DNA of 64,000 nucleotides from Scyliorhinus canicula (lineage: Eukaryota). How positions within the stretch are numbered: the first letter of the stretch is position 1; the number at the start of each line of letters is the position of its first letter. Location: the NCBI RefSeq assembly GCF_902713615.1, contig NC_052162.1, positions 114,818,742-114,882,741 of the forward strand. The letters run 5' to 3'. Under the pieces are notes generated by a model, which did no database searches, was not told the origin of the DNA, and worked only from the letters and a program-made list of their open reading frames with translations. Of the stretch, positions 1 through 64,000 are shown in pieces. Made by a program: the position numbers and the translations under genes.

Positions 1-469
1 TCCGACCGTACTGATCAGATCGCAACAGCCTCTCCGACTATACTGATCGGATCGTAACAGCCTCTCCGACCATACTGATTGGATCGTAACAGCCTCTCCG
101 ACCACACTGATCGGATCGCAACAGCCTCTCCGACTATACTGATCGGATTGTAACAGCCTCTCCGACCGTACTGATCGGATCGTAACAACCTCTCCGACCG
201 TACTGATCGGATCATAACAGCCTCTCCGACCATACTGATCGGATCATAACAGCCTCTCCGACCACACTGATCAGATCGTAACAGCCTCTCCGGCCGTACT
301 GATCGCATCGTAACAGCCTCTCCGACCACACTGATCGGATCGTAACAGCCTCTCCGACCGTACTGATCGGATCGTAACAGCCTCTCCGACCGTACTGATC
401 GGGTCGTAACAGCCTCTCCGACCGTACTGATCGGATCGTAACAGCCTCTCCGACCGCACTGATCGGATC
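1..469. repeat. 32-bp CpG-rich minisatellite (TCCGACCGTACTGATCGGATCGTAACAGCCTC), about 14.5 copies, runs off the window start
   Basis: TCCGAC recurs at 1, 33, 65 and onward; variants are mostly CG>CA/TA changes. Confidence 0.95.
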
Positions 470-489
470 ACATCAATAGAAACCAGGCT

Positions 490-770
490 GACGTACAAAA
501 GTCTAACAGGATTAGACAGGGTAGATTCAGAAAGAATGTTCTCGATGGTGGGGGAGTCCAGAACTGGAGGTCATAATTTGAGGATAAGGGATGGTAAACC
601 TTTTAGGACTGAGGCGTGGGGAAATTTCTTCACCCAGAGACTGGTGAATCTTTGCAATTCACTATCACAGAAAATAGTTGAGGCCAAAACGTTGTGTAAT
701 TTCAAGAAGTAATTAGATACAGTTCTTGGGGCTGAAGGGATCAATGGATATGGAGGGAAGGCTCAGGGTA
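490..770 (+). mobile_element. CR1 LINE 3' end fragment
   Basis: Decayed translation resembles YKxLTGLDRVDSERMF...NFFTQRxVNLxNSL, the CR1 ORF2 C-terminus. Confidence 0.8.
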
Positions 771-771
771 T

Positions 772-892
772 TCACAGAATTATAGAATTTACAGTGCGGA
801 AGGAGGCTATTCGGCCCATCGAGTCTGCACCGGCCCTTGGTAAGAGCACCCCACTTAAGCCCACACCTCCAACCTATCCCTGTAACCCAACC
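772..892 (-). mobile_element. HE1-type SINE 3' tail fragment
   Basis: ATAGAATTTACAGTGC..GGCCCATCGAGTCTGCACC, the same tail as the full copy at 49787-50142. Confidence 0.75.
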
Positions 893-1578
893 CTCTATCC
901 TCTCTGGCAGACCCACTATTCTGACATTCTGCCATCTGGACCGGTTTTCCTGGTCCTCCACTTTCCCTCTTCGGCTCCCTTGGGCCGTCACCAACCTTCT
1001 CACCTCCGTTTCCAGAGCTTCGACCCTGTCGTTCTGGTCCGAGGCAGCTTTCTCCAACTCCAGGATTGTTTTCTCCTGTGCCTCCACCTTCCTTCCCAGG
1101 CCTTTGATGGTTCGCTGCATTGGGTTTGTCGCCTCTGACATCACCTTCATCATCGTGTGGAGCTCCATCCTGATCACCTTCATGGCATTTAGCTCTCTTT
1201 CCAGCACCATTCTCCATTAGTCCCCCTGAGTGTGTGGGGGTGGGGGAGGGGGGGGGGGGGTCGCTGCGTCCTGCTCCGCAGTATAGTTCACCGGCTTTTC
1301 CCCCTCCAGGTTCGCCTGAACCTCCGCCTCGCCTCGTGTGGCCTCCTGTCTGTGCACCCGCAGTTCCTGCCCCTTTCCTTCGCTGCTGCTCCTAATATCT
1401 CACCATCCCCTCTGTTTGTTGCTGCCAAGCATGTTCCTTCCTTGCGTCTTTCACCCTTGGATGGATTTTGGTGGGCTTTTAAAGCCGGAATTTCCGATAA
1501 ATTGCCTCTGTTGGGTTTGTTTGGGAGGAGAGCCACCTGATGTGTGTCCGCTCAGCACATCGCTACCACCAGAAGTCT
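893..1578 (-). mobile_element. L1-clade LINE 5'UTR plus ORF1 N-terminal fragment
   Basis: ORF 713-1210 has a coiled coil followed by EDQENRSRWQNVRIVGLPE (L1 ORF1p motif); its 5' end matches the short piece at 53683-53815. Confidence 0.8.
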
Positions 1579-1689
1579 TACCCCTATTGAACTTGATAAT
1601 CAGCCATGATCATAATGAATGGCGGAGCAGCTAGAAGGGCTGAATGGCCTCCTCCTGCTTCTATTTTCTATGTATGTTTTATGTATTCA

Positions 1690-2058
1690 GCCCACCCAAA
1701 GTATGTCTCCCATCAAGGCGCCAATCTGGAAAAATCCTCCCACACAGGACATCAACGCAAATTCCACCTGGGCAAATGAATGGGAATCATTGGACTTGAC
1801 AAACAAGGACCTGATCTCAAACCCAACCCAACAGCTGCCTGCTTTCAACCTTCCCAGGAAAGAGTGGTCCACACTTAACAGGTTCAGGACCGGCCAGGGC
1901 CCCTGCCTGACCAACCTCCACAGATGGGGCATTAGTACCAGCTCACCTCACAGAATAATGTCCAATCCGCAGACACAGCGGAGGCCTATCCGCACTCAAC
2001 ACAGCAGGACCAGAAGAAACTGCTCGGCTGGGGGACTTTGCATTCGCTAAATAAAATA
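1690..2058 (+). mobile_element. Non-LTR retrotransposon 3' end, Ingi/Vingi-like (clade tentative)
   Basis: FNLPRKEWSTLNRFRTGQGPC..LHRWG C-terminal motif, ending in TAAATAAAATA. Confidence 0.55.
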
Positions 2059-2059
2059 C

Positions 2060-2800
2060 TGGACCAAAGCTCCTTGTGATGAAGACAATTCCTTCAGACT
2101 GATCAGCATCACCTTCAGCCTCAGAATTCTCTCTGCCATGTGTCACTTTGATGACCCTGGTTTTCCACATTGGGAAGTTCATCACAATGATATTTTCAGT
2201 CGGACCTGAAACTGCTGCTAATTGTTCCCCAGTCATTCCTGGGGTTCATTCACCTATTAGTGCTGTTCCAATTCTGACTATTGATTGATATGAAATGAAA
2301 ATCGCTTATTGTCACGAGTAGGCTTCAATGAAGTTACTGTGAAAAGCCCCTAGTCGCCACATTCCGGCGCCTGTCCGGGGAGGCTGGTACGGGAATCGAA
2401 CCGTGCTGCTGGCCTGCTTTAAAAGCCAGTGATTTAGCCTGGTGAGCTAAACCAGCCCCCTATCTAGATCTGCTAAAGATACTTTCACCCTAATTCACAA
2501 TCTGTCCAAGTCCAAATATGCATCATAGATATCCAATGAATCATCTTTCTTGTAAACCTCATCAACGAAACCCGAATGGAAAATCCAAACTTTAATCAGG
2601 ATCCAACTGACGGGCGCCCAGCTCCCAGAATACTTTGCTTCTGATTTTTCCTTTGTTAGGAAGTGAGAATGCCGAGGCCGGACCTTGTTTCCTCCTTGGT
2701 GGGGACGTAACCCTTGTCCACATCTCCACTTCATTCTTCCACTGGTCGTATGGCTCAGACTCCGAGAACATCGGCGAGTAATCAGACCCTGACAATTTCC
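2060..2800 (-). mobile_element. Ty1/Copia (GalEa-like) gag fragments, split by a SINE
   Basis: PMFSESEPYDQWKNEVEMWTRVT..KQGPA..SLP..KIRSKVF; DEVYKKDDSLDIYDAY; acidic pre-protease segment EGIVFITRSF; frameshifted. Confidence 0.6.
2292..2460 (-). mobile_element. tRNA-derived short SINE (head GGGGCTGGTTTAGC, tail GTGACAATAAGCGATTTTCATTTCA)
   Basis: A box and B box (GGTTCGATTCCC) on the minus strand; similar copies at 21558-21727, 22282-22410, 27212-27371, 63697-63867. Confidence 0.85.
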
Positions 2801-3179
2801 ACTCGCTTCAGTTATTTCCCACAAAAACTACTGGGATTGTAAGATTCTGTCTGAAATGTTATTTGCCAACCTTCACCATATAAGGGTTGTGTATTACCAT
2901 AATATAATCCTGAGAGTCTTTTGGTGAAGGAAGAAACTGGAACCAATCTGTATTTGGTATAGATTTATTCACAGAGTGAAACATTACAGGTAGATACCTC
3001 CTGACCCCACTCCACTCCATGTCAGAAAGGAAGGGAATTAATTTAAACAGCCCTGATTTCTCCTCTCACTACTGGTCTGTAAACAGAATGGAGGTTTTGA
3101 TTCCTGATCTCCCCTTTATAAGTGGTGGTGTATTTTCCTTCACCTTTCAGTTTGGTGTGAGCTCGAACTTCCATTAAGA

Positions 3180-4365
3180 ATCCAGCCTCCGGTGTTGCCC
3201 TGGTGACGGGCCGGTGGGCGGGACTAGGCCTCCTCCCGCACCGCTCGCTCCGGACTCTGAGCCGCACCGACTGCCCGGTGAGCCGGGCCCGCCTGTGCCG
3301 CCTGCAGAGCCCTGGACACCCCGGTGTTTATGCCGGTGGGAACCCAGGGAACCCTGAAGGGAATCGCCGTCCCGCAGCTGGAGGCGCTGGGCTGCCAAAT
3401 CTGCCTGGGCAACACCTACCACCTGGGCATGAGGCTGGATGATGTTGTCAGCAGTACAGTGACTGGGCCGAGGGTGGAGGAAGCCATGTTCAGGTCTGTT
3501 CGCTGGTTGGATCGCTGCATTGCAGCAAACATGAATCCCGGGCAGCAGAGTCTATTTGCCATTATCCAGGGGGGTCTGGATGCTGAACTGCGGAAGAAAT
3601 GTCTGACAGATGATTAAACGTGACGTCTCTGGTTTTGCCATCGGAGGATTGAGTGGCGGGGAGGAGAAGGATCATTTCTGGAGAATGGTGAAGCTGAGCA
3701 CAGAGTACCTCCCACCCGAGAAACCACGTTACCTAATGGGAGTCGGGTATGCGACAGATCTGGTGGTGTGTGTGGCTGTGGGCTGTGACATGTTTGACTG
3801 TGTATTTCCCACACGCACAGCGCAGTTTGGATCTGCACTCGTTCCCTGGGGATCTTTGCAGTTGAAGCACAGGCAATATGCCAAGGATTTCGGGCCCATC
3901 GATGAGGATTGTGAATGCCCGACTTGTAAGAGGTACACTCGAGCATATCTCCACGCTCTGTTCAGGAGTGACACTGCCGCCCTCCATCACATCACCATCC
4001 ATAACATTGCCTACCAGCTGAACCTGATGCGCTTTATTCGTGAGAGTATTCAGCAGGAGAAATTCCCAGCGTTCGTTCAGCAGTTCATGAAGCGGATGTA
4101 TGGGAGTGTAGAACAGTACCTACGCTGGGCAGTTGAAGCATTAAGCACTGTCAATATTAAACTGGAATAAACACTGTCACCAGGAATGGGTTATGTGCTT
4201 CAAGATCTGTTGCTGGGTGAAGATGTGGAACCCGGCCACAGCATCAGTGAACGAGGCAGCTCCCATCATGTGGCTCTGATCTCTCCCACTGTTACTCTCA
4301 CCCCTGTTGTGTTGCTGAATGTGTAATTTGTTACAAAAATAAAAGTGATTTGTTAAAAAAAGAAA
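3180..4365 (+). pseudogene. QTRT1: Processed pseudogene of queuine tRNA-ribosyltransferase catalytic subunit 1
   Basis: [80 protein letters not shown]; intronless; frameshifts near 3310 and 3610; internal deletion at about 3434; AATAAA at 4338 followed by an A-rich tail. Confidence 0.95.
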
Positions 4366-5062
4366 TGCTTCCTTGATAAACAATGTAGAACACAAGTGAC
4401 AACAATCTCCGGTTACTCGTCACAGGATCTATCCGGGAATGTGCCGATCCTGGCCAGGCTGCCTGGTGTTCAGGCTGGAGAGGGAATTTTGTTGTAGGTT
4501 AGTTGGATGCAATTCCTGGAGTAAAAATGTGAGTTGCTGATCCTGCCCTCGTCCAGCCTTCCTCAGAACCTGCCTCGTCTCTGCCCGGTGTGAACAATCG
4601 GTTCCACCCCAATTGGGTGAGGTGCTGAGGAATTGACTGAAGGTTTGTTAGCTGAAGGACAGTGATAGCAAGCAGCAAATTCGTGTTGGTTTGACATTGG
4701 TAAGGACGAGGGGTTCACACACTCCATCGCAAAGGGTCACAGCTACATCTCCGCTTCTCTTCCTGTCAGCTCAGCCGTGGCACACCAACCCCACCTCACA
4801 AACCCAGAAGCTGCTCACACTTACCGCAGCTGGAGCTTCAGGACTGAGGACCACTGAGATATCTAACTGTAGGGAGTATAATGGCTGAGCTAACACCGTG
4901 TACGACCCTGGAGAGCTACCTCAGCAGATGCCCAGAGGGAACGCAACCGTGTACCTCAGCCAGCGAGCAGCTGGGGTGCTGACAACACGGACTGGAAATA
5001 CCACAGGATGACCATGGGTTTATCAACCATTGTCGACCAGGCTTTGACTGTAATTCTGCGCG

Positions 5063-5634
5063 ACTCCACTAGATGGTGCAGTTGGCACCCTGCAGTCTGA
5101 TATTACTCCACTAGATGGTGCAGTTGGCACCCTGCAAATTGAGATTACTCCACTAGATGGTGCAGTTGGCACCCTGCAGTCTGAGATTACTCCACTAGAT
5201 GGTGCAGTTGGCACCCTGCAATCTGAGATTACTCCACTAGATGGTGCAGTTGGCACCCTGCATCCTGAGATTACTCCACTAGATGGTGCAGTTGGCACCC
5301 TGCAGTCTGAGATTACTCCACTAGATGGTGCAGTTGGCACCCTGCAATCTGAGATTACTCCACTAGATGGTGCAGTTGGCACCCTGCATCCTGAGATTAC
5401 TCCACTAGATGGTGCAGTTGGCACCCTGCAGTCTGAGATTACTCCACTAGATGGTGCAGTTGGCACCCTGCAGTCTGAGATTACTCCACTAGATGGTGCA
5501 GTTGGCACCCTGCAGTCTGATATTACTCCACTAGATGGTGCAGTTGGCACCCTGCAATCTGAGATTACTCCACTAGATGGTGCAGTTGGCACCCTGCATT
5601 GTCTGAGATTACTCCACTAGATGGTGCAGTTGGC
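5063..5634 (+). repeat. 42-bp tandem array, 14 copies, each containing a CTCF-like motif CCACTAGATGGTGC
   Basis: CCACTAGATGG starts at 5066, 5108 ... 5570 (period 42) and at 5614. Confidence 0.95.
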
Positions 5635-6301
5635 TGGGTTTAGCCAATCCTGGTTTCTACAGTAACCAATAGGCTCAAAACAAATATTAAAAGTATTTTG
5701 GAGAGAAAAAGATATTTACACTAGAGGTGTGAAATTGATATATTACTGGTCAACAGGAATAATTATTGACCAACTTTGTCAGCAAACTTCCGACAGTCAA
5801 GTATATATTTTTAATTCTATTCCCATTGCTGGATTCAGCAACAGACTGGGTATTTGTTCATCTATTCACACAGACTGGGTATTTGCTGAACTCTTATTCT
5901 ATGTATAATCAATGACTCATTTCTTCTCTCGTCATTAGCAGTTGTATTAAGAATCTTGTGAAAATAAAAGAAAAAATCTCCTGCCAGAAATCATCTGGGA
6001 GATTTGCTAAAACTTTTTTTTAAATCCAGTCTCAGGGTGGACTCAATCTCTATTTGGTGTGGATTTGTTCACAGAGTGAAATGTTACATTTATAGACCAC
6101 CTGACACCACCTGATGTCAGTCAGTGTCTCTTTCTGCTCCTTTAAAACAAATAACATTGAATAGGCAGTGAAACAAAAAACAAATTACCAAAGTAAAGTT
6201 ATAAAACTTGAAACTAAAATGTTATCTTGTGAGTCAATGATGCAGCTCAACCCCCGCAGTGCCCACCGGGAATGAAGAATGGCTCAAGTAACCATCTAAT
6301 C

Positions 6302-6686
6302 CAGGGGTGGGCAAACTTTTCCGTGCAAGGGCCACATTCAGAAATTCACAATTTTAAAGGGCCGCATAGTATATTAAGTAAAATGATTACTTCACCCGGT
6401 TATGATTCTGGGCGCCTCATGTAGAACATAGAACAGTACAGCACAGAACGGGCCCTTCGGCCCTCGATGTTGTGCCGAGCAATGATCACCCTACTCAAGT
6501 CAACGTATCCACCCTATACCAGTAAGTAACCCAACAGCCCCCCCCCCCCCCCATTAACCTTTAAAAAAAAAAAATTTTTTTTTTAAAGTTTATAAAAAAA
6601 AAAAAATTTTTTAATGACTTGGTGGGCCGCATAAAGACCTTTGGCGGGCCGCATGCGGCCCACGGGCCATAGTTTGCCCACCCCTA
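6302..6686. mobile_element. hAT (Charlie-like) MITE with a nested SINE/CR1 tail
   Basis: TIRs CAGGGGTGGGCAAACT / AGTTTGCCCACCCCTA; 8-bp TSD ATCTAATC at 6294-6301 and 6687-6694. Confidence 0.9.
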
Positions 6687-6760
6687 ATCTAATCAATACT
6701 GTGTATACTGAAACCCAACAGATACAATTAACACCCACAGTCAGAGCATCTAAAAAGTCT

Positions 6761-7354
6761 CTAATCAGTGTGACTGCCCTGGTGTCTTAGCAGCTCAGAT
6801 GAACAAATAAATCCCTTCCCACACACAGAGCATGTGAACGGCCTCTCTCCACTGTGAACCCGCTGGTGTGACAGCAGGTTGGATAACTGAGCGAATCCCT
6901 TCCCACACGCAGAGCAAGTAAAAGGCCGCTCCCCATTGTGAATTCGCTGATGTGTCTGCAGGTGGGATGACTGAGCGAATCCCTTCCCACAGTCAGAGCA
7001 GGAGAACGGCTTTTCCCTGGTGTGAACTCGCTGATGTTTCTGTAGAGTGGATGAATCAATGAATCCCTTTGCACACCGAGAGCAGGTGTATGGCCGTTCT
7101 CCAGTGTGAACTCTCTGGTGTAACTTCAGGTTGGATGACTTGGTGAACCCTTTCCCACACTCAGAGCAGGTGAATGGCCTCTCCCGGGTGTGAATTCGCT
7201 GATGTAACTGAAGGTTAAATAACCGAGCGAATCCCTTCCCACACTCAGGGCAGGTGAACGGCCTCTCCCCAGTGTGGCTGCGTCGATGAATTTCCAGCTC
7301 AGATGGGGCTTTGTATCCCTTCCCACAATCCCCACATTTCCATGGCTTCTCCAT
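6761..7354 (-). CDS. C2H2 zinc-finger protein ZNF-A1, 197 aa, 7 fingers, no KRAB/SCAN/BTB domain
   Basis: [13 protein letters not shown] start, 7 intact C2H2 fingers with TGERP-type linkers; exon-3 acceptor near 7704; exons 1 and 2 not found. Confidence 0.8.
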   Translation of the reverse strand: MEKPWKCGDCGKGYKAPSELEIHRRSHTGERPFTCPECGKGFARLFNLQLHQRIHTRERPFTCSECGKGFTKSSNLKLHQRVHTGERPYTCSRCAKGFIDSSTLQKHQRVHTREKPFSCSDCGKGFAQSSHLQTHQRIHNGERPFTCSACGKGFAQLSNLLSHQRVHSGERPFTCSVCGKGFICSSELLRHQGSHTD

Positions 7355-7896
7355 TTGGCTGGTGTTTATGTGACTCGCCAGGTTTGGGAATCGGTTGATG
7401 GCTTGGCTCACACACACACACAACACACACAGTCTCTCCCTGCTATGAATGGTGTGATTTTTTTTTCAGGCTGTGTTAAGTTATTTTCACAGTCAGTTAA
7501 CTGTAACACTCCCACTTGTGTGTCTCAGTGCTCTTTCAGTCACACTGATGATTAAAATCTTTTGAAGTCGTCAAAACAAACATTTCTCCCTCGAGACTCA
7601 AGGCCAATGATATTCAGGCCCTGTGAATCTGAATGTCTTTGGCAGATGCTGACATGATGTCTGGTTTGAGATTTCTGTCTGTAAATCTTCCTCTTTAAAC
7701 ATCCTGTAAAAGGAGTTTCCAAAATTAATTATCAGTACAGGATAGAAATTCAGAAAAGACAATTCTGTTTTTATGGAATATTGTTTTCCCTTTTGTTTCT
7801 CCCAAAACTGTAATTTTCCACCCCACACACACTCCCTCCATTCCAGCCAGACAAATAAATGTGTTAAGCTGTGGGAGGAACGGATGTCAATGTATT

Positions 7897-7992
7897 TAAG
7901 TAAGAAGTCTTACAACACCAGGTTAAAGTCCAACAGGTTTGTTTCAAACACGAGCTTTCGGAGCACGGCTCCTTCTTCAGGTGAATCCTGGT
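7897..7992 (-). mobile_element. Penelope-terminus-derived short element with a hammerhead core at 7949-7983
   Basis: Same sequence as the Penelope end at 47575-47660; minus strand reads CAC-CTGAAGA-AGGAGC-CGT-GCTCC-GAAA-GC-TC-GTG. Confidence 0.75.
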
Positions 7993-8338
7993 CACTCTCT
8001 CCAGGACATCCGCCCACGTCCCCTCCTCAATCTCCTCACCCAGCTCCTCTTCCCATTTACCCTTCAGTTCCTCCACCGAGGCCTCGTCTACCTCCTGCAT
8101 CACCCGGTATATGTTCGAAATCCTCCCTCCTCCAACCCACAACCCCGAGAGCACCCTGTCCCGCACCCCACGTGGGGGCAGCAAGGGGAACCCCTCCACC
8201 TGCCGCCTGGCAAACGCCCTCACCTGCATGTACCTAAACATGTTCCCCGGGGGGAGCCCAAACTTCCCCTCTAACTCCCCCAAGCTCGCGAACCTCCCCT
8301 CCACAAACAGGTCCCTCAACCTCCTAACCCCTACCCTA
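7993..8338 (-). mobile_element. L1-clade ORF2 C-terminal fragment
   Basis: DLFVEGRFASLGELEGKFGLP..FRYMQVR..LKGKWEEELG. Confidence 0.75.
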
Positions 8339-8339
8339 T

Positions 8340-9280
8340 GAGGGTCAGAGGGACCTTAATGTCCCTGTCCATAGATCTTTGAAGTCAATAGGAAAGATGG
8401 ATATGGTGATTCAGAACAGATATGGGACACTTCGATTAGCTGAGGTATAGAAGATAAGAGCACGGAGGTTACGATGGAGCTGTGTAAAACACTCTTTAAG
8501 CCATAGCTGGAGTACTGAGTGCAGTTCTGGTTGCCATACTACAGGAAGGATGTGATTGCACTGGAGAGGATGCAGAGGAGATTCATTAAGCATGTTGCCT
8601 GGGCGTTTCAGCGATGAAGAGAACCTGGTTAGGAGTTTCCTGGGAGCCGAGGAGGCTGAGGAGATATGTAATATGGGTGGCACGGTAGCATACTGGTTAG
8701 CACTGTTGCTTCACAGTGCCAGGGTCCAACGTTCGATTCTCCCCGTGTCTCCATGGATTTCCTCCGGGTGCTCCGGTTTCCTCCCACAAGTTCCGAAAGA
8801 CGCGCTGTTAGGTAATTTGGACATTCTGAATTCTCCCTCTGTTTACCTGAACAGCCGCCACAATGTAGCAACTCGGAGCTTTTCACGGTAACTTCATTGC
8901 AGTGTTAATGTAAGCCTATCTGTGACAATAAAGATTATTATTATACAAATTTATGAAGGACACAGCTAGAGTAGATAGGAAGAGAGCTTTCCCCTTAGTT
9001 GACAGGTCAATAAACAGTGGGCAGAAATTTAAGGTGAGGGGCAGGAGATTTAGATGGGATTTGAGGAAAAACATTTTCACCAGTGGGTGGTGGGAATCTG
9101 GAACTCGCTGCCTGAAAGCGTGGCAGAGGCGGGAAACCTCACAACATTGAAGAAGCATTGAGATGAGCACTTGATAGGCCATAGCATACAAGGCTATGGT
9201 CCAAGTGATTGGAATTCATACGTGCTCGATGGCTGGTGCAGAAATGATGGGCCAAAGGGCCTCTGGCTCTGCTGTAAAAC
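8340..9280 (+). mobile_element. Decayed CR1 3' region interrupted by a SINE (8675-8945)
   Basis: LEYxVQFWLPYYRKDVIALERMQRRF; KFKVRGRRFRWDLRKNIF. Confidence 0.75.
8675..8945 (+). mobile_element. V-SINE variant with GTGACAATAAAGATTATTATTAT tail
   Basis: V-core TTTCCTCCGGGTGCTCCGGTTTCCTCCCAC plus a tail shared with the short tRNA SINE; second copy at 40993-41282. Confidence 0.8.
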
Positions 9281-9287
9281 TCTGTTT

Positions 9288-9605
9288 TCATAGAATCCCT
9301 ACAGTGCAGAAAGAGGCCATTGGGCCCATCAAGTACCAACCCTCCAAAAGAGCAGCCCACCGAGGCCCAAGCCCCCACCCTATCCCCATAACCCCAGCTA
9401 ACCTTATTGGACACTAAGGGGCAATTTAGCACGGCTAATCCACCTAATCTGCACATTTTTGGAATGTGGGAGGAAACCGGAGCACCCGGAGGAAACCCAC
9501 ACAGACACGGGGAGAACGTGCAAACTCCACACAGACAATCAACCGAGGCTGGAATTGAATCCGGTTTCCTCATGCCGTGAGGCAGTAGTGCAAACCACTG
9601 TGCCT
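9288..9605 (-). mobile_element. HE1-type V-SINE with CR1-like tail
   Basis: tRNA-like head, V-core and TTCTATG tail. Confidence 0.85.
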
Positions 9606-10014
9606 CACTGTGTGTTATATGACACAGATTAGATTATTACTGATGGTTATGAAATAAAATACATTCATTATTCTTGTTTTGGACTGTAGTACAGTAGCTA
9701 TGTTATATATTTCCAATCAGATTTATAACAGAAGAGGAGTCCATTGGGCCTTTTGAGTTGATGCTGACTGTCTGTTGGGCAATTCTGTCAGTCTCGAATG
9801 GGTCCCATTCTGTAACCCTGCAGCACTCATCCAATTTCATTATTATCTCTGCTTGACTCCCCTCATAGGCAGCAAGTTCAAGGACATGATCAGTCACAAC
9901 CCCCTGTATCTTAACCAACCGGAACAATCCTATACATTAAAACATTTTCAGTCCAGTAATACAGACACATATCTGTCTGGCAGCCTGCATGAAGATTTTC
10001 AGGTACCTGTCCAG

Positions 10015-10080
10015 GACAGGAAGCAGTGAGCAGAGATCTGTCAATCAGCCTGAATCAGCACCTTCAGGAGAATTGGGAGG
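10015..10080 (+). other. Predicted 66-nt non-coding exon 2 of ZNF-A2; intron 10081-10249; exon 3 starts at 10250
   Basis: TGTCCAG|GACAGGAAGC...TTGGGAGG|GTGAAT and TTTTACAG|GATATTAG; module repeats at about 23550-23765, 38035-38272(-), 40735-40935, 45682-45918(-), 51433-51659. Confidence 0.6.
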
Positions 10081-10609
10081 GTGAATATTAGATACAGCAG
10101 AGTGAGAATGGAGGGAGAGTGTGTGGGATGGAGATTTACACCTTTTGGGGAATGAGAGAGGAAAAAATGTTCCAGAGAAACTACAATTGTCTGTTCTGAA
10201 TTTCTATCCTATACTGACGGCGATGGTATTTTGTAAACTCCTTTTACAGGATATTAGAAGAGGAAGGTTTACAGACAGAAATCTCAAAACGAAACATTGC
10301 ATCAACATCTGACAGAGTAATTCGATTCATTGGGTTCTGAATATCATTGGCCTGTCAATCTAGAATAACAAACGTTTGTCTGTTCTGTTCGGCTTCAAGA
10401 GATTTTAAACATCAGTGTGACTGGAAAAGCACCGAGACACACACACCCGAGTGAGAGTGTTCCAGAGCACTGACTGTGGAAAGAGCTTCAACCAGATGCA
10501 CAACCTGAAAAAACATTGCACCATTCACAGCGGGGAGAGAAAGTTCCCGTATCCTGTGTGAGACTTTAACTGATTGTCCGACTTGGAGAGACACAAGGAC
10601 ACCAACAAC

Positions 10610-11368
10610 ATGGAGAAACGGTGGAAATGTGGGGACTGTGGAAAGGGATTTAGGTTCCCATCTGTGCTTGAAACCCATCGACACAGTCACACCGGGGAGA
10701 GGCCGTTCACCTGCTCCGTGTCTGGGAAGGGATTCACTCAGTTGTTTCACCTGCGGAGACACAGTGTCACTCACACCAATGAGAGACCCTTTAAATGCTC
10801 TGACTGTGGGAGTGGCTTCAAAAGCTCTCGAGAACTGATCTCTCACCAGCGAGTTCACACTGAGGAAAGGCCGTTCACCTGCTCTGTGTGTGGAAAGGGA
10901 TTTGCTCACTTATCTAACCTGCGGAGACACAGTGTCACTCACACCAATGAGAGACCCTTTAAATGCTCTGACTGTGGGGGTGGCTTCAAAAGCTCTCGAG
11001 AACTGATCTCTCACCAGCGAGTTCACACTGGGGAGAGGCCGTTCACCTGCTCTGACTGTGGGAAGAGATTTTCTCAGTTATCCAACCTGCAGAGACATCA
11101 GCGAGTTCACACTGGGGAGAGGCCGTTCACCTGCTCTGACTGTGGGAAGGGATTCTCTCGGTTATCCAGCCTGCAGACACACCAGCGAGTTCACACTGGG
11201 GAGAAGCCGTTCGCCTGCTCTCAATGTGGGAAGGGATTCAGTCATCCATCCCACCTACGGAGCCACCAACGAGTTCACTCTGGGGAGAGGCCTTTCATCT
11301 GCTCTCAATGTGGGAAGGGATTTTGTGTTTCATCGCACCTGCTGAGACATCAACAAGTTCACAAGTGA
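10610..11368 (+). CDS. C2H2 zinc-finger protein ZNF-A2, 252 aa, 9 fingers (finger 2 has C>S)
   Basis: ATG at 10610 ([13 protein letters not shown]); open to TGA at 11368. Confidence 0.8.
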
Positions 11369-11879
11369 ACAAGGGGTTGGATTCTGTTGTTAATATTTCT
11401 GCTCTTAATTACAGCCAGGACTGCATTGTGTTCATTCTGTCAGTTGGTCAATGGGGATGGTGGGAGGGTTTCCTTCTGCTGGACTGGCCGGTCTCACGAC
11501 TTTGCCTCCTGTGGGCTGATGCTCTTTGGGCCTTGTTGTGAATACCTGGTTCCAAGTTTCACGAGGACCAGAGACTGAAAGGGTATTTGGATGTTGGAAG
11601 TTATTTTGTTCCCATTCCTGATTGGAAACCTCCAAAGCAGCCACATTGCCATGAAGATGGGCTATGGTGGTTACATGATTCTTTTGTTTAATTTATCTGG
11701 GTGTTTCTCAAAGAAGGCAACTGTCAAGGTATGAGGGACAAGTTGTGACACATTGGGAACTTATAGTAAAAAGTGTGACAATAGATAGACAATTGCTGGC
11801 ATTTAAAATATTAGTACATATTTACATCAAATATAAATTCCTTTTAGAAATAAAAATCCACAGGAAATGTGATGGAAAC

Positions 11880-12885
11880 GTGGCAAGCAAAGTTTAAGAT
11901 TCACATTAGTTCAAAGGAAGAGGTTCAGAAAGTGGGTAAGAGTGTAGTAAGCCTGAGGATTGGGAACTTCTTTAGAATTCAGCAAAGGCGGACCAAGAAA
12001 CTGATGATGAGGAATTAGAATATGAGAGCAAACTCAGAATACTCAACATGGATTTAGGAATAGGAAATCATGTTTGACGAACGTTTTGGAGTTTTTGAGG
12101 ATGTCACTAACAGAATTGATCAAGGGGAGTCCGTGGACGTGGTACACTTGGAGTTTCAGGATGTTCTTTGATAAATACCCCACAGGAGGTTAGTTAGCAA
12201 AATGAAAGCACACATGTGATAGGAGGTAATATACCGATGCTGCAGTGGCTAGCCCTGTTGCCTACGGCGCTGAGGACCCAGGTTCGATCCTGTCCCCAGG
12301 TCACTGTCCGTGTGGAGTTTGCACATTCTCCCTGTGTCTGCGTGGGTCTCACCCCATCAACCCAAAGATGTGCAGGGTAGGTGGATTGGTCATGCTAAAT
12401 TGCCCCTTAATTGGGTACTCTAAATTTAATTTTAAAAATGTAGATACTCTGCCATTTTTCTATTCCCACTACTATAAATTCTCCTGTCTCTCCCTGTAAT
12501 GGACCCATGTTTGTCTTAGCCATATATTTCCTTTTTACGTACCTATAGAAGCTTTTACAGTCCACACAGCAACTACTGTTTGGTGGTCTATAAACAACTC
12601 TTACCAATGTTTGCTGCCCTCTGCTGTTTCTTAGCTCCACCCAAACAGTTTCCACATTTTGTATTCCTGAGCTGAGATCCTCCCTTACGTACTGACATCA
12701 TCCTAGTTATCGGCGAAGCACCGCCTCCTTTTCCTTTTTGCCCGCAGTATTAACAAACATAATGATCAGACCTTCAGGCCCAGCACCAATCCCTGTGACA
12801 GATCGCTCGTTGCATCTTGCCAACCAGAAAATGACCTATTTATGCCGACTCTCGGTTTTCTGGTAGCTTGCCAATCATTCACTGT
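11880..12885. mobile_element. Mixed CR1 fragments (+ and -) with an A-tailed short SINE at about 12240-12440
   Basis: SCLTNxLEFFEDVT-like segment on +; ETVWVELRNSRGQQTLVxVVYRPPNS (CR1 endonuclease) on -. Confidence 0.7.
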
Positions 12886-13195
12886 GAAAGACAGTTCTGG
12901 GGTTAAAGCCTGCAGATTGGGAAAAGAAAAGAACTGAAACCTCTGGAATGAATAATCACTTTGGACTGGTTCTGAGACAATTAAGTTTCAACTTCTGGGG
13001 TAGAGTCAAGAATAATTGTGGAGTGATTTTAGATTGTGTAAAAGGGAAAAGTTATATTTTATACTTTGTAGGTTTCCTTCAAAAATAGTGGTTAGTTAAC
13101 GTTGATTCTATTTTGTTTGTTGCAGCAAAAGTCATAAAGACTTCTTGTCATGTGATCCTTTAATTTGTTGACTGGGAATTTGATTTTTTAAATAT

Positions 13196-13532
13196 TAGAA
13201 CATAGAACAGTACAGCACAGAACAGGCCCTTCTGCCCTCGATGTTGTGCCGAGCAATGATCACCCTACTCAAACCCACGTATCCACCCTATACCCGTAAC
13301 CCAACAACCCGCCCCCAAACCTTATTTTTTAGGACACTACGGGCAATTTAGCATGGCCAATCCACCTAACCCGCACATCTTTGGACTGTGGGAGGAAACC
13401 GGAGCACCCGGAGGAAACCCACGCACAAACAGGGAGGACGTGCAGACTCCACACAGTGACCCAGCCGGGAACCGAACCTGGGACCCTGGAGCTGTGAAGC
13501 ATGTATGCTAACCACCATGCTACCGTGCTGCT
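13196..13532 (-). mobile_element. HE1-type V-SINE
   Basis: TAGAACATAGAAC tail, V-core and tRNA-like head. Confidence 0.85.
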
Positions 13533-14156
13533 GTTAGTTACTGATCTTTACAGAGATCCTAATCCACAAGTTTTGACTTCCCATTTGAGCCTCGGGTACC
13601 TTTCTGTCTCTATTGCTCATGTCAATGACAGCCAGGCAATGGAGCTGAGGACTGAATTCAGCTGGGACCTGCGCTCCAGTTGGGAAATTGCCACGGGTGT
13701 GACACTAATAAAGAGACAGGAAGGTTCTGGAGAACTGACTGGAAAATGGACCCCCAACCATCAGGGTTCGGCGGTGGGGTAACTGGGCTGATGGGGACGT
13801 GACCCCCAGGTTCAGTGCTCCTGAGTCCAATGTGGGAGTCACGGGAGCAGGGTACGGGGAGCTGAAGAGAAACATTTGGGTCTAGAACATTGTGAACATG
13901 TTTTTATTCTGGTTATTCTTTTACTCTGGTTGTCTTTGATCCTCAAGTCATTTTCTGATTTTTTTTAACCCATGTTCTGTTTCATTAATAAACTTGTTTC
14001 ATTAAAAATAATTGTTTTTTTTGTCTTTTTCTGATTAAATTCATTCACTTTGGAGAAAGTGGGTGAGAGGGGTTGGCAGGCTCTTTAACAGAGACTGAGC
14101 CCCTCCAAGGTAATTAGTAAAGGAGCCAGAGGGGTAGAGATTTGATTTTTATTTTA

Positions 14157-14483
14157 AACATAGACATAGAACAGCACAGAACAGGCCCTTCGGCCCTCGA
14201 TATTGTGCCGAGCAATGATCACCCTACTTTAAACCCACGTAACCCGTATACCCGTAACCCAACAATCCCCCCATTAACCTTACACTACGGGCAATTTAGC
14301 ATGGCCAATCCACCTAACCCGCACATCTTTGGACTGTGGGAGGAAACCGGAGCACCCGGAGGAAACCCACGCACACACAGGGAGGACGTGCAGACTCCAC
14401 ACAGACAGTGACCCAGCCGGGAATCGAACCTGGGACCCTGGAGCTGTGAAGCATTGATGCTAACCACCATGCTACCGTGAGGC
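14157..14483 (-). mobile_element. HE1-type V-SINE
   Basis: Same tail, V-core and head as 13196-13532. Confidence 0.85.
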
Positions 14484-14499
14484 CGAATGTTTCACAATG

Positions 14500-15812
14500 A
14501 CACACAATGGTTCAAAATGAGATTCCGGGATGAACTAATTTGATCCAGGCTCTTTGAGGAAGTAACACGGAATGTCAATAAAGGGGAACCTGGAGATGTG
14601 GTTTATCTAGATTTCCAGAAGGTATTTTCCAAGGGGCCACATCAAAGGTCACTGCACAAAATAGGAGCTCATTGTGGGGGGGTTAACATATCAGCATGGA
14701 TAGAGGATTGGTTAGCTAACAGGAAGCAGAGAGGGGGTATAAATGGGTAATTTCTGGGTTGGTGAGATGTGACAAGTGGAGTGTCACAGGGATCAGTGCT
14801 GGGCCCTCAACTATTTACAATCTATATTAATGAGTTGGGTGATGGGATTGAATGTATGGCGGCTAAATTTTCTGATGATGCAAAGAGAGTTCAGAAAGTA
14901 ATTTGTGAAGTGGACATAAGGAGTCTGCAAAGGACATTAAGTGAATGGACAAAAACTTGACAGATGGAGGATAACGTGGGAAAATGTGAATTGTCCAGTT
15001 TGGCAGGAAGGATTAAATAAAACAATATCATTTAAATGGTGAGACATTGCAGAACGATGAGGTACAGAGGGATCTGGGTGTCATTGTACAAGAATCACAA
15101 TAAGTTAGTTTGCAGGTATAGCCAGTGGCTCGATCGAGTCCTTGAACAGTTTAATCAGGCTTTATCGAGTGAGTTGAAATCACTTGGGAAGGTCAATGGA
15201 ATATTATGTATATGGCAAAGGGACTGGAATATAAAAGTCGGGATGTTTTGCTGCAGTTGTACAGGGCCTTGGTGAGACCATATTTAGAGCACTGTGTACA
15301 GTTTGGGTCTCCTTATTTCAGAAATGAGATAGTTGCATTAGAAGCAGTTCAGAGGAGGTTGACTCCCCGGATTCCTGGAATGAGGGGATTATCCTCTGAG
15401 GAAAGGATTGACAGGTTGGGCCTGTATCCATTGCAGTTTAGAAGAATGAGAGGGGATCTCATGTGTTTCAATAAGATCATGAGTGGAACTGACAGATTGC
15501 TGAGAGAATGTTTCCCCTTGTGGCAGAGACTAGAATTCGGGAACACTGCTTAAAAATTAGGGGATCTTCCAATTTAAAAGATGGATGAGAATATTGTTTT
15601 TCACCTGAGGGCCGTGGGTCTGTGAATCTCTCTTTCCCAGGGAGTGCTGGAGGCAGGGTCAGTGAATATGATTTTGGATTGAATTTGATAGGTTCTTGAT
15701 TGACGAGGGAGTGAAAGGGTGGAGGAAGGAAAGTGGAGTTAAGACCACAATCAGATCAGCCCTGATCTTATTGAATGGTGGAGCAGGCTCGAGGGGCCGA
15801 ATGGCCTGTTCC
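14500..15812 (+). mobile_element. Decayed CR1 LINE, RT domain to 3' end
   Basis: SGVSQGSVLGPQLFTIYIN, KFSDDAK, LYRALVRPYLEHCVQF. Confidence 0.85.
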
Positions 15813-16810
15813 TGTGTCTGAGCAGTAATATCAAAGAGCAGCAGCATTCCCATTACACTCTGGGTAGAAGCACCAACTCCAGGTAAATGCTCCCTGCTCT
15901 GCCCCAGATTCCATGGTCCCAGTCAGTGGAAGATGTAAAACCTCAACAAATCTCTGTGCTCAGGGAATCCCTTCTTATACTTTATTACATCACAAAGTCT
16001 ATGGAGACTGATTTAACCCAATCATTGCTGAGCTATCATTTGAACGGACCAATTACAAAGCCTGTCATTGAACCATCTGTACCCACCCAAACCACGTCAA
16101 ACTCTCAAACAATTGTCTTCCCCACGCTCCGTCCCCAGGACAGGGAGTCAGCATTCCTATGCCAAGCAGTGAAAACATGGTGGCCTTGACACCCAGGTGT
16201 TGTCTAGGATTCCAGGCACTCTTGTTTTCTCTGTCCTCTGGGAGCTGTTTATCTCCCTGTTCCCACACAGCAAGTTGTCTGTTCTCAGCTCTGCTCAATT
16301 TCTGCTGGAGTTTGGTCCCTTTTACACCTTTCAGATCAATAAAACATTTGGTCAGTGAAGACCCAAACCACAATTTCCCATCCTGACACCTGTCAACCAT
16401 TCTTACCCAGAGCGTAATCACAACAGGAATAAAAACAGGGGAAGTGCAACAATCAAATTCAAAATAAATCCACAGCCAGTCATAGAATTTAATTTAATGT
16501 TCACTAATTAGCAATAAAACCCGCAGCAGGGAGTCCCCCAGGATTCTTACAGTCCACACCTTGAGGGGGAGAACTCTCTCCAACCCCTCACTCAATTTCA
16601 CTCCATTATTTTCCAGTTCTGTTCTGGCTCCACCTGGGGTAATATCTACTTGATAATTTCTTCTCCTGAAGGAGCGCCGTGAGTTCTAGGTCACTGGTAC
16701 ATAAGGACAGATGCTTCAAGCAACTTATCAAGCATGGATGTAAAAGATTCCCCAGCTCTCTCTTCCCCTATCTAACTGGTGGACAGTTCTTACTCACTAT
16801 TACTTCTCAG
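15813..16810. repeat. About 1-kb segment duplicated at 28582-29550; contains an LTR-like part (about 15933-16372, minus)
   Basis: Near-identical by eye, with paralogous spurious ORFs 16065-16421 and 28818-29126; TG..CA ends, AATAAA and a purine-rich stretch just before TG on minus. Confidence 0.8.
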
Positions 16811-16824
16811 AGGCCCTTTATTGT

Positions 16825-17595
16825 CCCAATCGAAGTTTTCACCGCTGGCTTGGCCCAGCATTTATTGGCCATTCCTCGATGCCCTTGAGAAGGTGGTGGT
16901 GAGCTTCCTTCTTGCATCACTGCAGTTCTTGTGGTGCTGATACATCCACTGTGCTGTTAGAGATGGAGTTCCAGGACCCAGCGACAGTGAAGGAACGCCG
17001 ATATATTTACAAATCAGGATGGTGTGGGGTTTTGGGGGGGGGGGGGGGGGGGGAGAGAGAAACTCCCAGGTGGTGGTGTTTCTTTGTGTCTGCTGTCCTT
17101 GTCCTATATGGTAGTGGTCATGGGTTTGGAAGGTACTCTCTGAGGAGCCTTGGTGAGTTCCTGCTGTGCATCTTGTAGATGGTACACACACTGCTGCTAC
17201 TGTGCCTTGGTGGTGGAGGGAGTGAATGTTTGTGGGTCGGGTGCCAATGAGGTGATTTGCATTGTCCTGGATGGTGTTGAGCTTCTTGAATGTTGGAGCT
17301 GTACTCAGCCAGGTAACTGGAGAATGTTCCACCACATTTCTGACTTTTAGATGGTGGACAGGCTTTGGGGAGTCAGGAGGTGAGTGACTCACAGCAGGAT
17401 TCCCAGCCTCTGACCTACTCTTGTAGCCACAGTATTTATATGGCTGGTTTGCTTCAGTTTCTGGTCAATGGTAACCCCCAAGATGTTGACAGTGGGGAAA
17501 TTCAGTGATGGTAATGCCATTAAATGTCAAAGGGAGGTGGTGAGATGGAGGTGGTCATTGCCTGGCATTTGTGAGGCTCAAATGTTACCTGCAGG
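16825..17595 (-). mobile_element. L2/CR1-group LINE 3' fragment (second family)
   Basis: VRNVVEHSPVTWLSTAPT.KKLNTIQD..NIHSLHH..TVAAVC; a similar RT piece at 38820-39115. Confidence 0.7.
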
Positions 17596-17699
17596 ACTGC
17601 TGAGCTTAGTTCTGATCCATTGGTGGTGGGATTGTTTAGCTCGGTCTAATACGTGCTGCTTATGATGTTTGGCATGCAAATAGTCCAGTTTCATTCATA

Positions 17700-17948
17700 A
17701 TAACACTGCTTCCTCACAGCATTGAGGACCCGGGTTCGATTCTAGCCTTATGTGACTGTCTGTTTCCATGTTCTCTCCCTGGGTTTCCTCCAGACCCTCC
17801 ATTCCTTCCACAGTCCAAAGATGTGCAGGTTAAGTGGGCTTATAAGGATAGGGCAGGGGAATGGACCCAGGTAGCGTGCTATTGGGAGGGTTGCTGCAGA
17901 CATGGTGGGTCGAATAGCCTCTTTCTGCACTGTACAGATTCTATTCTT
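17700..17948 (+). mobile_element. Decayed HE1-type SINE
   Basis: B box, CCCACAGTCCAAAGATGTGCAGG-like core and tail. Confidence 0.7.
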
Positions 17949-17994
17949 TGGCTTAGACTTCCTCGTGATTTCTTACAAATCAGTGCTGGGCCAT

Positions 17995-18260
17995 TTCAGG
18001 TGATATTTAAGAGTCACCACATTGCTGTGGACCTGGAGTTACATGTAGGCCAGACATTGTAGGGACGGCACATTTCCTTCCCTAAAGGACATTTGTGAAC
18101 AATAATTGAGAATGATTTCATGGTCTTCATTAGACTTGTAGTTCCAGATTTTAATTGATTGATCTACGTTGGTGGAATTTGATCCCGTGACCTCTGAGCA
18201 TGAACCTGGGTCTCTGGATTAGAATTCCAGTGACAATTCCACTCAGACACGGCATTCCTT
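17995..18260 (-). mobile_element. SINE-like repeat; second copy at about 20145-20455 (+), which shares its tail with the LINE at 16825-17595
   Basis: TGTCCTTTAGGGAAGGAAAT..GGCCTACATGTGACTCCAG core; AGGGCAATTAGGGATGGGCAATAAATGCTGG-type tail at 20405-20440. Confidence 0.6.
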
Positions 18261-18652
18261 AAATACTCGCCCTCAACTGCCTAGATCACTTAATGTCGTT
18301 TCCCAATCTATCACTGCTAACAGACTCAATCCTGTGAGAAACACCCAGAGAAATTAAACAGAAGAACATCGAATGATCACAGCTCATCTCCATGGCAACC
18401 CAGCGTGCTTTGGGGAGTCCCAGTTTTAAACTCTATCTTTTACATTCCAAAATGTTCTGTGATCCATTTAAAATATTAAATTAGAAACTCACAACAATTC
18501 TCAAACAAACATAAACCTACAGGAAGCAAAGTCACGAGAATGGCCTGTTCTTCAGAAAGAGAACTACTGACCCTCCCAACAATCAGAATGAACATAGTTC
18601 AGTCCTGGAAGAGATCAACAGCAGCAGGAACTGTAAAATCCAAAATCTGTAA

Positions 18653-19495
18653 TCACTTGTGACCTTTCTGGTGTCTCCGCAGGCTGGATGACTGAATGTA
18701 TCCCTTCCCACACACACAGCAGGTGAATGGCTTCTCCCCAGTGTGAACATGTTGGTGTGTCAGCAGGTTAGATGACTTAGTGAATCCCATCCCACATTCT
18801 GAGCAGATGAATGGCCTCTCGCCCTTGTGAACCCGCTGGTGTATCAGCAGGGTGAATGATTCACTGAATCCCTTCCTACACATGGTGCAGATGAATGGCC
18901 TCTCTCCAGTGTGAACCCGCTGGTGTGACAGCAGATGGGATAACTGACTGAATCGCTTATCACACTCGGAGCAGGGGAATGGTCTCTCCCCGGTGTGAAT
19001 GCGCTGGTGTGTCTGTAGGCTGCATAACCGACTGAATCCCTTCCCACACGCAGTGCAGGTGAACGGCTTCTCCCCATTATGAACTCGCTTGTGTGTCAGC
19101 AGGTTCCATGAGGTAGTGAATCCTTTTCCACACTCCGAGCAGGTGAATGGCCTCTCCCTGGTGTGAACCTGCTGGTGTCTCAAGAGGTGGGATAACTGAG
19201 AGAATCTCTTCTCACACTCAGAGCAGGTGAACGGCCTCTCGCCGGTGTGAACTCGCTGGTGTGTCTGCATGTGGGATAAATGAGCGAATCCCTTCCCACA
19301 GTCAGAGCAGGTGAATGGCCTCTCTCCAGTGTGAACTCGCTGGTGTGTCTGTAGGTTGCATAAATGAGCAAATCCCTTCCCACAGTCAAAGCAGGTGAAT
19401 GGCCTCTCCCCAGTGTGAATACGTCGATGAGTTTCCAGCTCAGACGGGAATCGACATTCCTTCCCACAGTCCCCACATTTCCATGATTTATCCAT
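18653..19495 (-). CDS. C2H2 zinc-finger protein ZNF-B1, 280 aa, 10 fingers
   Basis: Intact [15 protein letters not shown]...HQKGHK; exon-3 acceptor near 19866; intact exon-1 donor at 21243. Confidence 0.85.
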   Translation of the reverse strand: MDKSWKCGDCGKECRFPSELETHRRIHTGERPFTCFDCGKGFAHLCNLQTHQRVHTGERPFTCSDCGKGFAHLSHMQTHQRVHTGERPFTCSECEKRFSQLSHLLRHQQVHTRERPFTCSECGKGFTTSWNLLTHKRVHNGEKPFTCTACGKGFSRLCSLQTHQRIHTGERPFPCSECDKRFSQLSHLLSHQRVHTGERPFICTMCRKGFSESFTLLIHQRVHKGERPFICSECGMGFTKSSNLLTHQHVHTGEKPFTCCVCGKGYIQSSSLRRHQKGHK

Positions 19496-20481
19496 GATGC
19501 TGGTGTCTTTATGTCTCTCTAAGTTCAGCGATCAGCTGAAGGCCTGTCCACACATACAAGACGGGCAATGTCTTTCCCTGATCTAAAGTATGTCAAGTTT
19601 TTTTTCAAGCTGTGTAACACTTTAAAACTCTATCCAAAATTAGTGCACTGGAACAGTCTCAATCGGGTTTGTATGTCTTGGTGCTTTTCCAGTCACATTA
19701 AGGTGTCAACTCTTTGGAGGTAAACCAAACAGACAAACATTTCTCCTTCTCGATTCAAAGATCGACGATCATTGGGTCCTGATGAATTGAGTGACTGAGT
19801 CAGATCTTGACATGAGGTTTGGATTGACATGACGATCAGTAAATCCATTCTCACCTTCTCATCTCCTGTAAAAGGAATTTGCAAATGTCAATACAAGGTA
19901 GAACAAACAATCCTAGTTGCTATGCCACATTCCTTCCTCTCTATTTTTCATTCTTTTATGGTACCTGGGCTGGGCCACGATATTTTCCCATTCCTATTCG
20001 CCCATCAGAAGCTGGTTGTGAGCTGCCTTCCTGAAGCTCAGGAGTTGGACTCGACCATTTTGTCCATCAAACATTTTGCAAATCCTCTCCCACTCCCTCA
20101 GCTGACAGCCCAGCATGCGGGCACACAGTATTAAAACTAATGACTGGCCTAATAATCCAGAGACCCAAGTTAACGCTCTGAATTGCACCATTACAGACAG
20201 TGAAATTAGAACTGCATAAAAATATGGGATTAAGTCTAATGATAACCATGAAATAATTGTTGAATATTGTAAAAATCCGGTTCAATGTCCTTTCGAGGGG
20301 AAATCTGCTGTCCTTACCCAGTTTGGCCTACATGTGACTCCAGATTCACTGTAATGTGGTTGACTTTAAATGCCCTCTGAAATGGCAGAGCAAGCCACTC
20401 AGGTCAAGGGTAATTAGGGATGGGCAATAAATGCTGGCCCAGCTCACATCCCATTAATTAATTTTCAAAATGTACTTTATT

Positions 20482-20708
20482 AGGGCAGCACGGTGGCCTA
20501 GTGGTTAGCACAACCGGCTCACGGCGCTGAGGTCCCAGGTTCGATCCCGGCTCTGGGTCACTGTCCGTGTGGAGTTTGCACGTTCTCCCCGTGTCTGCGT
20601 GGGTTTCGCCCCCGCAACCCAAAAATGTGCAGAGTAGGTGGATTGGCCACGCTAAATTGCCCCTTAATTGGAAAAAATAATTGGCTAATCTCAATTTATT
20701 TTTTAAAA
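20482..20708 (+). mobile_element. A-tailed short SINE lacking the V-core
   Basis: GGGCAGCACGGTGG head, AT-rich tail, flanking AAAATGTACT duplication. Confidence 0.85.
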
Positions 20709-20952
20709 ATGTACTGTACTGGAGAATCAGAATAATTTAGTTTGTATCTACAACACTGCACATCCCCAAATCCATCAAACATTTGGGAAAGTCCCCTCCC
20801 CGACTCCACTCCCTCGGCTGGCAGCCCAGCGCACAGGTGCATAAAGAGTACATATTACAATAGTAAAGAAAATAAATGTACTTTACTGGAGAATCTTCTG
20901 GGACATACCAAATAAAACTACACTTATTCAAGACATGTCCTACTTTATTATA

Positions 20953-21128
20953 CAGCACCAGGTTAAAGTCCAACAGGTTATTTGGGACTCACTAGCTTTC
21001 AGAGCACTGCTCCTTCCTCAGGTGAGTAATGAAGGACTTCAAATAAACCTGTTGGAGTTTAACCTGGTGTTGTATGGCTTCTAATTGTGTACACGCCAGT
21101 CCAGCGCCAACATCTTCACATCATGGCT
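20953..21128. mobile_element. Palindromic Penelope-derived element with a hammerhead core at 20988-21027 (minus)
   Basis: Inverted CACCAGGTTAAAGTCCAACAGGTT / AACCTGTTGGAGTTTAACCTGGTG; ACTCAC-CTGAGGA-AGGAGC-AGT-GCTCT-GAAA-GC-TA-GTGAGT. Confidence 0.75.
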
Positions 21129-21139
21129 ACTTTATTATA

Positions 21140-22280
21140 GTTTGCACCCTCCCTGGATTCACTTCCTTTGCTGCAAGTGACCAATTGAAGGTGAGAATGA
21201 GAAAAGAAATGGAAAGGGGGAGAAAAGAAAGTGTTTTACTCACAGATGTTGGAGAGAGGAGGATGTTTCAGTCTGTGAGGCTAGAGGAGCAGCAGCTTTG
21301 CTGGACAGACAGTGGAGGAACCTCCATGCAGCCATTGGTACAAATCCCGGACTCTGATTGGCTGGAGGACTATAGCGCTTCAAGTCCTTTACGGATTTCT
21401 ATTGGTTGCTCCGCTTCATGGCAACTATCAGGGGTGGCCCCAGCTCACATGGGGGCGGGGTGGACTTTATCTCACATTGCTCTGAGTTGGTGTCCAATCC
21501 GCAGTATCTTGCTTCTGTAACCACAGATATCGCTCCCAATGGAACTGTACTGATGATAATAATCGCTTATTGGTACAATTAGGCTTCAGTGAAGTTACTG
21601 TGAAAAGCCCCTAGTCGCCACATTCCGGCGCCTGTACAGGGAGGACGGTACGGGAATTGAACTGGTGCTGCTGGCCTTGTTCTGCATTACAAGCCAGCTG
21701 TTTAGCCTACTGTGCTAAACCAGCCCCGTGTGAGGGGACGCCCCTGAGTCATTGTGACGTCAATATAGTGACCTACCAGAATCAGCCAATAGGAATCATA
21801 CCTCTACGGTGACCCCCTCCGGCTTCCAGTGCGCGGGCCCCGAACGTGGACACGGAAGCCCCGCCCCCACCATTTGCTTCCCCTCCTCCAGGTTTCCAGG
21901 CAACTGGCTGACGCTCCGGCCAGAACGAGAAGCCGCTCCGTGATCTCAATGTCCTGGCCTGGAACTGACAATGGCCAAGAGAGAGGTGAAACTGCGCATG
22001 TGCGGGGGAGCGCCCACCCCATGACCTTCCTGCTGAGGTATTGACCAATGGCAAGTGTCGGAGGAGCGGAATGACTCGGGTCCTCCAGCCAATCAGCGCA
22101 GTCTTTGTGTCAATGAAGATTGAGCTTCACACAGACTGAAACCTCCTCCTGTCTCCAACATCTCTCAGTAAAACACTTTCTTTTCTCCCCCATTCCATTT
22201 CTTTTCTCATTCTCACCTTCAATGGGTGACTTGCAGCAACTGAAGGGAAAGGAAGTGAATCCAGGGAGGGTGCAGACTCT
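21140..22280. promoter_or_regulatory. Putative bidirectional CpG-rich promoter B with two inverted exon-1 modules
   Basis: Arms 21140-21280 and 22125-22280 are inverted homologs; ATTGG at 21357 and 21401; CCAAT at 22045 and 22089; GC box at about 21451; TGACGTCA at about 21755; GTTTCCAGGCAAC at about 21892; TGCGCATGTGCG at about 21993. Confidence 0.7.
21558..21727 (-). mobile_element. tRNA-derived short SINE inserted in promoter B
   Basis: Same family as 2292-2460. Confidence 0.85.
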
Positions 22281-24098
22281 GAAATGAAATGAAAATTGCT
22301 TATTGTCACGAGTAGGCTTCAGTGAAGTTACTGTGAAAAGCCCCTAGTCGCCACATTCCGGCGCCTGTTTGGGGAGGCTGGTATGGGAATTGAACCGTGC
22401 TGCTGGCCTGCCTTGGTCTCTGGAAAGGTTGTTCCAGGTCTCTCGCTCTCTCTTAAAGACATTAATTTCCAATGCTCCCTCAGCTTGAAGCATTTATTTA
22501 TCTGGCTAAAATTGTGGTTTAATTCAAAATGTTCACAGTTAAATGGCTGGTTTCCCCAGGAGATGGCTGACATTTAAGAGGACAGTAAATTAATATAGGA
22601 TGTCAAGTGTTATATGGTACACATTTGGTATATTGTTTATCGCTCTGTAATAAAGTACATTTATTATTATTTCCAGTGCAATATGTACTGTGGCTGTGTT
22701 ATATAGTTCCAGTCATTATGGCACAGAAACAACTGCGTTCAACAACTGGAGTCCATGCCGACTCTCTGTAGGACAATCTAGTCAGTTCCATTCCACCTAG
22801 AGATCCCCAATGCACTGCAAGTTTATTTCCTTAAAATACCAATTTCATATTAAAGTCGTAAATCCACTCCACTGCCACCACCCTTGTATAAAGTGAATTC
22901 CAGGTCACAACCACTCAATATCTAAATAAAGTCTTCCTTAGATTCTCCTGTTAACTCTAATCAGTAAATATACTTATATGTAGATGTTGAAGTGAGTTCC
23001 CAGGGCAGAGGCACCTGCATTATATGTCATATTTATATTAAATGTATATTTTTGCTATTAAACTAAAAATGTATAAATCCTAGCTGCCACATTCCTGCAG
23101 AGGATCAGGTCACGTAGACACACAGAGGATAGTTTGTTCAACAGAACTCCGCTTATCGGCTGCCCCCAGGCAGTTGTCTCTGAACAATGGAACCAGCTAA
23201 TGAAGTCAGGATAAGGAAGTCTCAAGCTTGTGACAGATTGTAAAGGCCCAAGGACAGTTAATAAAGGTTGTAGAAAACATCATTAAGAAGCCTCTGCCTT
23301 TCCATGAGCTGATCACACAGCCCCATCATGTTGAGTAACTAATTTCATTGGATTGATACGTGGTCCAGAATCTGTACGATTGGCTCATGGCCAGGCGAGG
23401 TGGGCAGAGTGAATGTTCTGATACTGTGTCCCCAGTGGCTTACTCCCCGCCGGCGTAATCATTAAATGTTTGGAGCAGACCCGAATGCTGAGTGATTCTT
23501 TTGGATTCATTCCCGCTAACAGTAGATATTTTAGCTTTAGAAAGAAAGGGATAAGCAGTGATCTGTCAATCAGCCTGAATCAGCACCTTCAGGAGAATTG
23601 GGAGGACGAATATTAGATACAGCAGAGTGAGAATGGAGGGAGAGTGTGTGGGATGGAGATTTACAGCTTTTGGGGAATGAGAGAGGAAAGAATGTTCCAT
23701 TGAATCTAAAACTGACTGTTCAGAATTTCTATCCTGGACTGACTTTTCTAAACTCCTTTTACAGGATATTAGAAGAGGAGAAATTGCAGACAGAAATCTC
23801 AAACGGCACGTCTTGATCTGACTGAGTCAGTTGATTTCTTGGGACCTGAATATCATCGGCATTTGAATCTTGAAGGAGAAATGTTTGCCTGATCTGTCTG
23901 CTTCAAAAGATTTTAAACATCATTGTGACTGGAAAAGCACCAAAACACACACACCCGAATGAGAGTGAATCACTGCAGTGACTGTGGAAAGAGCTTTGAC
24001 CAGTTACACTGCCTAAAAAAACATTGCACCGTTCACAGCGGGGAGAAATCATACACGTCTTCAACTCATCATCGATCTTCGATGGTAACAAGTGCGCC

Positions 24099-24856
<758 letters not shown>

Positions 24857-24916
24857 TTAAACGGGTTGGAATCTGTTGTTATTGCTGCTGTTAATCACAT
24901 CCATGATTGAATTGTA

Positions 24917-25250
24917 ACATAGAATCATACAATCTCTACAGTGCAGGAGGCCATTCAGCCCATCGAGTCTGAGCTGACCCTTGGAAAGAGTACCCTACCT
25001 CGGCCCAAACCTTATGCCTGTAACCCAATAACCTCTCCTAACCTCTTTTGGACACTTAGGGACAATTTAGCACAGCCAATCCACCTAACCTGCAGATCTT
25101 TGGTCTTTGGGAGGAACCCGGAGCACTCGAGGGAAACCAACGAACATATGGGGAGAAAGTGCAAACTCCACACAGACACCCGAACTGGAATTGAACCCGG
25201 GTCCCTGGCGCTGAGAGGCAGGAGTGTGAACTACTGTGCCACCGAGCCGT
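24917..25250 (-). mobile_element. HE1-type SINE
   Basis: Tail, decayed V-core and B box; its head runs into the adjacent minisatellite. Confidence 0.8.
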
Positions 25251-25908
25251 CCCTGGGCCAGAGCCGTCCCTGTGCCACCGAGCCATCCCTGTGCCATCCT
25301 GCCATCCCTGTGCCACCGAGCCATCCCTGTGCCACTGAGCCGTCCCTGTGCCATCGTCCCATCCCTGTGCCACTGAGCCGTCCCTGTGCCACCGTGCCAT
25401 CCCTGTGCCACCGAGCCCTCCCTGTGCCACCGAGCCCTCCCTGTGCCACCGAGCCGTCCCTGTGCCACCGAGCCGTCCCTGTGCCATCGTCCCATCCCTG
25501 TGCCATTGTGCCATCTCTGTGCCACCGAGCCCTCCCTGTGCCACCGAGCCGTCCCTGTGCCACCGAGCCGTCCCTGTGCCATCGTCCCATCCCTGTGCCA
25601 TTGTGCCATCCCTGTGCCACCGAGCCCTCCCTGTGCCACCGAGCCGTCCCTGTGCCATCGTCCCATCCCTGTGCCATTGTGCCATCTCTGTGCCACCGAG
25701 CCGTCCCTGTGCCACTGAGCCGTCCCTGTGCCACCGTGCCGTCCCTGTGCCACTGAGCCGTCCCTGTGCCACCGAGCTGTCCCTGTGCCACCGTGCCATC
25801 CCTGTGCCACCGAGCCGTCCCTGTGCCACCGAGCCGTCCTTGTGCCACCGAGCCGTCCCTGTGCCACCGAGCCGTCCCTGTGCCATCGTGCCATCCCTGT
25901 GCCATCAT
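25233..25908. repeat. 19-bp minisatellite (CCCTGTGCCACCGAGCCGT and variants), about 35 copies
   Basis: Direct inspection; accounts for the repetitive ORFs in this region. Confidence 0.95.
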
Positions 25909-26282
25909 TCCGCCCCAATCATAAAGGGTTAACAGCTGGGATGCGCTAATGTATGAGACGGATGATGATGTACCAGTGGCATCAGCCAGTCGTGTGTTAG
26001 ACTCCGAGAGGTTGGAATCCTGCCTCTGAGCAGCATGCCTGCTCTGTAACCTGTTCAGATGTTGTACTAACAAACAATTTTTAAGTATATATCAGAATGT
26101 GACCATAGTTTGTGTAAGAACGAGGCCCTTACCTATAGCCCAATATAGAAGGACACATCAAAGTACATGGTGGCAGCGATGAAGATGTTGATGTAAAAAA
26201 CATTTTGGTCATATCAAAGGAGGAGACTAACTGGAGGGAGAGGTAATAAATTCCCGACCTGGTGACCTGTCCTTGTCCTGAA

Positions 26283-26483
26283 GTGGAGATGCTGGTGGTG
26301 GACTGGGGTGAGCACAGTAAGAAGTCTTACAACACCAGGTTAAAGTGCAACAGGTTTGTTTCAACACTAGCTTTTGGAGCACAGCTCCTTCACTCACACT
26401 CACCTGAGGAAGGAGCAGTGCTCCGAAAGCTAGTGATTCAAAACAAAACTATTGGACTTTAATCTGGTGTTGTAAGACTTCTT
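26283..26483. mobile_element. Palindromic Penelope-derived element with a hammerhead core at 26400-26436 (+)
   Basis: AAGAAGTCTTACAACACCAG ... CTGGTGTTGTAAGACTTCTT inverted arms; TCAC-CTGAGGA-AGGAGC-AGT-GCTCC-GAAA-GC-TA-GTGA. Confidence 0.8.
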
Positions 26484-26487
26484 GACT

Positions 26488-26906
26488 TGGAGGACGAGGT
26501 TCACTGGAGGGAGAGGTAATGATGACCCTCCCTGCTGAGCAATCCCTGTCCTTGTTCTGGAGGAGGGGGTTCACTGGAGGGTGAGGTAATGATGACCCTC
26601 CCTGCTGAGCAGTCCCTGTCCTTGTCTTGGAGGAGGAGGTTCACTCGAGGGAGAGGTAATGATGACCCTCCCTGCTGAGCAGTCCCTGTCCTTGTCTTGG
26701 AGGAGGAGGTTCACTGGAGGGAGAGGTAATGATGACCCTCCCTGCTGAGCAGTCCCTGTCCTTGTCTTGGAGGAGGGGGTTCACTGGAGGGAGAGGTAAT
26801 GATGACCCTCCCTGCTGAGCAATCCCTGTCCTTGTTCTGGAGGAGGGGGTTCACTGGAGGGAGAGGTAATGATGACCCTCCCTGCTGAGGGACAGTCCCT
26901 GTCCTT
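26488..26906. repeat. 70-bp minisatellite, 6 copies, plus a decayed copy at about 26215-26280
   Basis: GAGGTAATGATGACCCTC recurs with period 70 (26513, 26583 ... 26863). Confidence 0.95.
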
Positions 26907-28261
26907 CACCCACTCGCAGAGAGGCCAGCAGTGCGGGTTGTGGAAACACCATTTTCTCTGGTACCGAGCTGCATCAGGTCTTCACAAAATGAAGCAAAAG
27001 CTTCAAGTCAGCACCTTTCTTGTCTGTCACTGGACCGAGTGCATCAACGTTCTCAGAGGTAGGTGTGCAGGCGTCACTGCAGACTTTGTGTACATTCTCT
27101 AAAATGTTGACACATATTTTAGACAACTATAGAACCCCTGGACAATATATGTTGTGGGAGCGAGATGCAGTATAACGGGTTAACAGATGTCACAATTACT
27201 TTACGATATAATAATTGTCACAAGTAGGCTTCAATGAAGTTACTGTGAAAAGCCCCTAGTCACCACATTCCGGCACCTGTTCGGGGAGGCTGGTACTGGA
27301 ATTGAACCCGCGCTGCTGGCATTGTTCTGCATTCAAGCCAGCTATTTAGTCCACTGTGCTAAACAAGCCCCATGACGTGGATGCTGATTTATTAACATGT
27401 GTTAGACTCTCAAGGGAGGGTTGAATTCACACCGAGGAGTAACATGCCTACTCTGTAACTTGTTTAGATGTCGAACTAATAAACAAGTGTTAAACAGACA
27501 CCGGAGTAAGTCTATAGCCTAAGAATCAAATCCCATGTCTAGTGTCCAATCTAAAAGGACACATCTCAGAATAGGGATGTTTGGTTTGTGTTTCCTGTCT
27601 GCAAAAACCTCTCTACTCATCGCCTGGGAAAGGAGATTACAAAGGACATCGCTGTAAATAAAGGGCAGAAATCCAGAACTGACAATTCCAGTCATCAGAG
27701 AACATCCTTTCCCCTCTCAAACTATAAATCACTGTTCCCCCGCACACTCCCTATTGATTGTAACCCTAATGTATCCTCCCATCACCCTGCCATGGGCACC
27801 TCACTAACAGAGACAGGAAGGTGCTGGAGGATGGACTGTGAAATGGGGCTCTACCAATCAGGGCCTGAGGAGGTGGGCGTGGAGGGTGTTATTGGGGCTG
27901 ATGGTGCCATGCCCACAGGGTTCAGTGCCCGTGTCCAAAGCAGGGAGTCACAGGAACAGGGTACAGAGGAACCAAAGAGAAACCATTTGGATCCTGAACA
28001 TTGTGAACATCCTTTACTCTGTCTTTGATCCTCAAATTATTTTCTATATCTCACCTTGTCTGTTTTGATGAATAAACATTTATTAGAAAAATATCTGATT
28101 TTCTGGACTTTTCATGATTAGATTGATGTACTTTAGGGAAAGTGGGTGAGAGGGGTTGACAGGCTCTTTAACAGGAAGTGCGTCCCTCCAAGGTAATTGG
28201 CAAAGGAGCCAGAGGGGGAGAGGAGAAATTGTTTTTGACAGCGATGTTAGAAATGGGGTTC

Positions 28262-28460
28262 AGGGGCGGCACGGTGGTGCAGTGATTAGCACTGCTGCCT
28301 ACGGCACTGAGGACCTGGGGTCTATCCCGGCCCTAGGTCACTGTCCGTGTGAAGCTGCACATTCTCCCAGTGTCTGCGTGGGTCTCACCCCCACAACCCA
28401 AAGATGTGAAGATAGGTGGATTGGCCATGCTAAATTGCCCCTTAATTGGAAAGTCTAAAT
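28262..28460 (+). mobile_element. A-tailed short SINE
   Basis: GGGGCGGCACGGTGG head and CCCAAAGATGTG body. Confidence 0.8.
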
Positions 28461-28581
28461 TTTAGGGAGGCAATTGGCCCATTTTCCCCTTTTCCCAAAC
28501 TCTGAAATGATTCAGTGATAACCCTTATTTGTGTCAGTGGTTAGATGTTATTCGGTATAAAAAGGAGCTGACACATGTTAA

Positions 28582-29550
28582 TGTCTGAGCAGTAATATCA
28601 AAGTGCAGCAGCATTCCCATTACACTCTGGGTAGAAGCACCATCTCCAGGTAAATGCTCCCTGCTGTGCCCCAGATGCCATGGTCCCAGTCAGTGGAATG
28701 TGTAAAACCTCAACAAATCTCTGTGCTCGGGGAATCCCTTCTTATACTTTATTACATCACAAAGTCTATGGAGACTGATTTAACCCAATCATTGCCAAGC
28801 TAACATTACAAAACCTGTCATTGAACCATCTGTACCCGCCCAAGCCACGTCAAACTCTCAAACAATTGTCTTCCCCACGCTCCGTCCCCGGTACAGGGAG
28901 TCAGCATTCCCATGCCAAGCAGTGAAAACATGGTGGCCTTGACACCCAGGTGTTGTCTAGGATTCCAGGCACTCTTGTTTTCTCTGTCCTCTGGGAGCTG
29001 TTTATCTCCCTGTTCCCACACAGCAAGTCGTCTGTTCTCAGCTCTGCTCGATTTCTGCTGGAGTTTGGTCCCTTTTACACCTTTCGGATCAATAAAACAT
29101 TTGGTCAGTGATGACCCAAACCACAATTTCCCATCCTGTCAACCATCCTTACCCAGAGCGTAATCACAACAGGAATAAAAACAGGAGAAGTGTAACAATC
29201 AAATTCAAAATAAATCCACAGCCAGTCATAGAATTTAATTTAATGTTCACTAATTAGCAAGAAAACCCGAAGTAGGGAGTCCCCCAGGAATCTTACAGTC
29301 CGCACTTCGAGGGGGAGGAGAACTCTCTCTCTCCGACCCCTCACTCAATTTCACTCCATTATTTTCCCGTTCTGTTCTGGCTCCGCCTGGGACAACATCG
29401 ATTTAATCTTTTCTTCTCCTGAAGGAGCACCACGAGTTCCAGGTTCCTGGTACATTAGGACAGATGCTTCAAGGAACAGATCAAACATGGATGTAAAAGA
29501 TTCTCCAGCTCTCACTTTGTGGACAGCTCTTACTCAGTATTATTTCTCCC
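28582..29550. repeat. Duplicate of 15813-16810
   Basis: Colinear and near-identical. Confidence 0.85.
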
Positions 29551-30161
29551 AAGCCCTTCATAGCCCACTATCGCTTTAATTTCACTCCCACTTTGCCCAT
29601 GTCCAGTGTGTTTAATTCTATCCCGATTGTTTTAAAGTCAGTTTCTCTTTGGAGTGTGTGTCAATGTCTTGATGATATCACAATGGTGTCTCAATCCCCT
29701 GGCCACATTAACCATTTCATCTCCTGCTGTGTCTCCAGTAGCTGTGTGTGTTTGGGACCCGGTCTTCGGTCCATTTCACCATAAATTTAGGCTTGTTATT
29801 TTTTACATGTAACAAATCACAACTGCACACCCACACCGGGATCCCAAAATCATGTCACATATACTTAACTCTCAGATGCGCTGATGAAAATATCAAAGTG
29901 AGTGTCTGTCTTTCTTATCTGGCCTGTTATGGTGCTGATATTTCATGTCGTGGCCGGGCTTTCAAATGTGGAATTCTTTAAAACAAAGTTCATGGGCCAG
30001 GATGTAAATATATCTGGGTGGCACAGTGGTTAGCACTGCTACTTCACGGCACCGAAGACCCGGGTTCGATCCCGGCACCAAGTCACTGTCTGTGAGGAGT
30101 TTGCACATACCCCCGTGTCTGCGTGGGTCTGACCTCCACAACCCAAAGATGTGCAGGGTAG

Positions 30162-31603
30162 GAACATAGAACATAGAATATAGAACGATACAGCGCAGTA
30201 CAGGCCCTTCGGCCCTCGATGTTGCACCGACATGGAAAAAAAAAACTAAAGGCCATCTAACCTACACTATGCCCTTATCATCCATATGCTTATCCAATAA
30301 ATTTTTAAATGCCCTCAATGTTGGCGAGTTCACTACTGTTGCAGGTAGGGCATTCCACGGCCTCACCACTCTTTGCGTAAAAAACCCACCTCTGACCTCT
30401 GTCCTATATCTATTACCCCTCAATTTAAGGCTATGTCCCCTCGTGCTAGCCACCTCCATCCGCGGGAGAAGGCTCTCGCTGTCCACCCTATCTAACCCTC
30501 TGATCATTTTGTATGCCTCTATTAAGTCACCTCTTAACCTTCTTCTCTCTAACGAAAACAACCTCAAGTCCATCAGCCTTTCCTCATAAGATTTTCCCTC
30601 CATACCAGGCAACATCCTGGTAAATCTCCTCTGCACCCGTTCCAAAGCTTCCACGTCCTTCCTATAATGAGGCGACCAGAACTGTACGCAATACTCCAAA
30701 TGCGGCCGTACCAGAGTTTGGTACAGCTGCATCATGATCTCATGGCTCCGGAACTCAATCCCTCTACCAATAAAGGCCAACACACCATAGGCCTTCTTCA
30801 CAACCCTATCAACCTGGGTGGCAACTTTCAGGGATCTATGTACATGGACACCGAGATCCCTCTGCTCATCCACACTACCAAGAATTTTACCATTAGCCAA
30901 ATATTCCGCATTCCTGTTATTCTTTCCAAAGTGAATCACCTCACACTTCTCCACATTAAACTCCATTTGCCACCTCTCAGCCCAGCTCTGCAGCTTATCT
31001 ATGTCCCTCTGTAACCTGCAACATCCTTCCGCACTGTCTACAACTCCACCGACTTTAGTGTCGTCTGCAAATTTACTCACCCATCCTTCTGCGCCCTCCT
31101 CTAGGTCATTTATAAAAATGACAAACAGCAACGGCCCCAGAACAGATCCTTGTGGTACGCCACTCGTAACTGAACTCCATTCTGAACATTTCCCATCAAC
31201 TACCACTCTCTGTCTTCTTTCAACTAGCCAATTTCTGATCCACATCTCTAAATCACCCACAATCCCCAGCCTCCGTATTTTCTGCAATAGCCGACCGTGG
31301 GGAACCTTATCAAACGCTTTACTGAAATCCATATACACCACATCAACTGCTCTACCCTCGTCTACCTGTTCAGTCACCTTCTCAAAGAACTCGATAAGGT
31401 TTGTGAGGCATGACCTACCCTTCACAAAACCATGCTGACTATCCCTAATCATATTATTCCTATCTAGATGATTATAAATCGTATCTTTTATAATCCTCTC
31501 CAAGACTTTACCCACCACAGACGTTAGGCTCACCGGCCTATAGTTACCGGGGTTATCTCTACTCCCCTTCTTGAACAAAGGGACCACAAAGGGACAACAA
31601 AGG
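30162..31603 (-). mobile_element. Young 5'-truncated CR1/HER1-type LINE with an uninterrupted 441-codon RT ORF, inserted inside a short SINE
   Basis: ORF 30262-31587: NYRPVSLTS, YMDFSKAFDKVPH, GVPQGSVLGP, KFADDTK; (TTCTATG)n tail; SINE halves at 30015-30161 and 31604-31668. Confidence 0.95.
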
Positions 31604-32000
31604 AAGATTGGCTAAATTGCCCCTTTATTGGAATAAAATAATTGGGTCCCTCTAAATTTTTTTTAAAAGCATGTAAATATTTCCAAGAGAAAGTGATCAA
31701 CTTATTCATCCTATCTACACATTCCAGACTTTCACTAAAGCATCGAAGGATACCAGACTGATATATTCCATTCAACCACGCCCAAGGTAAACATTCCAAT
31801 CATTCATTATCCAGGACAATATTCCCAGTATCTTTCAAACAAAAATTAAACATTCCCGTCCGATCCCAGGTATTAACATATTCTGTTTGTTTGTTCAGGT
31901 CAGGCTGGGATTGTTCACCTTGGAGCAAAGGAGGTCGAGGGTAGATTTGAGAGAGGTGGAAAAGATTATGACAAGTTTATTTGATGTATTATTGTCACAT

Positions 32001-33887
32001 AGAACATAGAGATATAGAGAAATACAGCACAGAACAGGCCCTTCGGCCCACGATGTTGTAACAAACTTTTGTCATAGGTTAATCATAGATCATAGAATTT
32101 TGGACACGAAGGGCAATTTATCATGGCCAGTCCACCCAACCTGCACATCTTTGGACTGTGGGAGGAAACCGGAGCACCCGGAGGAAACCCACACACAAAC
32201 GGGGAGGATGTGCAGACTCCACACAGACAGTGACCCAAGCCGGAATCGAACCTGGGACCCTGGAGATGTGAAGCAATTCTGCTATCCACAATGCTACCGT
32301 GCTGCCCTTAAGAACAAATTAATCAGGGCAGCACGGTGGCCTAGTGGTTAGCACAGCTGCCTCACGGCGCTGAGGTCCCAGGTTCGATCCCGGCTCTGGG
32401 TCACTGTCCGTGTGGAGTTTGCACATTCTCCCCGTGTCTGCGTGCGTTTCACCCCCACAACCCAAAAATGTGCAGAGTAGGTGGATTGGCCATGCTAAAT
32501 TGCCCCTTAATTGGAAAAAATAATTGGGTAATCTAAATTTTTTAAAAAAGAACAAATTAATCTACACTCCATTATTCTACCATAATCCATGCACCTATCC
32601 AATAGCCACTTGAAGGTCCCTAACGTTTCCGACTCAACTACTTCCACAGGCAGTGCATTCCATGCCCCCACTACTCTCTGGGTAAAGAACCTACCTCTGA
32701 CATCCCCCCACTATATCTTCCACCATTCACGTTAAATTTATGTCCCCTTCTAATGGTTTGTTCCACCCGGGGAAAAAGTCGCTGTCTACTCTATCTATTC
32801 CCCTGATCATCTTATAAACCTCTCTCAGGTTACCCCTCATCCTTCTCCTTCGCACCTTTTCCAAAGCTTCCACATCCTTCCTAAAATGAGGCAACCAGAA
32901 CTGCACACAGTACTCCAAATGTGGCCTTACCAAGGTTTTGTACAGCTGAATCATCACCTCACAGCTCTTAAATTCAATCCATCTGCTAATGAACGCTAGC
33001 ACACCATAGGCCTTCTTCACAGCTCTATCCACTTGAGTGGCAACTTTCAAAGATCTATGAACATAGACCCCAAGATCTCCCTGCTCCTCTACATTGCCAA
33101 GAAACCTACCGTTAACCCTGTATTCCGCATTCATATTTGTCCTTCCAAAATGGACAACCTCACACTTGTCAGGGTTAAATTCCATCTGCCACTTCTCAGC
33201 CCAGCTCTGCATCCTGTCTATGTCTCTTTGCAGCCGACAACAGCCTTCCTCACTATCCACAACTCCACCAATTTTCGTATCATCTGCAAATTTACTGACC
33301 CATCCTTCAACTCCCTCATCCAAGTCATTAATGAAAATCACAAACAGCAGAGGACCCAGAACTGATCCCTGTGGTCCACCACTGTAACTGGGCTCCAGGC
33401 TGAATATTTGCCATCCATCACCACTCTCTGACTTCTATCAGTTAGCCAGTTTGTTATCCAACTGGCCAAATTTCCCACTATCCCATGCCTCCTTACTTTC
33501 TGCATAAGCCTACCACGGGGAACCTTATCAAATGCCTTACTAAAATCCATGTACACTACATCCACTGCTTTATCTTCATCCACATGTTTGGTCACCTCCT
33601 CAAAGAAGTCAATAAGACTTGTAAGGCAAGACCTACCCCTCACAAATCCGTGCTGACTATCCCTAATCAAGCAGTGTCTTTCCAGATGCTCAGAAATCCT
33701 ATCCCTCAGTACCCTTTCCATTACTTTGCCTACCACCGAAGTAAGACTAACTGGCCTGTAATTCCCAGGGTTATCAACAGGGACACAACATTCGCCACTC
33801 TCCAATCCCCTGATACCACCCCTGTTGATAGTGAGGACGAAACGATCATTGCCAACGGCTCTGCAATTTCATCTCTTGCTTCCCATA
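32001..33887 (-). mobile_element. 5'-truncated CR1 LINE with two nested SINEs (32083-32307 minus; 32326-32547 plus)
   Basis: ORFs 32727-33341 and 33338-33805 are CR1 RT; tail at 32001-32080. Confidence 0.9.
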
Positions 33888-36800
33888 AGTATACAGTGAA
33901 AAGTATTGTTTCTTGCATGCTATACAGACAACGCATACTGTACATAGGAAAGGAAGGCGAGACTGCAGAATATAATGTTACAGTTATAGCAAGGGTGTAG
34001 AGAAAAGATCAACTTAATACGAGGTAGGTCCAAAGTCTGATGGCAGTAGGGAAGAAGCTGTTCTTGAGTCGGTTGGTCCGTGACCTCAAACTTTGGTATC
34101 TTTTTCCTGACGGAAGAAGGTGGAAGGGAGTATGTCTGAGGTACGTGGGGTCCTTAATTATCCTGGCTGCCTTTCCGAGACAGCAGGAATTGTAGGCAGA
34201 GTCAATGGATGGGAGGCTGATTTGCGTGATGTATTTGGCTACATTCATGACCTTTTGCAATTTACTGCGTTCTTGGGCAGAGTAGGCTCCATCCCAAGCT
34301 GTGATACAACCAGAAAGAATGATTTCTATGGTGCATCTGTAAATGTTGTTGAGACATGCCAAATTTCCTTAGTCTTCTGAGAAAGTAGAGTCATTGGTGG
34401 GTTTTCTTAACTATAGTGTCAGCATGGGGGGACCAGGACAGGTTGTTGGTGATCTGCACACCTAAAAACTTGAAGTTCCCGACCCTTTCTACTTCGTTCC
34501 CATTGATGTAGACAGGGGCATGTTCTCCACTACGTTTCCTGACATCGATGACAATCTCCTTCGTTTTGTTGACATTGAGGGAGAGATTATTGTCTGTTGC
34601 ACCAGTTCACCAGATTCTCTATCTCATTCCTGTACTCTGTCTCGTCATTGTATTGAGATCCGACCCACTATGGTGGTGTCATCAGCAAATTTGAAAATCG
34701 AGTTGTAGGGGCAGCGGGGTGGGGGAATATTTTGATGCAGCAAATGGTAATGACCTGGAACTTGCCAACTGTGAGGGGGAGGTGCTGTGTGGAAATGAAG
34801 ACAATGGAGAATTTCAAACTGAAATTGGATTGGTATTTGAGGGAACTAAATTGCAGGGCTGCAGGGATAGAACGGGGCACTGGGAACATATCAGCCATGA
34901 CAGAGTCAATGGATGGGAGGCAGGTTCGTGTGAGGGACTGGGCTGTGTTCATGACTCTGTAGTTCATAACAGTCTTGGGCCGAGCAGTTGCCATACCAAA
35001 CTGTGCTGCAGCCAGATAGGATGCTTTCTATGGTGAATCTGTAATAATTGTTAAGATTCAATGTAGACGTGCTGAATTTCCTTAGTTTCCTGAGGAAGTA
35101 TAGGCGCTGTTGTGCTTTCTTGGCCGTAGTGTTGACGTTGGTGGACCGGGACAGATTGTTGGTGATTTGCACACCGAGCAATTTGAAGCTGTCAACCATC
35201 TCCCCCTCGGCACCATTGATGCAGACAGGGGTGTGGATGATATTTTGCTTCCTGAAGTAAATGACCAGCTCCTTAGTTTTGCTGACATTGAGGGAGAGAT
35301 TGTTGCCATTACGCCATGCCACTAGGTTCTCTATCTCCCTCCTGTACTCTGACACATCGTTGTTTGATATGCGACCCACTGCAGTCGTGTCATTGGCAAA
35401 CATGGAGCGGGAGCCAAATTTTGCCACAAAGTCGTGTGTGTACAGGGAATACTGTAGGGAGCTAAGTACACAGCCTTGTGGGGCCCCTGTATTGAGGACA
35501 AACGCATAGGAGGAGGCATTGTTGTTTATCCTTACTGATTGCTGTCTGTGGGTCAGGAAGTTGATGATCCAGTTGCAGGGGGAGGAGCCAAGTCCTAGGT
35601 TTTGACATGAGCTTGGCTGGGATTATGGAGTTGAAGGCAGAGCTGTTGTTAATGAATAGGAGTCTGACATAGGAGTCCTTGTTGTCGAGATGCTCCAGGA
35701 ATGAGTGTAGGGCCAGGGAGATGGCGGTGGCGTCTGCGGTGGCAGAATGGACCATGGCGGTATGCGAATTGCAGTGGATCAAGGCACCCTGGGTGTCTGG
35801 AGTTGAAGTGTCTCATGGCCAACCTCTCGAAGCTCATCATAATGATCGATGCCAAGGCCACTGGATGGTAGTGGTTGAGGCATGGTGCCTGGTTCTCCTT
35901 TGGCACCGGTATGGATGGTGGTCTTCTTGAAGCAGGTGGGAATCTCGGAACGGAGTAGGGAGAGGTTGAGGATGTCCGGAAACATATCCGCCAGTTGGTC
36001 CGCACAGTATCTGGGTGCACGACCAGGGATCCCGTCAGGACCTGCCACTGACCGAGGGTTCATTTTCAAGAAGCCGATCTGACTTTGGAGGCTGTGACGG
36101 TTGGTATGTCACAGGTTTGTGTGTCCAAGGTTGCTGAGGCAGTTGACAAAGGTTTGTTGATTTCCTGTTGAAGTGAACATAGAATGGATTGAATTTGTCG
36201 GGGAGGGCTGCCCTGTTGCCAAAGATTCTTCTCGGCTTTGCAGCTCATTATGTTGTTGAAGCCTTGCCACAGCCGACGATAGTCCATGTCATTAGTCTGT
36301 GATTCTAGCTTAGTCTGGTATTGTTTCTTGACGTCCCTGTTGGCTTTGTGGAGGTCGTACCTAGATTTCTTGTCCAGATCAAGGTTGCCTGTCTTGAATG
36401 CCTCAGACCTGGCCATCAGTCGGGAGTGAATCTCCCGATTAAACCATGGTTTCTGGTTGGGTAACGTACCTACTACCTTCTTTGTCACACAATCTTCTAC
36501 ACACTTGCTGATGAAGTCTGTGATGGTGCTGGCAAACTCGTTTAGGTTGGCTGCTGAGTTCTTGAATATGGACCAGTCAAATGACTCCAAGCAGTCGCGT
36601 AGGAGCTCTTCCTTTACCGCGACCAGTTTTGCACAACCTTCTTAACCGGATTCTCCCATTAAGTTTCTGCTTATATGCTGGGAGAAGGAGCACCGTCTTG
36701 TGGTCTGATTTTCCAAAGTGCTGTTGGGGGATGGATTGAGAGGCGCCCTTGATGTTTGTGTAGCAGTGGTCAAGGATGTTGGGGCCCCTGTTGGGACAGG

Positions 36801-36910
36801 AGATGTGGTGGTAGAATTGCGGTGGTGGAATTTTGGCTGTACACTCGAGGTTGGCCTGGTTAAAGTCCCTGACCACGATGAACAAGGCCTCCGGGTATTC
36901 TGCTTCATTG
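33888..36910 (-). mobile_element. Rex1/Babar-clade LINE: two tandem decayed copies (33888-34708; 34900-36910); extreme 3' tail displaced to 31979-32000
   Basis: FIVVRDFNQANL (EN), [54 protein letters not shown]. Confidence 0.85.
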
Positions 36911-37669
36911 TTAGGTGTGGCCTTGTTCGTGTTTCATCAGGTTGGATGAGGTTCTAAACCTCTTTGCACAGTGAGAGCAGCTGAACGGTCTCTCCTCAGA
37001 ATGAATGCGCTGGTGAATCATCAGTACCTGAGAGCTTTTAAACCCATTCCCACAGTCAGAGCATTTAAAGGGTCTCTCATTGGTGTGAGTGACATTGTGG
37101 CTCAGCAGGCTGGATAATTGACTGAATCCCTTCCCACACACAGTGCAGGTGAATGGCCTCTCCCCAGTGTGAACTCGCTGGTGTGTCTTCAGGTGGGCTA
37201 ACCGAGTGAATCCCTTATCACACACAGTGCAGGTGAATGGCCTCTCCCCGGTGTGCACTCGATTGTGGACCAGCAGGTTGGGTAACTGAGTGAATCCCTT
37301 CCCACACACAGTGCAGGTGAACGGACTCTCCCCAGTGTGAACTCGATGGTGTCTCTGCAGGTGGGATAACCGAGTGAATTCCTTCCCACAGTCCGAGCAG
37401 GTGAACGGCCTCTCCCCAGTGTGAACTCGCTCGTGTCTCCGCAGGTTGCCGATATCAGTGAATCCCTTTTCACACTGAGAGCAGGTGAATGGCTTCTCTC
37501 CACTGTGACTCCGTTGATGCCTTTCCAGCTCATGTGGGGCTGTGAATCCCTTCCCACATACCGAGCAGGTGAACAGCTTCTCTCCAGTGTGACTGCGTTG
37601 ATGCCTGTCCAGCCCGTACGGGCCTTTGAATCCCTTCCCACAATCCTCACATTTCCATGGTTTCTCCAT
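36911..37669 (-). CDS. C2H2 zinc-finger protein ZNF-C1, 252 aa, 9 fingers
   Basis: ATG at 37669 (MEKPWKCEDCGKG); intact; exon-2 module at about 38205-38272; exon-1 donor at 39396. Confidence 0.85.
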   Translation of the reverse strand: MEKPWKCEDCGKGFKGPYGLDRHQRSHTGEKLFTCSVCGKGFTAPHELERHQRSHSGEKPFTCSQCEKGFTDIGNLRRHERVHTGERPFTCSDCGKEFTRLSHLQRHHRVHTGESPFTCTVCGKGFTQLPNLLVHNRVHTGERPFTCTVCDKGFTRLAHLKTHQRVHTGERPFTCTVCGKGFSQLSSLLSHNVTHTNERPFKCSDCGNGFKSSQVLMIHQRIHSEERPFSCSHCAKRFRTSSNLMKHEQGHT

Positions 37670-38819
37670 GGTCCGGATGATCTTGCGTCTCACTGCGTTG
37701 GACGATCAGTTGAAGCGTCGTCCACACACAGAACACCTTTTCAGTCTCTCTTTGCTGTGAATGGTGTGATTTTTTTTTCAGGCTGTGTCACTAGTTAAAG
37801 CTCTTTCCACAATCAGTGCTCTGGAACAGTCTCACACGGGTGTGTGTGTCTCAGTCTTTTTCCTGACACACTGATGTTTAAAATCTCTTGAAGCAGACAG
37901 AATAGACAAACATTTCTCCTTCTAGATTCAAAGGCCGATGATATTCGGTTCCCAAGAATTGAGTGACTCAGTCAGATCTTGACGTGATATTTAGTTTGAG
38001 GTATCCACCTCAAACACCTCTCGTTCTAACTTCCTGCAAAAGGATTTTACAAAAGTCATCACTGTCAGTACAGGATAGAAATTCAGAACAGACAATTCTT
38101 GTTTCTATCGAACATTCTTTCCTCTTTGTCTTTCCCTCAAATTCCCTAAATGTCCATTTCACACACTCTCCCTCCATTCTCACTCTGCTGTATCTAATAT
38201 TCACCCTCCCAATTCTCCTGAAGATGCTGAATCAGACTGATTGACAGATCCAAGCTCACTGCTTCCTGTCCTGGACACAGAGGCTGCCAGACAGATATAT
38301 GTCTATGTTACTGGACGAAAAATGTGTGTAATAGACAGACTGGATTGACTTCCTTTCCCTCCCAATCCTCATGAAGGTGCTGATTGATGATCAACAAATC
38401 TAAACTCATTACAACCTGTACGAGAGCAGAGACTCTCCATCTAAGTATATTTACTGATTAGAGATGGGGTGATTCTGAGGAAGAATTTTATTTAGTCACA
38501 GAGTGATCATGTCGAGGAACTCACTGCCCACAATGGTTCTGGAAGTCGAGATGATCGATAATTCAAAATGACATTGAAGAAAATCAGGTGAACAGAGATA
38601 TAGAGGGGGATTGGGACTGATTGTATTGCTGTACAGAGAGTCAGGATTGACTCGAGTTGCCAAATGGATTCTGTCAGTGCTGCAATGACTATGACTTGTA
38701 ATATATAAGGTAGGTACAGTACTATTTACAAAACTAGAACTAATAATCCATGTATTTTATGACAAAACCATCAATAATAGATCTAATATATTCCATATAA
38801 CAAAACTGGACATATCTGT

Positions 38820-39115
38820 CCGATTACAGTTTAGCTGGGGCTCATGGTTGCCATACTTGGTCAAATGCTGCTTCGACGTCAAGGGCAGTCACTCTCACCT
38901 CACCTCTGGCATTCATGTCCATGTTTCAACTCAGACTGCAACGAGGTCAGGAGCTGAGTGACCCTGGCGGAACCCAAACTGAGCATCCGTGAGCAGGTTA
39001 TTGCTGAGTAAGTACCACTTGATGGCACTATTCACGACTCCTTCCATCACTTTGCTGATGATAGAGAATAGACTGAAAGGGTGACAATTGGTTGGGTTTC
39101 ATTTGTCCTGTTTAC
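38820..39115 (-). mobile_element. L2/CR1-group LINE RT fragment
   Basis: SLFSIISKVMEGVVNSAIK..NNLLTDAQFGFRQGHSAPDL. Confidence 0.7.
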
Positions 39116-39860
39116 TGTCCCCTTAAATGTCAGCCATCTCCTGGGGAAACCAGTCCTTTAATTGTGAACATTAGGAAAGAGACCATCCTTTTAGCCAGAC
39201 AAAGAAATGTGTCAAGCCGAGGGAGCAAAGGATGTCAATGTCTTTAAGAGAGAGAGAGAGACCTGGGCCAAGGTTTGCAGAGTCTGCACCCTCCCTGGAT
39301 TCACTTCCTTTCCCTTCAGTTGCTGCAAGTGACCAATTGAAGGTCAGAATGAGAAAAGAAATGGAAAGGGGGGAGAAAAGAAAGTGTTTTACTCACAAAT
39401 GTTGGAGACAGGAGTCTGTGTGCAGCTCAAGCTCACTCAGGGTTGGGGAAACAACAGCTTTGCTCGGCACAAACCTCCATGTCCGGCTTCCGCATTGAGA
39501 CAATGGGGGAGCTCTGATTGGCTGAGAAACAGAGTCCTTCCGGTTTTCCTATCTTCCCATTGGTCAATACCTCAGCAGTAAAGTCAGCAGAAGTGAGCTC
39601 CCCGGCACATGCGCAACTTCTCCCCTTGGACATGCGCAGTCCCGGGTCTGGGGAGGGGGAGGACACCAACGGGACGGAACTGTCAGCCGGTTGCCTGGAA
39701 ACCGACTTGACAATGTGCTGGGGGAGTGGAACAAAGGGGCTCCCGTGTCTGCGCGGCCGCGCTCAAATGCATGACGTCACTGCGGAACGGATTTATTCCT
39801 ATTGGCTGATTCAGAGGACAAACTCCTTTGTGATGTCACAATGTGGAGGTTGGACAATGA
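39115..39860 (-). promoter_or_regulatory. Putative promoter C and exon 1 of ZNF-C1
   Basis: GTGAGT donor at 39396-39391; ATTGG at 39517 and 39559; CTTCCGG at 39537; CATGCGCA twice; GTTGCCTGGAAAC at about 39690; TGACGTCA at 39772. Confidence 0.7.
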
Positions 39861-40182
39861 GTTTCAGACTAAAACTTCCTCCTCTGGGCAACATCTGGGA
39901 GCAAATCAATGTCTCCCCCTTTCAGAAGGTCATAAGATATAGGAACAGTATTAGGCCATTTGGCCCATCGAGTATAACCCTTCAAGATGAAAAATCTGTC
40001 CAACTCCTCCCTAAATTTACTCACAGTCCCAGCTCCACCGCACTCTGGGGTTGTGAATTCCACAGATTCACAGCCCTTGGGAGTAGCAGCTTCTCCTCAA
40101 CTCTGTTTTGAATAGGGCAGCCGATGGCCAGTGGTTAGCACTGCTGTCTACGGCGCTGAGGCCCTGGGTTACTGTCTGCGTG

Positions 40183-40332
40183 CACAGTAAGAAGTCTTAC
40201 AACACCAGGTTAAAGTTCAACAGATTTGTTTCAAACACGAGCTTTCGGAGCACTGCTCCTTCCTCAGGTGAATCCTGGTGTTGTAAGACTTCTTACTGTG
40301 CTCACCCCAGTCCAACACCAACATCTCCACAT
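40183..40332. mobile_element. Palindromic Penelope-derived element with a hammerhead core at 40236-40270 (minus), inserted in a short SINE (40114-40475)
   Basis: CAC-CTGAGGA-AGGAGC-AGT-GCTCC-GAAA-GC-TC-GTG; inverted CAGTAAGAAGTCTTACAACACCAGG arms. Confidence 0.8.
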
Positions 40333-40571
40333 ACTGTCTGGAATTTGCACTTTCTCCCCGTGTCTGTAGGTTTCACCCCCGCAACCCAAAGATGTGCAGA
40401 GTAGGTGGATTGGCCACACTAAATTGCGCCTTAATTGTAAAAAAAATGATTGGGTACACTGAATTTATTTTAAAATTAAAACTGTTTTGAATTTGCTACC
40501 ACTTATCGTAAAACTATTACCTCTCATTCTGGAATGCCCCGCAAGAGGCAGCAGCTGCTCCAAGTCTACTT

Positions 40572-41305
40572 TATCTTTCCATTTCTTTTCTCATTCTGAG
40601 GGGACACTGGTGACTTGCAGCAACTGAAGAGAAAGGAAGTGAATCCAGTCTGTATGTTGCACACATTTTTAGTTCAGTAATATAGACATATTTCTGTCTG
40701 GCAGTCTGCATGGAGAATTTCAGGCCTCTGTCCAGTATAGGAAGCAGTGAGCAGGGATCTGTCAATCAGCCTGAATCAGCACCTTCAGAGAATTGGGAGG
40801 GCGAATATTAGATACAGCAGAGTGAGATGGAGGGAGAGTGTGTTGGATGGCGATTTACAGCTTTTGAGGAAAGAATGTTTCACAGGAACTAGAATTGTCT
40901 GTTCTTAATTTCCATTTGTGAATACCTTTTACAAGATATTAGATGATGATTTGCAGAAAAAAAGACTTCAGGATTTGGAAGTCACTTGGTTATGAGCGGC
41001 ATGGTGGTTAGCACTGTTGCTTTACAGCACCAGGGTGCCTGGTTCGATTCCCGGCTTGGGTCACTGTCTGTGCGGAGTCTGCACGTTCTCCACATGTCTG
41101 TGTGGGTTTCCTCTGGTTATCTCCCACAAGTCCCGAAAGATGTGCTGCTAGGTAATTTGGACATTCTGAATTCTCCCTCTGTACCCAAACAGGCGCCGTA
41201 ATGTGGCGACTTGGGGCTTTCCCCGGTAACTTCATTGCAGTGTTAATGTAAGCCTACTTGTGACAATTAAGATTATTATTATATCAGGACCTGAATATCA
41301 TCAGG
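40572..41305 (+). pseudogene. Remnant ZNF-C2: intron-1 piece, exon-2 module and start of exon 3; finger array absent
   Basis: Homology to the leader module of the other copies; continues after a SINE as GGACCTGAATATCATC, then jumps to sequence homologous to 12890-13660. Confidence 0.7.
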
Positions 41306-41829
41306 AGAACCATCACTGCAAGACACTTCTGGGGTTAAGGATTGCCAGTCAGGCAAAGGAATAGAATGGAAGTAAACACAGGAACGAAGAGTCACATTGG
41401 ACTGGTTCCAGGGGAATTGAGTGACAACTTCAGCGACGTTACCATGGAGTGCGATTTTTGATTGTGTCAAAGTAAAAGGGCAACGTTCTATTTATAGTTT
41501 AATGAATACGTTCTTCATAAAAATAGTGTTTAGGCAGTGTTGTTTCTAGTTTGTATGTTGCAGGAAAAGTCATAAAACTTGAAGTTTTTGTCTTATGACT
41601 CATTAATTTGTTCACTGGGTTTACAATTTATTTTTTTAAATTACTGATCTTGGCAGAGATCTTGCACAGTTGGTTTAGAACCACAAGTTTCAACTTCCCA
41701 TTTAATCCTCAGGCAACTTGCTGTCTCTCTGTTGCACATGTCAATGACAGCCCAGTAACAGAGCTGAGGGCTGGAGATGCTGCGACCCCTTGTCGGAGCT
41801 GGAATCAGTAGAAAGAAGAACCGTAGTTT

Positions 41830-42705
41830 CTTTTTTTAGAAAATATCTTATTAAGGTATGTATAATTGTAACAATTTTAACCATCAGGTGTCAAAAGGAA
41901 CAAAACAAGACACCCATCCAGTAACAAACCCAGCCAACATGACTTACACAAACAGGACCTCCTTCCCCAGCCCCCCTTTCCACTGGTGTTCCTAACCTTA
42001 CTCAAACCCCCATGCCCCCCCCCCCCCCCCCACCCCTGCTGATAGCTTAATTTTTCTTGAAGAAGTCAATGAGCGGCAAATCCCTGTAACGATCCCCTCA
42101 AGGTGAACTTGATTTTCTCGAGTCTGAGAAACCCCATCATGTCACTAACCCATAACCCCAACTTCGGGCGTTCCGAGTCCCTCCATCCCAGTAGGATCCG
42201 TCTCTGGGCCACCAGAGAGGCAAAGGCCAGAACATCGGCCTCTCCCACCCCCTGGGCTCCCGGATCTTCCCACACGTCAAAGATCGCCACCTCTGGACTC
42301 GGTACCACCTTCGCCTTTAATACTTCTGACATGAGGTCAGCAAACCCCTGCCAGAAACCTCTCAGCCTCGGACATGCCCAGAACAAATAAACATGGTTCA
42401 CAGGTCCCCCCACACAGCGCCTTCAACTGTCTTCCACCCCCTCAAAGAATTTGCTCATCTGCACCCCTGTCCTGTGCGCTCTATGGACCCCCTTGAATTG
42501 TATTAGGCTGAGCCTGGCACAGGGCGAGGATGCATTGACTCGCCTCAGGCCTCCTCCCATAATCCGGCCTCCAACTCCCCACCCAGCTCTTCTTCCCACT
42601 TTTGCTTCACCTCCCTCGGGGCTCCCTCCCACTCCATCAGTTCCTTGTAGATCTCTGAAACGTTCCCTCCCTTACTCCTACTCCCGACTCCACCTTATCC
42701 GGTAG
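41830..42705 (-). mobile_element. L1-clade ORF2 C-terminus and 3'UTR
   Basis: NHVYLFWACPRLRGFW..LVAQRRILLGW..LEKIKFTLRG; T-run at 41830. Confidence 0.8.
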
Positions 42706-43414
42706 CCCCTGGGTGGTTGGGGGGTGGGGGGGGGGGGGGGGGGGGAAGGGGGCAGGTGCGAGAAGGGAAGAACCATAGTTTCTGGTTGAGCTTTGTGTGA
42801 GCTGTTCAACCATGATGACCATATATAAATAGCTAACCAGGTAATATGTTGTGATGAGGGTTCAGAAACAGACCCTGAGTAGACCAGTTCACTGAAGGTG
42901 TGGGCTTGTCAGCTGCACAGTGGAACCAGGCATCCAACAGCCACAGAGACCTCTAATATTGGACACTGGGTTTAACCCTGTTCTGTATTAAACAGACGTA
43001 ACTGATACTGAGGTTGATATAGTTAATCTGACCCTTAATTCATTCAATTCCAAAAGTGAATAACATTGATTCAAGTTCAGTGAGTACCTTGTCAATCTGT
43101 GAACAAAGTGGTCTCAGTTCATGCAGATCGTGTCTGAACTCAATTTCATTACTTATTTTTGTTACTGACTGGATTGTCTCTCTCCCTTCTCTCCAGCCAT
43201 TTATTGACTTCTTCAGAGAAACCTAAACTGTCGGCAGAGGCAATAAAGGGGAGGGGGTGATGGGATAGGGGGGAAAGTTAGGCTGTTTTGTGTCTAGAGG
43301 AAGCGGGAGCAGTGGGAGATGGAGGGATGTTTACGCACTGAACTATCTTTAAATTTGTATTTGTATCGCTTATTGTTATAAAAGCATAAATGCCTCAATA
43401 AAATGTTTTTAAAA

Positions 43415-43842
43415 ACTTTGCCCCTCGCACCTTAAACCTATATCACCTGGTAATTGACTTTTCCAACCTGGGAAAAAGCTTCTGACTATCCACTCTGTCC
43501 ATGCCACTCATAACCTCGTAAACTTTTATCAGGTTGTCCCTCAACCTCCGTCGCTCGAGTGAAAACAATCCGAGTTCATTGAACCTCTCCTGACAGCTAA
43601 TACCCTCCAGGCCACGCAACATCCTGGTAAACCTCCTCTGTACTCTCTCCAAAGCCTCCACATCCTTCAGGTAATGTGGTAGCCAGAATTGTGGGCAATA
43701 TTCCATGTGTGGCCTAACTCAGGTCCTGTACAGCTGCAGCATGACTTGCCAATTTTTATACTCAATGCCCCGACCAATGAAGACAAGCATGCCGTCTGCC
43801 TTCTTAGCGACCTTATCCACCTGCATTGCCACTTTCAGTGAT
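43415..43842 (-). mobile_element. CR1 fragment
   Basis: EYCPQFWLPHYLKDVEALERVQRRFTRM. Confidence 0.85.
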
Positions 43843-44456
43843 ATGTTTATTGTAATTTCCCAATCTACCAGACAACTTGCCCCTCAAACCATGACAGTTT
43901 CCTTCTGCGAGAAACACCCAGATAAATTAGGCAAAAGAACCCTGTAACCACCATAGCCCATCTTCATGGCAACATGGCTGCTTTGGGAACTAAATATCTT
44001 CCAACGTGCAAACACCTTTTCATTCTGTGCTCCTCGTCAAACTTGGAACCAGGTAATCGCAACGAGGCTCAAAAATGGTCAGCCCACCGAAAGCAGAGGT
44101 GTTAGACCGGCCAGTCCAGCAGAAAGAAACCCTCCAATCATCACCATTCACCAGATGTTAGAATGAACAAAATGCAGTCCTGGATGTCAGTGAGAGCAGA
44201 AACAATAACAACGGAGCCAACATCTGGAATTTATTGTGAACTTGTTGGAGTCACAACAGGTGTGATGAATCACAAAACCCTGCCCCACATTGAGAGCAGA
44301 TGAATGGTCTCTCCCCAGGATTAACTCGCTAGTGTCTCCGTAGTTGGGATGGATCATTGAATGTCTCCCCTGCTCAGAGCAGGTGAATGGCTTCTTCCAG
44401 GTGTGAACTCACTAGTGTTCCCACAGGGTGTATGGATATCTGAATCCCTTCTCTCA

Positions 44457-45323
44457 CTAAGAGCAGGTTAACGCCTTCTCCCCAGTGTGAACACGCTGGT
44501 GTATCCGCAGGTGGGATAACCGAGTGAATCCCTTCTCACACTGAGAGCACATGAACGGCTTCTCCCCTGTGTGAACTCGCTGGTGTCTCTGCAGGTGGGA
44601 TAATCGAGTGAATCCCTTCTCACACTGAGAGCAGATGAACGGCCTCTCCCCTGTGTAAACTTGCTGGTGTCTCTGCAGCTGGGATGATTGAGTGAATCCC
44701 TTCTCACACTGAGAGCAGATGAACGGCCTCTCCCCAGTGTGAACCCGCTGATGTATCCGCAGGTTGGATAATTGAGCATATCCCTTCTCACACTGAGAGC
44801 AGGTGAACGGCCTCTCCCCAGTGTGAACTCGCTGGTGAATCCGCAGGCTCCTTAAAACAGTGAATCTCTTCTCACACTGAGAGCAAGTAAACGGCCTCTC
44901 CCCAGTGTGAACTCGCTGGTGTGTTAGCAGGTTCAACAAAGTCTTGAATCCCTTCTCACACTCAGAGCAGGTGAACGGCCTCTCCCCAGTGTGAACTCGC
45001 TGATGTATCCGCAGGTTGCCTAACTGAGTGAATCCCTTCCCACACTGAGAGCAGGTGAACGGCCTCTCCCCAGTGTGAGTTTGCTGGTGTGACTGCAGGT
45101 TGGATAACCGAGTGAATCCCTTCCCACACTGAGAGCAGGTGAACGGCCTCTCCCCAGTGTGAACTTGCTGGTGTGTCCGCAGGGCGGATAACTGAATGAA
45201 TCCCTTCCTACACACAAAGCAGGTGAATGGCCTCTCCCCAGTGTGAATGCGTCGATGAGCTTCCAGCTGAGATGGAGCCCTGAACCCCTTCCCACAGTCT
45301 CTACATTTCCATGGTTTTTCCAA
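44457..45323 (-). CDS. C2H2 zinc-finger ORF ZNF-D1, 288 codons, 10 fingers (finger 8 H>Y); start codon is TTG, so possibly a pseudogene; about 3 decayed fingers follow to about 44235
   Basis: CAA at 45321-45323 gives TTG where paralogs have ATG; array otherwise open. Confidence 0.6.
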
Positions 45324-46004
45324 GGTGGGGGTGTCCTCGTGTCTCTCCAGGTTTGTCGATCAGTTGAAGCCTCGTCCACACACAGAACACGTGTACGGTC
45401 TCTCCCCGCTGTGAATGGAGCGATGTTTTTTCAGGCTGTGTAACTGGTTGAAGCTCTTTCCACTGTCAGTGCTCTGGAACATTCTCACTCGGGTGTGTGT
45501 GTCTCGGTGCTTTTCCAGTCACACTGATGGTTAAAATCTTTTGAAGACGACAGAAAAGCCAAACATTTCTCCTTCTAGATTCAAAGTCCGATGATATCCA
45601 GTTCCAAGGAATTGAGAGACTCAGTCAGATTGAGAGGTGACGGTTGAGGTTTCTGTCTGTAATTCCTCCTCTTCTAATATCCTGTAAAAACAATTTACAA
45701 AAGACATCACTGTCAGTACAGGAGAGGAATTCAGAACAGACAATGCTAGTTCCTAGAGAACATTCTTTCCTTGCTCACTCTCCAAATGCTGTAAATCTTC
45801 ATCCCACACACTCTCCCTCCATTCTCACTCTGCTGTATCTAATATTCACCCTCCCAATTCTCCTGAAGGTGCTGATTCAGGCTGATTGACAGATTCCTGC
45901 TCACTGCTTCCTGTCCTGGACACAGAGATCATAACAAATATGATCTGCAGTTGGCCATTCGGCCCATCGAGCCTGCTCGTCTATTCTGTGGGATCATTGG
46001 CTGA

Positions 46005-46590
46005 TCTATGTTAGTGACATTCTCCGTGTTATTGACCAGAGGCTGAGTGTGCTGACTCAATATATGTGAGCTCATGTGGCCGAACTGTAAAACACCATGA
46101 AGAGGCTCAATGATCCGGAGGAGAGAATCCTGAATATTGAACAAGATGCCTCCTCGGCAGAGGCAAGAATTTAATCATGGGAAAACCGGCTGAGTGGTAT
46201 GATGGACTCCTGGAGAACTTGGAGAACCGAGGGCCAGAGAAAGAACATCTGAGTCGTTGGCCTGCTAGAAGGTGTGGAGAGTAAGGCTTCCGTTAGGTTC
46301 TTCGAGGACCGGCTGCCACATTTTCTCAAGCTGGCTATGAAGCCTAGGTGTTTCAAATTAGAAAGGGCATCGGATCCTGTCTTTGAGGCTGAGGGATAGT
46401 TTTCATCCCAGGCCTGTAATCATTCACTTTCTCAACTTGAAAGATCACCAGAGGGTCCTGGAGACGGGTCAGGTGAGGTGGGACCAGGCTCCTACCTCAC
46501 CTGACAGTGACCCTGAAAATTGTATCTGACAACTCCGTCAAGTCTTTCAATAATCCGACTACTGCCTTGGTCTTCGCTAAATTCTTGAAG
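46005..46590 (+). mobile_element. Old L1 ORF1 fragment in intron 1 of ZNF-D1
   Basis: Decayed LENRGxRKNIxVVGLxEGVE; inverted homolog of 50143-50820. Confidence 0.7.
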
Positions 46591-46619
46591 GGCAAGGATT
46601 TGGAGGGATGGTTTGAAAG

Positions 46620-47535
46620 CAGCCCTTTAATTGTTAACATTAGGAAAGAGACCATCCTTTTAGCCAGACAAAGAAATGTGTAAAGCTGAGGGAGCAAAGG
46701 ATGTCAATGTCTTGAAGAAAGAGAGAACCGGGCCAAGCGTTCCAGAGTCTGCACCCTCCCTGATTCACTTCCTTTCCCTTCGTTTGCTGCAAGTCACTAA
46801 TTGAAGGTCAGAATGAGAAAAAGAAAGTGTTTTACTCACAGTCACAGATGTTGGAGACAGGAGGACGTTTTCAGTCTCTGTGATGCCCAGGTTTCCTCAT
46901 TGTCCAGCTTCCGCATTCAGACAACAGGGGAGCTGATTGGATGGAGGAAGAGAGTCCTTCCGGTTTACGAACTCTTCCGATTGGTCAACAACCTTCCTGT
47001 GCACGCATCGGAATCCGCGGTGACATCTCCAGGTTCTAGTCCGCTGGCCCGGCGCGCGGACACAGCAGCTCCTCCCCACTCATTGTTCCCCCTCCTCCAG
47101 ACAAGGTTTCCAGGCAACCGGCTGACGGCTCCGGCCAGAGCGAGAAACCGCTCGGTGATCTCCCCTCCCCCGGGCCCGGGACTGCGCATGTCCAAGGGGA
47201 GAGGCGAGGCTGCGCATGTGCGAGGGAAAGCCCACCGCCTGACCTTCCTGCTGAGGTATTGACCAATGGGAAGAGTTAGGACCGGAAGAACTCTGCTGTT
47301 CCAGCCAATCAGCGCGGGCTTTCTGTGGATGAAGATTAAGCTTCACTCAGACTGAAACTTCCCCCGTCTCCAACATGTGTGAGGAAAACGCTTTAGTTTT
47401 TCCCCCTTTCCATTTCTTTTCTCATTCTAACCTTCAATTGGTGACTTGCAGCGACTAAACGGAAAGGAAGTGAATCCAGGGACGCTGGAGACTCTGGAAA
47501 TCTTGGCCCAGGTCTCTCCTCTCTCTTAAAGACAG
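46620..47535. promoter_or_regulatory. Putative bidirectional CpG-rich promoter D with two inverted exon-1 modules
   Basis: Donors at 46839 (-) and 47379 (+); ATTGG at 46936 and 46980 flanking CTTCCGG; CCAAT at 47263 and 47305 flanking CCGGAAG; TGCGCATG twice; GTTTCCAGGCAAC at about 47107. Confidence 0.75.
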
Positions 47536-47537
47536 TG

Positions 47538-49560
47538 ACGTGGAGATGCCGGCGTTGGTCTGGGGTGGGCACAGTCAGAAGTCTTACAACACCAGGTTAA
47601 AGTCCAACAGGTTTGTTCCAAATCACTGGCTTTCGGAACACTGCTCCTTCCTTGGATGAATGAAGAGGAAATTTCCAGAACCATATATATAGAGACAAAG
47701 TCAAAGATGCAAGACAATGCTTTGAATGCGAGCATTTGCAGGTAATTAAGTCTTTACAGATCCAGAGAGAGGGGGAATCCTCGGTTAAAGAGGTGTGAAT
47801 TATCTCCACCAGGACAGTTGGTAGGATTTTGCAAACCCAGGCCAGATGGTGGGGGGTGAATGTAATGCGACATGAATCCCAGGTCCCGGTTGAGGCCATA
47901 CTCATATGTGCGGAACTTGGTTATAAGTTTCCAGAATCGCCGCGCGTCCTGCAGGCCACCTTGGAGAACGCTTACCTGGGGATCAGAGGCTGAATGCCCT
48001 TGACTGCTGATGTTCCCCGACTAGAAGGGAACATTCCTGCCTGGCGATTGTTGCGCGACGTCCGTTCATCCGTTGTCGCAGCGTCTCCATGGTCTCGCCA
48101 ATGTACCATGCTTCAGGATATCCTTTGCTGCAGTGTATGAGGTCGACAACATTGGCCGAGTCGCCCGATTATGTACTGCGTACCTGGCGGATGGTGTTCT
48201 CATGTGTAACGGTGGTACCCATGTAGATGTTCTGGCACATCTTGGAGAGATTGCAATGGCAGGGTTGTGTGGTGTTATGGTCACTGTTCTGAAGACTAAG
48301 TAGTTTGCTGCAAACAATGGTTTGTTTGAGGTTGCACGGTTGTTTGAAGGCAAGTCGTGGGGGTGTGGGGAATGACCTTAGCAAGATGTTCTTCTTCATC
48401 GATGACATGTTGAAGGCTGCGAAGAAGATGTTGTAGTTTCTCCGCTCCGGGGAAATACTGGACGACGAAGGGTACTCTGTCGGTTGTGTCCCGTGTTTGT
48501 CTTCTGAGGAGGTTGGAGCGTTTTTTTTTGCTGTGGTGCATTGGAACTGTCGATCGATGAGTCGAGCGTCATATCCTGTTCGTACGAGGGCATCTTTCCG
48601 TGTCTGTTGATGTCCGTTACGCTCCTCCTCGTCTGAGCAGATCCTGTGTACACGGAGGGCTTGTCCATAGGGGATGGCTTCTTTAATGTGTTTTGGGTGG
48701 AAGCTGGAGAAGTGGAGCATCGTGAGGTTATCCGTGGGGTTGCGGTAAAGCGAAGTGCTGAGGTGACCGTCCTTAATGGAGATGAGTGTGTCCAAGAATG
48801 CAACCTATTTTGGAGAGTAGTCCATGGTGAGTCTGATGGTGGGATGGAACATATTGATTTCACCATGTAGTTGTTTCAGTGATTCTTCGTCGTGGGTCCA
48901 AAGAAAAAAATGTCATTGATGTATCTGGTGTATAACATTGGTTGATGGTCCTGTGCTGTGAGGAGGTCTTGTTCAAACTTGTGAATGAAGATGTTGGCAC
49001 ATTGAGGTGCGAGTTTGGTCCCCATGTCTGTTCCGTGTGTCTGGATGAAGAACTTGTTGTCGAACATGAAGACGTTGTGATACAGATTGAAGCGGATGAG
49101 TTGCGTCTGGAGATTGGCAGTTAACGGTGTTGAGGGCTGAGGCTGTTGCAGCAATGCCGTCATCATGGGGGATGCTGGTGTAGAGTGCCGAGACATCCAT
49201 TGTGATGAGGAATGTTCCTGGTTCAACTGATCCATGGGTGCTGAGTTTCTGTAAGAAGTCTGTCGTGTCGTGACAGAAGCTGGACGTTCCTTGAACGATG
49301 GGTTTCAAGATAATGTTGATGTAGCCAGAGAGGTTCTCACACAGGGTCCCATTGCCTGATGCAATAGGCCGGCCTGGTGTGTTGGCCTTGTGTATTTTCG
49401 GGAGGCAGTAGAGATCTCCCAATGCGGGGAGTACGTGGGATGAGAGCACATAGGGTGCACTGAAGGTCTGGATCCAAAGTCTTGATCAGTCTGTTGAGTT
49501 GGCGGGTGTGTTCCTTGGTCGGAGTTGCGGGTAGCTGTCTGTAGTGTTCCCGGTTGTTGA
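47538..49560 (-). mobile_element. Penelope-like retroelement (RT plus GIY-YIG endonuclease), frameshifted, with terminal repeat
   Basis: LYCLPKIHKANTPGRPI, TMDVSALYTSIPH, LSTSLYRNPTD..FHPKHIKEAIPYGQALR, and WYIGETM read from the sequence at about 48090-48110. Confidence 0.9.
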
Positions 49561-49786
49561 GTTGTCTGTGTGGAGTTTGCACATTCTCCCCATGTCTGCA
49601 GGGGTCTCATCCCCACAATCCAAAAAGATGTGCAGGGTAGGTGAATTGGCCACGCTAAATTGCCTCTTAATTGGTAAAAAAAGAATTGGATACTCTCAAT
49701 ATATTTTTTTAAATAATGAGGAACGAGTCTGGATGAGAGCCTGAGTTAGTGTGATCTGCAAACCATCCATCTAAATCCTTGCCCTT

Positions 49787-50142
49787 GGGGGCAGCACGAT
49801 AGCATTGTGGATAGCACAATTGCTTCACAGCTCCAGGGTCCCAGGTTCGATTCCCGGCTTGGATCACTGTCTGTGTGGAGTCTGCACATTCTCCCCGTGT
49901 GTGCGTGGGTTTCCTCCGGGTGCCCCGGTTTCCTCCCACAGTCCAAAGATGTGCAGGTTAGGTGGATTGGCCATGCTAAATTGCCCTCAGTGTCCAAAAT
50001 TACCCTCAGTGTTGGGTGGGGTTACTGGGTTATGGGGATAGGGTGGCGTTGTGGACCTTGGGTAGGGTGCTATTTCAAAGAGCTGGTACAGACTCGATGG
50101 GCCGAATGGCCTCCTTCTGCACTGTAAATTCTATGATTCTAT
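49787..50142 (+). mobile_element. Full-length HE1-type V-SINE, preceded by a partial A-tailed SINE at 49560-49712
   Basis: tRNA head, V-core and GGCCGAATGGCCTCCTTCTGCACTGTAAATTCTATGATTCTAT tail. Confidence 0.9.
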
Positions 50143-51112
50143 GGATTTAACGAAGGCCAAGGCTGCAGTCAGATTATCGAAAGACGTGACGGGGTTGTCG
50201 GATACAATATTCAGGGTCGCAGGATAAAGCAACATAATACACCCCCGCAGCCTTTAGTTCCCTTCAAACTTCACCAAAGCCTCGATGCTCCATTTGTGTG
50301 GCTGCCGAAAAGTCCTGGAAGAAGGAAATCCTCACTCCCTCATGGAGCCAGGTCCCACCTCACCTGACCCGTCTCCAGGACCTTCTGGTGATCTTTCAAG
50401 TTGTGGAAGTGAATGATTCCAGGCCTGGGATGAAAACTATCCCTCAGCCTCAAAGACAGGATCCGATGCTCTTTCTAATTGGAAACACCCAGGCTTCACA
50501 TCCAGCTTGAGGAAACGTGGCAGCCGGTCCTCAAAGAACCTAACAGGAGCCTCACCCTCCACACCTTCTGGCAGGCCCACGACTCGGAGTTCATTCTCTG
50601 ACCCTCTGTACTCCAAGTCCTCCAGGACTCCGCCACGTCACTAGGCCGGGTTTCCAAGGATTAAATTCTTGCCTCCGCCGAGGGGGCATCTTGCTCAACG
50701 TTCAGGATTCTCCCCTCGGGATCATTGAACCTCTTCATGGAGGTTTGCAGCTCGGCCACAGGAGCTCACAGATATTGAGTCAGCTCACTCAGCCTCTGGT
50801 CAATCGTCATTTTCACCACCTCCGAGAGCGCGGGGTTGAGAAACCTCCTGAAGGTCAGGCCGCCATGTTGAAAAGGCGGCTCTGCCCCTGCTGAATCCTG
50901 CGCTCTTTTATCAACTGATTTCATAAGGTTCTTCGGCATAATCTTACCAAACTCAACCCTGAAGTCATTCAGGGATATGAGAACAGATATTGATTCAAGG
51001 ATGAGGTAGAGGAGTGCCGGACAATCAGGATAAATGACGGATTCTAGGCGGGTGGCACCAGAACCTGCGGAAAAGCAGTTACTCCCACACCCGCCTCGCG
51101 TGGATCCCCCCA
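50143..51112 (-). mobile_element. Old L1 5'UTR/ORF1 fragment in intron 1 of ZNF-D2
   Basis: Inverted homolog of 46005-46590. Confidence 0.7.
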
Positions 51113-52017
51113 GACAGATTTCTGATTGACGAGGGAGTCGAGGGTTCTGGGGAACAGGCAGGAAAATGTGGTTGGGGAGGGATTTCTTCACTCGAGGATG
51201 TGGTGAAGCTTTCGAATTCTCTACCCCAGAAACCGTGGAGCGTCAGTCATCAAGTATTTTTGGGACAGAGATTGATAGGTTTCTCGATATTGAAGATAGT
51301 GAGGGAGATGGGGGATAGTGTGGGAAAGTGGTGCTGAGGTAGATCGGCCACTGATCCCATTGAATGATTGAGCAGGCTCGATGGGCCGAATGGCCAAATA
51401 CAGCTCTTATTTATTCTGATCTCTGTGTCCAGTTCAGGAAGCAGTGAGCGGGGATCTGTCAATCAGCCTGAATCAGCACCTTCAGGAGAATTGGGAGGGT
51501 GAATATTAGATACAGCAGAGTGAGAATGGAGGGAGAGTGTGTGGGATGGAGATTTACAGCTATGGGGGAACAAGAGAAAAAATAATGTTCCAGAAATATT
51601 GTCTGATTTGAATTTCTATCCTGTCTTGAAGTGATGAATTCTGTAAATTGTTTTACAGGATATTAGAAGAGGAGGAGATGCAGAAAAAAATCTCAAAGGT
51701 CACGTTGCGATTTGACAGAGTCACTCAATTCATCGTCCTGAATATCATTGGCCATTGAATCTAGAAGGAGAAATGTTTGCCTGATCTGTCAACTTTAAAA
51801 TATTTTAAATGTCAGTGTGACTGGAAAAGCACCGAGACACACACACCCGAGTGAGAGTGTTCCAGAGCACTGACTGTGGAAAGAGCTTTAACCAGTTACA
51901 CAGCCTGGAAAAAACATTGTACCTTCCACAGGAGGGAAGAGACCGTACACGTGTTCTGTATATAGACAAGGCTTTGGCTGATTGTCTGACCTGGAGAAAC
52001 ACGAGGAAACCCAAAAC

Positions 52018-52635
52018 ATGGGGAAACCATGGAAATGTTGGGACTGTGGGAAGGGATTCAGAGTCCCATCTAAACTGGAGATTCATAGACGCATTCACAC
52101 TGGGGAGAGGCCGTTCACCTGCTTTGTGTGTGGGAAGGGATTCACTGAATTATCCAGCCTGAAGCCACACCAGCGAGCTCACACGGGGGAGAAGCCTTTC
52201 ACTTGTTCTCAGTGTGGGAAGGGGTTTGGTCGCCTATCCAACCTGAAGAGTCACCAGCGTGTTCACTCTGGGGAGAGGCCGTTCACCTGCTCTCACTGTG
52301 GGAAGGGATTCACTCGGTTATCCAACCTGCAGAGACACCAGCGAGTTCACACTGGGGAGAGACCGTTCACCTGCCCTCAGTGTGGGGAGGGATTTACTGA
52401 GTTATGCAGCTTGAAGTCACACCAGCGAATTCACACTGGGGAGAAGCCATTCACCTGCTCTCAGTGTGGGAAGGGATTCAGACATTCATCCACCCTGCCG
52501 AAACATCAACGAGTTCACACTGGGGAGAGGCCGTTCACCTGCCCTCAGTGTGGGAAGGGATTCAGTGATTCATCCAACCTGCACAGACATCAGCGAATTC
52601 ACTCTGGGGAGAGGCCATTCACCTGCTCTGATTAG
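52018..52635 (+). CDS. C2H2 zinc-finger protein ZNF-D2, 205 aa, 7 fingers; TAG in finger 8, with two decayed fingers to about 52754
   Basis: ATG at 52018 ([13 protein letters not shown]); exon 2 at 51433-51498; exon 3 from 51659. Confidence 0.75.
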
Positions 52636-53219
52636 GGGAGGAATTCAGCGATCCATCCCAGCTGCCTCGACAGCGGCGAGTTCATTTGTAGCCAATGTGG
52701 GAACTGATTTTGTGATTCATCACACCTGCTGAGACACCAACAAGTTCACAAGTGATTACAGGGTTGGATTCTGCTGTTATTGTTTCTGTTCTCAACTCAA
52801 TGCAGCTTTGGCATTTCATTCATTCTGTCATTTGCTCAGTCGAGAGGATCGGAGGGTTTCTTTCTGCTGGACTGGCCGGTCTCTTTGCCTCCAGTGGGCT
52901 GATGCTCTTTGAGCCTTGTTGCAAATACTTGGTTTCAGTTTTCACGAAGTTCACAGAGTGAAAGGATGTTTGGAAGTTAAAGGTTTATTAATTTTGCATT
53001 TCTGTTTGGAAGTACCCCAATGCAGACCATATTGCCGTTAAGATGGTTATATGGTTTCTCTGTTTAATTCATCTGGGTGGTTCTCACAGAAGGAAACTGC
53101 CAAGGTATGAGGAACAAGTTGTATGTGGTAGATTGGGTACTTACAATAAACGTTAGCCAGGCAAGCACGAGCATTTAAGGATGTGTTACATAGTTACATA
53201 AAATATAGATTCTTTCAAG

Positions 53220-53980
53220 AAGCCTGAGGATTGGGAACTTGTTTTAGAATTCAGCAAAGGTGGACCAAGAAACTGATAAAGAGAATATAGAATATGGGAG
53301 CAAACTGGGGAGAAACATAAAAACCGACTGGAAAAGCTCCTATAGGAATGTGAAAAGGAAAAGATTAGCAAAGACCAATGTGGGTCCATTCCAGACAGAG
53401 ACAGGAGAGTTTATAATGGGGAATAAGGAAATGGCAGAGAAACTAAACAATGTGTGTCTGTCTTCACGGAGGAAGATACAGAAATTTCCCCAAAACACTG
53501 AAAGAAACTAGTGAGCACGAGGAACTGAAGGATATTAGTATTAGTGAAAAAGTAGTACTGGGGAAAATTAATGTGGTTGGAAGTTAATAAATCCCCAAAA
53601 GCTGCTGCTCTACATCCCAGAGTGTTGAAAGAGGCGGCTGCAGAGATAGTGGACACATTGGTGATCATTTTTCAATATTCTGGACTTCCAGTGATGGTAA
53701 TGTCCTGAGCGGACGCACATCAGGTGGCTCTCCTCCAAACCAGAACCAAACAGGCACTTTTAGGCACAATTTGCCCAAACATTTGAAGGCAAATTAACCT
53801 CGATGGAGAAAAGAAAATCTTTCAAAATTCAATTAGATTCTGGAATGGTTCCTGCAGATTGGAAGGTGGTAAATGTAACCCCACTATTTAAGGAGGGAGA
53901 GAGAAAACGGGGAACCACAGACCCATTAGCCTGACATCAGTAGGAGGGAAAATGCTACAGTCTATTATAAAGGATGTGAT
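53220..53980 (+). mobile_element. CR1 ORF2 fragment interrupted by an L1 5'-end piece at about 53683-53815
   Basis: NIKTDWKSSYRNVKRKRLAKTNVGP; LHPRVLKE; NHRPISLTS. Confidence 0.75.
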
Positions 53981-54269
53981 AACATATGAATTAGGAACAG
54001 GAGTAGGCCACTCGGCCCTCGAGCCTGCTCCACCATTCAATAAGTTCCCGGCTGATCTGATTGTAAACTCAACTGTAAACTCAAATGTAAATTCATTTAA
54101 TTTCATTTTCATTTCATTTTTCAACTCCACACAGGCCCCTTAGAAAATAAATCTGGGACATAGTTATGGGGAACAAGGAAATGACATATTTTGCATCAGT
54201 GTTGAATATTCCGTTAATACAAAAAAATATGGGTGAGGAATTAAATACTTTCACTAGAGATGTAGTAAA

Positions 54270-57200
54270 AACAAAGAACAAAGAAAAGTACATCACAGGA
54301 ACAGGCCCTTCAGCCCTCCAAGCCCGTGCCAATCATGATGTGCTAACTAATAAAAAACCTTCTGCCCAGACTCGGTCCGTATCCCTCTACTTCCTCCCTA
54401 TTCATGGACTCATCCAGATGTCTCTTAAATGTTGCTAATGTGCTGCTTCCACCACATCCTCTGGCAGCGCGTTCCAGGCACCCACCAGTCTCTGTGTGAG
54501 AAACTTACTGCTCACATCTCCCTTAAACTTTCCCCCTCTCACTGTGAACCCTGGAATTGACACTTCCACCCTTGGAAAAAGCCTCTGACTATCCACCCTG
54601 TCTATGCCTCTCAAAATTTTGTACACCTCAATCAGGTCTCCCCTCAGCCTCCATCTATCCAGTGAAAACAATCTTAGTTTATTCAACCTCTACCCATAGC
54701 CAACAACCAGGAGACCAGGCAACATCCTGGTGAACCTTCTTTGCACTCTCTCCGAAGCTTCCACATCTTTCTGACAGTGTAGTGACCAGAACGCAATACT
54801 CCAAATGCGACGTGACCAAGGTTTTATACAGCTGCAACATGATTTTCCCAGCTCCTGTACTCAATGCCCTGGCTGATGAAGGCAAGCATACCGTATGCCT
54901 TCTCAATCACCTTGGCCGCCTGTGTTGCCACTTTTAGGGAACTGTGGACCTGCCTGTTCAGATCCCTCTGTATGTTAATGTTCCTGAGGGTTCTACCATT
55001 TACAGAATAACTCATACCTAGATTTGATCCTCCAGAATGCACCACCTCAAATTTGTTCGGATAAACTCTATCTGCCATTTCTGTGCCCAAGTCTCCAATC
55101 TATCTCTATCCTGTTGTATCCTCTGACAATCCTCAGCACTATCAGCAACTCTGCTAATCTTCATGTCATCCGCAAACTTACTGAGCAGACTACCCACATT
55201 TTCCCCCAGATCATTTATATATACTACAAACAACAAAGTTCCCAGCACTGATCCCTGCGGAACACCACTAGCTACCGATCTCCATTCTGAAAAACACCCT
55301 TTCCATCGCGACTCTCTGTTTCTATAACCAAGCCAGTTCTGTATCCATCTAGCCAGCCCGCCCCGAATCCCATGTGATTTTAGTTTTTTCCAGTCTGTCA
55401 TGTGGGACCTTATCAAACGCCTTACTAATGCCCATATAAACTTCACCCACCGCCCTTCCCTCATCAATTTTCTTTGTCAGCACTTCAAACAACTCAATCA
55501 CTTTGGTGAGACATGACCTTCCCCATACAAAACCATGTTGCCTGTCACTAATTAGTCCATTTTCCTCCAAATCTGCATACATCCTGTCCCTCACCTTTTC
55601 CAAAAGCTTCCCCACCACTGATATCAGGCTCACCAGCCAATAATTTGCTGGATTATTCCTGCTTCCTTTCTTAAACAAGGAACAACATTGGCTATTCCCC
55701 AGTCCTCTGGGACCTCCCCTGTGGCCAAAGAGGATGTGAAGATATCTGTTAAGGCCCCAGCTATTTCTTCCATTGCCTCCCTGTAGTAACCTGGGATAGA
55801 TCCCATCCGGCCCTGGGGACTTGTCTACCTTAATGCAATTTCGGATACTCAACACTTCCTCCTTTGATGTATTGACGTTCTCAAGAGCTTTCACACACCT
55901 ATTCCTGATCTCAACATCCATCATGTGCTTCTCTCTAATGAAGACCGAATACAAAATACTCCTTATGATTTCACCCACTTCCTGCGGGTCCATGCATAAC
56001 TTCCCTCCATTGTCCTTGAGTGGGCCTACTCTTTCTCTTGCTACCCTCTTGCTCCTAATATATGCATAAAAAGCCTTGGGATTCTCCTTGACCGTGTTTG
56101 CTTAAGGCATTTCATGGCCAGTTTGGCCGGCCTAATTCCACGTTTCAGTTCCTACTTTCACTGTACTCCTCAAGGGCTTTGTCAGTTTTTAGATACCGAG
56201 ACCTATTGTATGCTTCCTTTTTCCTTATGACTAAGCTTACAATTTGTCATCCATGGTTCCCGAATCCTGCCATTTCTATCCTTCATTTTTGCAGGGACAT
56301 GCCTGTCCTGCACTTCAATCAACTGGTCTTTAAAAGCCTCCCACATGTTAGACGAGGATTTGCTCTCAAATAACTGCTCCCAATCCACATTCCCCAGTTT
56401 CTGTCTAATTTGTATGTAATTGGCCCTCTCCAATTAAGCATCCCCACCCGTGGGCCACTCTTGTCCTTATCCCTGACTACTCAAAATCTTATGGAATTAT
56501 GGTCACTAAGCCCAGAATGCTCTCCCACTGAAACATTAATCATCTGGCCTGGCTCATTCCACAATGCCAAGTCTAGTATGGCCCCCTCCCTGGTTGGATT
56601 GTCAACATACTGTATCAAAAAGCCCTCATGGACACATCTAACAAATTGCTCTCCATCCGAGCCCCTGGCTGTAAGTGATTCTCAGTCAATATGGGGGAAG
56701 TTCAAGTCACCCATCACATCTACCCTGCTTTTTCACGTTTTCAGTATCTGACTACACAATTGCTCCTCTGTCTCCTGCGGACTATTGGGAGGCCTATAGT
56801 ACACTCCCAACATTGTGATTTCACCCTTCTTATTCCTGAGCTCCACCCATAATGCCTCATTGAAAGATCCCTCCAATGTGTCCTCCCTCAGCTGTGATCT
56901 GCTCCCTAATCAGCAATGCCCACCTCTTTAGTTTCCCCTTCTGTCCCGTCTAAGACAACGATATCCCGGAATGTTAAGCTGCCAGTCCTGTCCCTCCTTT
57001 AGCTATTTCTCCGTAATTGCAATTACATCAGAGTTCGATGCAGTAATCCAGGCTCTCAGTTCATCTCTCTCACCTGATATACTTCTTGCATTGAAGCAAC
57101 TGCATTCCAGACCTACAGTCCCGCTGCGCCCTGCGGCTTCCCTCTGAGCCCTGCGGCTTCCCTCTGAGCCCTGCTGCTTCCCTCTGAGCCCTGCTGCTTC

Positions 57201-58030
57201 CCTCTGAGCCCTGCTGCTTCCCTCTGCTGCTCTAACTCTGAGCCCTGCTGCTTCCCTCTGCTGCTCTAACTCTGAGCCCTGCGGCTTCCCTCTGCTGCTC
57301 TAACTCTGAGCCCTGCGGCTTCCCTCTGCTGCTCTAACTCTGAGCCCTGCGGCTTCCCTCTGCTGCTCTAACTCTGAGCCCTGCGGCTTCCCTCTGCTGC
57401 TCTAACTCTGAGCCCTGCGGCTTCCCTCTGCTGCTCTAACTCTGCGCCCTGCGGCTTCCCTCTGCTGCTCTAACTCTGCGCTATGTTTATCTCAGTCTCA
57501 CTGAGCCCTGCGGATTCCCTCTGCTGCTCTAACTCTGCGCCCTGCGGCTTCCCGCTGAGCCCTGCGGCTTCCCTCTGCTGCTCTAACTCTGCACCCTGCG
57601 GCTTCCCTCTGAGCCCTGCTGCTTCCCTCTGAGCCCTGCGGCTTCCCGCTGAGCCCTGCGGCTTCCCTCTGCTGCTCTAACTCTGCGCTATGTTTATCTC
57701 AGTCTCACTGAGCCCTGCGGATTCCCTCTGCTGCTCTAACTCTGCGCTATGTTTATCTCAGTCTCACTGAGCCCTGCGGATTCCCTCTGCTGCTCTAACT
57801 CTGAGCCCTGCGGCTTCCCTCTGCTGCTCTAACTCTGCGCCCTGCGGCTTCCCTCTGCTGCTCTAACTCTGCGCCCTGCTGCTTCCCTCTGCTGCTCTAA
57901 CTCTGAGCCCTGCGGCTTCCCTCTGCTGCTCTAACTCTGCGCTATGTTTATCTCAGTCTCACTTTATCCCCCAGTCTCTACACTTACTGGTCTGCTGTTC
58001 TGGTTCCCACCACCCTGCCAAACTAGTTTT
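54270..58030 (-). mobile_element. Long decayed CR1 LINE (endonuclease, RT and tail) with an expanded repeat upstream of ORF2
   Basis: KSPGPDGIYPRLL, QHGFVWGRSCLT, SGVPQGSVLG, KFADDMK; CFNARSI-type ORF2 start near 57100. Confidence 0.9.
57122..57962. repeat. Composite minisatellite of nested 20-, 34- and 59-bp units sharing AGCCCTGCGGCTTCCCTCTG
   Basis: Periods measured at 57147/57167, 57241/57275 and 57711/57770. Confidence 0.9.
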
Positions 58031-58049
58031 AGACAAATAATGAGGCAAA

Positions 58050-59578
58050 CTGCAGACAAATCCCCTGGTCCTAATGGCTTGCATCCTAGGATCAGAAAAG
58101 AAATGGCTACAGAGATAGTGGATGCACTGGTTGTGATTTTCCCAAAATCCTTGGATTCTGGAGAAGTACCGGAGGATTGGGGAACTGGCAATGTGACCCC
58201 CCCCCCCCCCCCTATTCAAAAATGGATTGAGGCAAAAAGTGGGTAAATATAGGCCAATTAGCCCAACATTTATTGTTGGGAAGATTTTGGAAGCAGTAAT
58301 TAAGGAAGTAATAGTAGGACATTTGGAAAATGATAATCCAATCAAGCAGAGTCAGCATGGTTTCATGAAAGGGAAACCGTGTCTGACTAATTTATCAGAG
58401 TGTTTTGAGGAAGTCTCAACCAGAGTGGATAGAAGGGGACCAGTAGATGTGTTGTATTTAAACTTCCAGAAGGTGTTCGACAAGGTATCTCACAAAAGGT
58501 TAAGTCATAAGATAAGAGCCCATGGAGTTGGAGCTCGTATATTGGGATGGATAGGGAATTGGCTAATGGCACGAAACAGTGAGTGGGGGTACAGCGACCT
58601 ATAACTATTGGGGTTACACAGGGATCAGTGCTGGGACCGCAACTGTGTACAATTTATATTAATGACTTGGAGGAATGAAGCCGAAATTTGCAGACGGCAC
58701 AAAATAGGTGGAAAGGCAAGTTGCAAGGGGGATACAAACAGTTTGCAAAGAGATATTGAGAGGTTAAGTAAGTGGACAAAAAGTTGGAAATGGCCTATAA
58801 TGTGGGAAAATGTGAAGTTGTTCATTTCGAAGGAAGAACAAAAGAACAGTATTATTTAAATGAAGAAAAACTGCAGAAAGCTGCAACACAAAGGGACTCG
58901 GGGGAACTTGTGCAGGAAACACAGGAAGCTAGCAGACAGGTGCAGCAGGTAGTCAGGAAGCTAATGGAATGTTGGCCCTGATTCCAAGGGGGTTGGAGTA
59001 TAAGAGTCGGGAAGTCTTGCTGCAGCTGTACAAGGTGCTGCTGACACCACATCTGGAGAACCGTGAGAGCAGCTTTGATCTTATGTAAGGAAATATATTA
59101 TTTCATTGGAGGCTGTTTAGAGAAGGTTCAGTTGGATGATTCCCGATAAGGAGGGATTGTTTCAGAGCAAAGATTAAACAGGTTGGAATTTGGAAGAATG
59201 AGAGGTGATCTCATTGAAACATACAGGATTCTTAAGGAGCTTCACAGGGTAAAGGCTGAGAGGATGTTTCCCTCATGGGAGAATCTAAGACCAGAGGGCA
59301 TCATCTCAGAATAAAGAGATGTAAATTTAAGACTGAGATGAGGAGGAATTTCTTCTCTGAGGGTTGTGCGTTTTTGGAACTGTGAGAGTTGTGGGGACAG
59401 AGTCCTTGTGTATATTTAAAGCTGAGATAGACCCTTGATCAGTGAGGGATTCAAAGGCTTACGGGAAAGGGCAGGAAAGTGGACAAGAGAAATGTTGGAG
59501 CAGCCATGATTGAATGGCGGGGAGGCTTGATGGGACGAATAACCTACTCCTGTTCCTATTTCTTGTGGTATTATGGTC
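58050..59578 (+). mobile_element. Decayed CR1 LINE, RT to 3' end
   Basis: KSPGPNGLHPRI, QSQHGFMKGKPCLTNL, NFQKVFDKVSH. Confidence 0.85.
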
Positions 59579-59579
59579 T

Positions 59580-60350
59580 TATTCACCTTTCACCCCCTTG
59601 CTTAACAAGATTCTATCCAGCTCTGCCTTTAAAATATTCACAGTCTCTGCTTCCACTGCCCTTTGAGGAAGAGAGTTCCAAAGACTCACGACCCTCTGAG
59701 AGAAAAAAGTTCTCCTCTGCCTTAAATGGGCAACTTGTTACTTTAAAAGTGTCTCCAATTTCTAGATTCTCCCACAAGCGGAAACATCCTTTCCACATCC
59801 ACCCTGTCATGGCCCCTCAGCATCTTATACGGTTCAATCAAGTCACCTAAACTCCATTGGACACAAGCCCAGCCTGTCCAACCATTCCTCATAAGACCAG
59901 CCTCCAATTCCAGGTATGAGTCCAGTAAACCTTCTCTGAACTGCCTCCAACACATTGACTTCATTCCTTAAATGAGAGCAATACTGTACACAGTGCTCCA
60001 GATGTGGTCTCACCAATGTCCTGTATAACTGAAGCATAACCTCCCTACTTTTGTATTCAATTCCCCTCACAATAAACAATAACATTCTATTAGCTTTCCT
60101 AATTACTTGCTGTACCTGTATACTCGCCTTTTGTGATTCATATTCTTGGACACCCAGATCCCTCTGATTCTCAGAGCTCTGCAATCTCGCACTAGTTCGA
60201 TGAGAAGCTTCTTTTTCTTCCGGACAAAATGTACAATTTCACATTTTCCCATATTATACTAATTTTGCCAGATTTTATCCCACTCATTTAAAATGTACCT
60301 TTCTAACCTCCTTATGTTCCCTTCACAATTTACTTTCCTCCCTATCTTTG
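59580..60350 (-). mobile_element. CR1 3' fragment
   Basis: RGIEYKSREVMLQLYRTLVRPHLEHCVQ. Confidence 0.85.
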
Positions 60351-61463
60351 TAACATTGAAACATAGGAGCAGGAGTTAGCCATTCAATCGAGTCTGCACT
60401 GACATTCAACACGATCATGGCTGATCATCCACTTCAGTGCCTTTTTCCCCATATCAAATCATTTCCCCGTTCTATCCCCGTGTCCCTGACGCTTTGTTTC
60501 CCTCAATTGCCCATCCAATTTTGGAAATATTCCTTCATCTCCGATTCTACCCCCCTCATAGAAAGTGAGTTCCAAGTATTTCTTACTTGTCTCAAATATA
60601 AACGAGGCTCATAAAGCACAGAAGGAGGCCAATCTGCCCATCTTTCCCATGCTAGATCTTTGAATCAATTATCTAAGTAATTCCACCGCCCTTCAAGTTT
60701 ATTTTCCTAGTTTATTTCCAAGTTTATTTTGAATCCCAACTCACAACAACTCGTTTGGGTTTATATCTAATAATTTCATGATGTACTGTGTTTGAATTTT
60801 CAGAAGGTATTTGAAATGGAGCGAAAGGCACAAATTCAAGACTCAGATTTTATTACTGATCGTCACAAGTGGGCTGAGTTTCGGGACTAATTCTAGAAAT
60901 AATTTACATTTCTATAGCATCTTTCATGGACCACAGATTCTCCTAAAGCTTTTTACAGTCAATTAAGTACTTTTGAGATGTCAGCAATTGTAGATGTGAC
61001 TCAGTAATAATATTTAGTTTTTAAAATCAATCACTCTTCCATCTTCATTGTTTTAGGTAACAAGGTCAAAGAAACCATGTTAAACACTAACAATTAATAC
61101 TGTTTCAACGAAAATGTTTCCAGAAACTGCTGAACTAGTGGAAATTGTTTAAACAAACGTTCCAGAATTTTGTAAAGCTACAGGACATCATATCATGCTC
61201 AGTCTAAGACTCATAGGCATCAAAACATCTCCAGTTATAGGTATTGCAACTATCTTCTGGTGTAACCAGTTGACATGTACATACTGTCTGCTTATCCAGT
61301 CAAGGTTAGTAAGAATGAAAGGTATTGCCTTGCACAAAGCTGTCTCTTTGAACCAATGTACCTGGTATTATCCAACAGTATTAATGAAAGATTACTGTAT
61401 TAATTAGCTACCAGTCAGTAACTGTTGATTGAATAAGTAATGAGCCTTAATTGTGTTACAATT

Positions 61464-61689
61464 GGGCAGCACGGTGGCGCAGTAGTTTAGCCCTGTTGCC
61501 TCATGGCGCCGAGGTCCCAGGTTCGATCCCGGCTCTGGGTCACTGTCCGTGTGGAGTTTGCACATTCTCCCCGTGTTTAGGTGGGTTTCGCCCCCACAAC
61601 CCAAAGATGTGCAGTGTAGGTGAATTGGCCACACTAAATTGCCCTGTAATTGGGGAAAAAAAAAATTGGGTTCACTAAATTTAAAATAA
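61464..61689 (+). mobile_element. A-tailed short SINE with a 15-bp TSD
   Basis: AATTGTGTTACAATT at 61449-61463 and 61690-61704. Confidence 0.9.
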
Positions 61690-61794
61690 AATTGTGTTAC
61701 AATTAATGAATCAATAATGAATCAGTAGTTATAGTGAAAGACTGAGTTTTATTTGCTTTCAAAATGTAAAACGTTCATTACTGTGCATGTAAAT

Positions 61795-63110
61795 AATGTG
61801 CAATGAGGATAAATGTACCGGCAAGAGAGACCTTCAAGCTCAGGTTAGCCTCAACATTTGAAACTGTCTGAATAAGGGATAGTACAGAATCAGATAAAGG
61901 GATAGTATGAAACAGTTCTATTGTATTCATAGGATCATAGAATCCCTACAGTGTAAAAGGCCATTCATCTCATCGAGTCTGCACTGACCTGCTGAATGAG
62001 CATCCCAACTCGGCTCACTCCCCCACCCTATCTCCATTACCCCTTAACCCCACATAACCTGCACATCTTTGGACGCTTAAGGACAATTTAGCATGGCTGG
62101 TCCACCTAACCTACACATCTTTGGCCTGTGGGAGCACCCGGAGGAAACCCATGGGGTGAAAGTACAAACTCCACACTGACAGTGACCCAAGGCCGAAATT
62201 GAACCCGGGTCCCTGACACTGTGAGGCAGCAGTGCTAACCACTATGCTGCCCCGTCAAAGAGAGAAACTGGTGCAAGTAATTGGGGATCCAATTAAATTA
62301 ATCCAGTGGCCAAATTGACCAATTGTCATGTTACAACAGGCCCAACTCTGACGTGAGGTAATTGTCACTTTGGGGATAAAAGTAGAGGTTCTGAAGGTCT
62401 TCCTTGCTGGCCAAGTACTGAAGACTCCTGAGTCCGAATTCCAAAGAAATTACTGTCAAAGAAGGAGCCAAACTCCCGAGGCTGAATTCCACAAGAATTG
62501 GCCTTAATTGTATCCCGATCTCGCCAATGGGAATAGGCCGGTTAGATCGGAAACCGATCGTCGCTTAGTGTCCAATTTTGGACTCTCCTGCGACCTAACT
62601 GGCGCACTTGGATTCGCGCTTCGTACATCGTGGCCATTAGATCGTGCCCTGATTTTCATTTGCTGTAAGAAATGTAAAAGCTTAATTGCTGGGTCTGTAA
62701 AGAATGTGCAATGAGGATAAATGTACTGGCAAGAGAGACCTTCAAGCTCTGATTAGCCTCAACATTTGAAACTGTATGAATAAGGGATTGTATAGAATCA
62801 GATAAAGGGACAGTATGAAACAATTCTATTGTATTCCTGTCTAAGATAATGAGAGAAGGTGGTGTCAGCAATTGGGGATCCAAGTAAATTAATCTAGTGC
62901 CAAATTGACCAATGGTCATGTTACAACAGACCCAACTCTGATGTGAGGTAATGGTCACTTTGGGGATAAAAGTAGAGGTTCTGAAGGTCTTCCTTGCTGG
63001 CCAAGTACTGAAGATTCCCAAGGCCGAGTTCCAAGGAAATTACTGTCAAAGAAGGAGCCAGACTCCCGAGGCTGAATTCCAGAAGAATTACTGTCAAAGA
63101 AGGAGCCAGA
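61795..63110. repeat. Local direct duplication of about 400 bp (61795-61930 plus 62265-62497, versus 62705-63085) with an internal repeat of about 48 bp; the first copy is split by an HE1 SINE (61933-62253)
   Basis: AATGTGCAATGAGGATAAATGTAC..GGCAAGAGAGACCTTCAAGCTC occurs twice; AATTACTGTCAAAGAAGGAGCCA occurs three times. Confidence 0.8.
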
Positions 63111-63354
63111 GAGGGTTACGCTACTACAGACTGATCACCCACATGAAGCTGGAAAAGTCAATGTTGGTTATTCAGTAAACCTATTTCATTTAATAAGCTT
63201 CTTTTTAAATTTACCATTCAGAGAATTCTGCCTTTGCCTTAATTGGTTAAAGTCTTGTCTGAACCAAAGTGAATTTATTAAATGGTAAGTTGGCGGTGGC
63301 TGAAGACAACTAAGTTCCAATTAACAAGCTCAGAAAACATAAATCTTCAATTTA

Positions 63355-63955
63355 AAAACTTGCATTTCTATAGCACCTTTCACACCCACAGGACGTCCCA
63401 AAGTGCTTTACAGCCAATGAAGTACCTTTGAAGTTGTAATGTTGGAAACGCAGTTACGCCAATTTACACACAGCAAGATCCCACACACAGCAATGTGATA
63501 ATGAGCAGATGATATATTTTTAATGATGTTGATTGAGGGATAAATATTGACCAAGTAAATAGTGGCTGTGGGAACTTTTACACCCACCTGAGAGGGGCAG
63601 ACAGGGCCTCAGTTTAACATCTTATTTGAAAGAAGGCTGTTCTGACAGTGCAGCACTCCCTCAGTGCTGGGACCAGGAATGTTGGATGTGATTTAAATGA
63701 AATGAAAATCGCTTATTGTCATGAGTAGGCTTCAATGAAGTTACTGTGAAAAGCCCCTAGTCGCCACATTCCGGCGCCTGTCCGGGGAGGCTGTTACGGG
63801 AATCGAACCGTGCTGCTGGTCTGCTTGAAAAAGCCAGCGATTTAGCTGAGTGAGCTAAACCAGCCCCTATTTTTGTCCTCAAGTCCCTGGACTGGGATTT
63901 GATCCCACAACCTTCTGACTCCGAGGTGAGAGAGCTGCCCACTGAGCCACGGCTG
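63355..63955 (-). mobile_element. DeuSINE (SacSINE1/AmnSINE1-like) interrupted by a short tRNA SINE at 63697-63867
   Basis: CAGGACGTCCCAAAG.GCTTTACAGCCAATGAAGTAC tail; GACAGTGCAGCACTCCCTCAG core; CCCACAACCTTCTGACTC head. Confidence 0.7.
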
Positions 63956-64000
63956 ACACTATAAACAATACAAAGTTAGAAAGTGAAAGTTACCCTTTAA

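What the first reader, a model, noticed from the sequence alone, without database searches (positions are those of the whole stretch)
5063..5634. Fourteen same-orientation CTCF-like sites in tandem at the cluster edge
Seen: every 42-bp unit has an invariant CCACTAGATGGTGC, and variation is confined to the spacer (TGCAG/TGCAA/TGCAT, GAGAT/GATAT). In most units TGCA(G/A) lies 12 nt upstream of the CCACT. Known: the CTCF core consensus is CCASYAGRKGGCRS, with one C>T mismatch here, and fingers 9-11 read an upstream TGCAG module at about this spacing (recalled, not computed). Inference: a minisatellite-amplified directional insulator or loop anchor, with all motifs facing the ZNF cluster and 1.1 kb from the first gene. 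It could bound a silenced or co-regulated ZNF domain.
Basis: partly seen in the sequence, partly recalled or inferred. Interest (0 to 1): 0.75.

Follow-up and report, generated by a model that had tools for sequence, protein, structure and literature searches.

The report
Shark minisatellite of CTCF-like sites
A real 42-base repeat, copied 14 times just past the tail end of a catshark zinc-finger gene, carries in every copy a middling match to the binding site of the genome-folding protein CTCF; it may hold CTCF, but nothing shows it is more than a young repeat of a kind this genome has several of.

Summary
Window 5063-5634 is a 42-bp tandem array (13.6 units, 95% alike) with 14 exact, same-strand copies of CCACTAGATGGTGC.

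Designed strong sites score 22-25 bits. TGCAGT sits at the canonical upstream offset (-17 to -12) in 6 of the 13 units that have an in-array upstream. The CC that finger 9 reads is absent. All sequence variation falls inside this upstream module and its linker, not in a neutral spacer.

The array lies 1.1 kb beyond the stop codon of the leftmost, minus-strand ZNF gene, so it is at a gene tail and not a promoter. The stretch is probably transcribed. Whether this is a cluster edge cannot be told: ZNF genes continue to the right, and the left of the window is unknown.

A second, G-rich minisatellite in the same window gives near-equal CTCF scores. This scan has already noted at least five other CTCF-like tandem arrays elsewhere in this genome, one of them a 42-bp array between ZNF genes 2.8 Mb away.

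Binding, conservation and copy-number variation could not be tested. Verdict: a young slippage-born minisatellite able to bind CTCF; a selected insulator role is unproven, at about 20%.

The parts
5063..5634 (+). 42-bp minisatellite, 13.6 units. 38 of the 42 columns never vary among the 12 full units. An exact three-unit (126-bp) block occurs twice (units 3-5 and 6-8).
5066..5627 (+). Span holding the 14 exact CTCF-like cores (CCACTAGATGGTGC) at 5066 + 42n, the last at 5614. Each 19-mer scores 13.08 bits, p 9.2e-6.
5091..5096 (+). First of six intact TGCAGT upstream half-modules, at positions -17 to -12 of the next core. They precede the cores at 5108, 5192, 5318, 5444, 5486 and 5528. The other units read TGCAAT, TGCAAA, TGCATC or TGCATTG.
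6761..7426 (-). Leftmost zinc-finger reading frame of the window (7 C2H2 fingers). Its stop codon lies 1,127 bp to the right of the array. Candidate minus-strand poly(A) signals are at 6610, 5810 and 4033.
57191..57939 (-). 34-bp G-rich minisatellite whose units give CTCF-matrix hits of 11.9-12.9 bits on the minus strand. It serves as a control and is a possible convergent partner. All seven ZNF finger arrays of the window lie between the two arrays.

Best explanation
This is a young minisatellite, made and homogenised by replication slippage or unequal exchange. Its unit is a mid-strength, two-part CTCF-type site, or descends from one.

Shown:
- The array, its 14 identical co-oriented cores and a duplicated three-unit block.
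- The lack of any CpG in the array.
- Its position beyond the 3' end of a minus-strand ZNF gene.

Inferred:
- One CTCF could sit per unit. The upstream module plus the core plus room for fingers 1-2 spans about 38 bp of the 42, and 42 bp is four helical turns.
- Every bound molecule would have its N-terminal, cohesin-stalling side pointing right, toward the ZNF genes.
- With no CpG in the unit, binding could not be switched off by methylation within the motif.
- The testis paralog CTCFL, which catsharks have, could bind too.

I rate occupancy by CTCF in at least some tissue at about 40-50%. I rate a selected boundary role at only about 20%. On this reading any CTCF loading is an opportunistic by-product of a repeat that expanded for mechanical reasons.
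For: The array and cores are real. Units differ by 1.6 of 42 positions on average, and an exact three-unit block (units 3-5 = 6-8) is duplicated; identity at lag 126 (0.966) exceeds that at lag 42 (0.952), the signature of recent unequal exchange. Each unit holds a small hairpin-forming dyad. The core scores 13.1 bits against 22-25 for designed strong sites. The four variable columns hit the upstream module and its linker, the opposite of what constraint on an extended site predicts. CpG count is 0 across the array and there is no CpG island around it. A second minisatellite in the same window scores 11.9-12.9 bits. About 6 core-only chance matches are expected in roughly 8,000 minisatellites, and the scan's notes list about that many CTCF-like arrays in this genome (unchecked leads). 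The window holds six non-ZNF tandem arrays in 64 kb, so such repeats are common here.
Against: The two-part likeness is harder to get by chance. A core at this score together with TGCAGT (or at least 6 of 8 upstream positions) at one of two canonical offsets is expected 0.003-0.05 times in about 8,000 arrays. That test is post hoc, and TGCAGT occurs twice per unit. The four variable columns are clustered (P about 0.007 for a span of 7 or less); this could mean constraint on the other 35 bp rather than a mutation hotspot. Two CTCF-like arrays in convergent orientation bracket all seven ZNF genes of the window. Cartilaginous fish use the CTCF orientation code (PMC10115646).
Confidence: 0.55

Rival explanations
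1. It is a selected, copy-number-tunable CTCF boundary or loop anchor. The 14 co-oriented sites load several CTCF molecules, stall cohesin coming from the ZNF side and insulate the ZNF genes from the non-ZNF DNA on the left. They may pair with the minus-strand array at 57191-57939 to enclose seven ZNF genes.
For: The core matches at p about 9e-6 in every unit. TGCAGT stands at the canonical -17 offset. The core is invariant and all variation is clustered elsewhere. No ZNF fingers lie left of the array within the window. A convergent partner array exists. The two-part motif is conserved from lamprey to human (PMC5504073), and inward-pointing motifs mark skate TAD boundaries. Clustered same-direction sites strengthen boundaries in mammals (PMC6945661, PMC7422557).
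Against: The sites are mid-strength. The finger-9 contacts at -10 and -9 are absent, and the upstream module is the variable part. The partner array has two core mismatches and lies inside the cluster, not at its end, since ZNF genes continue beyond the window. The array looks young. No conservation, binding or insulation data exist. Convergent orientation has a 1-in-4 prior.
Confidence: 0.2
2. The array is part of a transcript: either the long 3' UTR of the adjacent minus-strand ZNF gene or a plus-strand read-through from the QTRT1 retrocopy. Any function would be at the RNA or co-transcriptional level, for example poly(A) site choice or polymerase pausing, or binding of some other factor. 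The CTCF likeness would be incidental.
For: Twelve small runs (75-338 million letters, six studies; kind recorded as '?' or guessed as RNA), too small to cover a shark genome as DNA, hold 49-71% of the sampled words of 4300-6700; whole-genome runs hold 64-71%. The right flank is only 44% of that stretch, so both sides of the array must be covered (inference). Poly(A) signals fit either strand: minus at 5810 and 4033, plus at 5686 and 5963.
Against: The repeat frames that stay open match no protein or family. No Rfam family matches and the fold is no better than shuffles (z = -1.8). Being transcribed does not exclude CTCF binding.
Confidence: 0.12
3. The 42-bp unit belongs to a dispersed element (a transposon or a segmental-duplication module of ZNF clusters) that carries a CTCF-like site and tends to expand locally, as SINE B2 spread CTCF sites in rodents. 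This array would be one member of that family.
For: Unchecked scan notes describe two other 42-bp CTCF-like arrays in this genome. One lies between two ZNF genes 2.8 Mb away. One lies upstream of IgL and is said to have grown from an old dispersed element. A 131-bp CTCF-bearing satellite is noted with tens of thousands of copies.
Against: No other copy of the unit or of the left flank exists in the 64-kb window. No terminal inverted repeats surround it and ARAGORN finds nothing tRNA-like in it. Look-up by sequence among the scan's notes was blank. Whether the other 42-bp arrays share this sequence is unknown.
Confidence: 0.1

Closest known systems
Clustered, co-oriented CTCF sites at TAD boundaries (mammals: PMC6945661, PMC7422557; skate boundaries: PMC10115646)
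   Same: Several same-direction CTCF-type motifs packed together. The orientation would point into the neighbouring gene cluster. The two-part motif logic is conserved across vertebrates (PMC5504073).
   Different: Known clusters are separate sites spread over kilobases, often conserved and ChIP-verified. Here there are 14 near-identical sites at a 42-bp pitch made by one young repeat, mid-strength, with no binding or Hi-C data.
CTCF-binding macrosatellites DXZ4 and Firre (PMC3491370)
   Same: A tandem repeat in which every unit carries a CTCF site, so that copy number sets the number of sites.
   Different: The macrosatellite units are kilobases long, and binding is shown and depends on chromatin state. 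Here the unit is 42 bp, the whole array is 0.57 kb, and binding is untested.
Repeat-borne waves of CTCF sites (SINE B2 and the like; PMC10982698; Schmidt 2012 as cited in PMC5504073)
   Same: A repetitive-DNA process multiplies a CTCF-type motif.
   Different: Those sites spread by retrotransposition to dispersed places. This one multiplied in place by slippage, and no dispersed copies are seen in the window.
Other CTCF-like tandem arrays noted by this scan in the same catshark genome (s1-253629, s1-249191, s1-207392, s1-223444, s1-268225)
   Same: Same genome and same idea. Two have the same 42-bp period, and one of those also lies between ZNF genes on the same chromosome piece.
   Different: Sequence relatedness to this array is unknown. 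The KCTD9 array is reported as conserved in distant sharks, which could not be tested here.
Ordinary vertebrate minisatellites (VNTRs)
   Same: Unit of 10-100 bp, head-to-tail copies, high identity, higher-order variant blocks, intergenic or 3'-flank position.
   Different: Nothing structural differs; only the likeness of the unit to a two-part CTCF site.

Membership tests
CTCF-binding site (core plus upstream module) | Match to the 14-15-bp core read by fingers 3-7 | tested here: met
   13 of 14 consensus positions in all 14 copies. Mid-strength.
CTCF-binding site (core plus upstream module) | Upstream module TGCAGTNCC at -17 to -9, read by fingers 9-11 | tested here: inconclusive
   TGCAGT is at exactly -17 to -12 in 6 of 13 units, and TGCA in all. 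T(-12) is kept in 9 of the 12 full units, while C(-10) and C(-9) are replaced by T and G in all units.
CTCF-binding site (core plus upstream module) | Occupancy by CTCF in cells or in vitro | not testable with these tools
   No catshark CTCF ChIP-seq was found in the held papers. Catsharks do encode CTCF and CTCFL (PMC7471279).
CTCF boundary or loop anchor | Several co-oriented sites pointing into the insulated domain | tested here: met
   14 plus-strand motifs, with all ZNF finger arrays of the window to their right.
CTCF boundary or loop anchor | Insulation or loop corner in contact maps, with cohesin retention | not testable with these tools
   No Hi-C or RAD21 data are available here.
CTCF boundary or loop anchor | Conservation of the sites at the orthologous place in related species | not testable with these tools
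   Attempts through neighbouring proteins failed. The only close hit was the true multi-exon QTRT1 of S. torazame, returned without DNA.
Minisatellite (VNTR) | Head-to-tail units of 10-100 bp with high identity and higher-order variant blocks | tested here: met
Minisatellite (VNTR) | Copy-number polymorphism between individuals | not tested
Transposon-borne CTCF site family | Dispersed copies with transposon hallmarks | tested here: not met
   Within the window only: no other copy, no flanking inverted repeats, nothing tRNA-like in the array. A genome-wide census was not possible.
CTCF macrosatellite (DXZ4 type) | Kilobase-sized unit | tested here: not met
   The unit is 42 bp.

The most novel reading that the evidence does not exclude
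Sharks may build tunable chromatin boundaries from minisatellites. The plus-strand 42-bp array at 5063-5634 and the minus-strand 34-bp array at 57191-57939 would be convergent multi-site CTCF anchors enclosing a seven-gene ZNF sub-domain. Repeat copy number would set anchor strength, and the same device would recur beside other ZNF, immune and housekeeping loci of this genome.
Probability: 0.1. Interest if true: 0.7.

Novelty: new member of a known kind. Interest (0 to 1): 0.35.

Why it matters
If CTCF really loads on such arrays, minisatellite expansion would be a fast, reversible way to make or strengthen chromatin boundaries. It would be distinct from the transposon waves known in mammals. 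It would also tie a highly mutable DNA class to the regulation of fast-evolving gene clusters in an early-branching vertebrate. If CTCF does not load, the case is a useful caution. In a minisatellite-rich genome, core-only CTCF matches in tandem repeats occur at about the rate chance predicts, so motif arrays alone should not be read as insulators.

Tried and rejected
- **Coding repeat.** Two of the six frames are open through the array, but the 189-aa minus-strand ORF has no relatives and no Pfam family. An open 14-codon unit is expected about half the time. Rejected.
- **Structured RNA or tRNA-derived SINE head.** ARAGORN finds nothing in the array. Rfam gives only a sub-threshold snoRNA hit outside it. 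The fold z-score is -1.8. Rejected.
- **Part of the QTRT1 retrocopy.** The retrocopy ends at its own AATAAA plus A-run near 4338-4368, about 700 bp before the array. Rejected.
- **Decayed repeat units in the flanks.** The left flank scores no better than shuffles. The right flank has one weak 11-of-12 match near 5718, reached by 7 of 300 shuffles. Not convincing.
- **Relation to the 84-bp zinc-finger coding repeat.** No BLAST similarity. Rejected.
- **Comparative loci.** Exact-protein look-ups found nothing. The ZNF word search was swamped by the family. The QTRT1 search led only to the real S. torazame gene, without DNA. The metagenome scan for the invariant 24-mer found nothing.
- **Reads.** For that reason the first ZNF gene's protein was never searched.
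- **Literature search for the exact core.** Only unrelated primers turned up.
- **Pfam on the ORF at 713-1210.** My L1-ORF1 impression was not confirmed.

Full report
**Observation.** The stretch is as described. Tandem Repeats Finder gives 5063-5634, period 42, 13.6 copies, 95% matches and no indels at its resolution. The 14-mer CCACTAGATGGTGC occurs 14 times without mismatch. All copies are on the + strand, at 5066 + 42n; a 2-nt insertion makes the last interval 44. Shuffles of the window give 0.5 matches even with two mismatches allowed. Among the 12 full units only four of the 42 columns vary: columns 33, 34, 35 and 39.

**Core strength.** All 14 copies fit CCASYAGRKGGCRS with one mismatch, T for C at core position 12.
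As a sanity check I scored three designed CTCF sites printed in bioRxiv 10.1101/2023.12.05.569896. They reach 22.4-24.8 bits of a possible 27.0.
- Each array unit scores 13.08 bits, exact p 9.2e-6 at the window's base composition. With C at core position 12 it would score 16.7.
- The sites pass the usual calling thresholds, for example the PWM score of 8 used inside ATAC peaks for skate boundaries (PMC10115646). They are middling, not strong.
- Outside tandem arrays the window has two hits at p of 1e-5 or below, against 1.3 expected, so the p-values behave.

**Upstream module.**
- The designed sites read TGCAGT(T/A)CC, then a linker, then the core, with exactly 12 nt between TGCAG and CCA.
- The ZF3-ZF11 structure paper (PMC10484683) places finger 9 on -9 to -12, with specificity for C:G at -10 and T:A at -12. 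It places finger 11 on the G's at -15 and -16.
- In the array TGCAGT occupies -17 to -12 before six cores. The other units read TGCAAT, TGCAAA, TGCATC or TGCATTG.
- TGCA is invariant. T(-12) is kept in 9 of the 12 full units. Positions -10 and -9 are T and G instead of CC in every unit.
- So the distal half of the module is present and the finger-9 half is missing.
- The variable columns are -13, -12, -11 and -7. The variation therefore sits in the module and its linker, not in a neutral spacer.

**Array dynamics.** Units differ on average at 1.6 of 42 positions.
- The variant strings of units 3-5 recur exactly in units 6-8.
- Identity at lag 126 (0.966) exceeds that at lag 42 (0.952). This is the mark of recent unequal exchange or slippage.
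- Each unit holds a 5-bp dyad that forms a small hairpin, but the fold is not better than shuffles (z = -1.8).
- The four variable columns are clustered (P about 0.007 for a span of 7 or less). Their avoidance of the 19-bp matrix span is not significant on its own (P = 0.08).
- The array has no CpG at all, and its surroundings are not a CpG island.

**Context.**
- To the left lie a processed QTRT1 pseudogene (Pfam TGT in two frames, 3324-4170, with its own AATAAA and A-run at 4338-4368) and other debris.
- A six-frame C2H2 scan finds seven finger arrays, the leftmost at 6770-7336 on the minus strand, and none left of the array.
- The array is therefore 1,127 bp beyond the stop codon (6761) of a minus-strand gene: a gene tail, not a promoter.
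- Candidate poly(A) signals allow the gene to end at about 6590 or about 5790, before the array, or near 4010, with the array inside a 2.7-kb 3' UTR. Plus-strand signals stand at 5686 and 5963.
- Twelve small runs (75-338 million letters, six studies; their kind is '?' or a guess of RNA) hold 49-71% of the sampled words of 4300-6700. Whole-genome runs hold 64-71%.
- Such small runs cannot cover a shark genome as DNA, and the right flank is only 44% of the stretch. I infer that both sides of the array are transcribed.
- 'Cluster edge' is true only within the window. Scan notes place more ZNF genes beyond the right end. Nothing is known to the left.

**Controls and chance.**
- Of six non-ZNF tandem arrays in the window, two give CTCF-matrix hits: this one, and a G-rich 34-bp array at 57191-57939 (11.9-12.9 bits, minus strand, two core mismatches). 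The other four score 3.8 bits or less.
- A 42-bp unit holds a core hit this good with probability 7.7e-4. In roughly 8,000 minisatellites (about 6 per window over the 1,349 windows noted so far) about 6 are expected by chance.
- The scan's notes list about that many CTCF-like arrays in this catshark genome: s1-253629 (42 bp, between two ZNF genes 2.8 Mb away), s1-249191 (42 bp, upstream of IgL), s1-207392, s1-223444 and s1-268225. These are unchecked leads. This kind of finding has therefore been made before by the scan, on other DNA.
- What lifts this array above chance is the upstream half-module. A core together with TGCAGT, or with at least 6 of 8 upstream positions, at one of two canonical offsets is expected only 0.003-0.05 times in 8,000 arrays. 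That test is post hoc, and TGCAGT occurs twice per unit.

**Does the logic apply in sharks?** Catsharks encode CTCF and CTCFL (PMC7471279). The two-part motif is shared from lamprey to human (PMC5504073). Skate TAD boundaries carry inward-pointing CTCF motifs (PMC10115646). I found no catshark CTCF ChIP-seq in the held papers.

**Reading.** My best explanation (0.55) is a young slippage-born minisatellite whose unit is, or descends from, a mid-strength two-part CTCF site.
- It can probably bind CTCF. One molecule per unit is sterically possible: about 38 bp are needed, and the ZF3-11 complex was crystallised on a 35-bp DNA.
- The 42-bp pitch equals four helical turns (inference).
- All bound molecules would present their cohesin-stalling side to the ZNF genes (inference).
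- I put occupancy in some tissue at 40-50%.
- The rivals are a selected boundary (0.2), a role or mere presence inside a transcript (0.12), and membership in a dispersed repeat family (0.1).

**Limits.** Binding, insulation, conservation, polymorphism and genome-wide copy number were all out of reach. Comparative routes through neighbouring proteins failed. No letters of places 7088-7123 were sent to any search tool, so the first ZNF gene's protein was left unsearched.

**Verdict.** It is a new member of a known kind, repeat-borne arrays of CTCF motifs. Interest is moderate to low.

Noticed in passing
window 57191-57939 (-): 34-bp G-rich, CpG-containing minisatellite (about 22 units, with 54-bp variant blocks). 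Its units give CTCF-matrix hits of 11.9-12.9 bits on the minus strand, convergent with the 42-bp array. All seven ZNF finger arrays of the window lie between the two.
   Followed up: partly
window 3324-4170 (+), tail to about 4368: Processed pseudogene of QTRT1 (queuine tRNA-ribosyltransferase, Pfam TGT). It is intronless, has a frameshift near 3610, lacks an internal segment of the family, and keeps its own AATAAA (4338) and A-run. The true multi-exon QTRT1 of Scyliorhinus torazame is 97% identical over the last 186 residues.
   Followed up: partly
window 6422-6546; copies near 13196, 14157, 30174, 32014, 54275: Short dispersed element of about 125 bp (83-90% identity between the longer copies) in the 3' flank of the first ZNF gene and elsewhere in the cluster. 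Probably a SINE or MITE fragment.
   Followed up: no
window 1-469: 32-bp satellite (14.7 units, 91% alike) running off the left end of the window. What lies beyond it decides whether the 42-bp array is really at a cluster edge.
   Followed up: no
window 25234-25904 and 26481-26906: Two more minisatellites: 19 bp x 35 units and 70 bp x 6 units. Neither gives a CTCF-matrix hit (best -1.6 and 3.8 bits). They show how repeat-rich this region is.
   Followed up: partly
window 2378-2458 (-): ARAGORN calls a tRNA-Phe(aaa)-like sequence. It is more likely a pseudo-tRNA or SINE head than a working gene.
   Followed up: no
window 713-1210 (-): 165-aa coiled-coil ORF that looked like an L1 ORF1 protein by eye. 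Pfam gave only a sub-threshold SlyX coiled-coil hit, so the identity is open.
   Followed up: partly
window 12612-12630 (-) and 39012-39030 (+): The two best single-copy CTCF-matrix hits of the window (15.6 and 13.9 bits), both stronger than the array units and both inside the ZNF cluster.
   Followed up: no
window 6553-6612: A/T homopolymer palindrome (A-runs and T-runs, arms of 15-20 nt) about 150 bp beyond the first ZNF gene's stop codon, next to a candidate ATTAAA signal.
   Followed up: no

Follow-up and report, generated by a model that had tools for sequence, protein, structure and literature searches.

Tetrapod KRAB-ZNF clusters are mostly same-strand tandem arrays, and we know of no KRAB-ZNF genes from cartilaginous fishes. 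Here, we analyzed a 64-kb stretch of the catshark Scyliorhinus canicula genome (the window), in which a cluster of finger genes shares several traits with the tetrapod ones: a single large last exon that encodes C2H2 fingers in tandem, joined by TGE(K/R)P linkers; paralogues that lie close together, many of them pseudogenes; and variation focused on the DNA-contacting helix positions. Unlike KRAB-ZNF clusters, the window has no KRAB box, its copies stand head-to-head on putative mirrored promoters, and the predicted start codon lies inside a former linker. The cyprinid FiNZ genes are likewise a lineage-specific poly-ZNF expansion in fish (Wells et al. 2023, PMC10547256). That work links poly-ZNF expansions to TE load, and its text mentions neither cartilaginous fishes nor gene orientation. 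In contrast to FiNZ genes, the catshark genes are predicted to encode proteins without any N-terminal domain. A clear precedent for the layout is the mouse class B Mup array, where the unit that multiplied is a divergent head-to-head pair that arose by inverted duplication and has one pseudogene member (Logan et al. 2008, PMC2533699). The Mup copies are much younger (>97% identical) and their unit measures 45 kb, whereas the catshark finger copies are only ∼75 to 83% identical to one another, belong to a different gene family, and have had their pairing partly overwritten. We found no description of a mirrored-pair layout of ZNF genes in the literature searched. The locus is probably part of an old shark-specific poly-C2H2 cluster with finger-only products, founded by an ancient inverted pair, enlarged by block copying, and later reshaped and decayed.

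Four back-to-back pairs

A six-frame C2H2 scan combined with stop-to-stop ORFs uncovered seven finger arrays and one remnant in the window. The arrays are A- (6761-7354, minus strand), A+ (10610-11368, plus), B- (18653-19495, minus), B+ (24099-24856, plus), C- (36911-37669, minus), D- (44457-45323, minus), and D+ (52018-52635, plus); with the C+ remnant, the strands alternate -,+,-,+,-,+,-,+, as the preliminary description had stated. The eight copies thus form four back-to-back pairs, A to D, and tblastn with shark homologues returned no further finger arrays in the 64 kb. Exact ORF products from the window, including that of A-, are on record for GCA_902713615.2; no exact cluster matches were found for five window proteins. 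The proposed birth and death of copies is visible, since four of the eight (B+, C+, D-, and D+) are broken and the other four intact. None of the four pairs retains two intact genes on an intact core. Mirrored cores occur in B, C, and D, whereas A lacks any core.

In pair A, the class 2 gene A- (6761..7354, minus strand; gene classes are defined below) has an intact 197-aa ORF with 7 fingers and an exon-3 acceptor near 7704. Its class 1 partner A+ (10008..11368, plus strand) comprises a conserved block (10040-10141), exon 3 from ∼10250, and a 252-aa ORF with its ATG at 10610, whose finger 2 lacks a zinc-binding Cys. The interval between them (7844..9941) is filled with SINE-like and other repeat fragments, and neither a mirror core nor exon-1 modules were found there. 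Both genes are intact although the core is gone, which points either to recent silencing or to another promoter.

Pair B keeps the class 2 exon 3 of B- (18653..19865, minus strand), with an intact 280-aa, 10-finger ORF at 18653-19495 and a leader reaching ∼19865. The B- exon-1 module (21139..21277, minus strand) has a GTGAGT donor at 21243. It is followed by the core (21278..22129), in which the left half is divergent, with two CCAAT boxes only, the right half carries GCGCATG and two CCAAT boxes, and a 167-bp SINE-like insert (21561-21727) interrupts the sequence. Beyond it lies the B+ exon-1 module (22130..22278, plus strand); the GTGAGT donor expected here, which is indeed present in B- and C-, is mutated to CTCAGT at 22164. 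B+ itself (23554..24856, plus strand) is a class 1 pseudogene with at least two frameshifts and one stop in its finger array, and its conserved-block donor is destroyed (GT to AC). Inverted modules had been described at the two ends of the B and D blocks, and both sets are confirmed: the B arms (21139-21277 versus 22130-22278) are 92 to 97% complementary, and the D arms (46721-46821 versus 47417-47518) match at 83 to 88% and belong to a far larger palindrome extending into the finger exons.

The class 1 gene C- (36911..38282, minus strand) has an intact 252-aa ORF with 9 fingers (36911-37669), followed upstream by the leader and then the conserved block (38144-38245). Its exon-1 module (39274..39414, minus strand; GTGAGT donor at 39396) abuts a core (39415..39860) whose left side holds two GCGCATG, two CCAAT boxes, and CCGGAAG and whose right half is decayed. 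C+ (39861..40985, plus strand) is a remnant without its finger exon. It consists of an exon-1 relic (39861-39925) with the donor changed to GGGAGC, a ∼650-bp insertion, the module tail (40578-40648), a conserved block at ∼40760-40862 (homology from 40726) with its donor GT changed to GC, and an acceptor changed from AG to AA near 40934, after which ∼50 nt of leader are left. C was said to keep the left arm; that arm is there, but so is a decayed right arm, split by the insertion.

D- (44235..45927, minus strand) is a class 1 pseudogene in which TTG replaces the ATG and the frame is cut short at 44457; additional dead fingers reach down to 44235, and the conserved block is at 45789-45890. Its exon-1 module and a shared intron stretch (46615..46860, minus strand; donor at 46839) lead to the core (46861..47340), where CCAAT/CCGGAAG sets are mirrored (46932-46964 versus 47281-47313) and GCGCATG occurs in the right half only. 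On the other side lie the D+ exon-1 module (47341..47539, plus strand; GTGAGG donor at 47379) and the class 1 gene D+ (50145..52755, plus strand), with the conserved block at 51458-51559, exon 3 from ∼51659, and the ATG at 52018. The D+ frame stops after 7 fingers at 52635, and one more finger with an internal stop lies beyond.

Mirrored cores as putative promoters

The two halves of each core are inverted copies. The preliminary description spoke of a CpG-rich block of about 1 kb; a mirrored block is present, but it spans 0.45 to 0.85 kb and its CpG enrichment is modest (o/e 0.51 to 0.66). GC content is 52 to 54%, and CpG o/e reaches 0.60 (B), 0.51 (C), and 0.66 (D) versus 0.41 in the window. 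The cores are weak CpG islands, with C failing the usual o/e threshold of 0.6 and B borderline. Two CCAAT boxes occur in five of the six core halves and CCGGAAG (ETS) in three. The 64 kb contain 9 CCAATCAG motifs, 5 of which lie in the cores and point outward, as do 3 of its 4 CCGGAAG motifs; no TATA box was seen in the cores. The donor-to-donor distance, measured from inferred exon-1 donors rather than from transcription starts, is 921 bp in B (754 bp once the SINE is subtracted), 501 bp in C, and 540 bp in D. A 22-nt exon-1/donor motif has four copies at ≤3 mismatches versus 0 expected, and a fifth, in D-, carries a 6-nt insert.

These features resemble those of vertebrate bidirectional promoters (Collins et al. 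2007, PMC2077898): putative divergent starts <1 kb apart, a CpG island (weak here), no TATA box seen, and CCAAT together with CCGGAAG (GABP-type ETS) motifs. The motif content thus supports the mirror-image cores as putative promoters. Unlike bidirectional promoters, the catshark cores consist of inverted paralogous halves that each have a full motif set and serve paralogous genes; instead of a single element used by both genes, there would be two promoters in mirror image. The paired genes may be co-regulated, as the preliminary description proposed, but their layout in the window gives no sign of selection for it. Two other readings of these sequences were considered. A mobile palindromic element made of core and arms is not supported within the window, where all seven module tails lie inside ZNF pairs and the palindrome continues into the genes. 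Structured RNA was rejected: a search of the window against Rfam at the gathering threshold yielded 0 hits, and the fold z-scores of the conserved modules range from -1.2 to +2.2.

Predicted transcripts and finger-only proteins

The genes would have one or two short noncoding 5′ exons and then one large last exon, with a reading frame whose ATG falls within what was once a finger linker; both 5′ exons and their boundaries are predicted from conserved donor sites alone, and the start sites are predicted as well. The exon-3 acceptor is kept in seven copies. The leader of ∼350 to 430 nt, a relic of a longer reading frame, consists of a dead N-terminal stretch and three fossil fingers closed by stop codons. 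In fossil finger 3 the copies have a TGA in common, except A-, which still has CGA.

Upstream of the exon-3 acceptor, at a distance of ∼100 nt, lies the conserved block of ∼100 nt, 95 to 100% identical in five copies with flanks at 60 to 68%. Its conservation extends 60 nt beyond the supposed donor, and CCAAT-like motifs occur inside it. Likewise, within the exon-1 module, exon 1 itself is less well preserved than the intron side (ATTGG plus GGAAGTG). The modules may therefore not be exons, because their best-kept parts lie beyond their donors. The class 1 promoter would then be the ∼100-nt block, and the mirror core would be a relic, an enhancer, or an alternative promoter farther upstream. 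Intact A+, which has no core at all, would fit this possibility, as would the proximal CCAAT box, which lies 74 to 125 nt from the exon-1 donor and would leave a very short exon. We nevertheless hold it to be doubtful: copies with less decay retain the GT of both donors, which B+ and C+ have lost, a strong acceptor persists across copies, and it is the cores that hold the full set of promoter motifs.

Intact copies have 7 to 10 fingers each, and 46 finger units carry the invariant C, C, H, and H and TGE(K/R)P. The most variable finger positions are -1, 3, 5, and 6 of the recognition helix; most likely, the predicted proteins are sequence-specific DNA binders with diversifying recognition residues. 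The cluster had been called KRAB-less and its proteins finger-only, and both statements hold for the predicted products as judged from ORFs, Pfam, and KRAB/SCAN profiles. A KRAB HMM built from 27 tetrapod KRABs found no KRAB among 2069 ORF pieces of the window (best E value, 0.85), and a SCAN profile of only 2 seeds found no SCAN in the same pieces (best E value, 0.84). In the proteins scanned with Pfam, the only families detected were zf, and the 245 ORF pieces between the pairs were covered by local HMM and tblastn searches. A tblastn search with 109 N-termini, in which FiNZ was covered indirectly through homologue N-termini, gave no match outside the finger arrays save TE reverse-transcriptase fragments and chance-level matches. 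One KRAB-like tblastn match at 1745-2023 (E value, 0.003) was rejected, as it has no Pfam family and scores an E value of 1.5 against the KRAB HMM.

With full-length B- as the query, all matches were generic poly-ZNFs ordered by how many fingers they have; the informative query was residues 1-45, across which homologues from six shark species are 60 to 81% identical. Three of them begin at M(E/G)KPWKC, the same linker methionine as predicted in the window. Some gene models from other sharks have 40 to 150 extra N-terminal residues, as would be expected if an unrecognized effector domain were encoded by an upstream exon spliced onto the fingers. We regard such an exon as highly improbable. From one species to another, the extensions are translated from the same DNA but in different frames, and no Pfam family was found in the non-finger parts of the six shark homologues. 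In the window, every frame upstream of the ATG closes within 12 to 44 codons (12 to 13 except in A-), and the 2069 ORF pieces include nothing KRAB- or SCAN-like. A predicted finger-only family with a fixed first finger and members in six or more shark species is a reasonable candidate for repeat control in the repeat-rich genomes of sharks.

Gene classes and the history of the pairs

The tree sets A- and B- (class 2) apart from A+, B+, C-, D-, and D+ (class 1), with support of 99/98. Pairs A and B each join a class 2 to a class 1 gene, while D has class 1 on both sides and C probably likewise, as judged from the C+ remnant; accordingly, left and right members fall into separate clades in A and B but not in C and D. 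Sisterhood within pairs was rejected for A (p-AU, 0.037) and B (p-AU, 0.033) and not rejected for D (P = 0.37), whereas the two halves of the D promoter do not group as sisters (P = 0.015); the AU values of 0.015 to 0.037 are moderate, and the tested groups were named after data inspection. In the B core, the right half matches the right half of D at 81% identity but its own left half at 57%, and B and D have a left/right asymmetry in common. Because the class 1 tree is a star, most duplications cannot be ordered.

These patterns bear on the earlier suggestion that the pair is the unit of amplification. The classes in A and B and the likeness of the B and D cores speak for it; class 1 on both sides of D, and probably of C, and the mosaic nature of D do not. 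A class 2/class 1 pair with its core would have been copied at least once, because A and B sisterhood is rejected and the B and D right halves are so alike. Inverted duplication or gene conversion within pairs would also have been at work, since D has private arms and class 1 on both sides: a private TE-bearing segment of 550 bp lies in both arms, and the stretch 50145-50804 (D+) has its only counterpart at 46031-46582 (D-). Alternatively, each pair could be a local inverted duplication, or the outcome of gene conversion between arms, with single genes rather than pairs spreading. The long D palindrome with its private segment, the D sisterhood that was not rejected, class 1 in both C- and the C+ remnant, and the star tree are all compatible with that scheme. 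It is unlikely, however, given the rejected sisterhood in A and B, the grouping of A- with B-, and the promoter halves, of which the two in D are not sisters and the right one in D resembles the right one in B.

Under the preferred reading of block copying plus later reshaping, for which we infer both the order of events and the protein function, an ancient inverted duplication would have put two finger genes back-to-back, and their TATA-less CCAAT/ETS/GCGCATG promoters would have become the mirror halves of one core of <1 kb. Blocks with the pair would then have undergone at least one further round of copying, as seen in A and B and in the cores of B and D. Reshaping within pairs by inverted duplication or gene conversion (D), SINE/LINE insertions, deletions (the A core and the C+ gene body), and point decay would have followed. 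The mirror symmetry would thus be a leftover of the duplication history of the genes. Inverted and block duplication suffice for the layout, which looks like the usual copying and decay seen when a gene family expands in one lineage.

A bolder scheme, quite unlikely in our view, is that sharks have a very large, old, effector-less poly-ZNF family spreading as promoter-sharing divergent pairs. The 100-nt block and the fossil-finger leader would be regulatory, for instance as feedback sites for the family's own proteins, and the family would be the cartilaginous-fish answer to KRAB/FiNZ in TE control, without a classical repressor domain. Such a counterpart role, as envisaged in the scheme, would be pure analogy. 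The paired layout provides a handle for a genome-wide census, with probes drawn from the core, from the conserved block, and from each gene class. Finally, the spacer match between 15815-16764 and 28582-29517 (91.5%) was not counted in favor of block duplication; a repeat of younger age is the likelier source, because the identity far exceeds the ∼77% of the flanking genes.

Paired zinc finger genes and their products

A six-frame scan for C2H2 fingers, cross-checked by tblastn, located seven arrays and none further in the window: both members of pairs A (A-, 6761-7354, minus strand; A+, 10610-11368, plus strand), B (B-, 18653-19495, minus; B+, 24099-24856, plus) and D (D-, 44457-45323, minus; D+, 52018-52635, plus), and the minus-strand member of pair C (C-, 36911-37669). 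At the eighth locus, C+ (40578-40985, plus strand), the finger exon is lost and only upstream sequence remains. Since seven arrays and this remnant lie in that order, the -,+,-,+,-,+,-,+ alternation of the preliminary description is real. Four of the eight copies are intact and four broken. Frames are open in A-, B- and C-, with 7, 10 and 9 fingers, and in A+, whose 8 intact fingers are accompanied by one that has lost a cysteine; the A-, B- and C- products have exact matches in the records of assembly GCA_902713615.2. Besides the C+ deletion, B+ carries at least two frameshifts and one stop; in D-, the ATG reads TTG and the frame ends prematurely, with further dead fingers downstream to 44235; and D+ stops after seven fingers, before the family's usual last one.

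The predicted proteins consist of fingers alone, as expected of the KRAB-less cluster that had been proposed. A KRAB-box profile derived from 27 tetrapod examples found no match in 2069 ORF pieces of the window (best E, 0.85), nor did a small SCAN profile in the same pieces. In tblastn against the window, 109 non-finger N termini matched TE reverse transcriptase only, and the Pfam families in the A- and C- products were exclusively zinc finger. Searches with the first 45 residues retrieved relatives at 60-81% identity from Mustelus, Heterodontus, Cetorhinus, S. torazame, Stegostoma, and Chiloscyllium; because the matches span these sharks, the atypical first finger is a family mark across sharks, and a stingray model has a comparable one. 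Three shark models begin at M(E/G)KPWKC, exactly the predicted catshark start. Others continue upstream into an intact extra finger and then a non-finger stretch, whose frame differs between species and which matched no Pfam family. In a set of 46 finger units, the scaffold hardly varies, and variability peaks at helix positions -1, 3, 5, and 6 (entropy, 2.6-3.2 bits), the usual signature of poly-ZNFs with diversifying DNA specificity.

Mirrored cores and conserved upstream blocks

All pairs had been described as built around mirror-symmetric promoters. This holds for B, C, and D, each with a core (the mirrored region between the exon-1 modules of a pair), but not for A, which shows none of the core plan and where 7844-9941 is occupied by repeats. 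Inverted module copies do lie at both ends of the B and D blocks: complementarity between the B arms, 21139-21277 on the left and 22130-22278 on the right, is 92-97%, and the D arms fall within a palindrome extending out of the core as far as the finger exons. Pair C keeps its left arm (39274-39414), as claimed, but not as its sole arm, since a decayed right arm, interrupted by a 650-bp insertion, was found. Aligned in gene orientation, the six half-cores follow a common order, with GCGCATG once or twice, then CCAAT, CCGGAAG, and another CCAAT box (CCAATCAG) ahead of the exon-1 module. Of nine CCAATCAG and four CCGGAAG occurrences in the window, five and three, respectively, are outward-pointing copies in the cores. 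Predicted exon-1 donors are separated by 501 bp in C, 540 bp in D, and 921 bp in B, the last figure falling to 754 bp once a SINE-like insert is discounted; the CpG o/e of the core is 0.60 in B, 0.51 in C, and 0.66 in D, versus 0.41 for the window. By sequence, the cores look like vertebrate bidirectional promoters (PMC2077898), from which they differ in that each half would be a full promoter copy in itself.

The exon-1 module, ending in ...CTCCAACATCT/GTGAGT, is common to five copies, and an exon-2 module, ending in GGGAGG/GTGAAT upstream of exon 3 (the finger exon), to the class-1 copies (all but A- and B-, which form class 2). Both GT donors are absent from the dead B+ and C+ and present in the remaining copies, a pattern that fits real splice sites, but the numbers are small; the inferred exon 1/exon 2/exon 3 model is built on predicted splice sites. 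A strong acceptor, CTCCTTTTACAG/GAT, lies ∼350-430 nt 5′ of the ATG in seven of seven copies, and the leader 3′ of it is a relic of former coding sequence. Its start in A- (7708-7601) matches residues 2-37 of the basking-shark gene model P0131 (47% identity; E, 1e-5). Three fossil fingers bearing stops follow this N-terminal stretch, the last with TGA in six copies and a retained CGA in A-. The reading frame opens 12-13 codons 5′ of the ATG, except in A- (∼37 codons), and the ATG occupies the position of a former finger linker (M-EKPWKC).

Upstream of the exon-3 acceptor, the class-1 copies carry a conserved 100-nt block (A+, 10040-10141; B+, 23565-23666; C-, 38144-38245; D-, 45789-45890; D+, 51458-51559), with a relic at about 40760-40862 in C+. 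Identity among the five copies is 95-100%, compared with 60-68% in adjoining sequence and 66-81% in finger 1. The block is not exon-shaped and contains CCAAT-like motifs. Its conservation runs 60 nt past the putative donor, and in a rival model the block may be the working promoter. The fossil-finger leader is conserved at 81-92%, and the intron side of the exon-1 module (ATTGG, GGAAGTG) at 88-97%, above exon 1 and the promoter halves. Such conserved blocks may be promoter or feedback elements. Neither conserved block folded better than shuffled sequence, and Rfam at the gathering threshold gave no family anywhere in the window; the 100-nt block is not a structured RNA. In C-, the 19-nt exon-1-module tail occurs twice in the same orientation (38340-38358 and 39295-39313, ∼950 bp apart), as though a long duplication bordered an insertion, or part of the module had been duplicated. 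In C+, the tail directly adjoins the conserved-block region, and this compact form may be ancestral.

The pair as a proposed copying unit

The amplified unit had been taken to be a co-regulated divergent pair. A gene tree of the 700-nt region bounded by the conserved block and finger 1 sets A- and B- apart (support, 99/98) from a second group, a star, made up of A+, B+, C-, D-, and D+. The AU test rejects partner sisterhood in pairs A (p-AU, 0.037) and B (p-AU, 0.033) and not in D (p-AU, 0.37). Identity between the right half-cores of B and D is 81%, as against 57% between the two halves of B, and the D halves are rejected as sisters (p, 0.015). Because the A and B partners are not sisters and the B and D core halves are asymmetric alike, a pair of two distinct gene lineages with an asymmetric core would have been copied at least once. 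To this extent the claim is partly supported, but not for the same-class pairs D and C. Both D copies belong to class 1 and share a private 550-bp segment (46031-46582 and 50145-50804; 86-92% alike), with a TE-like tail at its end, just upstream of the conserved block; the C+ remnant is also class 1 (93-94% to class-1 blocks). The simplest reading is a mosaic, in which pair block duplication would be combined with inverted duplication or gene conversion within pairs. A head-to-head unit gives -,+ in either insertion orientation, and the alternation therefore adds nothing beyond pairing.

Pair A has both genes intact and its core lost, B one intact and one dead gene, C one intact and one deleted, and D one dead and one truncated. 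No pair in the window combines two intact genes with an intact core, which argues against symmetry maintained for co-regulation at these loci. The layout is real, and its first interpretation is partly right.

A literature search found no description of head-to-head ZNF clusters or of shark ZNF cluster structure, and the FiNZ paper (PMC10547256) mentions neither cartilaginous fishes nor orientation. Structurally, the nearest precedent is the class B Mup array of the mouse, whose divergent pair of gene and pseudogene arose by inverted duplication and afterwards multiplied into many copies (PMC2533699). The upstream neighbour of two Mustelus relatives also lies on the opposite strand.

Repeats and other features of the window

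The spacers separating pairs are mostly repeats. Two successive ones share a 950-bp direct repeat (15815-16764 and 28582-29517; 91.5% identity), far more similar than the flanking genes and probably a younger repeat. A SINE-like family has at least five copies (2282-2463, 21561-21727, 22280-22415, 27214-27371, and 63689-63870), one in the middle of the B core and a second immediately next to the B+ exon-1 module. LINE reverse-transcriptase fragments lie on the minus strand at 30265-31587, 32730-33805, and 55352-55993 (Pfam RVT_1; E, 2e-36 to 6e-6), and an ORF with an ALKBH8_N match (34909-35427) is suspected to be LINE derived too. Short hairpin-forming units (...CACCAGGTTAAAGTCCAACAGG...) occur beside or within promoter regions at 7895-7990, 20950-21075, and 40190-40290; the preliminary description had tied similar units to Penelope-derived hammerhead elements, for which Rfam at the gathering threshold likewise gave no family.

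An intronless queuine tRNA-ribosyltransferase copy at 3324-4170 (plus strand) most likely represents a processed QTRT1 pseudogene; its ORF at 3610-4167 matches Pfam TGT positions 193-355 (E, 2e-66), and the N-terminal part (3324-3617) lies in another frame with an internal gap. At the cluster edge, a tandem array (5063-5634) comprises 13.6 copies, 95% alike, of a 42-bp unit containing CCACTAGATGGTGC, similar to the CTCF core. Four other tandem arrays have periods of 32 bp (1-469), 19 bp (25234-25904), 70 bp (26481-26906), and 34 bp (57191-57939), and two of these four are CpG rich and would be called CpG islands from composition alone.
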